Below, one piece after another: positions 1 through 64,000 of a DNA stretch of 64,000 bases. The position numbers and the translations under genes were made by a program. Position 1 is the stretch's first letter. Every line of letters begins with the position of its first letter. Origin of the DNA: Mustelus asterias (taxonomy: Eukaryota); the NCBI RefSeq assembly GCF_964213995.1, contig NC_135812.1, forward strand, positions 79,670,001 to 79,734,000, read 5' to 3'. A model generated the notes under the pieces. That model was given only the letters and a program-made list of their open reading frames with translations. It ran no database searches and was not told where the DNA came from.

Positions 1-80
1 ACTGAAGAAGTCACATCACCAGTTCTCACATGCCTACACCCATCAATTCCTAGGAGACTGGGAGGAGAGCGTTGCCAGTT

Positions 81-436
81 CATAGAATCCCTATGCTGCA
101 AAAGGAGGCAGGCCGTTCGGCCCATCGAGTCTGCACGACTCTCTGACAGGGCATCTTATCCTGGCCCTATCCCCCGCCCTATCTCCGCAACCCCACACAT
201 TTATCCCCTTAATCTAGACACCTTGGGACTAAAGGGCAATTTAGTGGTCTAATGGTCAATCCATCTAACCGGCACATCTTTGGACTTTAGGAGGAAATCG
301 GAGCACCCGGAGGAAACCCACCCAGACACGGGGAGAATGTGCAATCGCCACACAAGAGAGTCACCCAAGAATGGAATCAAACCTGGCTCCCTGGCGCTGT
401 GAGGCAATAATGCTAACCATTGTGCCATAACGCCAC
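81..436 (-). mobile_element. HE1-like tRNA-derived V-SINE with CR1-type tail (family A)
   Basis: Box A/B-like head, core GTGGGTTTCCTCCGGGTGCTCCG, tail GATTCTATG. Confidence 0.85.
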
Positions 437-974
437 AGAGGATTACATCAGAGAATTTTGCAAAAGGTTTACGTGATAATTAGTCACTGAACATATCGTG
501 CGCAAAGGAATAACTTAAATACCTGAATCTTCCCTCACAACTTTGTGACTTTTGTGTGTAAAACAAGTGGAATTAATTGTGTAATTGACTAAAAATTACT
601 GGATTTTTGCTCAATTCTATTTTAATTTAATTTTGCGATCAGAATTTTGATATTTCCAGTGGAATACTGAAGCCCCATGAATAGGGTCGTTATGAGGGGA
701 GCATCCGAATGTAAAGCTACGATGATTACATACAAGTGAGAAATAAAACACAACTGATGGAAGATATCAGTTCAAATCTCGCAAGGTGAAGCAATCAGTG
801 AAGGGTTGCCATTCCATTCCTACTCTTTATTATTTCAAAAATATACCTTTTTCTTATACAATCTGAAAAACATTACAGAAACATTTCCGATCGTTACAAC
901 AGCAAAAAGCAATCATATTTACATTTCCCTTGAGATCAAAATTTACACTGTGCCCAGTCTAAAATCATTACATA

Positions 975-2250
975 GGGGCAATTCCCCCATCCCGCTGCAC
1001 AGCAGGCTGGGAGAATTGCGCGGGGGCGATTCTCAGAGTTCTCGCGAGCGTTCGCCCCCACTGGCGTTTCCCAGCACCCGATTTCCGGTGCCGTCTGTGT
1101 CGGAAATCGGCGGGGAGGTGGGGCTCGCATTTAAATTATATTTTAAATATTATTTAAATGCTAGTAGTGGGCCCGGGACTGATTTCTCCAGGCCCGCTAG
1201 CCTCTCCCAACCCGCCACTCCAGCGGGGACTACACAAGCTCCTCGTTTTTGGGGAACCAGCGGCCCAACCCCCTGGGCATGCGCACCCTGGCAGTGCTAG
1301 CCTGTGCCCTGGGCACTGCCCAAGGGGAAAGGTGCCCATGCCCAGAGGCCACCTTGGCACTGCCCATCAGGCATGGGGCAGTACCAAGGGAGCAGGGCCT
1401 TATGCGGGCAGGTCCGTACGGGGGCGGGGCCGAGCAGGCGATTGGTGGGGGTGGGGGGGGTGGGATCGATAGGGGCAGGAGGGAGGCCAGCAATCGGGGC
1501 GAGCTGGGGGGGTGTCTGCTGGGGGGGTGCATGGGGGATCTGCCGGGGGTGGGGGGGGGGGGCGGATTGGCATTGCGGGACAGCGGGGGCTGGAGATTGG
1601 GGCGGTCAGGGACGGGGGTCCAGGAATGGTTGAGGGTTCATAGAAAGAATCATAGAAACCCCACAGTGCAGAAAGCAGCCATCTGGCCCATCGAGTCTGC
1701 ACCGACCACAATCCCACCCAGGCCCTACCCCCTTATCCCTAAACATTTACCTGCTAATCGCTTTAACCTATGCATCTCAGGACACTAAGGGGCAATTTTA
1801 GCATGGCCAATCCACCTAACCCGCACATCTTTAGACTGTGGGAGGAAACCGGAGCACCCGGAGGAAACCCACACAGACACGAGGAGAATGTGCAAACTCC
1901 ACACAGACAGTGACCCAAGCCGGGAATCGAACCCCAGGTCCCTGGAGCTGTGAAGCAGCAGTGCTAACCACTGTGCTACCGTGCCGCCTGATTTTGCGAG
2001 CGGGCTGTGTGGGGAGGGTAGAGGGACAGCACTGTGGATTTCTGGGGCTGGCCAGCAATCGAGCTGGCCAGTAAATGGGAGGCTGACAGTTCGGGGCCAC
2101 TGCGCATGTGCAGAGGCCGATTGGGTTCAGCCTCCGGGGTGGGAATAGGCCCCGACCTTGAAATCTAATGATATTCATGCTGGTGACCTCTGCATTGTAC
2201 AGCGAGTGGGAGATTCTTGTGTGAACTCCCACTGAAAAAAAGAGTGACTT
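975..2250 (+). mobile_element. GC-rich MITE-like element (PIF/Harbinger type) interrupted by a SINE
   Basis: Starts GGGGCAATTCCCCCATCCCGCTGC...GGCTGGGAGAATTGC hairpin; homologous to 13881-14472 and 57564-58467. Confidence 0.65.
1639..1988 (-). mobile_element. Family A SINE nested in a MITE
   Basis: Full head, core and GATTCTATG-type tail. Confidence 0.9.
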
Positions 2251-2251
2251 A

Positions 2252-2570
2252 CGTTTAGGTTTTTAGGTTTAGTTTACTTATTAGTGTCACAAGGCTTACA
2301 TTAACACTGCAATGAAGTTACTACCAAAATCCCCCAGTCGCCACATTTCGGCGCCTGTTCGGGTACACTGAGGGAGAGTTTAGCATGGCCAATGCACCTA
2401 ACCAGCACGTCTTTCGGACTGTGGGAGGAAACCGGAGCACCCGGAGGGAACCCACATAGACACAGAGATAATATGCAGACTCCGCACAGACAGTGACCCA
2501 AGCCGGGAATCGAACCCGGGGCCCTGGCACTGTGAGGCAGCACTGCTAACCACTGTGCAACCATTCCGCC
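2252..2570 (-). mobile_element. Family B SINE (same head and core, different tail)
   Basis: Tail GTACCCGAACAGGCGCC...CAGTAACTTCATTGCAGTGTTAATGTAAGCC..GTGACACTAATAA. Confidence 0.88.
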
Positions 2571-3021
2571 ATGAATACCAAAAATAAGTATTATTTATTT
2601 GATAAATAAATCTAAATAAACCTAAACCTAAGATTATAACCAGTCCAAGGGATTTTTCCAGTTACTAGCCCCTTGGTTTATTTGGGTTGAAAGACCTCAC
2701 ACAGTGGCCTTTCCCCTTGTGCCTTGGCGGCAGCTACCATTCCATTCCAACGACTCTGGAGCTTCACATTTCTTCCGGGATGAAGCTGCTTCCTTGTCGT
2801 GCTGGATCGTTAGGGGAAGGCAAGCCATGCCCCCTTTTTGTGGCAGCAATTGGCTTATTCTGGGAAACATTCACCAAAACATTGGAACATTTCAAAGGCT
2901 TTCCCATGTGTCAGTGTATGAGTGAATGGGTGAATAGAAGGAAGATTACATGGGTAAGGGGCTGGAGTGGATGAGGTAAATGGGTAGGGGAGTAGGGTGA
3001 GTGAGATAATTGGATATTACA

Positions 3022-3815
3022 GAATCACAGAATTACTAGGTGCAGAAGGAGAACATTTGGCCCATTGTGTCTGCACCAGCTCTCCAAATGAGCATCATGA
3101 CTTAGTGTCATTCCTCTGCCTATTCCCTGTACCCATTGCACATTGTTTCTTTCCTTGTAATTGTCTAATGCCCTCTTGAATGCCTCAGTTGAATCTGCCT
3201 CCACCACACTTCCAGGCAGTGCGTTCCAGACCCAAACTACCCGTTGTGTGAAAAATACTTTTTCTCACATTACATCTGCTTCTTTTGCAATTTAAATCTG
3301 TTCCCTCACAGGGGGAGGCAATTGTCCAGTGGTATTATTGCTAGCCAATTAATCCAGAAACTCAGTTGATATTCTGGGGACCTGCGTTCGAATCCTGCCA
3401 CAGGAATTTGAATTAGAATTCAATGAAAAACATCTGGAATTAAGAATCCACTGATGACCATGAAACCATTGTCGATTGCTGGAAAAACCCATCTGGCTCA
3501 CTAATGTCCTTTAGGGAAGGAAATCTGCCATCCTTAACCAGTCTGGCCCACATGTGACTCTCGAGCCACAGCAATGTGATTGATTCTCAACTGCCCTCTG
3601 ACATGACCTAGTAAGACACTCAGTTCAATGCCAACTAGGGATGGGCAACAAATGCTGGCCAGCCAGCGCCACCCATGTCCCACGAATGAATAAAAGAAAA
3701 CATTCTTGATCCTTTTACAAGCAGGAAAAGATGCTCCCTATCTATTCTGTCCAGTCCCCTCATGATCTGGAATATCTCTATCAAATCTCCTCTTAGTCTT
3801 TTTCTGTAGGGTAAG
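3022..3815 (-). mobile_element. CR1 LINE 3' end interrupted by a family C SINE
   Basis: RLRGDLIEIFQIMRGLDRID and VEADS..AFKRALD motifs either side of 3310-3700. Confidence 0.8.
3311..3700 (+). mobile_element. Family C tRNA-derived SINE
   Basis: Head with GTTCGAATCC box B, tail GGGCAACAAATGCTGGCC..CCCATGTCCCACGAATGAATAAAA. Other copies near 34300-35100, 47905-48105, 50540-50900 and 56467-56812. Confidence 0.8.
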
Positions 3816-4130
3816 ACGGTAGGGTGGGTGAGGTAAGTGTGTAGAGTAACATGTGGGTGAACTGGAAGATGGGCAGGTGATAGGGTGGTAGGTGGGCCGA
3901 GTGGCAGGTGGGTAGACAGATGGGATGGCGGCTCAGGAGAGTGGTGCATGTTGTCAGTGTGATAGATAGACACGGTGGCAGATGGGTAGGGTGGTAGGTG
4001 AATAGTGTGGTGAGGTGGCAGGTGCATAGGGTAGTAGGTGGATGGAATGGTAGGTGGGTAGTGTGATTAGGTGGCAGGCGGGAATTGTGCCAGCTGGAAA
4101 GGGTGGCAGATGGATAGGATGGTAAGGTGT
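3816..4130 (+). repeat. Low-complexity (GGTA/GGTG/GGCA)n tract
   Basis: Degenerate GTGGGTAGG and GTGGCAGATGG units. Confidence 0.75.
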
Positions 4131-4567
4131 TTAATTTTGGCTCCCTTACATAATGGGAGGTATTAATGGTCTGGAGAAGGCCCAGCGAAGGAGACCTAGA
4201 ATGATATAAAATCTCAAGATTCAAAGATGTCAAGAGAGGGTCAGTGAATTAGTCTCTTTTCTACAAGAGAAAAACTGGGTGGAAAATAGGAGTTTGCTGC
4301 ACTCATTCTATTACTGTTAAGTGGGTAAAATGAAGCACAAAGAATGCCGTCAAAGTATGTGCCCTAAAATTAGATTATATGGCACTCATAGTGACCTGCA
4401 ATCTACTTATCTTACTGGGATAGTGAGATAGAGTTTAGGGACATTCTCCAACATGACTGTAGTGAAATATCCCACAAGGAAAGGATTTTAGTCTCCAGTC
4501 TATAAATCCTTTCCTCCTCTTTCTGCTACTTTGAGTTCCAGACTGCAGGCTCCAAAGGTGATGTCAC

Positions 4568-5092
4568 TGTGTCCAGTTTTGGTCTCTGTATTTGAGGAAG
4601 GATGTGCTGACGTTAGAGGTGGTTCAGAGGGGGTTCACCACATTGATTCCAGGAATGAAAGGGTTGATATATGAGGAGAGATTGAACAGTTTGGTCTTTT
4701 ATTCGCTGGACTTCAGAAGGATGAGAGGTGACCCGATCGAGGTATATAAAATACTACAAGAGATTGATAATGTAAACGTAGACCAAATGTTTCCCCTTGT
4801 GGGGCAATCTAGAACAAGAGGTCACAAGTATAGGTTGAGAGGCGGTAGATTTAAAGCTGAGATCAGGAGAAACTACTCCTCGCAGAGGGTGGTGAATTTG
4901 TGGAACTCGCTGCCCCGTAGCGCGATGGAGACAGAAATAGTTCTGATTTTAAAAATGGGTTAAAGGGATATGGGGAACAGGTAGGGAGGTGGATTTGAGA
5001 CCAGGGAGACATCAGCCATGATCTGATTGAATGGCGGAGCAGGCTCGAAGAACTGAATTGCCTGTTTCTGCTTCAAATTCCTATGTTCCTTT
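4568..5092 (+). mobile_element. CR1 LINE 3' end
   Basis: ORF 4592-4963 (LEVVQRGFT..RRMRGD..TRGH..WNSLP) and CCTATGTT tail. Confidence 0.9.
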
Positions 5093-5168
5093 GTCATTGG
5101 ATTTCTGTACATGTAAGAAGTCTCACAACACCAGGTTAACGTCCAACAGGTTTATTTGGTAGCACAAG

Positions 5169-5205
5169 CCACCAGCTTTCGGAATGCTGCCCCTTCATCA
5201 GGTAA
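5169..5205 (-). ncRNA. Degenerate hammerhead motif of a second pLTR variant
   Basis: TTAC-CTGATGA-A-GGGGC(AGC)ATTCC-GAAA-GC-TG-GTGG; G at the H17 cleavage position and a weakened stem II suggest it is inactive. Confidence 0.65.
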
Positions 5206-6025
5206 GTGGGAGTTCTGTTCACAAACAGGGCATATAAAGACACAAACTCAATTTACAAAATAATGGTTGGAATGCGAGTCTGTACAGGTATCGAGTCTTA
5301 AAGGTACAGACAATGTGAGTGGAGAGAACGTTAAGCACAGGTTAAAGAGATGTATTGCCCCCAGCCAGGACAATTAGTGAGATTTTGCAAGCCCAGGCAA
5401 GTCGTGGTGGTTACAGATAGTGTGACATGAACCCAAGATCCCAGTTGAGGCCGTCCTCATGTGTGCGGAACTTGGCTATCAGTTTCTGCTCAGCGACTCT
5501 GCACTGTCATGTGTCGTGAAGGCCACCTTGGAGAACGCTTACCCGAATATCAGAGGCCGAATGCCCGTGACTGCTGAAGTGTTCCCCAACAGGATGAGAA
5601 CATTCCTGCCCGGTGATTGTCAAGCGGTGTTCATTCATCCGTTGTCGTAGCGTCTGCATGGTCTCCCCAATGTATCATGCCTCGGGACATCCTTTCCTGC
5701 AGCGTATCAGGTATACAACGTTGGCCGAGTTGCAAGTGTATGCACCGTGTATCTGGTGGATGGTGTTCTCACGTGAGATGATGGCATCCATGTCGATGAT
5801 CCGGCACGTCTTGCAGAGGTTGCTGTGGCAGGATTGTGTGGTGTCGTAGTCGCTGTTCTCCTGAAGGCTGGGTAGTTTGCTGCGGACAATGGTCTGTTTG
5901 AGGTTGTGCGGTTGTTTGAAGGCAAGAAGTGGGGGTGTGGGGATGGCCTTGGCGAGATGTTCGTCTTCATCAATGACATGTTGAAGGCTCCGGAGAAGAT
6001 GTCGTAGCTTCTCCACTCCGGGGAA

Positions 6026-7664
6026 CACTACCGACAGTTACCGCAGATCCAACCAAAGAACACACCCGTCAACTCAACAGATTGATCAAGACCTTTGATC
6101 CGGACTTTCAGAGCACCCTCCGTGCTCTCATTGAAGATGCTCTGTGCTCGCGTTGAAGATCTCTACTGCCTCCCGAAGATACACAAGGCCGTCCCATCGT
6201 ATCAGGCAATGGGACCCTGTACGAGAACCTCTCCGGCTACGTCGAGGGCATCCTGAAACCCATTGTACAAAGAACCCCCAGCTTTTGTCGCGACACGACG
6301 GACTTCCTACAGAAACTCAGCACACATGGAGCAGTTGAACCAGGAGCACTCCTCGTCACAATAGATATCTCGGCACTCTACACCAGCATCCCCCACGACG
6401 ATGGCATTGCTGCAACGGCCTCAGTACTCAACGCCAACAACTGCCAATCTCCAGATGCAATTTTACAACTCATCCGCTTCATCCTGGACCACAATGTCTT
6501 CACCTTCAACAACCAGTTCTTCATCCAGACACACGGAACAGCCATGGGGACCAAATTCGCACCTGTGAATGTGAAAATGCGAAAACCCATGTGAAAATTA
6601 AAATTAAAGCAAGGGCTGTTATGCCTTCCCATGAATGGAAATCATTTCGCTACACTTTTCAAAGAGGAGTGGGAGATGCACAGGTTCAAACAAGACCTCT
6701 TCACCGCACAGGACCTTCAATCGATGCTATACACTAGATACATTGATGACATTTTCTTTCTTTGGACTCATGGTGAACAATCACTGAAACAACTATATGA
6801 TGACAGCAGCAAGTTCCATCCCACCATCAGACTCACCATGGACTACTCTCCGGAATCGGTTGCATTCTTGGACACACGCATCTCCATTAAGGACGGTCAC
6901 CTCAGCACCTCACTGTACCGCAAGCCCACGGGTAACCTCACGATGCTCCACTTCTCCAGCTTCCACCCTAAACACGTTAAAGAAGCACCGACCTCCTCAG
7001 AAGACAAACACGGGACACGGTGGACAGAGTACCCTTCGTCGTCCAGTACTTCCCCGGAGTGGAGAAGCTACGGCATCTCCTCCGGAGCCTTCAACATGTC
7101 ATTGATGAAGACGAACATCTCGCCAAGGCCATCCCCACACTCCCACTTCTTGCCTTCAAGCAACCGTACAACCTCAAACAGACCATTGTCCACAGCAAAC
7201 TACCCAGCCTTCAGGAGAACAGTGACCACGACACCACACAACCCTGCCACAGCAACCCCTGCAAAACGTGCCGGATCATCGACACGGATGCCATCATCTC
7301 ACGTGAGAACACCGTTTACCAGGTACACGGTACCTACTCTTGCAACTCGGCCAACATTGTCTACCTGATACGCTGCAGGAAATGATGTCCCGAGGCATGG
7401 TACATTGGGGAAACCATGCAGACGCTATGACAACGGATGAATGAACACTGCTCGACAATCACCAGGCAAGAGTGTTCTCTTCCTGTTGGGGAACACTTCA
7501 GCGGTCATGGGCATTCAGCCTCTGATCTTCGGGTAAGCGTTCTCCAAGGCAGCCTTCATGACACACGACAGCGCAGAGTCGCTGAGCAGAAACTGATAGC
7601 CAAGTTCCGCACACATGAGGACGGCCTAAACCGGGATCTTGGGTTTATGTCGCACTATCAGTAG
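6026..7664 (+). pseudogene. Penelope RT and GIY-YIG endonuclease, disrupted
   Basis: ORF fragments 6631-7368, 7020-7385 and 7437-7664; stops, a deletion near 6987 and an insertion at 6565-6675. Confidence 0.88.
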
Positions 7665-7875
7665 CCCCCTCAGCTTGCCTCCTGGACCTGCAGAATCTCA
7701 CTGGCTGTCCTGTCTGGAGACAATACACATCTCTTTAACCTGTGCTTAATGCTCCCTCCACTCACATTGTCTGTATCTTTAAGACCTGGTTGGTTGTAGA
7801 GATTCGCATTCTAATCAGTATTCTGTAACTTGATTTTGTGCCTCTGTATGCCCTGTTTGAGAGCAGATATCCACT

Positions 7876-7912
7876 CCATCTGACGAAGGAGCAGCGCTCC
7901 GAAAGCTAATGG
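7876..7912 (+). ncRNA. Minimal type I hammerhead ribozyme motif
   Basis: CCAT-CTGACGA-A-GGAGC(AGC)GCTCC-GAAA-GC-TA-ATGG: stem I CCAT/ATGG, core CUGANGA and GAAA, stem II hairpin, palindromic AGCU stem III. Confidence 0.85.
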
Positions 7913-8859
7913 CATTTGCTACCAAATAAGCCTGTTGGACTTTAACCTGGTGTTGTTAAAACTCTTACTGTGTTTACCCCAGTCCAACGCTGGCATCTCC
8001 ACTTCACATACAGATTCCCATAGTAGCTGTCAGCTTCAGCGGGGGAGTTATAGTGAACGGTAGCTGTTTTACCATTAGTCCCTTCACAAGGTCTGGGCAA
8101 ATGTTTGTGCAATTTAAATTTAAGCAACTGAAACTTAACATTGCATTTCTTCATATGCTAATCTTTGTCTTCCTCTCCCTGTTGCTTCTGTGTAACTCAG
8201 TTGAATTGAGCTTACATTCCATCTAGTGCTTCTTAGTAAAATAACAGTTAGCTTTTGTCATGGTGAGAAAATAGCTCCCCCTGCTGGAATTGAAATTAAA
8301 TATCAAATTAAATTTTAAAATTGCGCTATTTAAATGTGCTCAGAGGGAAGTTGATTTCTACAACACTTCACCACTTCACTCTGGGTGTCCCAAGGTATGT
8401 CACAACCAATTGATTACTTTTGCAAAATGTCAATCATTATCTAATAACTTCGAAGGCGGCTCATTGTGGCTTCAAGTTATGAAGGGTTTAATACCAACAA
8501 TATTTACATATGTATAGGCAATGGTCTGACAGAACTGCAAAATATGGTTACTCTCTTCTGCACCCTGGCTCCAACTGAGGTTCCTCCCCGACCGAGGACA
8601 CATGCCCTTACTCCCGATTGGCTCGGCTTCCTACACTGCCTCTCCATAGGATCCGGCCCAATCAGATGGCCCTCATGGATCGCCCCCTTAAAGGGGCAAC
8701 ACTACCATAGTCCTTGTGTTCTTGTTTTGCCAATTATGCATAGTAAGATCCCAGAAATGGAAAATCAGATGAAGGACTTGTTTTCAGTGGCAATTGTTGA
8801 CTTCAGAGTCTTGGCCGAGACACCGGGTGATCTCTGCACTCTTCTCAATTTTACCTTTC

Positions 8860-9203
8860 TTGTTCATGGTACTCGCATATGTAAAGAAACAACTCACAAC
8901 TTTCAACACATACAAACGTTCTTTGATGGACAGAAGTCCCACAGGAAAATTATTCCAAGATGGCACCGGAGTGAGGCGACTTCTTGCAAGCTGTGCCCAG
9001 CATACCTTCTAATTCTATCTTTTACCCTTGTTCTATGCTTCTAAAACTTCGTTCTAACTCTCTTAAACTCTCTAACAATGGGCTTCATGACTGCACTCTC
9101 TTATTATCTTCTCTATGAACGGTATGTTTTGTCTGTATAGCGTGCAAGAAACAATACTTTTCATTGTATGCTAATACATGTGACAATAATAAATCAAATC
9201 AAA
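8860..9203 (+). mobile_element. Rex1/Babar-like LINE 3' end
   Basis: Ends ATGTGACAATAATAAATCAAATCAAA; preceded by Deu-SINE-like minus-strand relics at about 8350-8850. Confidence 0.55.
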
Positions 9204-9999
9204 AAGTGGAACAGTTATGGTTAACTAGAGAAGTAAGGATGGCATTCGAAATAAAGAGGCTTCTTACAATGTTGCCAAAAAGGAGTAAACCAACGGATTA
9301 GGAGTGTTTTAAAAATCAGCAATAAAAAAATAAGGAAATGATACAAAGGAACAACATAGAGTCGGAGAGTTAACTAGCAGAAACATAAAAACAGATTGTG
9401 AGCACTTTCACAAGGCTGCAAAAAGGAAGAATTAAACAGGAGGTAAAGCACTATCAAACAATCTTTACAATGCAGAAGGAGTCCACTCATGCCATCGAGT
9501 CTGCACTGGCTCTCTGAAGGAACAATTTACCCAGCCTCACTACCATGCTTTATTCCCGTAACCTTGCACGTTCTTCCTTTTCAGAAAGCAATCCAATTCC
9601 CTTTTGAATAGCTTGATCGAACCCGCCTCCACCACCCTCTCAGAAAGTTCATCCCAGACTCCAACCACCCTCTGCCTGAAAAAAAAGCTTCCTCATAACA
9701 CATTTACTCGTTTTGCCAATTATTTTGAATCTGTGCCCTCTGGTTCTTGACGCTCCCTTGAGTGGGAACAATTTCTCATTATTTACCCTGTCCATACCCC
9801 AAAGGATCTTGAATACCTCTATCAAGTCTCCTCTCAGCCTTTTTTTCTCCACGGGAAACAGTCTTAACTTCTCCAATCTACCCTCAAAGTTAAAGTTTAT
9901 TGCTGGAATCATCCTTGTGAACCTCCTCTGTACTCTCTCCAATGTAAGCGTTTTAACAACACCAGGTTAAAGTCCAACAGGTTTATTTGGTAGCAAATG

Positions 10000-10036
10000 C
10001 CATTAGCTTTCGGAGCGCTGCTCCTTCGTCAGATGG
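10000..10036 (-). ncRNA. Minimal type I hammerhead ribozyme motif
   Basis: Reverse complement of the 7876-7912 motif. Confidence 0.85.
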
Positions 10037-10712
10037 AGTGAAAATCTGCTCTCAAACAGGGCACAGAGACACAAAATGAAGTTACAGAATACTGATTAGA
10101 ATGCAAATAGCTACAGCCAACCAGGTCTTAAAGATACAGACAATGTGAGTGGAGGGAGCATTAAGCACAGGTTAAAGAGATGTGTATTGTCTCCAGACAG
10201 GACAGCCAGTGTCTACCTGATACGCTGCAGGAAAGGATGTCCCGAGGCATGGTACATTGGAGAAACCATGCAGACGCTACGACAAACGGATGAATGAACA
10301 CCGCTCGACAATCACCAGGCAAGACTGTTCTCTTCCTGTGGGGGAGCACTTCAGTGGTCACGGGCATTCAACCTCTGATCTTCGGGTAAGCATTCTCCAA
10401 GGCAGCCTTCACGAGTCGCTGAGCAGAAACTGATAGCCAAGTTCCGCACACATGAGGACGGCCTAAACCAGGATCTTGGGTTCATGTCACACTATCAGTA
10501 ACCCCCACAGCTTGCCTCCTGGACTTGCAGAATCTCACTGGCTGTCCTGTCTGGAGACAATACACATCTCTTTAACCTGTGCTTCATGCTCCCTCCACTC
10601 ACATTGTCTGTATCTTTAAGACCTGGTTGGTTGTAGAGATTCGCATTCTAATCAGTATTCTGTAACTTGATTTTGTGTCTCTGTATGCCCTGTTTGAGAG
10701 CAGATTTCCACT

Positions 10713-10749
10713 CCATCTGACGAAGGAGCAGCGCTCCGAAAGCTAATGG
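10713..10749 (+). ncRNA. Minimal type I hammerhead ribozyme motif
   Basis: Identical to 7876-7912. Confidence 0.85.
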
Positions 10750-11219
10750 CATTTGCTACCAAATAAACCTGTTGGACTTTAACCTGGTGTTGTTAAAACT
10801 CTTACTGTGTTTACCCCAGTCCAATGTTGGCATCTCCGCATCATGACTCTCTCCAAAGGCCAGAACTGGCACCCAGAACTGGTCACAGTAGTGCCGATGA
10901 GACCTAACCAGTGTCTTATTCAAGTTCAAGATGACCCCCTTACTCTTGTACTCAATGTTCTTATGAATAAGGCCTAAGATACTCTAATTTTACTAACTGC
11001 TCTCAACATACTATGTTTAGTCCACAAACTGATTTATTGAATTAGTTAGAATGTTTACTAAAAGTTACAAAACCATATATTGTTTTCATAAAATAAGCTT
11101 TTGAGTCTTTGCACTTAATTACATCAACACGCATTGGTTTCAGTTGTAATGAGACACAAGCATTGCTACCAGCAGAGGATGGAATATTAAGGCTTGTTTT
11201 TCCCATAAACATTCAAGGG

Positions 11220-11333
11220 AAATGTGATGTGGTTTCTGTTCTGTGGGTTGGACTGACACCAGCGCAAGTTTAGATGGAAGTGTATCAGTGCATTCTGTAA
11301 TGTCTTGAGAGAAGTAAACTGCGGACATCAAGC
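11220..11333 (+). promoter_or_regulatory. Putative proximal promoter/5' UTR of the CD7-like gene
   Basis: Non-repetitive sequence just upstream of the ATG with RUNX consensus TGTGGTT (11228-11234) and ETS core GGAAGT (11276-11281); motif presence only. Confidence 0.4.
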
Positions 11334-11391
11334 ATGGCTGTACAAATATTCCACCTTCTTCAGATTCTTTTTGTTCTTGTGATTGCTGCAG
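11334..11391 (+). CDS. cd7: CD7-like gene exon 1, signal peptide MAVQIFHLLQILFVLVIAA
   Basis: Kozak-like AGCATGG, 19 hydrophobic codons plus 1 nt, then CAG|GTAGGA donor. Phase 1 joins the V exon to give ...VIAA-DSRIFQSP. Confidence 0.85.
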
Positions 11392-12037
11392 GTAGGACAT
11401 GGCTTTTCTGTGAAATCTTTGAAATGTTTGACAATGGGAGTTTATTGGTACAAATGCTGGCATATCTTCAGCATAAAAATAATTCTGAAGATCCACTTTA
11501 TAATATATACTAGACTAGACTAAAATTGCCTGAGACACTCAATTTGTCTTTGAAATTCTCCTATGAAACATCTGCCTCCCCTTCTAACTTCAGGTTTAAA
11601 ATTCTCCTTGAAATTTAACTCCTCTAATCACACTTTGCCTAATCTCTGCTGACTGCTCTCTTGGTGTTCAAGTTCCTTACCACTCTGTAGAGCATTGCAT
11701 AACATTCTAATGTATTTCTATGTTAGAAGTAATTCATAGAAATGCAAGCTATTGTTCTTTTATGTGGCAATGTGATACCTTTAATTGTCGTTTTGATTTA
11801 AGTTTAGAATGATGAAACAAATGCATCAAAGTAATTGTTACTTAGATAGTAAAAGTAAAGTAGTATAATTAAAATACTTGCCAGAACAGCATTGAACGAA
11901 TGAGTATCTCCACGTAATTCAGAAGTTTAAACAAAGGACTTGATGCGACCAACCTGAGGGAGGGGGGGGGGGGGGGGCGGGGTGATGTGGTGATAGCTTA
12001 TTAAATATGAAAATTGCATTCAGCAGATATTGAGCAA

Positions 12038-13303
12038 CCATAGAACATAGAACAAAGAACACTACAGCGCAGTATAGGCACTTCGGCCCTCGATGTTGTG
12101 CCGACCAGTGGAACCAATCTAAAGCCCCTCTAATCTACACTATTCCAATATCATCCATATGTTTATCCAATAACCATTTGAATGCTCTTAATGTTGACGA
12201 GTCCACTACTGCTGCAGGCAGGGCATTCCACGCCCTTACTACTCTCTGAGTAAAGAACCTACCTCTAACATCTGTCCTATATCTCTCACCCCTCAATTTA
12301 AAGCTATGTCCCCTCATGCTAACCATCACCATGCGAGGAAAAAGGCTCTCACTGTCCACCCTATCTAATCCTCTGATCATCTTGTATGCCTCTATTAAGT
12401 CACCTCTTAACCTTCTTCTCTCTAACGAAAACAACCTCAAGCCCCTCAGCCTTTCCTCATACGATTTTCCCACCATACCAGGCAACATCCTGGTAAATCT
12501 CCTCTGCACCCTTTCCAACACTTCCACATCTTTCCTGTAATGCGGCGACCAGAACTGTACGCAATACTCCAAATGCGGCCGCACCAGAGTTTTGTACAGT
12601 TGCAGCATGACCTCCTGGCTCCGAAACTCAATCCCTCTACCAATAAAAGCTAACACACCGTACGCCTTCTTAACAACCCATCAATCTGGGTGCCAACTTT
12701 CAGGGATCTATGCACATGGACACCCAGATCCCTCTGTTCATCCACACTACCAAGTATCTTACCATTAGCCCAGAACTCTGTATTCCTGTTACTCCTTCCA
12801 AAGTGAATCACCTCACACTTTTCCACATTAAACTCCATTTGCCACCTCTCAGCCCAGCTCTGCAGCTTATCTGTGTCCCTCTGTAACCTGCCACTTCCCT
12901 CCGCACTGTCTACAACTCCACCGACTTTAGTGTCATCCGCAAATTTACTAATCCATCCTTCCACGCCCTCATCCAGGTCATTAATAAAAATGACAAACAG
13001 CAGTGGCCCCAAAACAGATCCTTGCGGAAAACCACTAGTAACTGAACTCCAGGATGAATATTTCCCATCAACCACCACCCTCTGTTTTCTTACAGCTAGC
13101 CAATTCCTGATCCAAACCACGAAATCACCCTCAATCCCATGTGCCCGTATTTTCTGCAAAAGCTTACCATGGGGAACCTTATCAAACACTTTGCTGAAAT
13201 CCATATACACCACATCAACCGCTTTACCCTCATCCACCTCTTTGGTCACCTTCTTAAAAAACTCAATAAGGTTTGTGAGGCACGACCTACCCTTCACAAA
13301 ACC
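12038..13303 (-). mobile_element. Young 5'-truncated CR1 LINE
   Basis: ORFs 12650-13312 and 12135-12656 (YMDFSK, PQGSVLGP, FADD) separated by one frameshift; TTCTATG tail. Confidence 0.95.
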
Positions 13304-13399
13304 AGGTTTCATAAACTAAGCAATTTTTAATATTCTCATATTTTAATGCTTCAATGGTTAATTTTCAGATCTATTGTTTGCGATTAGAGACATCCAATA

Positions 13400-14640
13400 T
13401 TAGCTTATTGATATTTGGTTATTTGATTGAGGGTCTTTCGGATTTTGAGAACAACTATTAAGTTAGAGAGAAACTTTTCCTGTTGTTGAGAAAGTCCAAG
13501 ACAAGTTTGCGTTGCATAAAATCAGAGCCAAACTATTCAAGAGAAAAGTTAGGAAATGTTTCTTCATGCGCAGAGTAGAAGGATAGGATAGGTTGAATAG
13601 ACTTGGCTTGTTTTCATTGGAGTTTAGATGAGTGAGGGGTGACTTGATTAAGCTATATAAGATTCAGGCTGATCCTGACAAGGTCGATGTGGACAGGATG
13701 TTTCCTTTTGTGGGTGAGTCCAGAACTAAGGGGCACTGTTTTAAAATTAAGGGTCAGCCTTTTCGGACAGAGATGAAGAAAAACTTTTGCTCTCAGATGT
13801 TTGTGTGATTTTGGACCTCTTTGCCTCAGAACACATTGGAAGATGGGTCACTGAATATTTTCAAGGCAGAGATAGATAGAGACCGCGATTCTCCCATCCC
13901 ACTGCACTACAAATGAAGCGCAGTGGGCTGGGAGATTCTCACACCGAACGATTCATGAGGTTGCGCAAGCATTCACGTCCCACTTGCATCTCCCAGCGCC
14001 GGACTTCCGGTGGTGTTTGCTCTGTGCTGGAAATTGGCAGGGAGCTGCAAAGGTCACTTACATGGTCATTGTAATAGAATTTAAATACGATTAGCGGGCA
14101 CAGGACTGAAGTCTCCAGGCCCGCTAGCATCTCCTACCCCGCCAGAGTATTCCACTCCAGTGAGGATTACAGTAGCTCACCACTAATATGGAACCAGTGG
14201 CCCAACCCCGCTGGAGTGAAGGGGGTGCAATCGGGGCCCCCTAGATGCACGGTGGTCGGGCGGTGGGGTGGGGGTGCCCCCTGGGCATTGGCACGCTGGC
14301 AGTGCCAGCCTGTGCCCCCGGCACTGCCCAAGGGACAAGGTACATGGGGCATGGGACAGTGGCCTCTGCAGTGCACAGAGTGTGGGAGATTCTTCTCTGG
14401 AAAAAACAGTGTGAATTACTCCAGTTTTCACGCAAATTCGGCACTTAGAATTCTTTTGAGAGAATTCCGCCCAGAATCTTGCAAGATTTTAAGATCTTGC
14501 AAGAGGCCAGAGAACTAAATGCTACTGGGGGTAGTTGGGAATGAGGAACTTGAAACACAAAGAGACCAACCACGATCTTGTTGAATGGCTGAAAAGGCTC
14601 AAGGGGTCAAATGGTCTACTTTCTGTTCCTATTTTGCATG
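13400..14640 (+). mobile_element. Old tandem CR1 3' fragments, the second interrupted by a MITE
   Basis: RGDL/TKGH-like coding remnants to 13880; 3' UTR resumes after 14475. Confidence 0.6.
13881..14472 (+). mobile_element. GC-rich MITE (PIF/Harbinger type)
   Basis: Imperfect TIRs GACCGCGATTCTCCC / GAGAGAATTCCGCCC, 3-bp flank AGA on both sides, terminal hairpin. Confidence 0.7.
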
Positions 14641-15542
14641 CTCATGACAAATGTTGGATTCTCACCTACAAAAAGCAGTAAGCACGAGCTTAATTAATAG
14701 TTTAAGATCTGAGGTCGATAGATTTTGGATGGGTAAGGGAGTAAATGAATATGGAGCCAAGAGATGTGGATGCAGTTAAGATGCAGATCAACCTTGATCT
14801 CACTGAATGGCAGAACACAAATTTGGCTTGGATTGAGAAGAGTCAATCTCCCACTTTCGGGTATACCCTGGTTGCTTGAATGACATTTAGAGGGTTTAAT
14901 GGTTTTCTGCTGAAATTCTGTGCACACAACGACTTCTTGCTGTTTTAGCAGCCATCAAAATAGCTTCCTCATCACGTGGCGTGTACAGGTTCAAAGTCCC
15001 TTTTTGACAAAAAGGGGTGGCACGTTGATTATATCTCTTGCATTGTTGTTTGAAATTCATCCAGCCTTGTTTGGATGAGGGGGTCGTCATATTGCAATGG
15101 AAGGTTGAGGGTGTACACACATTGGGGGCAGTTTTCCCGTCTCGTCCACCAAGGGAATCTCAGCGGGCGAGGGTGCGGACCATGCAAAGGTCCATTGACC
15201 TTGGGTGAGATTTTCCAATTTTGGGGTGAACACGGTCAGAAAATCCACCCATTGAATTCAGCTGTTTCTTCTGTTCATGGTGAAACAGAAACATGGGCTT
15301 GTTGGAATGTTATAGTTCTGTTCATGATCATCCAGACTCAAACATGAGGATGTGTGAATTCCCCAGATGACCGCGAAATTGTGAATGTGTAATATTTATT
15401 TAGATATTTGTATGAGCTTCAGGACTATTTAGAGCTAAAAATGCAAAACATTCACATGATTTGCAGCAGCCATTTTAATAGTCTGTTCGCAAACAAAATT
15501 TTAAGTTACTGTCTTAAACTTCATAATATACTGGAACATGAT

Positions 15543-16454
15543 TGTAAGAGGAATTTTCTTAGGTATCCCCTGGGGTGCTCTGTAGTTGTTGAATCTCACT
15601 CAACCAATACATAGACTGCGAAAGACAGTGTATAGTTAAAGAATGAAAAGGAATTTATTTGCTAATGCATGCATCAGGAGAAAGACACAGTCAATGAGGG
15701 TTGACTGTCGACTCCGAGCTAATATTGCTAGGTAAAATTATTATATTATTCTGAGTATTTCAATATCCCACCCAGTCTTGTCAATCAGACTAGAGGGCCC
15801 AATCACTACATCACACATTATTACCTCAGCCAATAACATTCCACTTGTCAACAGGAATAGGAGATTATTAACTTAGTGTCCATGTAGATTCCTTTCCCTT
15901 TACCTAGGAAACCTAACCCATATCATTACCAGTAACCAAGGCCATTATTAACATCTGTGATTTTTAATTGGTGAAAGGAGTCACTCTTTCACTGGAACTG
16001 GGGCATCCTTTCTCAGCTTGAGAGACTGCTCCAGCCTTGCTACCCATGAACAAATTTACTCCCTTAAATAGCAGGTCTATGATTAAACTTGTTTTTGTGT
16101 ATCCAAAAACAGATATGAGAAGCTGCCTTTCTGTGCTCCATTGTATTAACAGAATTTAGTCTGTCTACCACTATGTTTCCCATCATGCTGCATTCAGAAC
16201 GAAGTGTGCCAAGGCGCACAATACATATATATTGAAATTACAGTTTAAGCTTACAATACTTGGTTAATTTGTGGTTGCACAGTTTATAATATCTTTGCAG
16301 TTTATAATACCTTTGTAGTATGTTTTGTTTCAGGCACATTGTGAATTCTTATTATACATAAAAGGCACTTTGTAATTACCTTAACCTAGTCTATTTATTA
16401 TAGCAAAACTAAAATGAATGGCCTGATACTAGAATTCTATACTACCCCCCATCA
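15543..16454 (-). repeat. ERV 3' LTR (912 bp)
   Basis: Minus strand runs TGATGGGGGG...CTTACA. AATAAA near 15654-15659, TATA-like run near 15740, CCAAT boxes near 15800 and 15830. Confidence 0.93.
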
Positions 16455-16473
16455 GTCCCTGCTTTTGGCCCTT
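16455..16473 (-). promoter_or_regulatory. Polypurine tract
   Basis: AAGGGCCAAAAGCAGGGAC directly before the TG of the 3' LTR. Confidence 0.75.
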
Positions 16474-16496
16474 GGCTATAGCCTAAGATAAAGCCA

Positions 16497-17705
16497 CTAA
16501 ATAGAAGTGTCCCAATACTTGTTCCTGTGTCCTGAAGGAAGACTGGTCCCTTCGTATCCTTGCTTGCTCAACTTCACTGCCATCACTGGTACTACCCCTT
16601 CTGTGGACTTGGACAACCTTGCACAGGCACACTTAACTACATTGACAAACACCATCAGTGCCAAGATCACCATGAAGAATATTGCAATCCCTTGTAGGAT
16701 TGATGTTCCCAAGGAGCCTAACTACCGAAGGTAAATGGTTCAAGGTCTTTGAGTTTCTCCACCTCTTTCCTGCTATGATTAACCAGATTAGTTATGTTTT
16801 CTGAACTATCTAGTATGTCCGTGCAACACCCTGATCTAATCACTGCACAAGTCCCACCCCTTGTCGCCAAGACTTAATCCAATGCCAATCTGTGATGAAG
16901 TACCACAGTGCGCATGGCTACTATCTCATCATTAACCTTAGCAAGGGCAGTTGCTGTATCATTGGTGACTTGTTCCAAAATGGAGTGTAGAACCAGAAAT
17001 TCACGCATCGCTTTAGCTACTCCATATTGGGGAAATAATATGCCAAAGAACCATTCTGTTTCTGTAACAGCCTGTCGATATCTTGGCAGAGGAGGGAGTT
17101 TAGGAGTGTGATATATGTATGGGATTACATATCCAAGGTAACATGACACCTTCCATCCGACAGGGAGCCAAGGATATGCCCTATCCCCACAAATCCAATA
17201 TGTTCCATTGAGAGTTGGGTAAGTGTTTCCTCCTCTAAAGCAATAAGAAATATTGCAAGATTGGTCATTACTGGGTGGACTCAGGCATAGCCACATGGTT
17301 CAATCTACCATGTGTTCACATTCACTCATGCCCAAGTTCTCCCCTTGGCCTTCCATATTTCTAGCACAATATATCCCTTTTGGTTTTGGTGTTGGCTGTT
17401 TTAAAACTAAACTAGGAGCTGGTTCCCCGAGGTTATAGATAGGTGTACATATGTTTATATGACCTAACTTCCCTGCACAAGACTCACTGTTAAGAAATTC
17501 TTTCCTTACCTCTCTACTGATTCCCCCTCCTGCATGTATGGGGATGTGTGAACAATGTGCTAGTCAATCTAGCATATGTGTGTGCCCATATATAAGTATT
17601 AACATGTACCTCCCGAGGGGAACGCTGAAGAACCTCAGTTGCTGGTCCCACCTGAGTCAAAATCTGTACATTCAATATTAAAAAGATATAATCACATGCA
17701 TTCAT
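16497..17705 (-). pseudogene. env: Retroviral env, gamma-type TM subunit, disrupted
   Basis: Signal-like MNACDYIFLILNVQIL, NGTYWICG..AYPWLP..W..SCYLG, decayed furin site RYRQ, fusion peptide WFFGILFPQYGV, ISD LHHRLALD*VLATRGGTC, CX6CC (CAVIRSGCC), TM GIAIFFMVILALMVFVNVV; contains stops and frameshifts. Confidence 0.92.
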
Positions 17706-18023
17706 TATAGCAGTCTCTGCAACTTCTGTCTTCCAATCAAACACAATTGTTGATCAATGTCAGGTAATCATACAGCTTGTTTACGAAACTTGCACAATCA
17801 CCGCGCCACACTTTGCACGCACTCGCCACTTGACTTGTTTCTGCGTTGGGGGATGTCCGGTCAATCTTTATTGGAGCTGTGCCTTGATTGTAGCTGTGGC
17901 AGGTCAGAGATCTTCTGTGTGCATAATCTGTAATAGAATCCAGATGGCCTCGTGACCTTAAATTTAGCAATCAGAATAAATTCGGTCCAATCAGATTCTC
18001 TCCACTTCTACTATTATATTAAA

Positions 18024-19530
18024 TCATTCAGTCGCTGGGTCAGGTTCGCTATCTTGGGGCTTACCACCAGGGTACAGCCTTAACTGAGTCCAGTGTCTCC
18101 AGGGCAGGCCGCACTTCTCATCAATTAGGGCACATGTCTGCCCTGTAACCACCACATCAAAAGACCCTTCCCGGCAAGTTGCTAGCCCCTTTTTGTCTGT
18201 CATGAGTTTCACCATTACCTTATCTCCTGCCAATTTAGTCCAATCTCCATGCTGCTGTTGCGTGATCACCTGCTTTTTGAGAAAATGTAGATTGTGTATT
18301 GGATCCCTCCATATTCAATTCACCCTCTCCGCCATCCCTCAACTCTGAGAGTGATATGGTATGTGAAACCTCTGCTTTATTCCCAACATACGACAGATCT
18401 CTTTCAAAACTCTGCCCGTGAATGAGTTCCCTGATCAGAATCCAGCTGAAGAGGCATTCCCCACCTGGGAATTATCTCATTTGGTAATATCACAGCTACT
18501 GTTGAAGCTGTGGCATCTTTACATGGGAATGCTTCAACCCATTGGTCTACAATTACTAAACAGGACGCTTTCCCTGTACCCGTGGTAACGGCCCTGTAAC
18601 ATCCATTTGTAAATTTTCCCAGGGTCCTTTGGGTCTGGGTTGACTTCCCATTTTAATCTTGCAGGGATGTCCTGCCACCACTAGGGTGCACTGCAGACAC
18701 CTCTGACAATACTAACATTTCTTCAATAAATCAAGCATTCTGTCCCTGCTCGTGTGTGCTGTTCCGTGATAAATCTTCAGCAGCGAATGCTGTTTACTTT
18801 AGGAACTATTATTTTCCCTTCTCTCCTCCATATTCCATCATGACCTCATCATCCTCCATCTTTTTTCCATTACTCCTTTTCCTCTTCATCTGCTTGTTCC
18901 TGCACTTGTTTTACATCAATATCTGGATTGTCCTCAACTGCTACAACTGCTAATCCTACAGGCTGTGTCCACTCCCAGTCCTGTTTTACTAAGGCCTTTG
19001 CTGCCTGGTCGGCAAAATGATTTCCTTGCTGTGCTTTATTCTCAATTTTCCTGTGAGCTTGAACTTTTATTACTGCTGCTTCTAAACGAACACTGGATGC
19101 CTGGAGTAAATTCCTGAGTATGCGGGCTATGGAGGATCATTTTTCCCATCAAAGTGAGGGGCTCCAACACACTGACCGCCCACGAGGCACAAGCTAGTGC
19201 CCTCACACACCGATGCATCCCTTTGGCAACTGAGTAACTGAGCGGAGTGATACTCTATCAGTCTCAATCATTCCCCATGCTGCTGAGCAACTACAGCTGC
19301 CTATATTCCATCATTTTCCTCACAAAAAATGTGTAACGGTTTGGTGACCAAAGCTGGGGCTGTCACCAAAGCCTGCTTCAAATCTGAAAAAGCCTGTATT
19401 TCTGCATCTCCCCACTCTATATTTCCCTGACGAGCCCTTCCTCCCTTTATCAAGTCCTGTAAGAGCTTTACCACTCGGGCACAATCTTCCACAAAATTCC
19501 TATAATAGTTAAGAAGTCTTCAATGCTTGT
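18024..19530 (-). pseudogene. pol: Retroviral pol remnant: RT thumb/connection, RNase H C-terminus, integrase
   Basis: LLNYYRNFV..IEWGDAEIQAFSDLKQALVTAPAL; VIKVQAH..GNHFADQAAK; HHCC (YHGTAH..CQRCLQC); PWENLQMDVTGPLP, WVEAFP, EIIPRWGMPLQLDSDQGTH; C-terminal GDKVMVK..WRHWTQL. No protease or YxDD seen. Confidence 0.9.
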
Positions 19531-20830
19531 CTTACCCCTTTTCCGATGAAAAGCCTTTGTACACAAACAAACTTTCCCCGGTCCTCTGGAAACTATCTTT
19601 TTTTCCCGAATACTATAACCTCATAACATCTTTGAAATAGAAATCAAACCTTTCAATTTGATCCCAGGCCATAACTTATTTTAATTGTTTGTCCTTATCT
19701 TAAATAACATCATTTTATTAAGGTAACTTGCTTACAGCGCATTTTCTTATGTCAGAATCATCCCAAACTCAGAAAACAGTGTTTTGGGCTTTCAACTGCC
19801 CTTTAGTGTCTCTCTTATCTCTTCTTTCCTTTAAGAAAACTTTGTTCCTTCATCTATAGCTATCACCTAAACTGCGTTCTACTTCCGAGAATCCCTTTAA
19901 ATGTCTCTCTTGTATCCAATGAATCCCACTTTTAATTCTGTCCTCCTCTGTTTACTATCAGCTCCTTTATAACGTATCTTTTATTATCCTGTTCATTTTC
20001 CTTTCTCATTTATTCCACTGAATTATTTCCCTCATCTTTAATCATATTAATCTGTCAATTTGGTGTTATAGGTGGGCTCTCCCTTTTAGCCCTTCTGGCA
20101 TCTAATGCAGCTTTCAACCTTCCCATATTCAAAATTTACAACAGGGTGTGCTTTGTGTTCAAAACTACTTCACCAGTTTTGTGGTTGATTCACTACTTTG
20201 CATATCCATGTCACATATTTTAACTAGAATGCATTATGGCAGTATAATAATTCCCATCATTAAACACGCACTCCCATTCTATCTTATGCAATTCTCCTTT
20301 CTGTTAGATTTTTGATTTTATGTCTTAAAACTACTTCAAATCTTATAACACAAAGACCCATCCTGTCTGGGACAGAAAGGATTAAATCTCTGCTTGTTTT
20401 ATCAGGGGCGGAGTAAATTCGCTCAGATTGACATCTTCACTTCAAACACTCCGGAATGATTCTTTCCATTTATCTTTTCATTGTCAGTTCTATCAAGAAT
20501 ACATTTTCGAAAGTAACAACAATCTTGATCCAGATTAATCCAAAATTAAATCTATTTTTATCACTTTTAAATATCCCTACTAAATTAAAACTTCTACACT
20601 TACTTACAATCTCTCCAGTTTAGCTCAAAATTTGCATGATTAATTATTTATACAACTTTACCTCCATAACCAACACAGGCAAATGCAAAATCAAATCAAC
20701 TGTGTGCCTAAATGGTTAACTCTCCTGACAACTTTTCAGACGTTTTCACCATCTTGGAATTGATTTTCCTTTCCCAACATGGCAGAGCTCAAATCTCTGG
20801 CGGATTCCTATTCTTGAAAATGACCATGAA
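19531..20830 (-). pseudogene. Probable gag remnant
   Basis: Lies between leader and pol and is A-rich on the minus strand like the rest of the coding region; no motif could be read confidently. Confidence 0.4.
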
Positions 20831-21433
20831 TTGTACAGTTATATCCTCTCTCTCTCTCTATGCCATACACAGCGAGTCCGTCCTGCTTTTAACCCTTTAT
20901 TCCCCTCTTTGGTCTATGACGTTTTAGACCAACCAATTTAACCTGTCTCTCTCTCTCTCTCTCACAGAAGACCTGTACTCCTGGGACCTCTCCCTGCCAG
21001 TTCTCTCACATGGCCTTGTCCCACCTCTACCTCTGGAATGCCTCCCTGTGAGTTCCTTGCACCCGAGCCAGCCGCCGTCTGTACACATGTCTAGCCACTT
21101 GACGCTTCTCTAGCTACGTGGCTTTTTTGGTTCCGCTGCATAGGAGTGCATGAGAGTCCGTCCCCAGCCCCGCTATGTTTAAACGTAGCTTCTCTGCAAA
21201 CGCCCCTTCTACCCACGCAGCTTTTCGCTCTGCTCCGTAGGTGATCTGAGAGTCCGTCCCTGGCCCCTCCATGTTAAGCATGGGCTCTTTACATATACAC
21301 CGCTTTTGCACCTCTACCCCAGTCTGAGTTACTCAACTTACGGCTTCCGTAGCCCCCTAACTACTGGGTGGTATTTAAAGAAAACACTCACCCACCTTTT
21401 GGGAACATGTCTCGCCACCGGTCACCGGTGAGT

Positions 21434-21451
21434 ACCCTGCTCGCAGCACCA
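21434..21451 (-). promoter_or_regulatory. Primer binding site, tRNA-Ser type
   Basis: TGGTGCTGCGAGCAGGGT, 3 nt from the 5' LTR; 16/18 complementary to the vertebrate tRNA-Ser(UGA) 3' end as recalled (ACCCUGCUCGCUGCGCCA). Confidence 0.8.
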
Positions 21452-21454
21452 AAT

Positions 21455-22388
21455 TATAAGAGGAATTTTCTCAGGTATCCCCTGGGGTGCTCTGTAGTTG
21501 TTGAATCTCACTCAACCAATATATAGACTGCGAAAGACAGTATATAGTTAAAGAATGAAAAGGAATTTATTTGCTAATGCATGCATCAGGAGAGAGACAC
21601 AGCCAATGAGTGTTGTCTGTCCTCTCCGAGCTAATATTGCTAGGTAACATTGTTATATTATTTTGAACATTTCAATATCCCACCCAGTCTTGTCAATCAG
21701 ACTAGAGGGCCCAATCACTACATCACACATTATTACCTCAGCCAATAACATTCCATCTGTCAACAGGAATAGGAGCTTATTAGCTTATTGCCCATGTAGG
21801 TTCCTTCCCCTTTACCTAGGAAACATAACCCATGTCATTACTCGTAACCAAGACCATTATTAACATCTGTGATTTTTAATTGATGAAAGGAGTCACTCTT
21901 TCACTGGAACTGGGGCCTCCTTTATCAGCTTGAGAGACTGCTCCAGCCTTGCTACCCATGAATGAATTTACTCCCTTAAATAGCAGGCCTATGATTTAAA
22001 CGTGTTGTCGTGTATCCAACAACAGATAACAGAAGCTGCCTTTTTGTGCTCCATTGTATTAACAGAATTTGGTCTGTCTACCACTGTGTTTCCCATCATG
22101 CTGCATTCAGAACAAAGTTGGCCAAGGAGCACAATCCATATGTATTGAAATTATAGTTTAAGCTTATAATACTTGGTTAATTTGTGGTTGTACAGTTTAT
22201 AATACCGTTGCAGTTTATAATACCTTTGTATATTTTGTTCCAGGCACATCGTGAATTCTTACTATATATATAAGGCACTTTATAATTACCTTAATCTAGT
22301 CTACTTACAGTAAAACTAAAATGAAGGGCCTCATACTAGAATTCTATACTACACCCCCCCCCCCCCCCCCCCACCCCCCTCCCAATCA
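21455..22388 (-). repeat. ERV 5' LTR (934 bp)
   Basis: Direct repeat of 15543-16454 (hand count about 15 mismatches in the first 230 nt), immediately followed on the minus strand by the PBS. Confidence 0.93.
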
Positions 22389-24329
22389 ATGATAAACTGG
22401 AAGGTTTGTTTAACTGGGAGTTAAAGGAAGAAATCTATCGCAATCCACTCAATGAAAACGAGCTAACCTTATTGCACTTGGAGATATGGAATGATTCAGT
22501 TTTTGTTGCTGTTTGAAATCACAGCAGTGGGCTATGAAAAATCCAGGGTGTTTTAGGCCACCGCACAGGGGTCACAGAGCGGCCACAAATCCACAGTTAT
22601 GCAATTAATAAAGAAATGTTGGAAGGTTGTGTAGTCACAAGCTAATGGAAGGACCCCTTCCATCTTGTACCTTGTTGAATAGCTGGAACACTGAACTGAA
22701 ATCAGAGCGGATTCAGAGGGAAGTGATGTGACTTTTGAGTTGGTCCCAGGAAGAGATAATTAACTTTAAGGATTTCATAAGATAAGGAAATTCTTGGGGG
22801 AATTAGAAAGTAGAAATACGTTTATAACACAAGTCTTTATAAAATGCAGTTTTAATTTGATAATGCTAACTGAGTTTAATTTCCTTAAATGTGCAATAAA
22901 GTTTGTTTTTGTTTACAAATGTGTAATCTTACGATGTTGTTTTCTTGGCTAATCCCGAGGTGTTTGGACTTTTTCTTTAAAATGTTAATATATGATTGTT
23001 AAACATTTTGTTTTACTGCCACCCCCAATACAAAACTGCTCATTCCCTTGTTGTGGCACCTAAGATTTCCTTCACAAAGTCCTCTGGGTTTTGGACCCTC
23101 TGAGTTCAAGGTGCCTGTGCAGTCGAAGACTCTGTCATTGAGGGAGGAGGCAACATTTGAGGTTGTATGAAGTCCCCCATCTATTCGTCTCCGGTGGCCA
23201 TGTATTCTGTCACTCTGCCCATCTTTTGTGAATCTACCATGGTGAGGGTGGTAAATACAAGAGGACTGGACCTCCGTTTTCTGCCTCTCCATGGAATTCT
23301 GTGCTCTCATCGACTGAGAGGAAAGGAAGCAAAAAAGTTACAGTGTGAAAAATGGAATATTACGAGCAGGTGCATTGTGAGTGACCAGCAATAAATGTAG
23401 TTGAGTGTCTGTAGTTGTTGCATAGATGGGGATCTGAGGAGGTAGCAGAAAGGGTTAATAGTTATGCTAATGAGTTAGTGATGTATATCATGATTTCAGC
23501 AGTCACATGCTAGAGTCCCAGTGGAGCAGATGGTACAGTCAATACTCATGAGGTGAATACCTACTCTGTAGCCTCTCTTGTTTATAATGTTCATGTGTAA
23601 TCCTCCTTCCTCAGACTGGAGTTACTGAAGGTAAGATAGGCCATGCAAGCAACGTATGAAAGAGTATCTTGAGAAAGAGGAATGGCTGGAGCTGCAGGGA
23701 GTGTTGGCCTGAGGTGTACTGTGCAGGAGAATGCTAGGGAGGTCAGATTGTGGGGATTGAATGTGGGAAGCCACCTGCTGTGATGAAATCACTGTATCTA
23801 TGTGCGAGGTACCAAACACTTAGATCTCTTCCAATCACTCCAGATTCATGTCAGAGCCTAGCCTCTTCCTTCTATCTGTTGGCAACAATGGGCAGGGTTC
23901 TCTGGCCGTTAACGCCAGTGGGATTCTCCCGTCCTGCTGCAGTGAATGGAGATTTGGCTGAGAGCCAAATGAAAGACCGCAAGTAGGGCAATGAGAGAAT
24001 TGCAGAATGGAAAGAAGTCAACACTTTGTCGGAGACAGACCCAACCAACAGTGAACGCAAAAGGATTTGACTGAAGTTAAGACAAGTCGAAATGAAGATA
24101 CTATTTGTGAAATGTGTATGTCCAGTAAGAACATGATGGATTCCTCTTTAAATTAAAGACTTCAAAGGGGATTAGGAACTACTCAACACAAAGAGTATTC
24201 AGCAAAAAGAATTAAAGCTCGAGAGAAGACATTAAAACAACAAGGTGAAATGACTGACAACAAACTTTTGTTGGATAAATTTACATTGCACATTGTACAT
24301 TACAAATTCCATGAAAAAGCAATTAGCAG

Positions 24330-24650
24330 CACAATGGCACAGTGGCTAACACTTTTGCCTCACAGTGCCAGGGACCTAGGTTCAGTTCTGGCTCGGATGA
24401 CTGTCTGTGTGGAGTTTGCACATTTTCACCATGTCTGCATGGGTTTCCTCTGGGTGTTTCAGTTTTCTCCCACAGTCCAAAGATGTGCAGATTAGGTGGA
24501 TTGGCCATGCTAAATTGCCCCTTAGTGTCAGGGGGACTAGTGGGGTAAATACGTGGGGTCACGGGGATAGGGCTTGGGTGCGATTGTTGTCGGTGAAGGC
24601 TTAATGGGCCGAATGGCCTCTTTCTGCATTGTAGGGATTCTATGAATATA
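24330..24650 (+). mobile_element. Family A SINE
   Basis: Head GGCACAGTGGCTAACAC, core and GATTCTATG tail. Confidence 0.85.
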
Positions 24651-25725
24651 AGAACATATCCAGTGAAAAATTGAATCAGGAAAATAAGATTTTGAAGAAG
24701 AGAAGCTTGGCAATGAGAAATTAACTGAAGAGAACAAAGAACAAAGAATAGTACAGCACAGGAAACAGGCCCTTCGGCCCTCCAAGCCTGTGCCGCTCAT
24801 TGGTCCAACCAGACCAATCGTTTGTATCCCTCCATTCCCAGACTGCTCATGTGACTATCCAGGTAAGTCTTAAACGATGTCAGCGTGTCTGCCTCCACCA
24901 CCCTACTTGGCAGCGCATTCCAGGCCCCCACCACTCTCTGTGTAAAAAACGTCCCTCTGATATCTGAGTTATACCTCGCCCCTCTCACCTTGAGCCCGTG
25001 ACCCCTCGTGATCGTCCCTCCGACCTGGGAAAAAGCTTCCCACTGTTCACCCTATCTATACCCTTCTATTAGGTCTCCCCTCATTCTCCATCTTTCCAGG
25101 GAGAACAAGCCCAGTTTACCCAATCTCTCCTCATAGTTAAGACCCTCCATACCAAGCAACATCCTGGTAAACCTTCTCTGCACTCTCTCTAAAGCCTCCA
25201 TGTCCTTCTGGTAGTGCGGCGACCAGAACTGGACGCAGTACTCCAAATGTGGCCTAACCAGTGTTCTATACAGCTGCAACATCAGACTCCAGCTTTTATA
25301 CTCTATACCCCATCCGATAAAGACAAGCATACCATATGCCTTCTTCACCAACTTCTCCACCTGTGCTGCCACCTTCAAGGATTTGTGGACTTGCACACAA
25401 AAGTCCCTCTGTGTTTCTATATTCTTGATGGCTCTGCCATTTATTGTAGAACTCCCCCCTACATTAGTTCTTCCAAAATGCATCACTTTGCATTTATCTG
25501 GATTAAATTCCATCTACCATTTCTCCGCCCAATTTTCCAGCCTATCTATATCCGACAATGTTCATCGCTATCCACAAGTCCAGCCATCTTCGTGTCATCC
25601 ACAAAACTTGCTGATAACACCAATTACACCTTCTTCCAAATCATTTATATATATCACAAATAGCAGAGGTCCCAGTACAGAACCCTGTGGAACACCACTG
25701 GAACAGTGGTGTTGTGGAACAGAGA

Positions 25726-25862
25726 CCACTCCATCTGACGAAGGAGCAGCAAGCTCCGAAAGCTTATGGTATTTGCTACCAAATAAACCTGTTGGACTTT
25801 AACCTGGTGTTGTGAGACTTCTTACTGTGCTTACCCCAGTCCAACGCCGGCATCTCCACATC
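25726..25862 (+). mobile_element. Minimal Penelope 3' fragment (hammerhead plus tail) nested in a CR1
   Basis: Matches the pLTR 3' end at 7871-8005; 11-bp TSD AACACCACTGG (25691-25701, 25863-25873). Confidence 0.9.
25731..25769 (+). ncRNA. Minimal type I hammerhead ribozyme motif, variant
   Basis: CCAT-CTGACGA-A-GGAGC(AGCAA)GCTCC-GAAA-GC-TT-ATGG. Confidence 0.82.
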
Positions 25863-26494
25863 AACACCACTGGTCACAGACCTCCAGCTGGAAAAAGACC
25901 CTTCGACTGCTACCCTCTGTCTCCTGTGGCCAAGCCAGTTTTCTACCCATCTAGCCACCTCTCCTTGTATCCCATGAGCCTTAACCTTCTGAACCAATCT
26001 GCCATGAGGGACTTTGTCAAATGCCTTACTGAAATCCATATAGACAACATCCGCGGCCCTTCCTTCGTCAACCATTTTTGTCACTTCCTCAAAAAACTCC
26101 ACCAAATTTGTAAGGCACGACCTCCCTCTTACAAAACCATGCTGTCTGTCACTATTGAGATTGTTCCGTTCTAAATGCGCATACATCCTGTCTCTAAGAA
26201 TCCTCTCCAACAACTTCCCTACCACGGACGTCAAGCTCACTGACCTATAATTACCCGGGTTATCCCTGCTACCCTTCTTAAATAACGGTACCACATTCGC
26301 TATCCTCCAATCCTCAGGGACCTCACCTGTGTCCAATGAAGAGACAAAGATTTCCGTCAGAGGCCCAAGAGGTAAAAACATTGAATTTGACAGAAGAATC
26401 AGCAATTCAGACAGAGAAAGAAACTGAGATTACTTGCAAAAACACGATTTTTGAATTGGTCAGACTAATAGAAAAGCATAAGAACCAAGGAAGT

Positions 26495-27620
26495 TTGGAA
26501 GTTGGATGCAGAATTGGCTGAGTGGCAGGAAGCAAAGAGTGATGGTCGAGGGGTGGTTTTTGGGAATGGAGGACTGTGCCCAGTGGGATCCCACAGTGAT
26601 CAGTGTTGGGGCCCTTGCTGTTTGTGATTTATATAAATGATTTAGACTTAAATGTAGGATGGTTGATCAATAAGTTCGTAGATTTTGCAAAAATTGGTGG
26701 GGTGGTAAATAATGAGGAGGATAGCCTTAGATTACAGGAGGATGTAGATGGGCTGATCAAATGGGTTGATCTGTGGCAAATAGAATTCAATTCAGATAAG
26801 TGTGAGGTAATGCACTTGGGGAGGGTAAACAAGTCAAGAGAATACATGATGAATGGCAGAACTCTGGGAAGCACTAAGGATCAGAGGGATCTTGGTGTGC
26901 TTGTATACCAGTCCCTCAAGGTAGCAGGACAAGTGGATAAAGTGGCTGAGAAGCCATATGGTACACTTGCCTTTATTAGTCGAAGCATAGAATTTAAGAG
27001 CAGGAAAGTTATGCTGAAACTATATCAAACATTGGTTAGGCCACAGCTAGAGTATAGTTGCACTTTTGCAATCAACATTCGAGAAGGTATGTGATAGCAT
27101 TGGAAAGGGTGCAGAGGAGATTTACCAGGATGTTGCCTGGGCTGGAGAGTTTTAGTTAAGAAGAGAGATTGGATACACTGCGGTTGTTTTCCTTGGAAAA
27201 GAGAAGACTGAGGGGGGACATGATTGAAATATATAAAATGATGAGGGGCATCTATAGAGTGGGCAGGAAGAAACTTTCCTCCTTGGTGGAGGGATCAATG
27301 TCTAGGGGGCATAGATTTAAGGTAAGGGTCAGGAGGTTTAGAAGGGATAGGAGGTTTAGAAGGGATGTGAGGAAAAACTTTTTCATCCAATGGATGGTGG
27401 GAGTCTGGAACTCACTGCCTGAAAGGGTGGTGGAAGCAGAGACCCTCATAACTTTAAGAAGTATTTAAATGTGCACTTGCGATGCCAAGGCATACAAGCC
27501 TATGGGCTCAGTGCTGAGTGCTGAAAAATTGGATTAGCATGTTTGTGTACTTTGTCTTTGACCAGCGCAGAAGCAATGAGCTGAAGGGCCTTTTTCTGTG
27601 CTGCATACCTCTGTCTCTAA
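26495..27620 (+). mobile_element. 5'-truncated CR1 LINE
   Basis: ORFs 26603-27094 and 27169-27468. Confidence 0.92.
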
Positions 27621-27781
27621 TATCATAAAATGGTTGATGAAAAAGATGCTGAATTGAAATGCTGGAAAGAGAAGAAACTTTATCACATGATCTAAGTACC
27701 AGAAACAGAATACCATGACCATTCCTTCATACATGATAGACCAGGATTGTGAAAGAACTGTCAGGACAAGACTTTGTTGAA

Positions 27782-28620
27782 TTGTGATATGTGTGCCTGA
27801 ATGCATTTTAATGTAAGGTGCTTGGCAGAGCAAGGGTCAACGTGGGACTAGACAGTGGCATCGCCCACAGGGTGATGTATCACATGGTCAGAGAACTGTC
27901 TGGAACTGAACTCAGGAGCATGCCTGCATGGAACAGCTCCATACACAACCATATTTGGAACTTTACATAGTTAAAGACTACAATAAAAGTGTTTATGTTA
28001 AACACACAAGCCTCAAGATCCCATCAATGAGCCATCACCACTGCAACAATAATAAAAAACACACTAAAGTCCGTAATATGAAACTTCAGCAGTGGATCAA
28101 ATTGGATCCCATAATTATTGTTTCTAAAACCGGACCCCTATTGTACCAAGTAGACCTGGCAGGGCGGATCATTCATAAACATATGGATCACTTGAGGAGT
28201 GGAGAGAGACTTCAGCAGTCAGCATTGCATTAAGAAATGTTTTTGAACCTGTAAGCGCCTGCTCGACCTGTTATAGACATAACTGATATCTCTATGGGAG
28301 CACGTAGTAATGAACTGCCTGTACTAGAAGAGGTGCCTCTTATTGCAGTTCCTATTAATGTTGATCACGTGGAAGCATTTCAGACAACAGAATTATACCA
28401 CTCTACAAGATACAGAAAAACCTCTCAAGGACTTGATTTATAACTGTCCAACTCATGTACACCATATTTAGTTATAATTCACGACTGCGTGACTTAGTTA
28501 TTAAAGACTGTAAAAAGGAATTAAAGGGGGAGGCAATTGTCTCTTTAAGGCTCCAACTTCTGGGTGTGCAACCTACTCCCTGCAGCAGAGGGTATTATTT
28601 AGGCCATGAAGTGATGGACT
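27782..28620 (+). mobile_element. Gypsy-type relics: LTR-like piece, integrase C-terminus and PPT
   Basis: TG..AATAAA..CA segment 27782-28026; KTGPLLYQV..HKHMDHLR module; TTAAAGGGGGAGG PPT near 28521-28533. Confidence 0.6.
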
Positions 28621-28829
28621 GAAGTGGCAACTAGACTCTCAGCTACTGAAAGGAGCCATTTTACTCCAGGAATCTGAAATAATAGAAATTACACAGAACA
28701 ATCCCTTATTTCTATACCACTATTCTTCTTCAAATAAATATTGACTTAAAAGAACATTCCGTTTGATAATTGATCACATTCAGAGCTTTATGACCGTACT
28801 GACTATATCTTTAATTCTATATTTTACAG

Positions 28830-29168
28830 ACAGTCGCATTTTTCAGTCTCCTTTTGTTAAACAAGTGAAAGGGGGAGGATCTGTTTCAATAAACTGCGGA
28901 TTTACATCTGAAGACGATACCATTGTGGGCATCTATTTAAGAAGAAATCTTTTAGTTCCCACCGATCTGATCTACGTCCACGATCGTATTAATACGGTGC
29001 ATGACGCATATATCAACCGTACTGAGTTTAAAGGAAGCAAACAAAACTTCACTGTAACCCTCAATAATCTCCAGGAAAATGACACAGATATTTACTATTG
29101 CGTGTTTGGAATACGAAAAGTTACAGTATCAAATGTATTTGGACAAGGAACAATGTTGATAGTGTCAG
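28830..29168 (+). CDS. cd7: CD7-like gene exon 2, IgV domain with germline-joined J-like segment
   Basis: Acceptor ttctatattttacag|, donor tcag|gtatgt, 339 nt, phase 1-1. Encodes QSP..VSINC..VGIYLRR..RTEFKGSKQNFTVTLNNLQENDTDIYYC..NVFGQGTMLIVS. GIYLR replacing the C-strand Trp motif and NVxGxGT match mammalian CD7 as I recall it ([40 protein letters not shown]). Confidence 0.92.
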
Positions 29169-29993
29169 GTATGTTTCTTTCAAATTTTCATCTGACACCA
29201 AATTTATTCATTAAAATTTATTTCCTAAAAGCAATATTTGTATTGAGACATGTAGGGGATGACGTGCAGCTATGTGCCTGCTGTACAGTTCTTCTTATTA
29301 ATAAATTATTTTCTATTTTTAATGAAGTCTATGAAAGTGCATCATTACATTTCATAGATGGAACCTTCATTTCTACTTGGCATAACTTCAGCCATATCCT
29401 TTTGACTTCACTGTTGGTCAGGTCTGACTCTGACCAAGAGTTGACTTGTTTCCATTCAGCAATTCTCGCATTAACCTTCTTGTGGGATCTTTCATTGTCT
29501 TCCTTCTGGGGTATTTCATTGCCCTCCTTTCAGTGCTCTCTTTCTGGTTAATTCTTTTACCACTTTCTGGGGTCTTCTATTGCCTCCTTTCTGAGGCTTC
29601 TCTTGCCCTCTGTTTGATGTATTTTTTGCCTTCTCTTTGAGGTCTTTGTTGCCTCCTCTGACGTCTTCCGTTGCCTCTTCCATGAGCTCTTCATTTCTTA
29701 TCGATCTTTCTTTGAGAATTGCCCTCTCTCTGGGGTCTTCTCCAATTTTCTTGTAGATAGCTGTTTGTTCCCTCTTGTGGTTGCTACTTTAAGTGCAACA
29801 TCACTTTAAATGTATTACGTCTTTAAATGCATTGCCATTGTCATCTTTTTTGCTCATCTGTTAGCAGCTGCCAGCTTTCTCTCTGCATTTTCCGAGTACT
29901 TTTGAAGTTTTGGCTGCTTTATTTTGCACTTTGTTAATGTTTCCTTTTTCTCAGGGAAGTTCATTCCAGAGATTCCTGGAATTTAGTTTTATT

Positions 29994-30310
29994 AGAATCA
30001 TAGAATCTCTATAGTGCAAGAGGAGACCATTCAGCCCATTGAGCCTGCTCCATCAACAATCCCACTCAGGCCCATAGCCCCACGTATTTACCCTACTAAT
30101 CCCCCTGACACTAAGGGACAATTTACCATGGCCAATCAACCTAACCTGCACATCTTTGGACTGTGGGAGGAAACCGGGGCACCCGGAGGAAACCCACGCA
30201 GACACGGGGAGAACATGCAAACTCCGCACAGTCACCCAACAATGGAATTGAACCCAGGTCCCTGGCACTATGAGGCAGCAGTGCTAATCACTGAGCCACC
30301 GTGCCACCCC
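29994..30310 (-). mobile_element. Family A SINE
   Basis: Full-length match to other copies. Confidence 0.88.
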
Positions 30311-32575
30311 TAAATTATTCTTCTGGCCGTTTGAGTAGTCTGTTTCTTCTTTCATTATTTTTCTTTGATGGGCCGGTTTTTTTGTCAATTTCAACAAGTG
30401 GCAGAGGGCCCTGTGGGGGAGATGGGCGATTTTGTGTTGAGACAAACAATATAAAGAGGTCAACATGGAGGAGAAAGTTCACAATCTAAAGTTGTTGAAC
30501 TTAGTGTTGAGTCCAGATCAAAATCTTTTGCATGTACCCTACAGCCATATTTGATCAGTCTCACCTCATTTTTTCCTTATCATTTCTTGAGTTGTCTTCC
30601 ATCCTCTCCCATTCATTTCACTATCAGTTATTTTATTCTGAGGCCTGCAAATAAGAATATACAATAGCCAGAGAACACAGTTGTTCTTAAAGGTGAGTGA
30701 ACCTGGCAAGTATCTCCTGCAGCCATGTCTACTGTTGACACAAGCTACTTTAGCAAGTTTCTTGGTTAATCAAAGTTAAATTAAATGTCTAACAGAACTT
30801 CATACCAATTCTTAACACTTGCTATAACTTATGGCTTTGACATGGACGGTATGAAGGGCCATGGGAGTGGGTGCTGCACCAAGGGACATAACTTGGCATG
30901 GACGGTATGAGGGGCCATGGAGTAGTTGGTGGAGGATATAGCTTTGCATGGCGGTATGGGTGAAACCATTTGAACTTGCCTTTCAAAAGGTTCCCTCATC
31001 CAGAATCATGATGCCTCTGAGGGGTCATAAACCTCAAGTCCTTTAAAAGCTGGCCCAAAACGACAAGAAATGTGGAGGTCTGGGTCATACCTATCCCCAT
31101 AATGAAACTGGCCAGGTCAGCAGTGCAGGGTGTGGGAATCGCAACCCACACGCAAATCGGGGCCGTGGGAATAGGGTTGGGAATCCTGTAATTGGGTCCC
31201 AGCCGCCATTTTGATACCTCCAGCATATCCCTGACTCTATGGAAATCCAGACTACAGCACTGATTTTAAAGAACAAACTTCCTCCTGGCTTTAATGGTAC
31301 GTTTCTCCCTGCCTCACCAGAGTGAATTTTCCAGTATCCTTTAAAACAAAACCCCCTTTGTTCAACCCTTTGAGCATTATCAACTGGATTTCTCACTGCA
31401 AGGCACCCTCTAATGAACAATCCTTGTTTCCTTGACCATGAGTTCCATTTTCACTCGCACTCTATCTGGTGATTTACCCAAAAGCAATCCTTTTCTTTTG
31501 CCAGGCAGGGCAACCACTGTTGTGGTCTTCTTCCCCAATGTTTTCCATCTTACTGCCCCAAGGGTCAGTGAGCCTGTATGGCAATCAGACCAGTTGCCTC
31601 CTCCTTATCATCCAGGTGTTCAAACTTGCAACTTATTTTCCATAGGTTTTGCCCTTTGCCCCTGTCCCCATGGCAACCAAGACACACGGGCTTTTCTCTG
31701 GGTTAACTCAATATGACATTGCATAGGCTTGTCCTTGGCCAGACTCTGTACATGTTCACATGGATTTATTTCCAGGCAGACTCAGATAAAAGTCTTGTAC
31801 AGCTCCCAAGCTGCTCCATTTTACCTTGAATGAAAGGAGATAGTTTAGAGTAAACTTTTTTTATAAAGACTCCAAGGAAGTTAGGTATATGGTGGTTAGG
31901 TGGGCAAATAGAGTTGAGGTCAAGGCTCAGCCATGATCTTAGTAAAGAGCAGGAGAGACTTGAGGGGCTGAATGGCCTACTTCCTTGTTTATGTTTTTTT
32001 GGGGGCACATCCAATATGGCAAACAGCGCAGGAGCAGGAAGATGAACAGGAAGCTCATGGGCAGCTCTGGGCAAGAAGGTCCGGTTTCTGCATGAAGCAC
32101 CCCAGCAAAGGCAGCAGTCAGTCAGGCTGGCTGACGGGCAACAGCAAGGCCACTGGCAGAAGATGGGAAGGGTAAGTGCTGTCACCCTGAGAGAGGACAG
32201 TGGGTTTATTCTCAGCACCACTATTCCCGCAGGGCATCATCTTCGATGATGGCCAGCATCGTCACCTCCATGGGAGTGAGGGCATGCCTGTCCCTCTCCA
32301 ATTAGTGCCATTGCTGGCACTTGTGTGACTCCACTTCAGCTATTGACAGCCTATCTTGTTTGAAGGCAGAAGTCATGAGCTTGTAAGTGTACTCAGAGAT
32401 TTAAACACAGAACATGATTGGCGTATTCTAATCAGCGACACAACATATTCTGTCTTTTGTACTTCATCTTTATTTTCGGTTAAGAAAGATGATAGAAGAT
32501 GAAAATAATTTCATGACAATGCAGAGATATAAAATGTGCAATTCTTTTGTCAAAAACAATTACATATTTTTTCAG

Positions 32576-32718
32576 GGCTTAAAATGGAACACCATGCAAA
32601 CTGTTCTGTGGGAGCAGCAAACTACAGCGAAGTTTCATATAAGAATTCAATCCTGATCTGTGTGATTACTGTTGCAATATTTGCCAGTATTTGTGCATTA
32701 GTTCTGTTATTCTTGCAT
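32576..32718 (+). CDS. cd7: CD7-like gene exon 3, short stalk with one Cys plus transmembrane helix
   Basis: Acceptor atattttttcag|, donor cat|gtaagt, phase 1 to 0, in frame with the V exon: GLKMEHHANCSVGAANYSEVSYKNSILICVITVAIFASICALVLLFLH. Confidence 0.88.
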
Positions 32719-34423
32719 GTAAGTTCCTGCTTTCTTTATAACAAATATTTATAGGTATTAAATAATAGGAAGTGAAATTGATGCAATTAAATACAGATTG
32801 TGCTGGTGAACAGTTATCCAGATTGTTAAATTGGGAAAAAGCACATGTTATATGTAACTTATTGTCCACTTAAAAATGGATGTCTGGATGTCCGCTTTCA
32901 TCTAGTTTGGATAGGGCAAAATTCAATGTCCTCACCAAGGCACTGAATTAGGCAGGGGGGTGGTGGGCGAGGACCTCACTATCTTCCTAACTGCACCCTG
33001 GTTATGTCTGGGGTGGGAGTGAATGCTCACCTAAAGCCTCATCCTGCCTCTGCTGATATTAACTCAGTGACTGGCGGGGCATTCACCATTGTGGAAATCC
33101 TCATTCAAGGGCACTCATTTCCTGATTAAGAGACCTGGCATTGGGAAGAGTGGTGGGTGGGGTGGCACTGAAAGCCACTCTCCCCACTCCCACTGCCTGC
33201 CCTTGCTTCTTACCCACTCCCCACTGTATTCACCAGTCAATGATTCCCTCACTGTGACCCCCCATCCTGCTGTCACTCAGCTGTGCAGTTGATCCCTGAC
33301 TGAACCTGAGCCTCTGGTGGAAGTGTAACCACAAGCCAGCATTGGTGTCCCTGTGGCACTGATGATACTGAGCATCCGCCAGTGTCTGATTGGCTGGCAG
33401 CTCACAGCGGGAGGGATTTCCACTCATGGGACCTTGATTCTGGGGAAGGCCTGGCACTTGCCTGATGGGTCCTTCAAATCACGGGTCTCCCCCAAAGAAG
33501 GCAATGTGGGGTATTTGCCAGCGCTCCATCCAGTGAGTGAGACCCCCATCGCCTGGATTAAATTCAACGCAAAGAACCTGAGTCATAAACATTAAAGAGA
33601 TTCTGGGATCCCCATATCAATGATTCTCTGTAACTTCCCTCTCATTTCAGAAGAATTTTTATTGTTAAAAAAATCTAATCAACTGAATTACACTATTGAT
33701 ATTGATTTTTCTGAAATATATAATTAATAAAACCAATACTTGACTTTGTTAGTCTTAGAAAAGCACCCCTTTAACACTCAAAGCAAAATTTGTCAAATAA
33801 ATACAGTAGGACCCTGGAAATCTGTGAGTTACAACCCCAGAATTCTCCCGGAACATATGTATTGTTGAACCTCATGATCACAGATGCCATTCTCCAGCCG
33901 ATTTGATTCACTCCGTGAGATCTCAAGAAATAGCTGAAGGAACTGAATAGAGCTAAGGCTATGGGCCCTGCCCCATATGTAGCTTTGAAGACTTGTACCC
34001 CAGTACTAGTAACATCCTTAACTAAGATGTTTCAGTACAATTGCAACACTCATATCTACCCAATTAAAATGGGAAATGTCTATGTCCACTAAAAGCAGGA
34101 CAAATCATTCCAACCAATTATCACCCTATCAGTCTTCCCTCAATGATCAGAGAAAATTCAGAAAGGCAGTGGAAGGTGTTCATTCAGAGCCATTTATTAA
34201 AGAATAGAAATAATAGAAATATAGATAGCTAATGCGAAATGAACAACATTTTCAGGATCATTCAGCCTTCCTAGGGTCCAAGGTTCTCCATTTCTGGCAA
34301 GATCAGCAATTGTTGCCCATCCTAACTGCACTTGAACTGAATGGCTGAGTTGGGTATTTCAGAGAGCAGTTATTAGTCAACTACATTGCAGAGAATCCGG
34401 AATCACATGTAGACCAAACCAGC

Positions 34424-34950
34424 TGTAGGGTCCATTCATTCCTTTGAATAGACGAGGGCAGCACTGGTACGGTGTTGAAATGAATTTCTTTTATTGAACA
34501 GAACTTAAAATGAAATCAGTATAAAAGCGAAAAGAAAGAGAAAAGCTGGAGCCAGCCCTGTACTGATCACATACTGAACTCAAAAACAAAGCTGAACGGC
34601 AAACACAGAGCTGAAACTACAATATATGTCACTCGTCATCTTGTTATTGAAATTGTTTTGCACATGCTGTCCCCAACTTGGAGAAACAGGCCTTGCAGAT
34701 GTTGTTTATGAAAAACTTGTTTGGCTTATGAAAAGTTTGTTCTGCTTGCTTTGCACTCTTTAAAAATGCAGCCAATTCCGAGCTAACCCAGCATGCCTTA
34801 TGAGTTTTAAAATGTAGTCAAGTGTTAGCTTTAGTATGTAGTCAAGTTAATCCCAACAGTCTAGCAGTTAAACATAATTGTAAAGGCAGAAATATCTTAA
34901 AATGAAGTATTTTCATAGATGAAACAAACCATACACAGGGTCCCTCAACA
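34424..34950 (-). mobile_element. Solo LTR nested in a family C SINE
   Basis: TGTAGGG...CCCTCAACA ends, flanks CCAGC/TCAGC, minus-strand AATAAA near 34490, homologous to 49176-49715. Confidence 0.75.
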
Positions 34951-35159
34951 TCAGCTAATAATGGCAGGTTGCCTCCATGAACGCCAGGTTTCATGAATTG
35001 AATTAAATTCCACCAACTACCATGATGGGATTTGAACCAATCGTCCCCCAGAGGATTAACCTGCATCTCTGGATTACTAGTCCAGTGACATTACCACTGC
35101 CTTATATTGAAGCAACCATTGTGATGAATGTGATTTTTAAAAACTGTCTTCATTTTTAG

Positions 35160-35380
35160 GTAAGAAAACATTCGTTGGGAGAGCAGCTAACTCATTGTAT
35201 GACGATCTGAACCTGGTGCGAACACAAAGAAGGGGATGCTCGTTGCATTATTTTGCATTAACTTCAAGCTCAGGCCACCTTATGCTTTTTCTATTAAAGA
35301 TCAAATGTAGGCAGAGAATTGTAAAATTCTTAATTTCTTTCAAATTTAGCACATTTTCGCCAAACGTTTTTGCGATGTAG
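35160..35380 (+). CDS. cd7: CD7-like gene candidate exon 4, cytoplasmic tail (frame ambiguous)
   Basis: Acceptor ctgtcttcatttttag|. One frame reads KTFVGRAANSLYDDLNLVRTQRRG, resembling the CD7 AA..VYEDM region. That frame needs the AAG acceptor at 35164 or a restored 1-nt deletion; the first AG in phase 0 gives VRKHSLGEQLTHCMTI-stop. Confidence 0.55.
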
Positions 35381-36938
35381 GGGTTTGTTTAAAAAAACAT
35401 TATAGATTGCATTTTACCACCTCTCTTGTACTACTGGGAGGAGGGTGAGCTGGTAATTTGGTGGTGGACGGCATTGGATGGAGAGCTTGACGTCCTCCCA
35501 CTGCCACAGTATATCACCAGTGGCAGAAATCTCAGGGGTGCAACTGCCCGCTGGTTGGCTAATTATGCTTATTACATGCCCAACAAAGGGCCTCTTCCCA
35601 CCCCGCCACCATTTTGCCAGCTTTGGGAGGTGTCACTGCTGCATGGGGACACAACTAGTTAAAGTCCACTTTTTGAGGCCTGGGCCCTCCATTATGTCCT
35701 CTCCAAGGCCAAGGAAGGGGCTCAGCTCCTCTCAGCAATAGTTGTCAACCTTGTGACTAAGGGGTCACCGTTAGAAGGTAGAGCTTCTTCTCCCCAATCG
35801 AGACAGCCTGCCTGTCTGAACCAAGTACAGTTAGAAAGAAAAATTTACCTTCTCTTTGAGGGCACCTCAACATGGAAGAATCTTTTCCTTCTTCCTGCAC
35901 CATTCCAGCTATGGTAATGTTGAGACTGCAGTTCTGCCAGCTCTCTGACTGGACTGGCAGTGCTGGGAGGCAAGACGCCACCCTCAACTGGATGGCAATC
36001 CCAATGGCAGCCTCGTAATTGGCTGCTGCTAGGGTAAAACGCCACGGACAGTCCTGGTGCCAGCCTATGTGACTCCTGGCAATCAGACCTTCTGAGAAAG
36101 TCCAGCCCCATTTGTTTTATATTTGCAGAATATGTGCAGAGCTTGCTTTGTAGAAGGTGGTGTTTGTGTGTGTAATTCATGGATATTAAGGTGGAGAAAC
36201 ACCCCAATTGTACGTGGGGCAGATGTCATTTGTACATTCGTTTATTCCCTTCCTCTCTCCTCTTCCGCATTCTCAGTGCCTTCAAGTGTTGATGTACTGT
36301 TCCACAGACAAGTGAGAAATCCCGCAAGCCCTTGCTGCCTTACCAATGTCACACTTGTAGCGCGAGTGCGATACCTCATCTGAAATTGGGTCATGCCACG
36401 ATTCAGGCATCCCAGTTTGCCACCTAAAACAAGCATTAGATCCCTTACATATGTTAACGAAGGACCTCATGCCTGTTTTAGATCCCCTCAGAGGAACTAG
36501 AAAGGGAAGAGAAGGGCAGGCATTGGCGTGGCAGACAATTCCTATGTTGCCAAGCAGAAACTAGCAACAAAGGTAAATTAATCATCCAGTTTTGTCATCT
36601 TCCAAATGACATTTCTCATGTTCCTCTTTATAAATGGCTAATTAACAATATGTTGTCATGCTGCAGCAGTAATAAATAAACAGCTGAACCGGACACAAAT
36701 TCCATTTAAATCGTCTCCATTTATTTTTGCTGTCATGCTGTGCTTAGTGAATTTTTTGATTCGATGAATACATGATGCTCAATGCGAATTACTTCTATTC
36801 CTTAATTAGTCTCACTCCTGTTTTATCTTCAAATGTTATATCAATTCAAATTTTAACTTTATGCATGGTTGAAGTTGGCAGAAAATGTCATGATCTAAAA
36901 AACTATTCCAAGTGACTGGATTGGTTAGTCTTCTGCAT

Positions 36939-37232
36939 AGTGGCACAATGGTGAGCACTGCTGCCTCACAACACCAGGAACCCGGGTTCGATTCCTGGCT
37001 CGGGTGACTGTCTGTGCGGATTCTGCACGTTCTCCCCGCGTCTGCGTGGGTTTCCTCCGGGTGCTCCGGTTTCCTCTCACAGTCTGAAAGACATGCTGGT
37101 TAGGTGCATTGGCCATGCTAAATTCTCCCTCAGTGTACCCGAACAGGCGCCGGAGTGTGGCGACTAGGGGATTTTCGCAGTAACTTCATTGCAATGTTAA
37201 TGTAAGCCCACTTGTGACACTAATAAATAAAC
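36939..37232 (+). mobile_element. Family B SINE
   Basis: Head plus core plus B-type tail ending GTGACACTAATAAATAAACT. Confidence 0.9.
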
Positions 37233-37689
37233 TTCTCCTCGTTAACGACTTTGTTATAATAAATGGAATGAATTGTTAAGCATTATTATGAAATTGGCCC
37301 TTAAGATATTTGGAAAAAGAATATTTGTTTATTATTAGTTTGTGCTCATTTTTCTCTGACTGAAATATGGTGCTGGAAATGTGACAGTCAAATGATGGAA
37401 GACAACATTGGTCTCGATATTTGGCTGCAAAAGCTTCAGAATCCTGACATTGTTGTGGGAAAACTGAAATGACTTTTTAGTTGCAATAAGGTGCTCTTCT
37501 GAGGATAGAGAGGCCAAATCTGTGGAACATCAAACGTTCCAATCACAGAAATCTATTCATGCCTTGACCAAGACCATTCCAAATCTGAGTGACAACATGT
37601 CTGCCATCTTAAACAGAATGCCTTAGCTTTGACAGCAGTGAAATACAGTTAAGCAATAAGAAAGAAGATGGTGAAAGGGGACATCAGCT

Positions 37690-37950
37690 CAAAGCACACG
37701 CACTTCTCATCCGTTGTCCATCCAACCCATCAGCCAGTTACCAAGTTTGATGCCATGTGTTTCAATAGCTGATTCTGCCCCTGCACACAGGTGCACATGG
37801 ATATGGCCCTTCCATATCTACCTATGGAACGAAAGCATATCTTCTGTATGTTAACGATTTGTTCAATCACACATCTGGTTGTCATATGACATTCATTCTA
37901 GTGTTGTTGAGCTTCATTAATCGGGTGTCTGACGGATATCATCAGTTAAG
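37690..37950 (-). pseudogene. PIF/Harbinger transposase relic
   Basis: 37860-37945 reads LMISVRHPINEAQQH*NECHMTTRCVIEQ, matching the HARBI1-family LMTP..P...E..YN..H..TR..IE motif. Confidence 0.65.
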
Positions 37951-38139
37951 ATTAAGATTGTTACCTTAATGGCCATCTTTTAAGTCTGTTTATAGATTTG
38001 AAGATGTCAGGGAGCTTCAACAGCTGCAGAACAGAGCCAGCAAGCCAGTGCTCTGGAAACCTGATCTGCTTTAGGTCCCTATATAGAAATGGAGGGGCCA
38101 TAGATGAACAAACCCAGTCGGAACTGTAGACTCAGCTAT

Positions 38140-38600
38140 TCTAATGTACTACGGGCTGATATCCCATATTCTACTCTCTGTAAACTTGAGGTCACCCAAG
38201 TTGCTGCTGCTCGTATCTTAACTCTCAGCAAGGCTCATTCCCCAACACCGCTGTGCTCATTGACCCGCATTAACTCTCAGTCAAATATTGTCTTGATTTT
38301 AGAATTCTTACCCTTGTTTTCACATCTTTTCATGGCCTTGCACCTTTATCTGCCATCTCCTCCAACCCTTTGGGACATCTCTGCTCCTCTTTTTCTGGTC
38401 TCCTGTGCATTTCCAATCATAATTGCTTCAATACTGGAGTCTATGCCTTCAGTTGCCGAGGCCCTAAGCTCTGGAATTCTCTCCCTACATCGCTCTGCCT
38501 CTCCACTTCCATTTTCAACCTTTAAGATGCTTTTTACAATCTACCTCATTGACCAAATATGGCTCAGTGTCACACTTTGTTTTATAATTCTCCGATAATC
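38140..38600 (+). mobile_element. L2 LINE 3' relic
   Basis: QVAAARIL and GCCTTCAG..GGCCCTAAGCTCTGGAATTCTCTCCCT L2-type end; a minus-strand L2 relic lies at about 51690-52600. Confidence 0.65.
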
Positions 38601-39166
38601 ATGTGATGTATACCAGGACCAGTTTAATCTGGGGCCTTCTGTTATTCAAGGCAGCATGACAATATTAAACTGAACTTTGGTTTCCTCTCACAGTCCAAAA
38701 ATGTGCGGGTTAGGTGGATTGGCCATGCGAAAATGCCCCGTAGTGTCAGGGGGGCTAGCTAGGATGAATGCATGGGGTTACGGGGATAGGGTCTGGGTGG
38801 GATTGTGGCCAGTGCAAACCCGATGGGCCAAATGGCCTCATTCTGCATCGTAGGGTTCTATGATTCTATGAACGGTTCTGATCTTTCAAAGCCTAAAGTG
38901 TGATTATTAACAAAATCGGGAACTAAAAGGCAGCAATATCAAAGATGCTATATAAATATAAGATGTTGTTGTAAGAAAGCAGCTGTAAGTGCCAAGGATT
39001 TTTAACCTCCTCAACTGCCATCGTTACTTGTTTTGCTTGCATTGGCAAGTTGCAGAAAGCTCGGTAAACATATGAATGGGTCACTAAATTTAAAAGTCAG
39101 GTAAAATGTTGCTCTGATTGAGCGATTAGAATATGTTAGTGCAACCTTCAACCTGCCTTTCCTTTT

Positions 39167-39512
39167 AGAATCATAGAATTGCTACAGTGCAGAAGGAGGC
39201 CATTTGGCCCATCGAGCTTGCACTGACACTCTAACAGAGCATCTTACCCAGGCCCTATCCTTGTAACTTCACATATTTACCCCAGTAATCCCCCTAACCT
39301 CCACATATTGGGACACTAACGCGAAATGTAGCATTGCCAATCAACATAACCCGCACACCTTCGGAGTGTGGGAGGAAATGGGAGCACCGGGAGGAAACCC
39401 ACGCAGACGCGGGGAGAATGTGCAAACTGCACACAGTCACCCAAGGCTGGAATTTAACCTAGGTCACTGGAGCTGTAAGGCAGCAGTGCTAACTACTGTG
39501 CCACCGTTTCCA
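39167..39512 (-). mobile_element. Family A SINE
   Basis: Full-length; a 5'-truncated plus copy lies at about 38679-38870. Confidence 0.85.
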
Positions 39513-40267
39513 CCCTTTTGTTTCCATCATGCACAGCTACGGGGAAGGACTAGTGATCGGTACCAAATAAACAATGTGGAAAAAGTTAATACCCAGATAT
39601 GCAATTCTGTGTCAAGATATATAATTGGACAAAAGTACACTACAATGCCTCAATGAACCTCCCCTCACTTAAGTATGAAACGTGAAACAGGTTTTAAAAA
39701 TTTGTAAAGACAAATAGCAAATAAGGAAAATAAAACAATCTGTGCTGTTGGGAGAGAAGACAGCAGAGAGAAGAGAATGAACAATAACAAGGGGGCAAAA
39801 GCTGCAGGGGCACTATCCACTGGAAAGAGCCCATGGGTCCAGCCTCAATGACCTGAATTCCCAGAAGGAAAAACAGGGAAATAAGAATACTGATCTGAAC
39901 TGCTTTTTCTTCTGGTTTACAGAACTCCTCAATTGCTATTGAGTTCTTGCCTTGCGAGTTCAGGAATTCTGGGACACACGTTAAATTAAACATTAGTTGA
40001 AACATCACTCCAATTGAGCAATTCAGCACATGCTATTGAGCATCCACTTTTCAAAAGAAGGTTGTATGCAAACAGCACAGCACGCTTGGGGCCGGTGAGT
40101 TGAATGTGACATGTTCACAGTATACCCCACCTAAACATAATCAATGCAGCTCTTCAGGCTAAAATTCAACTTATTGGTGCAGAATGTCCATGCCAATCTT
40201 GATGTAATTTGTGTTAAATTGCGGTGGTCCCTTTTTACTTTGCTAATGGAAGAGAGCAGAATTTGTT

Positions 40268-40582
40268 AATCATAGAATCCTACGGTGCAGAAGGAGACCA
40301 TTCAGCCCATTGAGTCTGCACCGACCACAATCCCACCCAGGCCCTATCCCCATAACCCTATGAATTTACCCTAGCTAGAACCTCTGACACTAAGGGGCAA
40401 TTTAGCATGGCCAATCCATCTAACCCGCACATCTTTGGACTGTGGGAGGAAACGGGAACACCCGGAGGAAACTCACACAGACACGGGGAGAATGTGCAAA
40501 CTCTACACAGACCCAAGCCGGGAATCGAACCTGGGTCCCTGGTGCTGTGAGGCAGCAATGCTAACCACTGTGCCACTGTGCT
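40268..40582 (-). mobile_element. Family A SINE
   Basis: Full-length match. Confidence 0.88.
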
Positions 40583-41269
40583 GGTTCCACATTACAAATT
40601 GAACTCCTCCCCCCCCATGACTTGCTCACTGAGTCCAAATGACCGTGTCAAAATATAACCTATCTCGCACCAATGTGGTTGAAACACGTAATTTGAGACG
40701 GCAGAAGACTCTGATTAAGTTAAACTGAAAACAACAAGTTGCAGCTGTTGCCAGATTCAGCTGATTTAGGGGAAACGAGGTGGTTTCTCATCTTGACGGA
40801 TGGAGATTTTCAGTTCTGCATCTGTAAGTGACCGTTTGTTGATTTGACCTTTCTGCTGACACAAACCTTATGTTGTTTCTCACTGCTTCTGTCAGTGTGT
40901 GGGTTTGGAATTCGGAAATCTTAACTCTTTCATCCCCCCTCCACATTGAGTCTTTGGCAGGAACGAGATATGCCATTACCAATCATTGTCCACCCATTAC
41001 CACAGATAGAGAAAAGCCGGAGCACCATAGGATGGAGCAGAAGAATCAGACAGCATTAAAGGAGGCGGGACCCACCAGTTTTACCACACCTTAGAATGCA
41101 CAGGTCATAGAAGAACTTTATATGAGATGTACACGGGAAAACTGCACAATAAGGTAACTCTGTTCCCTCATCCATCACTTTACTAGCCTATGAAGAAGAA
41201 TGGTGTGGGATTAGGCTGAGAGAGTGCGATTGAGCGTAAGGTTTTTCTGTACTGTCCTGGAAGGCTAGC

Positions 41270-41470
41270 CGGTTTTCTGGTGCAATGGGTAGAGTCACTG
41301 CCTCTGAGCCAGAAGCATTAGGTTCAAGTCCATTAGGATTTGTTGGCCAAGGAAGTTATGTTCACAATGTGGTCAAACAGGTTGAGTATAAACCTGCAGA
41401 TCCCTCCAACACAGCACCAGCAGGCAATAAGTGCAGGAGAGATTCCTGGTGATTGCATGTTGTGGTTAGA
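41270..41470 (+). mobile_element. Family D tRNA-derived SINE
   Basis: Head TGGTGCAATGGGTAG..GGTTCAAGTCC; homologous minus copy at about 48150-48410. Confidence 0.6.
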
Positions 41471-41518
41471 ATATTGCAGCCTTTGCCATCGTTATCCATA
41501 AATCCAGGGCAGAACTGT

Positions 41519-41840
41519 GGCACAGGGTGGCACAGTGGTTAGCACTGCTGCCTCACAGCGCCAGGGACCCGGGTTCAATTCCGGCCTTGGATCACTGTCT
41601 GTGTGGAGTTTGCACATTCTCCTCATGTCTGCGTGGGTTTCCTCCGGGTGCTCCGGTTTCCTCCCACACTCCAAAGATGTGCAGGTTAGGTTGATTGGCC
41701 ATGCTAAATTGCCCCTTAGTGTTAGGGGGACTAGCAGGGTACATATGTGAGGTTGTGGGGATGGGGTCTGGGTGAGATTGTTGATGGTGCAGACTCGATG
41801 GGCCGATTGGCCACCTTCTGCACCATAGGGATTCGATGAT
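41519..41840 (+). mobile_element. Family A SINE
   Basis: Full-length match. Confidence 0.88.
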
Positions 41841-44753
41841 GAGTACAACATGCATATTAAAGTGCATGCTGCCACCACAACTCTTGACTCCCTGAGAGAT
41901 CTGTAGCATAACACCACCATTTCTGAAGAGAGGGATTGAAGAAGGGACAGGATTCATTCTCTCTCTGTGGAACAAATCAAGGGTGGGGTTCTCTGGCCAC
42001 ACTGGCTTGAAAACTGGAGATTCCCGCTTGGCTTCCACGGACCTTTACGTGGTGTCCACCACCCCCCACCACCCACCAACACCTCCCCCCTACCACCCCC
42101 CGCCACCCCACCCCCCCCCCCCCCCCCCCCACCCCGCCCTGCTCCCCATCAGCTAAAACTCCAATGGCAGGTGGGAAGGGAGAATTCTGGCCCAAGTGTT
42201 TGTGGCTCAAGGAAGGGCAAGAAAATGTCTTCAGTAGCCACCATGAGGTGTTTGTGGATTCTTTTCAACAGGAATGCAGAGGCTGCGGTGTGAAGTAGGT
42301 CCCCAGTGGGTATCTGCATGATAAAGATGGCCACCACACTTCCCAATGCCGCGTTGCATGGGAGTTGAGCAACTCTGGGAGAACTCTGTGTCCTCTGAGG
42401 CAACATGAGGGACACTGCAAATGAGTGTTTGTGAGTGCCATGTCGCCTCAATCGTGAATGGATTCACCATGGTAACACTTCACATCACTTTGTATGTTTC
42501 ATAATTAAACACTTCAAATATATATCACTGGAGCCAAAAATGTTTTGGTCTGCTTTTGTACACTGATGTCCTCAGAATGGAGGTGGTTCTTAACAATGGC
42601 ACATACATGAAGTCCATCTCTCATTGACAACATCTGGAGGACGGCTGTGTGCATGCATGTCCGGCAGAAAAATTGTGCGTTCCTGTCAAACCTTCCACCA
42701 CGCCAGCGGGAATTTATGTCATTTTGTTACCTGACTGCAACTCTTAGAGCACTCAGAGTCGCAGCTGGCTGTACTACTGGAGTTGATCACAGGTATGGTT
42801 CACATGGAAGATACAGGGTAGGGAAGTGAGAGGAGATGGGACAGGAAGGGGTGGTTCGGTATAAGACACGAAGAGGGGAGGTTGTCCAGAGGAGAATGCC
42901 TGGGGGTGCTGTTGGTAGGAGGGGATGGTGATGCTGGAGGGAGTGGTAGGGTGGTAGGGTCAGAGCTGGGTATGGCGGGTATAGTTTTCATGTGGAGGGG
43001 GGGGGGTCATTGAGTGGCACAAATTACATGAGTGAGAAGGATCAGGTTGGGCCCAGGAAAGGTGACTGGTGTGGGTTCAGTGGGGCTTCCTGCAGAATCA
43101 CAAAGTTTTAAAGAGCATTCTGTGATCACTAAGGGAGCCCTGTCAAAATCTAACAAGCGGCGAAGAAGAGAAAAATCTATTGCTGAGGCACCATCTTGAA
43201 AAAAAATCAGAGCTGTACCCAAGTGATGACAAACAACCATGGATAACAAATTAAAACTACCAGACCAATTTGTGTTCAGGCAAGGGCAAACCAGGTACAA
43301 AATTGGGCATCGTGTAGAAGTAAATTTGTAGATTACAGGAGCATTTCAGGGTTAAGAAAGAAATCAGACATATAATCGTTTTGTAGTACAGAACTTGAGT
43401 ATTGCTGAGGAAATACGTCTTGTTGAAGCTTTATGTCTATCCTGTCCGATATGTCTTGTGACCACAAGCAGCTGCTGGCAACTTCGAGGCAGCCAAGTGC
43501 TCTCAACTCATTCTTTGAATAAACTGTGGTTAGAATGGGAGGTACTTGACATGCATTCAACTGTGAAAGGAAAGATCAACAAACAAAGCTAACTGCATAC
43601 TGTCTAAAAACCATTAAGCTGTCGACCAAAAGAGAGTTTAAAGGACTGGACTGAAACTGAATGGAAACAAGGCTCTTCAAAGGCTTTGAAGAGATTTCAA
43701 AGGCTATGAGCTTTCTTTGAAGGCTCAGGGACTTGAAATAAATGTTGTGTTCAAGGAATGAGGGTGAATGAGGAAGGGAGCCTTCCTCCTCTAGTGAAAA
43801 TGATTTCTCCTGACAGCCAGAGGACTTGAAAGGGGTTTTCTCACACCTGCAGCTTCTTAGAGTGAGAAAAGGGAATCTCTTCTGCTGATTAGAATGCCAT
43901 AGGGATTTGGAAGGCTGCCAGGTGCCATGGAACAGACATAGATATTAAAGTGACCAGGCCACCTCAAAGTTTTCATAGTTGATAAACAGGAATGAAGACT
44001 TTGATCAGTGAGATGCCTGAAATCACCATGCCTGGAGCAATGTTCAGGTTTCCCAGTACTAGAAGGGGCAATTTAGCCATTAGGCACCTATCCCAGGGAA
44101 GAGTGCCAAGGTCAACCCCTTGCCACCAGCTTGAGCCGACTCTATCCCCTGGACCCTTGGGGGACCATTCCTCTGCAGCCTTGCAGTGTCAGGGACAGAG
44201 GGGCACATGGGTACTGCACTTAACTCCCTGACCTCCCTTGGGATCCAATGCGCCAGGCCAGGGTATCACAGCTAGTGTGCCAGGAGATAATGCACTGTTG
44301 GCACTGCCAAGAGGGGTGGCCTGAGGGTATGCCTGAGGGGGGTGATTCAGGTTACCCTCTTGCCTATGTGATGTTGGGGGATGGGGGGGGGGGGGGGTGA
44401 CCTGTTATTTTAGTTGTGGGGGGAGAATGTTTCTCTTTCCTGCGAGGTTGGTGGGGGAGATTCACCCTTTCAATGGTGGCGGGAGTGGGGGGGCTCTCTC
44501 TGAACATGGAGATCAAGGATGCCCTGATCTCAGTGAAGCCGGGCTGGCCGGTGTGTCTTCCATTATGCATATTATTACATTCTAAAGATGGGTGAATCCA
44601 CCTGAAAGCTGCTGCCTTCAGTTTTCCCGCTGGCCTGGACACTGAGAGCTGATTGGGGGAAATTGCGGCCTTCATGAAGGGGAAAGACAAGCAGCCTAAA
44701 GGCTTACAAATAGAGGGGGCTTTGCAGCATGTTGGTTCTGGCAAGAAAAAGAT

Positions 44754-45681
44754 GGCGGCAATCTTACCAAAACAATTCTAAGTGCTGAACAAGCATGAAA
44801 ACAGGAGCGAATCTCACCCATTCTTTGGGTGAGCTCCCATACGCTATTTTATGACACTTAGAAAATAAAATAATGCCAAATGTGATTCTCACCAGGAGGG
44901 GAAGTGGGCGGAGTCTATTCACGCCAGGAAGTCAGCTGCAGACTGCTAGAAGGTGCAATTGTGCATATATCCTGATCTCCCAGTGCACTGTGTACACAAG
45001 TACAGAGAGCACTGGGAATCCATCACTACCCCCCACTCCTCCAGGATTCGCACCCCAGCTCCCCCAATCACACCCTGCCCTCCACCAATCTCTGCTCCCG
45101 ACACCCGACTCCACCCCCCGCCGTACTCAGATCATTGTCACCCCGATGTTACCTGACACAGAGTACATAGCTCCCCACAGCTTGCCTCCCCTCAGGCTCT
45201 GCCGCTCCCCTTAGGCCCTGTCCTTTGGCACTGCCCAGAGCCCAGTGAGCAGTGCCAGGGTGACAGGCTAATACTGCCAGGGTCCCAGGCTGGCAGTGGC
45301 AGGCTGGCACTGCTCAAAGGGCACTGCCCTCCCCTGTCCCTGACCACTCTTGAAGGTGATCGAAGGGGCTTCAATCGCCTCCAAGGCCATCACAACTGGT
45401 CCCCATTGGTGGGGGACCATACGTGATCCATGCCATTGAGGACTACCACCTGGGAGGCCTTAAGGCAAGTGACCCCAGATGATTGCGTCCCAGGCTCACG
45501 AATAATATTTAAATTAATTAATACATATTTAAATCAGCCTTGTACACTTCCTGCGTGCAAATCTGCTCATGCCAGCAGACAGGGCTGGTAATATCACGAG
45601 AGGCTGAGAAACCAAGCACAAGACTGGTTCTTTACTGGCTCGCCACACCAATCAGTGTGATGAGCTGGTAAGATTGCTCCC
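44754..45681. mobile_element. GC-rich MITE
   Basis: 16-bp TIRs GGCGGCAATCTTACCA / TGGTAAGATTGCTCCC; internal GGCACTGCC palindromes shared with the other MITEs. Confidence 0.72.
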
Positions 45682-45719
45682 AACGTGTTTCTCTCCAGAG
45701 AAACAGATCATTTTAAATT

Positions 45720-46856
45720 CCAGATCTTACCACACTGGCACAAAAGTTTCACACCGTCATGGGGAGTGGGTGGGTGAGGGGGGGTGGGGGGGGGGGTGGG
45801 TTGCGGTGGGGCTGAAACACACCAGCAAAAGCCAGCTGCACAAAGATTGAAGCATTGTGTTTAAGGGGCACCCTAATCAGAACATGAATGATCCACCGCC
45901 CCCCACCCTCCCCGCCCCCCCCCCGCCCCCCAGCCTACCATGGAGGTCAAAGGGGCTCCCCACAACTTTGATCAAACTTGGACCTCTCCACCCACACAGT
46001 CAATGCCGGCACCCAAACCCCCACCACCCACCCCCCCCCAAAAGGCATTGCCAGCATCCCCATCTCCCACATCTGCTCCCAGCTACCACCCACATAAAAA
46101 TAAATTGCCCCCCCCGACCATGAGGCTCCAACTGGGGTCCGCCCCTTGGCACAAGTTGGCATGGTGCCAACCTGGCAGTGCCAACCTGTGCCAGGGGCAG
46201 TGCCAGAGGCATTGCCAGGCCACTACCTGGCCACGTCCCTCTCCCCCCGGGGCTGTATTCACATTTATGCCCCTGGGGAGGCCCCAATCACAGGTTCACA
46301 CTTGAATGAACCTGTCATAAACTGTGCTGACGTCATGTGTGCGAACATACAGCGAGTGGCTGTGTTAATTATATTAAAATCCATGGAAATGTATGTCAGT
46401 CAGGTCCATAGAATAATGGAATCATATTCTCCCTACAGAAGGAGGCCATTTGGCCCACCCAGTCTGCACCGACAACAATCCCACTTAAGCTCCATCACTG
46501 TAACACCATTTATTTACCCTGCTAATCCCCCTGGCACTAAGGGTCAAGTTAGCGTGGCCAATCAACCTAACCCGCACATCTTTGGACTGCGGGAGGAAAC
46601 CAGAGCACCTGGAGGAAACCCATGCAGACACGGGGAGAACATGCAAACTCCATACAGACAGTAACTGAAGCCAGGAATCAAACCCTGGTCCCTGACGTTA
46701 TGAGGCAGCAGTGCTAACAACTGTTCCACTGTGTTGCTGGTGAAAATTGGAAGTCACGACCTTGCCAGCGAGATTCGCTTATATCCGGCTTTTGCCGGAT
46801 ATTGAGCCGTCGCCGTCAATCCCACGGGCGGCGAATGTGGGCTCAAGATTCCGCCT
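45720..46856. mobile_element. GC-rich MITE containing a family A SINE (about 46410-46738, minus)
   Basis: Ends CCAGATCTTA / TCAAGATTCCGCC, terminal hairpins. Confidence 0.6.
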
Positions 46857-48440
46857 GGAGGTTTTTGAAAATGCCGACACACTACCCAACCAGCAACAGC
46901 AGGTGGCAGTGTAGAGCTAGGTGTGAGTGAAGGAAAGTTCTCTGATGTCACCCAAAAGCAACAAACCCTGCAAAAGGAAAATGAAGCTATTCCGCAGGAA
47001 AATGTGAACATCAGAGCTGATTTGGAAGAACTCACCCAGTAGCACAGCCAGACACAACAGCGGGCAGAAAAGGCTCTCAAATAGGGTCGCTGCCCTTTAA
47101 GATTGATTGGGCAAACCGTGCTCTGAATGATTCCACCCCCACCAGCAACCTTGCGCCCCAACCTGATAAAAAGAAAACAGGAAAACCTCCCACGGACAGA
47201 TGTGTCTCAGTTCAAATTGCAGAATTTCCATTTGGCTTATTTCCAATATACAGGGGCATAGCCCCATGGCAGGTGGTGCCCCTGGTGTTAATTTGAGAAT
47301 TTCAGGGTTCTGATTAAATGATAATGAGGGACAGTTTTAAATGTTGACGTCAGGATGGGATATGCATTGGGTGCTAACTCAGAGATGTCGGTATTTCTGC
47401 GTGCTTGCTACTCACGTCCTGCTCTGCAGTAACGGTGGTCAAAGTAAACGTGGTGAGTTGTGGTCACGCACCCTGTCGACAATAAGCATGGCAGTCACTG
47501 GTAGAAGTGGAATTGGGATTAGAAATTGCATGGTCTCTATCGCATGCATTGGGCAAAATTTCTGAATTGTAAATGGCATTCTCAAATATAGACATGTAGA
47601 TATTTATTCCCGACCTGATTACTGGGGTGATGGCAGTTAATACAGATGGCTGCTATGCATTTTTGGGTGTGCTGCAGTTTAAGCAAGATAGAAATTCAAA
47701 ACAAATCTTAACGCATTGAATACTTCCGGCTGCTTCACCTGGAACAAGTGTTGGTGTACTTCCTGCAATTTCCAACCACGAGCACAGGAAGGAACTGTAA
47801 AGCTATAACTGACCTCTAGCGGAGAAGCCTAGAAATCATGCTGCTTGAGCAATTTATTTACTTCAGTAACCAGTGTTCTAATTTGAAGTATTCTACATAA
47901 GGTTTTTGGGGAGGAAATCTTGCCATTCTTGCCTGGTCTATATGTGACTGCAGATCCAGAGCACCATGCTTGACTCTTAACGGCCCTTTGGAATTGCCTG
48001 GCATGCCTCCCACTTGTATTCAATGGGGACGGGGCGCACACAAGCACCTTTTTGCAAAGAATGAGGGATGAGCAATAAATGCTCACCTTTACCAGGAACA
48101 CCTACATCCATCCTCCTCCTGCAGGAACCATGCCCCAAGAGGGCATTGGCAAACATGGACTCCCATTGGATTGGCCCATGATGATGCTTGGCAAAGTACT
48201 GCAGTAGTTACCTTCTGCAAGGTGGCTAACCAGGAAACTCTCCCACTCTTTACCACCTGCCATCAGATGCATTGGATGGATTTACTGGCTGATAATTCGA
48301 CCTGTTTGGCCACATCGTGCATCCACCTTCCATGGCCATCAAGTCCTGAATGGGAATTGAACTTGGATCTTCTGGTCCAGAGGTAGGAACACTATTCACT
48401 GTGTGCCACATGGCCTGGCACCCACATCCACTACACCCTC

Positions 48441-48741
48441 CATGGTGGCACAGTGGTTAGCACTGCTGCCTCACAGCGCCAAGGACCTGGATTCAATTTT
48501 AGCCTTTGGTGACTGTGTGAAGTTTGCATGTTCTCCCCGTATCTGCATGGATTTCCTCCGGATTCTCCGGTTTACTCCCACAGTTCGAAAGATGTGCGGG
48601 TTAGGTGGATTGGCCATGCTAAATTTCCCCTTAGTGTCGGGGGATTAGCAGGGTAAATACCTGGGGATATGGGTGAGATTGTTGTCAGTGCAGGTTTGAT
48701 GGACCAAATGGCCCCATTCGGCACTGTAAGGATTCTATGAT
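48441..48741 (+). mobile_element. Family A SINE
   Basis: Head, core and tail present. Confidence 0.85.
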
Positions 48742-49175
48742 TGTCAGAAGGAATTTTTAAAAATAGTATAAAAGGAAATTAACTTTCTCAGTATCTGGGA
48801 AGAAACAGTTATCTGCCATATTTTCTACTCTATTAACTTTAACTGTATAAAATTCAGTTAGATATATTAAATTGCCTTTTCCAAAAGAAATTTAAAAATA
48901 ATTTTGCCAAGACAAAAAGTTAACAAATTTGGATAGTAAACATTAAATTTTAAAAAAACCCTTTTGTGTTTAATTTTGGTGAGAGGATTTTTCTGTTTTT
49001 AAGGAGAGTTGTGGCAAAGTAGCACTCTTGAATAAAAATCTGTTTAATTTTAAAATAAATTTTTATAGCGAACACAGCTCCCTCTGTGGTCGACTGAATG
49101 TTCAGCGCAGATCAGTAAATATAAATAGACTGAGCTTTTACAGGCTGAGGGATTCATTTTATGAATCTTCAGTGC

Positions 49176-49715
49176 TGTTGGGTCCATTCATTCGTTTGAA
49201 GAGATGAGGGGACTGCACTGGTACGAGTTTAAAATGGTTTTCTTTTCTTGAAAAGAACTTTAAAAATTAACATGACAAAAGCAGAAAGCAAACTTGGAGA
49301 CTAGTTTCTCGGTCAGACCCTCTACAAAAAAAAACATCTACTGAAATGAACGGAATCTAAGTACTGAATATACACACTCTAAAATCAAAATATATTTCAA
49401 CCCTTATCTCATTATTGGAAGTGTTTTTTGCATGCTGTTTCTGTCTAGAAAAATAATCCTCGCAGCTGTTGTTATGGGAAACTACTGTTTGCCTGCATTG
49501 TGTACCCTTCAGGAATGCAGTCAATTTTTAGCTAACCCATCATGCCTTCTGATTCTACATGTTGTCAAGCTAGCTACAATTGTTCAGCTTAGCAGAGTTA
49601 GTTAACCCCTACAGTCTAGCATTGAAATGTAATTGTGCATAGGCGGAAATATCTTCAAACGAAGCCTTTGCATGGACTGAAACAAAACAGGGCTACGCGG
49701 ACACAGCATCCCTCA
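49176..49715 (-). mobile_element. Solo LTR, same family as 34424-34950
   Basis: TGTTGGGTCCATTCATTC start, colinear homology, flanks AGTGC/AGTGT. Confidence 0.72.
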
Positions 49716-51229
49716 GTGTTCATCTAAAGGGAAAAGGTCAATTTCCTGGTTCAAGCGAGTGGTGAAATTCTCTGACCTGCCACTAGAGCATGTCAGAATT
49801 GTGCAATGCTTCTAATTTCTCGTTTCAGAATTTGAAGGCGGAGTGGATTCAGAAATGTTTGGAAACAGTTGTGCTTACGAAAGGATTAAGATTTACTTTT
49901 TAGGTGGGTATAGGGCAATCCCCTAACTTGTCAAAAATTCAGCCTGTGACATATTTTCTAGAATTTCTAAGCCTCCTGTAAATCTGTGTGTGTCTGTGCC
50001 ATGTTCAACAAAAAATGAAGCGGATCTGTCTGCACTCTGACAGCGGTGTAGCAATGGTAAATCTCAGATAAAGCCTGTTTGCAGCTCAGAACACCATCCT
50101 TGTCCAAAATCTAACTGCAGCAATCCCCAAAGAAAATAAGCCTTCACGTAAAGACGATTCCCTGGCATGTGCCAGGAAGTCTGAAGGGAAATGTAAAAAG
50201 CTGCATTTTAGCACATTGTTTGGAGTGCATAATATCTTTTTGGACAAACACAAAACAAGCAAACACAGGCCGGTGACTCGGGAAGCAACTGAAAACATGG
50301 TTACTGCTATAGGTACTCAATGAGCACTGGAAAAGTACTGTGATTTTTTTTCCCCCCCCCACAATCTTTAGTTCCACTTTCCAACCAATCTGACTGGTCC
50401 TTTCCTGACAGCCCCTGGTTCTGCCCTGAGATTGATATGATTGGTTCAAGCAGCCTCCTTACTCACCTGTCAGAATTCTGATGAACTCATTTGACCTTCG
50501 GTACAGTTCTCCGAATGATTTGATCAATTCTAATTGTCCTTTTTTTCATTCATCCATGGGATATGGGCGTCGCTGGCTGGCCAGCATTTATTGCCCATTC
50601 CTAGTTGCCTGAGGGCATTTGAGCATCAACCCCATTGCTGTGGCTCTGGAGTCACGTGTAGACCAGACCAGTTAAGGACGGCAGATTTTCTTCCCTAAAG
50701 GACATGAGTGAACCAGATGGGTTTTTTCCGACAATCGACAATGGTTTCATGGTCATCAGTAGATTCATAATTCCAGATTTTTTTTACTGAATTCAAATTT
50801 CACCATCTGCCATGGAGGGATTTGAACCCGGGTCCCCAGAGCGTTAGCAGAGTTTCTGGATTAATGGTCTAACAATAATACCACTAGACCATTCCCTCCC
50901 CTTGTTGATCTGATTGCTTGAAATGCCGGTTCAGTAATTGCAATGTACGTCCGTGGAGCTTGAACTAAATTGTGAATCTAACTTGTCTGGCGTGTGGGTT
51001 GAGTTGAAAATCTGACTTTTTAGACCATTGCTTTCCAAAGGTGAATATTTCCTGTGAAATGACAATATCACCTCCACAAACTGCAAAATATATAATTATG
51101 TTTGAATATAGATATTATAAGAAAAGGTACTTTTCCAAATTTTATTGGTGCTTAATTTTAATCGATGTGTAATTTGAAAGAGTAAAGTGGTTTTAGAAAC
51201 CTTTTTTACTGTGTATTCTTAATCTACCC

Positions 51230-51650
51230 CATATATTACAGCTACTGGACCTCCCATACAGTTCCCTATGTCAAAGAACATTACACAATGAATGACATTT
51301 GAAGTGCATTGCCTGATGTAATCTAACTAATTATGAGGATAAATGTAGCAACGATTCTGTGCCAGCAAGCTCCCTCAGTCACAAAACCACATGATCAGTG
51401 GTGTCTCTCGCTATTGGTTACGAGATGAATGCTTGGCAGCACACAGCAAGAACACCATGTTCTTTTTCTGCGGGATCTTCAGCCCTCTCCTAGAACCACT
51501 AGACCAGATTGAGTGGTTTAACATCTGCTGCGAAGGGATGCTGCCTCCCACAATGTGTACCGAGATGTCAGCTTGTAAGATAGAAGTGCTGTTGTGGATT
51601 CAAACACAGAATATCCCAACCACATATGCGACATTATCAACCGAATTTCA
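51230..51650 (-). mobile_element. Ancient Deu-domain SINE relic (SacSINE1/AmnSINE1-like)
   Basis: Reverse strand contains GATGTTAAACC, AAGATCCC and GGGAGCTTGCTG blocks in Deu-domain order. Confidence 0.55.
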
Positions 51651-54370
51651 AGAATGACATCTTGGAAAGTGCCTCTAACACCATAAAACATCCCAATGCA
51701 AAGGGCGGATGGTCAAAAGCCTGAGCCAAAGAGGTAGATTTTAAAGAATGTCTTAAAGGAAAAAGGAAAGGTGGAATGCTTAGGGAGGGCATTCCAGAAC
51801 TTAGGCTGCAGTTAAGCTATGGCTACCATTGATTGAGCAATTTAAAATCGGGGTCACTCGAGGCCAGATGAGGTGAGCGCAGATATCTTGGAGGTTTGTA
51901 GAGCTGAAGGGGATGACAGGGATAAGTAGGGGTTGTGTCTTTGAAGGGATTTACAAACAAGGACGAAAATGTTAAAATCCATGCATTACTTAACCAGAGT
52001 CAATGTAGGTCACCGATCATAGAGTAATGGGTGAACAGGGCGTTGTGTGAGTTAAGCCACTGGTTGCAGAGTTTTTGGTGACCTAAGGTTTTCAGAAAGT
52101 GGAATGTGAAAGGCTGATGTGTGCTTGGGAATAGTCAAGTCTCAAGATAACAAAGGCCTATATTAAGGTTTTAGCAGCAGATGAGCTGAGATGGAGATGG
52201 TCTTAGTGAAGGTGCGGCTTTGTGATCAGAAGCTCACCTTTTGCAAACAGTTTGGTTTAATCTCTCTTAATTGCCAAAGAAGTGGAAAGAGCTGGGAGCT
52301 AGGGAACAGAGTTGTAGTGGGGTCTCAAGAAAATAGCTTTTATCTTTCAAATATTTAATTGCTCATTCAGTACTAGATATCATACAAGCAACTTGATCAT
52401 TTTGGAACAATAACAGAGTGGAGAGAGGTGGTATTGATGTCGAGCAAGGTGTCGAGCCTTGCCTGTGAAAACTGAAGTGGTGTTTTTAAATGAAATCGCC
52501 GAGGAGCAACATGTAGGTGAGAAATAGGAATGGTCAAGGATAGATCCTTGGGGGACACCAGAAATAATGGTATGGGAGCAGGAAGACAAGCCATTGCATG
52601 TGATGCTCTGGCTTCAGTGTTGCCATGTGGTTCTGCAAATGGACAGCACTTACTGAATAATTCTGAATATGCTAATAGGTACACTAGCAGCCAATTGTAG
52701 ATAATCAGCCAAGCTCATCATCTGCTTCATTTATACCCGCTATAAGTGGTGTACATTCACATGCAGCAACCCAGGCTCAACAAAAAAAAAATGCGTTCCA
52801 ACGTTTTACCTTTCTAGAATTTTCTGTGAGCTTGGGGCCAATAATTCCCTGTTACTTGGAGTTGACTCACCAACCAATCAACATCCTATTGTCTAATAGT
52901 ATAAATTGTTGTGATCGTTTACAATTCAACATCCCGGCATTTGGCCTGATGGGTGCAAGACAAAAAACTTCTGCGATATGTGTCTCTTTTCAGCAAAATT
53001 TCTTTAATCACTTTAAATTTATGCCCACTTCAGGAAGTTCTGAGTAACCTTGTCAAATGGGCCAATTTTTGGGGAATTAAGTTTTACATTTAGAAATGCA
53101 TCATCGTGTGAATCAGCAATACTTGATGTCCATTAGCACCCAACTATACAATACACGATTCCCCGCCCCACCCCCTTGAAGTTACTAAAGATTGAGATTA
53201 CTTTGGAATCCATATCAAAACTAATTAAAAGTGGAATGTGCATAGTCAACAAGCAACCTCCAATGCACCCGAAATACTTGGGTTCGTGAAATAGAACTTC
53301 TTTCACTTTTCAGCAACAGTAATGGGAATGCTGAACCAAACACTACTCAGATCACAACCTGAGAATGACATAACCATTTGCAACCCATATATTGCCAAAA
53401 GCATTACCCTCCTCGAGAAAGTTCAACACTGGGCAGCTCACTAGTACCTCCTAGTTGAACACATCGCTAGGCTGGCACAAGCTCTAGAACGGAAGGAAGA
53501 CCCACAAGTTGACATGTCTCTATAAAGCTTTGAAAGGACAATTAAATACAATACATCAAGCCCAAAAGTGATCAAACTCAAAGAATTATAACCAACAGAT
53601 CCAACTGTATACACCAGCAACATGCATCTTTAGCTAATTCCTTTCTCCCAAGAACAATTAAGCACAGGAAAAAGCTTCCAAAAATCCTCGCTAAGAATTA
53701 ATTAGAGGAAAATCTGTTGAGTGTTAATTAATGTGACCATTGATTGCAGGCATTGTGCGTTGCCTGTGAAAATTACCTTTCTGAGCACCAAGTGGCCCCT
53801 GCTTAGACCACTGAAAATTGCTTCCTTTTATTTCTTCAATCTAAACCCTTTTTTGATTTTAAGGAGCTATCAAATTTCCTTCGTGTTCTTTGCTCTAAGG
53901 AGAACCAGCCTAGCTTCTCCAGTCTGCTTTACCTTAGTCATAATCATACAGGGTGTCATTTGTGATAAATAAAATGCTTGCTAGATAAAGAATGCTCCCA
54001 GCTGGAGATTTCTATTTTCAATGTTATATCACGCACATGTTTTTGTTTACCAATTTCCTCTCATTATACATGTGTACAATGGAGAATCAGTTTCAGCAGG
54101 CTGTCGATTAACACTCACAAGAGAGACCTTTTGTAGGCGTCTGTTTTAAGAAGGAGCTGACAGAGTGTCGGCAATGTGATCCATAGCACTTGATATTTAC
54201 ACTGAAAATGACAGATATTTAATACACTGTGTCTGGGATACCAGGTGGTGAAATACCTCAGCACTGGGGAGCAAGGAGCATGAACTTTACTATCACACAC
54301 ATGCTTTTTGATATATTATAGGTTTTATGGGTTTTAACATTTCTAAAGTCGGTGCTGTCAACTTCTGCAG

Positions 54371-54712
54371 GGGAGGCACGGTGGCACAGTGGTTAGCACT
54401 GCTGCCTCACAGCACCAGGAAGCCAAGCTCGATTCCAGTGACTGTCTGTGCGGAGTCTGCACTTTCTCCCCGTGTCTGTGTGGGTTTCCTCCGGGTGCGC
54501 CGGTTTCCTCCCACAGTCCAAAGATGTGCAGGTTAGATGGATTTGGCCATGCTAAATTGCCCTTTAGTGTCCCAAGATGTTAAATTAGGGGGATTAGGGG
54601 GGTAAGTGTGTGGGGTTATGAGGATAGGGATGGGTAAAATGCTCTGTTGGAGAGTCGGTGCGGTCTCAGTGGGCTGAATGGCCTCCGTCTGCACTGTAGG
54701 GATTCTATGATA
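54371..54712 (+). mobile_element. Family A SINE
   Basis: Full-length match. Confidence 0.87.
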
Positions 54713-55316
54713 CATAGCGGATTTAATTAATGAAATGTAGTCAAGGATCAAAGCCTCCACCGCAGCAATTTTTAAGGAAAAGGACTCCCTTTAGGATTTT
54801 AGGGTGATGGGGATTGGGGGAGGTTCTGGGAGTAATGACAATAGGGGAAAACTACTATATGCCTTATAGATGCTGGGGTAAATTTTCCAGTCCTTCTCGC
54901 CACGGGAATCGTTGAGGGCAGGACAGACAATTTGATGGACCATTGAAAGGTTTGTTGGGTGGGAATTCCCAGTCTCGGAGCAGGCGGGACCTAAAAATCC
55001 TGCCAATTGAAAGAACAGGGCCTCAGAAATACAGGAATGGATTTTTCTCAGCAGTGTTTTCGTTGCTGGGGGTTGATGAGAGTTCCATGCCAGGTGACAG
55101 ACCAGAAGCAAATCCAGCCTATTGGGTTGGTAATGTAAGAGATGTTCTAATTGAAGGTTTAACTTAAACCAGACAGGTGATGCCTGCAGAACTGCCAATT
55201 TGTACATTTGTATCGACATGAGGTTTTAATTTGACTGTACATGAGTGTACAAAGTCAAATTATTCCATTATGGTGCTGAGGTCTACTCGAGATTTGCCAC
55301 GAGCATTCAATGAACT

Positions 55317-55633
55317 TATAGAATCATAGAATCCAAACAGTGCAGAAGGAGACCATTCAGCCCATCGAGCCTGCACCGACAACAATCCCACCAAGGCCCA
55401 ATCCCTGCAAGCCCACATATTTGCCTTGACACTAATGGTCAATTTAGCACGGCCAATCAACCTAACCTGCACACCTTTGGACTGTGAGAGGAAACCAGAG
55501 CACCTGGAGGAAACGCACGCAGACACGGGGAGAACGTGCAGACTCCACACATACAGTCACCTGAGGCCAGAATTGAACCTGGGTCCCTGACGCTGTGAGG
55601 CAGCAGTGCTAACCACTGTGCCACCATGCCACC
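55317..55633 (-). mobile_element. Family A SINE
   Basis: Full-length match. Confidence 0.87.
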
Positions 55634-57563
55634 CAGGTGGCAGGTGTGCCCATCCAATAGTAAAGCACAATTTTTTTTTGACAGCGAAGGAATACATTTT
55701 TTTAAATCAGGTAACGTGTACCAAAAGCCTAGAGAAGGAATCAAATCCATCGGACTATTATGAACCTGAGTGATTTGTCAATAAATAAAAGATTATTGTT
55801 GGCGTCTCATTAAATTTGATTGCTCACCTACAATCTCTGAATTGTTTGATGAGCTTTGGTGAACAATATGCATAATTGAGGTGATGGCACCATTTTCCGG
55901 TTTTATAACATAAATACATAGTGTAAACAAGACTGGCTGCTGTGTATGATCCAATCTTTCCCCGCATAATTTTGACAAGTTGGATCATATCATTAAGCAA
56001 AGCCAAATATCATGTTATTGTTATCACACCTCCTGGAACAAAAAGTTGATCTAAATAAAATCACTAGGCCCATAATTTAGAGTTGTTTCAACAGAGAAAC
56101 CTATAATAAAGTTGAATGTGTGGAAATATATATAGTAATTAGCTCACAAATTTAAAAAACCTACAATCTTTGAAATGCCCACACACTACGAACGCACCAA
56201 CCCCAGCTATTAAGCTTGAGCCATATAAATAATGCTCCAAACAATCCTTCTTCATGATGTGGGTCTCCTAAACGGTGTGCTTTGGCTCTTCATTTCATTT
56301 CCTAGTTGTAACATTCAAGACCAAATTGCGAAATGGATTTGTGGCAAACAAGAAGTTATTGTAAGGACCCCGGGGAATTAAGCATACAATGTAGTTAATA
56401 TAAAGCCACAGCTAGATTCCTTCAATATATCATTACAATTTCAGTCATTCCCACTGTATATCTCTTTCTTTTCATTCATGGGATGTGGGCATCGCTGGCT
56501 GGGCCAACATTTATTGCCCATCCCTGGAGTCATTTAAGAGTCAACCACATTGCTGTGGGTCTGGAGTCACATGTAGGCCTGACCAGGTAATGACTGCAGA
56601 TTTCCTTCTCTAAAGAACATTAGAGAACCAGATGGGCTTTTAGAACAATTGATAATGGTTTCATAGTCATCATTAGACTTCTAATTCCAGATTTTTATTG
56701 AATTCAAATTCCACCATGTGTCATAGTGGGATTTGAACTTGGGTCCCCATAGCATTACCCTGGGTCTCTGGATTACTAGTCCAGGACAATACCACTAGGC
56801 TACTGTCTCTCCCTTATTCCTGCATTTGGCACACGTATCATTTTTCGTATCATTTGTTATGGCTTATGAACAAAATAATAAAGCACCACTGTAAAAATGC
56901 TTAGAGATTGAATGACAATGATGAATCTCATGATGTGTGGTCCATCCGATGGGGAATTTTGGGTCAATTATTATTTTTGCTCTTTTTGTCTCATGCTGAA
57001 CAATCATTGATCTAATTAAATATACTTATTCACATTTTATCATTTGCCATTCCTCAAATGATCCTTGGAACATAATAACATGCAGACAGAGTTGATTTTG
57101 CTTCCCAGTTTAATAGCGCGCGATAGGAAAATGGACCAGACATGGAGTGATTAAAATCACTTTCCAAGATACTTCACACTTAGTAAATTATTGATTACTA
57201 CAGCAGTTTAGAAATTCAGATGCTGAACATTATCCAATATAATGAACTTTATTTAGACAAGAGACTTCTCTACAACTATTTAAATAAACATCTACATATT
57301 GACTTTTAAAACTGAAAATTCTAGCCTTGATTTATACTGGGAACAGCAATTAGATGGGCAGGTTAGAAACATGAATAATGGCAGGAAGTCACCAGCCAAG
57401 ACCAAAGGGACATTTACAGGAGGAAGGATGAATCACCGGGTGGGGTTCTTTGGGGATGATTTTGTAGAAAAGGAGTGGAGGGAGCTTGGAGTAGGGGAAC
57501 CTTCAATTCCTCTGTGCTGTGAAAAGAAAGTAGCAACAAGAATGCTTTGTTTTTGAAAACATT

Positions 57564-58467
57564 GGGTGGGATTCTCCCAAAAAAATTCAAAGTGTCGAAT
57601 TTGCATAGAAATTGAAGTAAATCCTGTTGGTTTTTTAAGTGGGATTTTCAAAATGAATCTCCCTCACTCTGTGCAACGGAAGAGTGGGCCATCATCAATC
57701 TCATTAACAATCAGGAGCTGGGGCCTATTCCCGTTGGAGAGGCCAGCAGCATAGCGCTGAGCAGGCGCATGCGCATTAGCCCTCACTGCCAGCCTCCCAA
57801 TCACTGGCCAGCTCAATTGCTGGCCAGGCCCATGACCCTGCATTACAGGCCATGTGAGCCGCACCCCCCTCTCCCCCCCACCACACAATCACTGGCCCCC
57901 GCTAAACGTGTCCTGGCCAGCCCCGACCACCCCATCCCCCCCACCCCGATGGCTTCCCTCCCTCTGTCACCGCTGAGTGCAGAATGGTAGCAGGACATCC
58001 CACCCCCACCGATCACCACTCACAGAGGCTCTGCCCGATGCCCAGTGGGGAGCGCCACTTTGTCTCTTGGGCTGTGCCAGGGGACAGGATGGCACTGCCA
58101 GGCTGGCAATGCCCAGGGGGCATCCTCCTTCACCCCCAACCTCCTGGAGGGCCTCCATGACCCCCCTTTGCTCCAGCGGGGTTGGGTCACCAGCTCCCGG
58201 CAAGTGGGAGCTGCTGTAAACCCCGCTGGTGTGAAACACCCCTGGCCGGTGGGGGGGGGAGGGGGGGGGGGGGGGACTTCAGTCCCAGGCCCGCTAATGA
58301 TAGGCAAATTTCAATTTAAATAAATTATACAGCTGCACACCGATTTCTGGCTCGGAGCTGACATCACCGACAGCAATGGCGTCCAGTGGGAAGCCCGCTA
58401 AATGGCCTCCACTTAAGTCTTCCAGCCCACTATGCCAGCAGTGCAGTAGGAAGGGAGAATCTTCCCC
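57564..58467 (-). mobile_element. GC-rich MITE (PIF/Harbinger type)
   Basis: TIRs GGGTGGGATTCTCCC / GGGAGAATCTTCCCC, flanks ATT/GTT, reverse homology to 13881-14472. Confidence 0.7.
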
Positions 58468-58558
58468 GTTATGTTTGGGTCCATTTTGTCCTTGGGTTGC
58501 CTTTCCCATCTATCTGGTGGGAAAGGCACAGCAGCAGCTGCTTCTTCACTCAGGCCAG

Positions 58559-58854
58559 GGACGGCACGGTGGCACAGTGGTTAGCACTGCTGCCTCACAG
58601 CGCCAGGAACCTGGGTTCGATTCCCGGCTTGGGTCACTGTCTGTGTGGAAATCTGCCCGAATGTGCGTGGGTTTCCTCCCACAGTCCAAAGATGCGCGGG
58701 TTAGGTGGATTGGCCACGTTAAATTGCCCCTTACTGTCAGGAGGACTAGCTAGGGTAAATGCATGGGGTTATAGGGTTGGGGCTTGGGTGGGATTGTGGT
58801 CAGTGCAGACTTGATGGGCTGAATGGCCTCCTTCTGCACTGTAGGATTCTATGA
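58559..58854 (+). mobile_element. Family A SINE
   Basis: Head, core with internal deletion, tail. Confidence 0.87.
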
Positions 58855-60173
58855 TAAAGTCACAACTGGGATCTGGTGATGTTGTTGGCATCAATTATTA
58901 CATTTATGGAGAAAAGCTCCATAGTGGGCATCCTTGCTGCCTGCTCAGAAGAGTGGGTTAAAATGCAAATAAACAATGAGGTTGTAGTAGGACATCAATG
59001 GTTAGGTTAGCTGCATGATTCCATGTCCTCACCTGCCACCACCTCTCTGGTCTCATGCAGCATATTAAATTGGCCGAGATATAAACAGGAACAGTAATTT
59101 TGCCAAATTGTCAGCAAAGTCTGATTAATGTTTTTGTTTATGTAGCACATTTACATGCTAAGCTTTTTGTGCAATCAATTACTTTTGAAATTAATTTGCT
59201 TTTGTCACCTCATCACAGATGACAATTATTTTGCATCAATGCTCCCCCCACCAACAGCAATAACATGACGTTTTCACTGTGGTATCTGGCTGAAAACTAA
59301 CCACCCTCTTCTGGGGGAGGTTGTGGAATTTCTCCATATCTGTTGGCAATCTACAAGTTACATATCTTTTACCGAGAACATGACAGATTGTAAAGTTGAA
59401 CATTAAAAATGAGGTATGTGAGATCAGGACATCGCATGAGAAAGAGTTGGACGTAAGAAAGCATGTGAATGAAAGTAACTACGCTGGGATGCTTTACGCT
59501 TCATTTTATTGCAACTTAATTCATTGTAAATTATTGTTGCCAACTTTGTTGTAAAATGGCTCCCTGTGTTCTGAGAAGAAGCCTTAATTGTATCCGACTT
59601 AAGGAAAGTTGATATTGTTAATATGGGCCAGTACTATTGTCAATGGCTCTTCAATACATATTCTCTGTCTGGATAGTTACAGTAAGTGACATCAATGCCT
59701 GGGAAGTTTTGGAATGTAGTTTTAATTTGGTTTATTTCCATACTATACTGTACTTGTTGTTCAGGCAGTGATTACAGTGCCAGCAGTGTCTTCCTGCAGT
59801 AGCTTTAAAACTGGTGTTCAGTACAGTGAGCAGTGTGTCTTACCAGCTGCTAGCATCTGTGAGCAAATTCAACGTGACCAGAAACATACAGACCTCCATT
59901 TCATGTGCGGGCTGACACTTGGAAAGATTGCCTCTTGCTGTGGTCCCAGGAAAGTTGGCCGAGTCATCTTACGATGATCTGGCATTTGAACAAAAAAAAA
60001 ATTACAAGCTGCTGTTTAGACCAGGAGACGCCAAGTTGGCTAAGTTGTTTCTCTGTTCGAAACCCACAGCAAAAGCGGATTGTGTCACACTGGGATCTTT
60101 GAACAGATTTGGAGAAATGTTCTGCTGCAGATCAGATTATATTTCTTAAAAGCTGAAGCAGGCTTTCCACCAG

Positions 60174-60865
60174 GATCATAGAATCCCTACAGTACAGAAA
60201 GAGGCCATTCGGTCCATCGAGTCTGTACTGACTACATCCCACCCAGGCCCTATTCCCATAACCCCACACATTTACCTTGCTGATCCCACTGATACTAAGG
60301 ATCAATTTAGCATGGCTAATCAACCTAACCCGCGCATCTTTGGAATGTGGGAGGAAACCCACGCAGACACAGGGAGAAAGTGCAAACTCCACACAGACAG
60401 TCACCCGAGGCTGGAATTGGACCTGGGTCCCTGGCACTATGAGGCAGCAGTGCTAACCACTCTGCCACCATGCCACCCCATCCCCAAGGATGTTCGGGGA
60501 AAAAAATTAAAATCACAATGCAAGACTGACTGGTTTCAGTTTTTACATAAAATTTCTACAGTGCAGAAGGAGGCCATTTGGCCCATCGAGACTGCACCGA
60601 CAACAATCTCATCCAGGTCCAATCCCCATAACCCCATGCATTTACCCTAGTTAGCCCCCCTGACACTAAGGGTCAACTCAGCATCGTCAATCCACCTAAC
60701 CCACACATTTTTGGAGAGTGGGAGGAAACCAGAGCACCCGGAGGAAACCCACACAGACACGGGGAGAATGTGCAAACTCCACACAGACAGTGACCCAAGC
60801 CGTGAATTGAACCCGGGTCCCTGGCGCTGTGAGGCAGTAGTGCTAACCACTGTGCCACCGTGCTG
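60174..60865 (-). mobile_element. Two tandem family A SINEs (about 60174-60478 and 60547-60865)
   Basis: Two full head-core-tail units. Confidence 0.87.
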
Positions 60866-61135
60866 TTCCAATGCAATGATAATGAACCAAACAAATATGA
60901 TTGGCCAAAGAAAAAAATACGTTTTTGTATATTGAAGTAATAATAAAAATGCAGTAAGTTTAAATGAATGTACATTATTTAAGTTAGATCTGGTGGATAC
61001 TCTCCAGGTCAGGATGTGAAGGGTTAAGCTGGAACTGGAGACTATTATCACTCACAATAAGATGTAGAGAAACACTTAACAGGGGAGAGAGTGATGCAGA
61101 GAGGATCTGAGATAAGTCAGCATAGTTTTGTTTTA

Positions 61136-62712
61136 AAGTTTATTTGTTAGTGTCACAAGAAGGCTTACATTAACACTGCAATGAAGTTACTGTGAAAATC
61201 CCCTAGTCGCCACACTCTGGTGCCTGTTTGAGTACACTGAGGGAAAATTTAGCATGGCCAATGCACCTAACTGGGTACACAGTAGCACAGTGGTTAGCAC
61301 TGCTGCTTCACAGCATCAAGGACCCGGGTTCAATTCTCAGCTTGGGTCACTGTGTGGAGTTTGCACGCTCTCCCTGTGTTCGTGTAATTTTCCTCTGAGT
61401 GCTCCGGTTTCCTCCCACATTCTGAAAGACGTGCTGATTAGGTGCATTGACCTGAGCAGGCGCCAGACTGTGGCAACTAGGGGAATTTCACAGTAACTTC
61501 ATTGCAGTGTTAATGTAAGCCTTACTTGTGACTAATAAATAAACTTTACTTTAACTGGCTATCTGATCGAAGACAGAGGGTGGTGGTGGATGGAAAATTT
61601 TCGGACTGGAGGCAGGTTGCTAGCGGAGTGCCACAGGGATCAGTGCTTGGTCCTCTGCTATTTGTGATTTTTATTAATGACTTAGAGGAGGGGGCTGAAG
61701 GATGGATCAGTAAATTTGCTGATGACACCAAGATTGGTGGAGTAGTGGATGAGGTGGAGGGCTGTTGTAGGCTGCAAAGAGACATAGATAGGATGCAAAG
61801 CTGGGCTGAAAAATGGCAAATGGAGTTTAACCCTGATAAATGTGAGGTGATTCATTTTGGTAGGACTAATTTAAATGTGGATTACAGCGTCAAAGGTAGG
61901 GTTCTGAAGACTGTGGAGGAACAGGGAGATCTTGGCGTCCATATCCACAGATCTCTAAAGGTTGCCACTCAAGTGGATAGAGCTGTGAAGAAGGCCTATA
62001 GTGTGTTAGCTTTTATTAACAGGGGGTTGGAGTTTAAGAGCCATGGGGTTATGCTGCAACTGTACAGGACCTTGGTGAGACCACATTTGGAATATTGTGT
62101 GCAGTTCTGGTCACCTCACTATCAGAAGGATGTGGAAGCGCTGGAAAGAGTGCAGAGGAAATTTACCAGGATGCTGCCTGGTTTGGAGGGTAAGTCTTAT
62201 GAGGAAAGGTTGAGGGAGCTAGGGCTGTTCTCTCTGGAGCAGAGGAGGCTGAGGGGAGACTTAATAGAGGTTTATAAAATGATGAAGGGGATAGATAGAG
62301 TGAACGTTCAAAGACTATTTCCTCGGGTGGATGGAGCTATTACAAGGGGGCATAACTATAGGGTTCATGGTGGGAGATATAGGAAGGATATCAGAGGTAG
62401 GTTCTTTACGCAGAGAGTGGTTGGGGTGTGGAATGGACTGCCTGCAGTGATAGTGGAGTCAGACACTTTAGGAACATTTAAGCGGTTCATGGATAGGCAC
62501 ATGGAGCACACCAGGATGATAGGGAGTGGGATAGCTTGATCTTGGTTTCAGATAAAGCTCGGCACAACATCGTGGGCCAAAGGGCCTGTTCTGTGCTGTA
62601 CTGTTCTATGTTCTATGTTCTATGTTAACCAGCACATCTTTGGGACTGTGGGAGGAAACCAGAGCACCCGGAGGAAACCCACGGAGAACAGGGAGAACGC
62701 GCAGACATGGGA
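61136..62712. mobile_element. Nested cluster: family B SINE (minus) split by CR1 (plus), with a second family B SINE (plus) at the CR1 5' junction
   Basis: Minus SINE breaks at CACCTAAC (61271) and resumes TAACCAGCAC (62626); TAACTGG duplicated at 61268-61274 and 61552-61558. Confidence 0.85.
61553..62625 (+). mobile_element. Young 5'-truncated CR1 LINE with open RT C-terminal frame
   Basis: Uninterrupted 319-aa ORF 61580-62539 (GVPQGSVLGP, FADD) and (TTCTATG)n tail. Confidence 0.95.
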
Positions 62713-63382
62713 GACATACAACATGGTGGCAACTAAAGTATGAACCATAACCTCAAAAATTCTGGAGAAGGAATCCAGAATCTCAAAGCATGAAATACTA
62801 AAGAAACTTGAGTGTGAAATGCACCTAAATTGAAGACACAGCTGGAGATTACCTAAAAAAGCCCCATTGCCAGACCTGATTGAACCCAGGGTCAAAGGAT
62901 CCAGACAGGACACAAAAGGTTAAATAAAATTCCAAAAAGAAATTAAAGGCGAAAGGACAAAAACAAAATCCACTGAGCAGCTAACGGATTCCAGTAGAGC
63001 ATGTGGAAACCATTGCAAACCTGATCGAATACAGTGTCAAAGAACCTAGCCAGATCTCAAAAGGGTGAGCAAAATTCACTTTGAGGCTGAACTAACCATT
63101 TAACAATAACCATGGCACTAACCAGCCAGAGCTTATCAATTGTTTAACCAGCACAGCTGGAAGAACACTGCAGCTGAGCCTGGAATCAATGTCATACCAC
63201 ATGGTAACCAAACTCAAATGAATACGAAGAAAATGTTTTATGACAGCAGCCAGAACAGAAGAATTGCCTTCAATTCCATTCTCTAAGCTTAAAAACAACA
63301 GTGGCTGGCCCAAAAGGCTTGTTTTTGAAGGTTTCCCGCAGAATTGAATTGAGTTGAAAGAATTGATCCTGCGATCACAAGT

Positions 63383-64000
63383 TGAAGGCATGTAAAATTG
63401 CCAGTTCCACCGCACCCCTCCCTGATGAGCTCAATGCATTCTACACCCGTTTTGAGCAAGAGGTCAGTGAGAGCATGCCCTCCACCCTGGAAGCCCTGGA
63501 TGAACGTCTTCCTGGGGTCACCATTGCAGATGTCAGAGCAGCTTTCTCGAAGGTCAACCCACGGAAAGCGACTGGCCTGGATGGGGTACCCGGATTAGCA
63601 CTCAGATCCTGCGTGGATCAGCTGGCGGGGGGTATTCGCAGACATCTTCAACCTCTCTTTACAACAATCTGAGGTCCCTATCTGCTTCAAGAAGACGACC
63701 ATCATCCCGGTACCTAAGAAAAGCCAAGCAGCATGCCTTAATGACTATCGTCCGGTGGCTCTGACATCCATCATTATGAGGTGTTTCGAAAGGCTAGTCA
63801 TGGCACAGATCAATTCCAGCCTCCCAGGCTGCCTGGATCCACTACAGTTTGCCTACCACTGCAACAGGTCCACAGCAGACGTTATCTCCCTGGCACTGCA
63901 CTCAATCCTGGAACACCTAGATAACAAAGACACCTATGTTATACTCCTATTTATTGACTACAGCTCAGCCTTCAATACCATTATTCCTATGAAACTCATC
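63383..64000 (+). mobile_element. Rex1/Babar LINE RT region, runs off the window
   Basis: LPDELNAFYTRFE, KATGLDGVPG..CVDQLA, then after a frameshift [43 protein letters not shown]. Confidence 0.9.

What the first reader, a model, noticed from the sequence alone, without database searches (positions are those of the whole stretch)
11334..35380. Complete CD7-like receptor gene reconstructed from scattered exons
Seen: leader, V and stalk/TM exons join in correct phase (1, 1, 0) across 21 kb of repeats. The V domain has GIYLR in place of the usual Trp motif, a germline FGQG J-like strand, five N-glycosylation sequons (NRT, NFT, NDT, NCS, NYS), one stalk Cys and no Pro/Ala repeat stalk. Established: these V features characterise CD7. 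Inference: a cartilaginous fish CD7 orthologue or paralogue, informative for the ancestral non-rearranging VJ receptors of T/NK cells.
Basis: partly seen in the sequence, partly recalled or inferred. Interest (0 to 1): 0.7.

Follow-up and report, generated by a model that had tools for sequence, protein, structure and literature searches.

The report
Shark CD7 with a signal-less twin
This shark has two neighbouring copies of the T-cell receptor gene CD7, and the copy here is spliced into a message that drops the signalling motif while its outer domain is almost identical to its signalling twin's, likely through gene conversion, so it likely acts as a decoy that dampens CD7 signalling.

Summary
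The exons are real and the V domain is CD7-type (reciprocal best hits; 17q25-like marker order). But this is not the ordinary CD7. A second copy 61.7 kb upstream encodes the usual 216-aa receptor with a YEDM tail. In the window copy, exon 4 is 19 nt shorter, and contigs from 3 of 3 intron-less runs (one study) join 32718 to 35160, giving 196 aa with a 16-residue tail without tyrosine (stop 35210). The copies are 96.7% identical in the V exon but 67-68% in leader and stalk/TM. Trees conflict (p-AU 1.7e-5 and 0.006): the window copy is orthologous to a tyrosine-less catshark CD7-like record, so the duplicate is old and its V exon was likely re-copied by gene conversion. Stingray and devil-ray records show separate tyrosine-less duplicates. 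Likely role: a signalling-dead decoy (0.5); ligand, tissue and function are untested. This scan noted similar tailless, converted twins for other shark receptors on other DNA, none for CD7. Verdict: real, new variant of a known kind, interest 0.5.

The parts
11334..11391 (+). Exon 1 coding part: ATG and leader peptide, phase 1 donor
28830..29168 (+). Exon 2: V-set Ig domain, GIYLR C strand, J-like FGQG strand, 3 sequons
   Evidence: 96.7% nt identity to the upstream copy
28762..29190 (+). Tract of near-identity with the upstream copy (likely gene-conversion tract): V exon plus about 70 nt and 20 nt of intron
   Evidence: 18-20 of 20 matches per 20-nt bin from 28770 to 29189, 3-12 of 20 outside; alignment
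32576..32718 (+). Exon 3: stalk with one Cys and two added sequons, uncharged TM helix, phase 0 donor
   Evidence: spliced on both sides in contigs
35160..35210 (+). Exon 4 coding part as spliced: 16-residue tail without tyrosine, stop TGA 35208-35210; 19 nt shorter than the upstream copy before the old motif
35165..35380 (+). Out-of-frame remnant of the tyrosine motif (SLYDDL, later LHYFAL), open for 71 codons; would be in frame only from a minor AAG acceptor at 35165, used by 0 of 3 spliced contigs
35211..36706 (+). 3' UTR; laid to 35450, end inferred from the length of the X2 contig, with a poly(A)-type hexamer at 36671
   Evidence: the part beyond 35450 is inferred
54010..54360 (+). Decayed third V-like exon with stops and frameshifts
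   Evidence: local score 120.5 against 50 +/- 7.5 in 300 shuffles (max 72); best non-self region in 664 kb; protein-level hit weak (E 1.1)

Best explanation
The window holds a spliced second CD7 gene whose message encodes a membrane receptor without the YEDM signalling motif, and whose outer domain, likely re-copied from the intact upstream CD7 by gene conversion, would bind the same ligand without signalling, so it likely works as a decoy or damper of CD7. Shown: two tandem copies, the splicing of exons 2-3-4, the 19-nt shortening of exon 4, the tyrosine-less tail, V-only near-identity, conflicting trees. Inferred: gene conversion as the cause; surface expression; a shared ligand (a host protein, a galectin on the glycans, or a pathogen adhesin); competition for that ligand, or dilution of signalling copies in receptor clusters, so that less PI3K is recruited through the YEDM of the upstream copy.
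For: Spliced contigs in 3 of 3 intron-less runs give the 196-aa form; the DNA-like run X3 has the same exon-4 letters. Stop lies in the last exon. Upstream copy keeps NSVYEDM like 15 of 20 elasmobranch sequences compared. V exon dS 0.02 against 0.47 (stalk/TM) and 1.07 (leader) between copies. V tree joins the two own copies (100/100); leader+stalk/TM tree joins this copy with catshark XP_038633590 (99/97); each alternative is rejected (p-AU 1.7e-5 and 0.006). That catshark record also lacks the tyrosine (195 aa) and shares the one-Cys stalk. Leader, TM exon and splice sites would stay intact in only 0.1-2.7% of neutral simulations at the assumed divergence. No charged TM residue, so no adaptor-type activating signal. 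YEDM-PI3K link: title of Lee 1996 as cited in PMC2193045 and PMC10320036 (reference lists only).
Against: No ligand, tissue or protein data; the three runs are one study and are not labelled RNA. Whether the upstream copy is expressed in the same cells was not tested. Stalk/TM dN/dS between copies is 0.85 and this copy's branch is long (0.49 against 0.08 for the catshark orthologue), which fits relaxed selection. In the V exon 9.5 of 11 differences change the amino acid and most polarisable ones fall on this copy, so it may be drifting or changing ligand. The catshark V pair is only 75% identical, so homogenisation is episodic, and no short copy was retrieved from S. torazame. Tandem genes convert without selection, and a decayed third V exon shows that copies here also die.
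Confidence: 0.5

Rival explanations
1. A redundant duplicate on its way to decay: tail loss is the first lesion, V identity is neutral conversion between tandem neighbours, and transcription persists without a role.
For: Near-neutral stalk/TM dN/dS (0.85) and long branch; V differences mostly nonsynonymous, dN/dS 1.8 on small numbers; decayed third V exon nearby; single copies retrieved from most other sharks.
Against: Orthologous short copy with intact leader, V and TM in catshark; low neutral survival of the non-V exons, 0.1-2.7% (rough model); clean splicing in three runs.
Confidence: 0.22
2. An accessory or adhesion chain rather than a brake: it holds ligand or pairs through its single stalk Cys with the long copy or another chain, and so supports signalling, or it serves as a ligand in trans.
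For: Both short shark copies lost the three conserved stalk cysteines and gained one new Cys; two extra stalk sequons here; J-like G strand as in dimeric V receptors (general knowledge).
Against: No charged TM residue or conserved tail motif; tails of the two short shark copies share little beyond VRK. Pairing was not tested.
Confidence: 0.16
3. A classical inhibitory partner: a minor acceptor at 35165 restores the frame, giving a 251-aa form with two ITIM-like motifs (SLYDDL, LHYFAL) that would recruit SHP phosphatases.
For: The frame is open for 71 codons to 35380; the motif remnant is the best kept non-V part (84% nt, dN 0.14, dS 0.29); the M-to-L change is shared with the catshark short copy (DLNL).
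Against: 0 of 3 spliced contigs use it; AAG lies 5 nt behind a TAG with a pyrimidine tract; the catshark orthologue has no tyrosine at all; the extension is former 3' UTR. Contigs drop rare variants, so a minor isoform is not excluded.
Confidence: 0.08

Closest known systems
CD7 (human T-cell antigen CD7, PDB 12hp; RefSeq 'CD7-like' of Scyliorhinus and Chiloscyllium)
   Same: Single V-set domain with GIYLR and no C-strand Trp, J-like G strand, short stalk, uncharged TM, four coding exons, place between NARF/CYBC1 and CK1/FASN.
   Different: No YEDM in the spliced product; second of a tandem pair; one stalk Cys in place of the three of the long shark forms; SECTM1 is eutherian-specific (PMC4603632, title and passages), so the ligand is unknown.
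Paired leukocyte receptors under 'merohomogenization' (KLRC, KLRB, Ly49, PIR; PMC3210942, abstract and outline seen); Siglec-11/16, CD300A/C (search listing only)
   Same: Ligand-binding exon homogenised within the species while TM and tail stay distinct and follow an older orthology.
   Different: The partner is not opposing but silent in the transcripts seen: no ITIM, no ITAM, no charged TM residue.
CEACAM decoy receptors (PMC11646289, PMC5112662; start of abstracts in search listing)
   Same: A paralogue that keeps the N-terminal V domain of a signalling receptor and lacks its signal.
   Different: Pathogen use of CEACAM1 is documented; no pathogen ligand is known to me for shark CD7 and none was tested.
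CD28X (PMC11599192, passages)
   Same: Single V domain, GxG in the G strand and EYEDM tail, present in sharks and rays.
   Different: CD28X has PPP in CDR3 and lies with pudp/sts/anos1; neither copy here has PPP, and CD7 records are the reciprocal best hits.

Membership tests
CD7 | One extracellular V-set Ig domain, stalk, single TM | tested here: met
   PF07686 E 6e-12; model pLDDT 96, V fold
CD7 | Reciprocal best similarity with CD7 | tested here: met
   Human CD7 best single-domain PDB hit (multi-domain antibody constructs and pIgR score higher in sum); tuatara and lungfish CD7 records hit the two C12 copies first; tuatara record's best single-domain hit is human CD7. No tree with named CD8/CD28/CD79/SECTM1 was built.
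CD7 | GIYLR-type C strand without Trp; J-like G strand encoded in the V exon | tested here: met
   Aligned to GIYLR and YGSGT of human CD7
CD7 | Cytoplasmic YEDM (YxxM) motif | tested here: not met
   Absent from the spliced product; present in the upstream copy. Hence a CD7 paralogue by descent, not the signalling CD7.
CD7 | Synteny with human 17q25.3 markers | tested here: inconclusive
   Same contig and order: NARF-like 78.35 Mb, CYBC1 78.38, CD7 pair 79.63-79.71, CK1 85.11, FASN-like 85.48 (human order and strands recalled). CK1 is 5.4 Mb away and not typed as delta; HEXD not found on this contig; UTS2R not tested.
CD7 | Binds SECTM1/K12 or galectin-1; expressed on T and NK cells | not testable with these tools
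   Runs carry no tissue label
Paired receptors with homogenised ligand domains | Within-species homogenisation limited to the ligand-binding exon | tested here: met
   weaker in catshark (V 75%, stalk/TM 52%)
Paired receptors with homogenised ligand domains | Partners carry opposing signalling motifs (ITIM against ITAM or charged TM) | tested here: not met
   Short copy has no tyrosine and no charged TM residue; ITIM-like frame used by 0 of 3 contigs
Paired receptors with homogenised ligand domains | Shared ligand and co-expression | not testable with these tools
   No binding or cell-type data
CD28 family (CD28X, CD28H) | PPP or EIP motif in the CDR3 loop | tested here: not met
   Motifs from PMC11599192 passages; absent in both copies

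The most novel reading that the evidence does not exclude
Elasmobranchs have repeatedly built a signalling-dead CD7 twin (once before this shark and catsharks split, again in stingrays and perhaps devil rays), keeping its V domain matched to the signalling copy. That would mark CD7 as an ancient costimulatory receptor under pressure from a conserved, pre-SECTM1 ligand or a pathogen, with the shark twin perhaps passing through an ITIM-like inhibitory stage before being silenced separately in two lineages.
Probability: 0.25. Interest if true: 0.72.

Novelty: new variant of a known kind. Interest (0 to 1): 0.5.

Why it matters
CD7 is a CAR-T target whose normal role is still called unclear (PMC10320036, passage) and whose best-known ligand exists only in eutherians (PMC4603632). 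A shark CD7 with a strictly kept YEDM tail shows the receptor is as old as jawed vertebrates, and a natural long/short pair with 92% identical V domains gives a direct way to look for the older ligand and to test whether CD7 signalling is tuned by a decoy. No paper on shark CD7 or on such a pair turned up in searches (45 and 61 listed only papers without CD7; subscription journals and unseen supplements, such as those of shark genome papers, may list the gene).

Tried and rejected
Micro-exon between exons 3 and 4 to rescue the tyrosine frame: three weak candidates by scan, rejected because contigs join 32718 to 35160 directly. Assembly error in exon 4: rejected, the X3 contig over 35073-35450 has 0 differences. 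Collapsed or chimeric assembly of the V exon: rejected, copies differ at 11 sites and a spliced contig joins this copy's V alleles to this copy's exon 3. Recent whole-gene duplication: rejected by AU tests. Stingray short copies as orthologues of this copy: rejected, they group inside rays in both trees. Fold search gave only generic V domains (top TM about 0.88) and did not list CD7, so it does not discriminate. ORF and motif scan of 664 kb for neighbouring genes was too noisy to name any. HEXD search found only another contig. No holder is on record as RNA; RNA status rests on intron-less contigs. The leader-V junction and expression of the upstream copy remain unlaid. No complex prediction was run.

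Full report
1. Observation. GIYLR, FGQG, five sequons and one stalk Cys are as described. Two catshark CD7-like proteins, the only 2 hits among 80 candidates of the first homologue search, match four places in the window in order, including a last exon near 35180.

2. Family. The V exon is Pfam V-set and folds as a V domain with pLDDT 96; the fold search returned only generic V domains. Among PDB chains human CD7 is the best single-domain hit (E 3.9e-14; also with a 49-sequence profile, where multi-domain antibody constructs and pIgR score higher in sum). In the reverse direction, tuatara and lungfish CD7 records hit this exon and its upstream twin first in the 3.7-Gb genome (top 2 of 6 matches; 2 of 2). 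NARF-like, CYBC1, CK1 and FASN-like genes lie on the same contig in the order and orientation that I recall for human 17q25.3, but CK1 is 5.4 Mb away, HEXD was not found there and UTS2R was not tested. CD28X also has a YEDM tail in sharks but carries PPP in CDR3 (PMC11599192, passages), which is absent here. The nearest relatives are catsharks; I did not identify the species.

3. A second copy. The genome search found a second V exon 61.7 kb upstream, 92% identical in protein. It belongs to a complete four-exon gene of 216 aa (C12:79632772 to about 79643020) ending in NSVYEDM. That is the ordinary CD7: 15 of 20 elasmobranch sequences compared carry YxxM (five isoform or near-duplicate records P0008, P0010, P0022, P0165 and P0167 were left out).

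4. The tail of the window copy. Exon 4 is 19 nt shorter than in the upstream copy between the acceptor and the old motif. Because exon 3 ends in phase 0, the acceptor at 35160 gives a 16-residue tail without tyrosine, stop at 35208-35210. Of 4 runs laid on 32450-35450, three (X2, X4, X5) cover exons but not the intron, apart from repeats, and each has one contig that runs from exon 3 straight into 35160 with no mismatch; the fourth (X3) covers the intron and matches exon 4 letter for letter. The X4 contig's loose end is the end of this copy's V exon. The runs are one study, have no RNA or tissue label, and contigs drop rare variants.

5. History. The copies are 96.7% identical over the V exon (dS 0.02) but 68% over stalk/TM (dS 0.47) and 67% over the leader (dS 1.07); identity drops within about 70 nt upstream and 20 nt downstream of the exon. 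S. canicula has two records: a long one and XP_038633590, 195 aa, with no tail tyrosine, a tail starting VRK and the same one-Cys stalk as this copy. V trees join the two own copies (100/100); leader plus stalk/TM trees join this copy with the catshark short record (99/97). On 11 shark sequences, forcing either alternative is rejected (p-AU 1.7e-5 and 0.006; the groups were chosen after seeing the trees, and this copy has a long branch in the 67-column tree). So the duplication predates the split from catsharks and the V exon was likely overwritten later, probably from the upstream copy, whose V branch has length zero. The two short tails look like different lesions (a frameshift here, the motif region shortened in frame in catshark), inferred from protein only. 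Among rays, Hypanus has neighbouring long (220 aa) and short (200 aa) records, Hemitrygon a short one, and Mobula hypostoma a duplicate with the tyrosine replaced and part of the TM missing; these group within rays, so they arose separately. All are predicted RefSeq models that I could not check against DNA.

6. Mechanism. A receptor with the same binding domain, an uncharged TM and no tyrosine would take up ligand without recruiting PI3K. The YEDM-PI3K link rests on the title of Lee et al. 1996 seen in two reference lists and on general knowledge. I put decoy or damper at 0.5. For function: an orthologue with intact ectodomain in catshark, clean splicing, and 0.1-2.7% neutral survival of leader, TM exon and splice sites in a rough simulation. 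Against: stalk/TM dN/dS 0.85, a long branch, 9.5 of 11 V differences nonsynonymous (not significant on these numbers), only 75% V identity in the catshark pair, and a decayed third V exon at about 54010-54360. Rivals are decay (0.22), accessory chain (0.16) and an ITIM isoform (0.08).

7. Known and new. Homogenisation limited to ligand-binding exons is established for paired receptors (PMC3210942, abstract and outline; other families seen only in the search listing). Earlier notes of this scan report the same pattern for other shark receptors on other DNA, including a tailless gamma-chain twin (unchecked, not used as support); it seems common in shark tandem immune genes, which lowers the surprise of the process. 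Shark CD7-like genes are named in RefSeq, but searches gave no paper on them or on a signal-less CD7 twin; supplements of shark genome papers were not seen and may list the gene. PMC4603632 (passages) said in 2015 that no CD7 phylogeny had been reported and that SECTM1 is eutherian-specific.

8. Verdict. New variant of a known kind; interest 0.5.

Noticed in passing
window 54010-54360 (+): Decayed third CD7-type V exon with stops and frameshifts; no matching leader, TM or tail exon found in 664 kb.
   Followed up: partly
G000:C12:79632772-79643020 (+), loci L007-L008: The intact YEDM-bearing CD7 gene (216 aa, three stalk cysteines), outside the window; its expression was not tested.
   Followed up: yes
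window 35160-35165: Exon 4 begins GTAAGA right after the acceptor, so splicing recreates a donor-like site (recursive-splice type); no use of it in the three contigs.
   Followed up: partly
window 16877-17299 (-), intron 1: 141-aa ORF that looks from memory like part of a retroviral envelope protein; no Pfam hit.
   Followed up: partly
P0032 and P0013 (Microcaecilia), P0016 (bird): A caecilian has a CD7-like record whose tail reads TVYEGV (ITSM-like by recalled consensus) besides a two-V-domain YEDM form; a bird CD7 record also has two V domains.
   Followed up: no
P0022 (Narcine isoform X2), P0168 (Mobula hypostoma): Predicted CD7-like forms lacking all or part of the TM, possibly soluble.
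   Followed up: no
P0004-P0007, P0009: Carpet-shark CD7 has lost the FGxG bulge (for example IGQETV, IVQETV), so the J-like motif is not kept in all sharks.
   Followed up: no
window 6157-7400, 12138-13316, 25055-27091, 61532-64000: Reverse-transcriptase fragments of LINE-type and probably Penelope-type elements; one confirmed as RVT_1.
   Followed up: partly

What the first reader, a model, noticed from the sequence alone, without database searches (positions are those of the whole stretch)
35160..35240. ITIM-like SLYDDL where mammalian CD7 has the PI3K motif YEDM, behind a 1-nt frame discrepancy
Seen: KTFVGRAANSLYDDLNLVR fits S-x-Y-x-x-L. It is reached in phase only via the AAG 5 nt downstream of the first AG, or by adding one A (GTA AAG AAA, giving VKK like mammalian IKK). 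The first AG gives a 16-aa tail with no tyrosine. Established: YxxM binds PI3K p85, and (S/I/V/L)xYxx(L/V/I) recruits SHP/SHIP phosphatases. Inference: an inhibitory-type CD7, with either tandem-acceptor choice toggling the motif, a signalling-dead allele, or a homopolymer assembly error.
Basis: partly seen in the sequence, partly recalled or inferred. Interest (0 to 1): 0.7.

Follow-up and report, generated by a model that had tools for sequence, protein, structure and literature searches.

The report
Tail-less twin of shark CD7
This shark has two neighbouring copies of the immune-cell gene CD7, and the flagged 'inhibitory motif' is an out-of-frame leftover in the second copy, which is predicted to lack a signalling tail but has an almost identical binding domain, so it likely acts as a non-signalling decoy for the first.

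Summary
The sequence is as described, but the inhibitory reading is not supported. The window gene (copy B) is one of two tandem CD7-like genes; copy A, 62 kb upstream, keeps an intact YEDM tail. B's last exon is 19 nt shorter than A's before the motif. The homologous first AG therefore gives a 16-aa tyrosine-free tail, and SLYDDL is the out-of-frame remnant of SVYEDM: 5 of 13 invariant residues are changed and the old stop is lost. Contigs of three runs (two samples, one study) match the exon exactly, so an assembly error is unlikely. Of 79 CD7-like relatives with a transmembrane segment, 66 keep YxxM and none carries an ITIM alone. The catshark orthologue of B also has a short tyrosine-free tail beginning VRK. 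The better finding: B's V exon is 97% identical to A's, against 67-68% for leader and transmembrane exons, and the regions give conflicting trees, the signature of gene conversion. B is likely an old, maintained, non-signalling twin of CD7 (decoy or damper). Splicing, expression and function were not tested.

The parts
11334..11391 (+). Exon 1 of CD7-like copy B: signal peptide, phase-1 GT donor
   Evidence: tblastn of catshark CD7-like N-terminus, E 9e-7; donor checked; RUNX-like TGTGGTT at 11228 and promoter similarity to copy A
28830..29168 (+). Exon 2: V-type Ig domain, open frame, 328/339 nt identical to copy A
   Evidence: profile of relatives matches human CD7 chain 12hp_C at E 5.7e-12
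28762..29168 (+). Inferred gene-conversion tract shared with copy A (68 nt of intron plus V exon, 394/407 nt identical)
   Evidence: Fisher p 6e-19 against TM exon and AU tests
32576..32718 (+). Exon 3: stalk with one Cys and uncharged transmembrane segment, phase-0 donor
   Evidence: 97/143 nt identical to copy A; one-Cys stalk shared with catshark P0004
35158..35159 (+). First acceptor AG (TAG after a pyrimidine run), homologous to copy A's acceptor; followed by GTAAGA
   Evidence: alignment to copy A; contexts
35160..35210 (+). Exon 4 coding part read from the first AG: 16-aa tyrosine-free tail starting VRK, and its stop; predicted protein 196 aa
   Evidence: exact match in contigs of three runs
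35163..35164 (+). Second AG (AAG context), 5 nt downstream; would restore the old frame if used
   Evidence: sequence; use not tested
35192..35209 (+). SLYDDL: out-of-frame remnant of the conserved SVYEDM motif
   Evidence: codon-by-codon comparison with copy A
35240..35242 (+). Position of the ancestral stop codon, TAG in copy A, TCG here
35243..35380 (+). Former 3' UTR into which the old frame now reads on (46 more codons to TAG); ATTAAA at 35293 lies before that stop
   Evidence: aligns with copy A's 3' UTR

Best explanation
The window gene is the second of two tandem CD7-like genes of a shark, its last exon is 19 nt shorter than its neighbour's, and it is predicted to make a 196-aa membrane protein with a 16-aa tyrosine-free tail that likely binds the same ligand as the intact copy without signalling. 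Shown: the duplication, the net 19-nt loss, the exact read match, YEDM in copy A, the near-identical V exon against divergent leader and TM exons. Inferred: the first AG is the acceptor used; the duplicate predates the split from Scyliorhinus; the V exon was overwritten by gene conversion; with no YxxM, B cannot recruit PI3K p85, and with no charged TM residue it is unlikely to pair with an ITAM adaptor. B would damp copy A by competing for ligand, or by forming mixed dimers through its remaining stalk cysteine, or would serve as bait for a pathogen that binds the V domain. SLYDDL is a decaying remnant, not an ITIM. My odds: gene anatomy 0.9, tyrosine-free tail as the main product 0.85, maintained decoy or damper role about 0.6.
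For: Copy A at G000:C12:79632772-79643018 encodes 216 aa with YEDM. Net -19 nt, 8 of 21 old-frame codons changed, stop lost; 5 of 13 positions invariant in 11 YEDM tails are changed. First AG aligns with A's acceptor; competition order CAG > TAG > AAG is stated in PMC2018619 (passages). Exact match in X1, X2 (35073-35450) and X3 (35099-35299), 0 other letters and 0 gaps. S. canicula has two CD7-like proteins on contigs of the same length, 215 aa with YEDM and 195 aa with a 15-aa tyrosine-free tail starting VRK. Leader plus stalk/TM groups B with that 195-aa protein (bootstrap 96; A+B rejected, AU p 0.0056), while the V domain groups B with A (bootstrap 100; B+P0004 rejected, AU p 2.5e-5). B's three upstream exons are open with GT-AG sites, and its promoter region still aligns with A's.
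Against: No transcript was seen, so acceptor use and expression are untested. The old-frame block has pN/pS 0.52 between A and B (8 and 5 changes); the tyrosine codon and 8 of 13 invariant residues survive, and V-L, E-D, M-L are conservative, which fits some time under selection in the old frame. The catshark tail contains DLNL, so M-to-L may be older than the loss of frame. The TM exon shows little constraint between A and B (pN/pS 0.88). Gene conversion between tandem neighbours also happens without function. In the catshark the two V domains are only 74% identical, so tight matching is not universal. The orthologue is one predicted protein model whose DNA I could not see. The three runs come from one study and contigs drop rare variants.
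Confidence: 0.6

Rival explanations
1. Copy B is a functionless or nearly functionless duplicate in slow decay; its V exon looks intact only because it was recently overwritten from copy A.
For: Frame and stop of the tail lost; TM exon pN/pS 0.88; intron 1 is 17.4 kb and holds broken retroelement pieces; PMC5701461 (abstract) describes conversion under relaxed constraint involving a non-functional SIGLEC16P allele.
Against: Leader and TM exons, outside the converted tract, are open and free of frameshifts at 67-68% identity to A, with leader pN/pS 0.46. The catshark orthologue is also an intact membrane-protein model with the same one-Cys stalk.
Confidence: 0.25
2. One reading: the AAG 5 nt downstream is used in part of the transcripts and yields a 251-aa isoform whose SLYDDL recruits SHP/SHIP phosphatases, so B is an inhibitory partner of A.
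For: The frame is open and the motif fits the consensus; tyrosine kept; conservative changes; V-exon homogenisation is typical of opposing receptor pairs (PMC3210942, abstract); close AGs compete (PMC2018619).
Against: 0 of 79 TM-bearing relatives carry an ITIM-like motif alone; the catshark orthologue has no tail tyrosine; the old stop is lost and the frame runs 46 codons into former 3' UTR and past ATTAAA 35293; AAG is the weaker context.
Confidence: 0.08
3. The frame shift is an assembly error or a private allele, and the species normally reads SLYDDL in frame.
For: A gain of one base near the short A run would put the motif in frame; the runs laid are from one study, X1 and X2 may be the assembly's own sample, and contigs hide rare variants.
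Against: No substitution or indel row falls in 35100-35450 in any of the 3 runs, and the covering contigs match exactly, including one from a second sample. The lost stop is independent damage in the same frame.
Confidence: 0.04
4. The acceptor is an AG|GTAAGA site, so splicing to it re-creates a donor (CAT|GTAAGA) and the transcript re-splices to another last exon downstream.
For: The junction scores 7 of 9 against a donor consensus.
Against: Of 75 candidate acceptors in 35400-63900, 1 has a tyrosine motif within 60 codons, with no likeness to CD7 tails; the copy A tail has one match in the genome, itself; the catshark model reads through the same VRK start.
Confidence: 0.03

Closest known systems
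CD7 (single V-type Ig domain, YEDM tail binding PI3K)
   Same: V domain whose best non-antibody match among solved structures is human CD7; relatives named CD7-like by NCBI; leader/V/stalk-TM/tail layout; copy A keeps YEDM.
   Different: Two tandem copies; copy B has no in-frame tyrosine motif and one stalk Cys instead of three. The mammalian ligand SECTM1 is reported as eutherian-specific and CD7 as not duplicated near Sectm1 in mouse and rat (PMC4603632, passages), so the shark ligand is unknown.
Paired leukocyte receptors with homogenised ligand-binding exons (KLRC/NKG2, PIR, Ly49 in PMC3210942; Siglec-11/16 in PMC5701461)
   Same: Tandem paralogues, conversion confined to the ligand-binding exon, divergent signalling end.
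   Different: Known pairs oppose an ITIM receptor to an adaptor-coupled activating one. Here a PI3K-motif receptor is paired with a copy predicted to have neither an in-frame ITIM nor a charged TM residue, so it is signalling versus silent.
CD28X of sharks and tetrapods (PMC11599192)
   Same: Single V domain, TM, YEDM tail.
   Different: CD28X is defined by a PPP-containing CDR3 motif, EYEDM and pudp/sts/anos1 synteny; both copies here lack PPP and copy A has VYEDM.
ITIM receptors such as PD-1, CD28HL3, LAG-3
   Same: SLYDDL fits the (S/I/V/L)xYxx(L/V/I) consensus on paper.
   Different: It is out of frame from the homologous acceptor, single, and not conserved in any relative examined.

Membership tests
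CD7 | Single V-type Ig domain closest to CD7 | tested here: met
   Profile of 10 relatives: human CD7 chain is second of 1236 matches (48.5 bits in one domain), behind one multi-domain antibody construct; window V exon is 62-73% identical to catshark CD7-like proteins
CD7 | Cytoplasmic YEDM PI3K motif, copy A | tested here: met
   link of YEDM to PI3K seen only as the title of Lee et al. 1996 in reference lists
CD7 | Cytoplasmic YEDM PI3K motif, copy B (window) | tested here: not met
   No tyrosine from the first AG; YDDL in the old frame. B is a CD7 paralogue by descent, not a signalling CD7
CD7 | Conserved gene neighbourhood | tested here: inconclusive
   Cybc1 family 1.25 Mb 5' of copy A and one RPN7-family locus 6 Mb 3' on the same contig; that CYBC1 and GPS1 lie near human CD7 is recalled; no immediate neighbour found among 148 of 456 candidate ORFs scanned
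CD7 | Binds SECTM1 or galectin-1; expressed on T and NK cells | not testable with these tools
   Ligands from PMC10320036 passages
ITIM inhibitory receptor | ITIM consensus in the translated tail | tested here: not met
   Out of frame from the homologous acceptor; met only if the +5 AG is used, which was not testable
ITIM inhibitory receptor | Motif conserved among orthologues | tested here: not met
   0 of 14 cartilaginous-fish proteins; 0 of 79 TM-bearing relatives with ITIM alone
ITIM inhibitory receptor | Phosphorylation-dependent SHP/SHIP binding | not testable with these tools
   Needs a pull-down
Paired receptors with homogenised binding domains | Tandem paralogues with conversion limited to the ligand-binding exon | tested here: met
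   394/407 nt versus 38/57 and 97/143; opposite AU results for the two regions
Paired receptors with homogenised binding domains | Opposite signalling ends (ITIM versus adaptor-coupled activation) | tested here: not met
   A has YxxM; B has no in-frame tyrosine and no charged TM residue
Paired receptors with homogenised binding domains | Shared ligand and co-expression | not testable with these tools
   Inferred only from 92% V-domain identity
CD28X | PPP-containing CDR3 motif and EYEDM | tested here: not met
   Definition from PMC11599192; sequences

The most novel reading that the evidence does not exclude
In the ancestor of this shark and the catsharks, CD7 duplicated and the copy turned YEDM into an in-frame SxYxxL, making an activating/inhibitory CD7 pair kept matched by V-exon conversion. 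This species can still reach that ITIM through the +5 acceptor, so a 5-nt splice shift would switch the twin between silent decoy and inhibitor, and other sharks may keep the ITIM in frame.
Probability: 0.1. Interest if true: 0.65.

Novelty: new variant of a known kind. Interest (0 to 1): 0.32.

Why it matters
It removes a false 'inhibitory CD7' and shows that the PI3K-motif CD7 is conserved from sharks and rays to mammals. If copy B is expressed, sharks have a built-in non-signalling CD7 twin whose binding domain is kept matched to the working copy. That pattern usually marks a ligand that evolves fast or is exploited by pathogens, and it gives a handle on the unknown pre-mammalian CD7 ligand, since SECTM1 is reported only in eutherians. 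The interest is mainly for comparative immunology.

Tried and rejected
No RNA holder was listed for the gene, so splicing could not be examined; this is no evidence either way. A hidden phase 0-to-1 micro-exon in intron 3 was sought: 3 weak candidates, none convincing, and copy A needs none. Homopolymer error rejected; reads were laid on 32500-35450 only, so the leader and V exons were not checked against reads. A DNA search with the last exon found only the window and copy A; the V-domain search found the same two loci among 148 candidates scored. Pfam scan of 148 of 456 non-repeat ORFs of at least 60 aa found only retroelement domains. CD28X considered and rejected by motif. An apparent frame match between the window's third frame (IRWES) and the catshark tail (IHRES) was considered as proof of a shared frameshift and set aside, because the catshark residues also align in frame with HRE/HRD of other sharks; catshark DNA is needed. 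Excess amino-acid change in the V exon (pN/pS 1.8; 9.5 versus 1.5 changes) is too small a sample to call selection. No second copy was seen for S. torazame, orectolobiform sharks or Heterodontus, but these word-based searches of annotated proteins cannot show absence. Literature searches returned no paper on shark CD7 or its duplication; PMC13007054 and PMC11372145 had no CD7 passages; subscription papers are not searched. Earlier scan findings: none. No structure or complex prediction was run, as it would not bear on the frame question.

Full report
Observation. The window holds a four-exon gene on the + strand: leader 11334-11391, V-type Ig exon 28830-29168, stalk/TM exon 32576-32718 and a last exon at 35160. 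The TM exon ends in phase 0. The first AG gives a 16-aa tail without tyrosine; the AAG 5 nt further on gives a 71-aa tail with SLYDDL. The ITIM pattern arises about 0.10 times per 71 residues of window translation (174 in 127,996), but the real reason for the match is descent from SVYEDM, one base away.

Identity. The V domain finds catshark proteins at 65-69% identity, one named CD7-like. A profile of 10 relatives ranks human CD7 second of 1236 solved-structure matches and first among non-antibody chains. A Cybc1-family gene lies 1.25 Mb away and an RPN7-family locus 6 Mb away on the same contig; their place near human CD7 is recalled, not looked up. CD28X, another shark receptor with YEDM, is defined by a PPP motif and EYEDM (PMC11599192, passages and a supplement search), which these genes lack.

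A second copy explains the frame. The genome has two V-exon matches among 148 candidates scored: the window (copy B) and one 62 kb upstream (copy A). Copy A has the same four exons and encodes 216 aa ending in an intact YEDM tail. Its acceptor aligns with B's first AG. From acceptor to the conserved Arg codon A has 39 nt and B 20 nt, a net loss of 19 nt. One deletion between two GA dinucleotides in an A-like exon would give a 16-aa tail ending at the same TGA (worked by hand; the exact breakpoints are not fixed by the alignment). In the old frame 13 of 63 nt and 8 of 21 codons differ, the stop included. Its 79% identity lies within the 73-87% of six unconverted intron blocks. Among 11 YEDM tails (copy A and 10 relatives; P0009 and P0011 left out as duplicates) 13 of 19 positions are invariant, and B changes 5 of them. 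The M-to-L base that creates the ITIM look is silent in the frame read from the first AG. Past the lost stop the old frame runs into sequence that aligns with A's 3' UTR.

Not an assembly error. Contigs of runs X1 and X2 cover 35073-35450 and one of X3, a second sample, covers 35099-35299, all with 0 other letters and 0 gaps; no variant row falls in the exon. Limits: one study, X1 and X2 are one sample and may be the assembly's source, contigs drop rare variants, and only 32500-35450 was laid.

Relatives. Of 14 cartilaginous-fish proteins tabulated, 12 have YEDM and 2 end without it; none has YxxL (P0012, a shorter isoform with YEDM, and P0024, an isoform without the TM exon, were left out). 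Of the 150 best profile hits, 53 were outside 170-345 aa and 18 had no TM by my threshold; of the 79 kept, 66 have YxxM, 49 YEDM, 1 an ITIM-like match beside a YxxM, none an ITIM alone, and 13 neither. Shark and ray tails start xRK, xKK or xRN, so VRK needs no extra A. Scyliorhinus canicula has two models on contigs of equal length: 215 aa with YEDM, and 195 aa (XP_038633590.1) with a 15-aa tyrosine-free tail that starts VRK. The latter shares B's leader signature and one-cysteine stalk, where A-type proteins have three (7 of the 8 other relatives listed; the Narcine protein has one). A stingray model (P0018) also stops just before the motif; whether that is a true gene or a model error was not checked.

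Mosaic history. A and B are identical at 328 of 339 nt in the V exon and 66 of 68 nt just upstream, but at 38 of 57 in the leader and 97 of 143 in the TM exon (Fisher p 6e-19). With 13 sequences, leader plus stalk/TM groups B with the catshark 195-aa protein (bootstrap 96; A+B rejected, AU p 0.0056), whereas the V domain groups B with A (bootstrap 100; the alternative rejected, AU p 2.5e-5). So the duplication is older than the split from Scyliorhinus, and the V exon was homogenised recently; the direction of conversion is not determined. This is the pattern described for paired leukocyte receptors (PMC3210942, abstract and outline; PMC5701461, abstract).

Mechanism. Established: CD7 associates with PI3K through YEDM (seen as a cited title only); TAG outcompetes AAG at close acceptors (PMC2018619, passages); ITIM consensus and SH2 docking (PMC10768021, passages). 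Inferred: B splices to the first AG, escapes nonsense-mediated decay because the stop is in the last exon (general knowledge), and reaches the surface as a 196-aa protein with a V domain 92% identical to A's, an uncharged TM segment and no SH2 docking site. It would compete for ligand, dilute A in mixed dimers (CD7 dimerisation through stalk cysteines is recalled), or act as bait. I give this 0.6, slow decay 0.25, a working ITIM isoform through the +5 AG 0.08, error or private allele 0.04, re-splicing to another exon 0.03.

Against my reading. No transcript was seen. The old-frame block shows pN/pS 0.52 between A and B; this is about what neutral change on B's branch alone would give if synonymous changes split evenly, but it also allows a period of selection. 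The tyrosine survives, the three changes in the motif are conservative, and the catshark tail has DLNL, so M-to-L may predate the loss of frame. An ancestral inhibitory stage is therefore not excluded. The TM exon shows little constraint (0.88), and the catshark pair is only 74% identical in the V domain.

Novelty. Searches of the held library showed no paper on shark CD7 or its duplication; subscription papers and most supplements were not seen and may bear on this. PMC4603632 (passages) reports SECTM1 as eutherian-specific and CD7 as not duplicated near Sectm1 in mouse and rat. Verdict: the flagged motif is a remnant; what is there is a tyrosine-free, V-exon-matched CD7 twin, a new variant of a known kind. 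Interest 0.32.

Noticed in passing
G000:C12:79632772-79643018 (L003, L004): Copy A: intact four-exon CD7-like gene, 216 aa, YEDM tail, three stalk cysteines; 62 kb upstream of the window gene on the same strand.
   Followed up: yes
window 28762-29168: Gene-conversion tract shared with copy A; 9 of the 10 differing V-domain codons change the amino acid, too few to test selection.
   Followed up: yes
window 35158-35165: The acceptor reads AG|GTAAGA, so the spliced junction re-creates a donor like the one just used (recursive-splice-like); no plausible downstream exon was found.
   Followed up: partly
window 16500-18700 (- strand): Broken retrovirus-like pieces in intron 1 of copy B: an envelope-like open frame at 16877-17299 (likeness judged by eye, no Pfam hit) and a weak integrase-core match at 18407-18652 (E 0.0026, below cut-off). 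Intron 1 is 17.4 kb against 4.3 kb in copy A.
   Followed up: partly
P0018 (Hemitrygon akajei), P0024 (Narcine bancroftii isoform X2): A stingray CD7-like model ends just before the YEDM block, and an electric-ray isoform lacks the TM exon; tail-less or soluble CD7 forms may recur in cartilaginous fish.
   Followed up: no
P0017, P0019, P0030: CD7-like proteins of about 320 aa with two Ig matches and a YEDM tail; P0017 (a caecilian model) has two identical V domains in tandem.
   Followed up: no
window 34280-35100: High-copy repeat pieces end about 60 nt upstream of the last-exon acceptor (very high contig depth).
   Followed up: no
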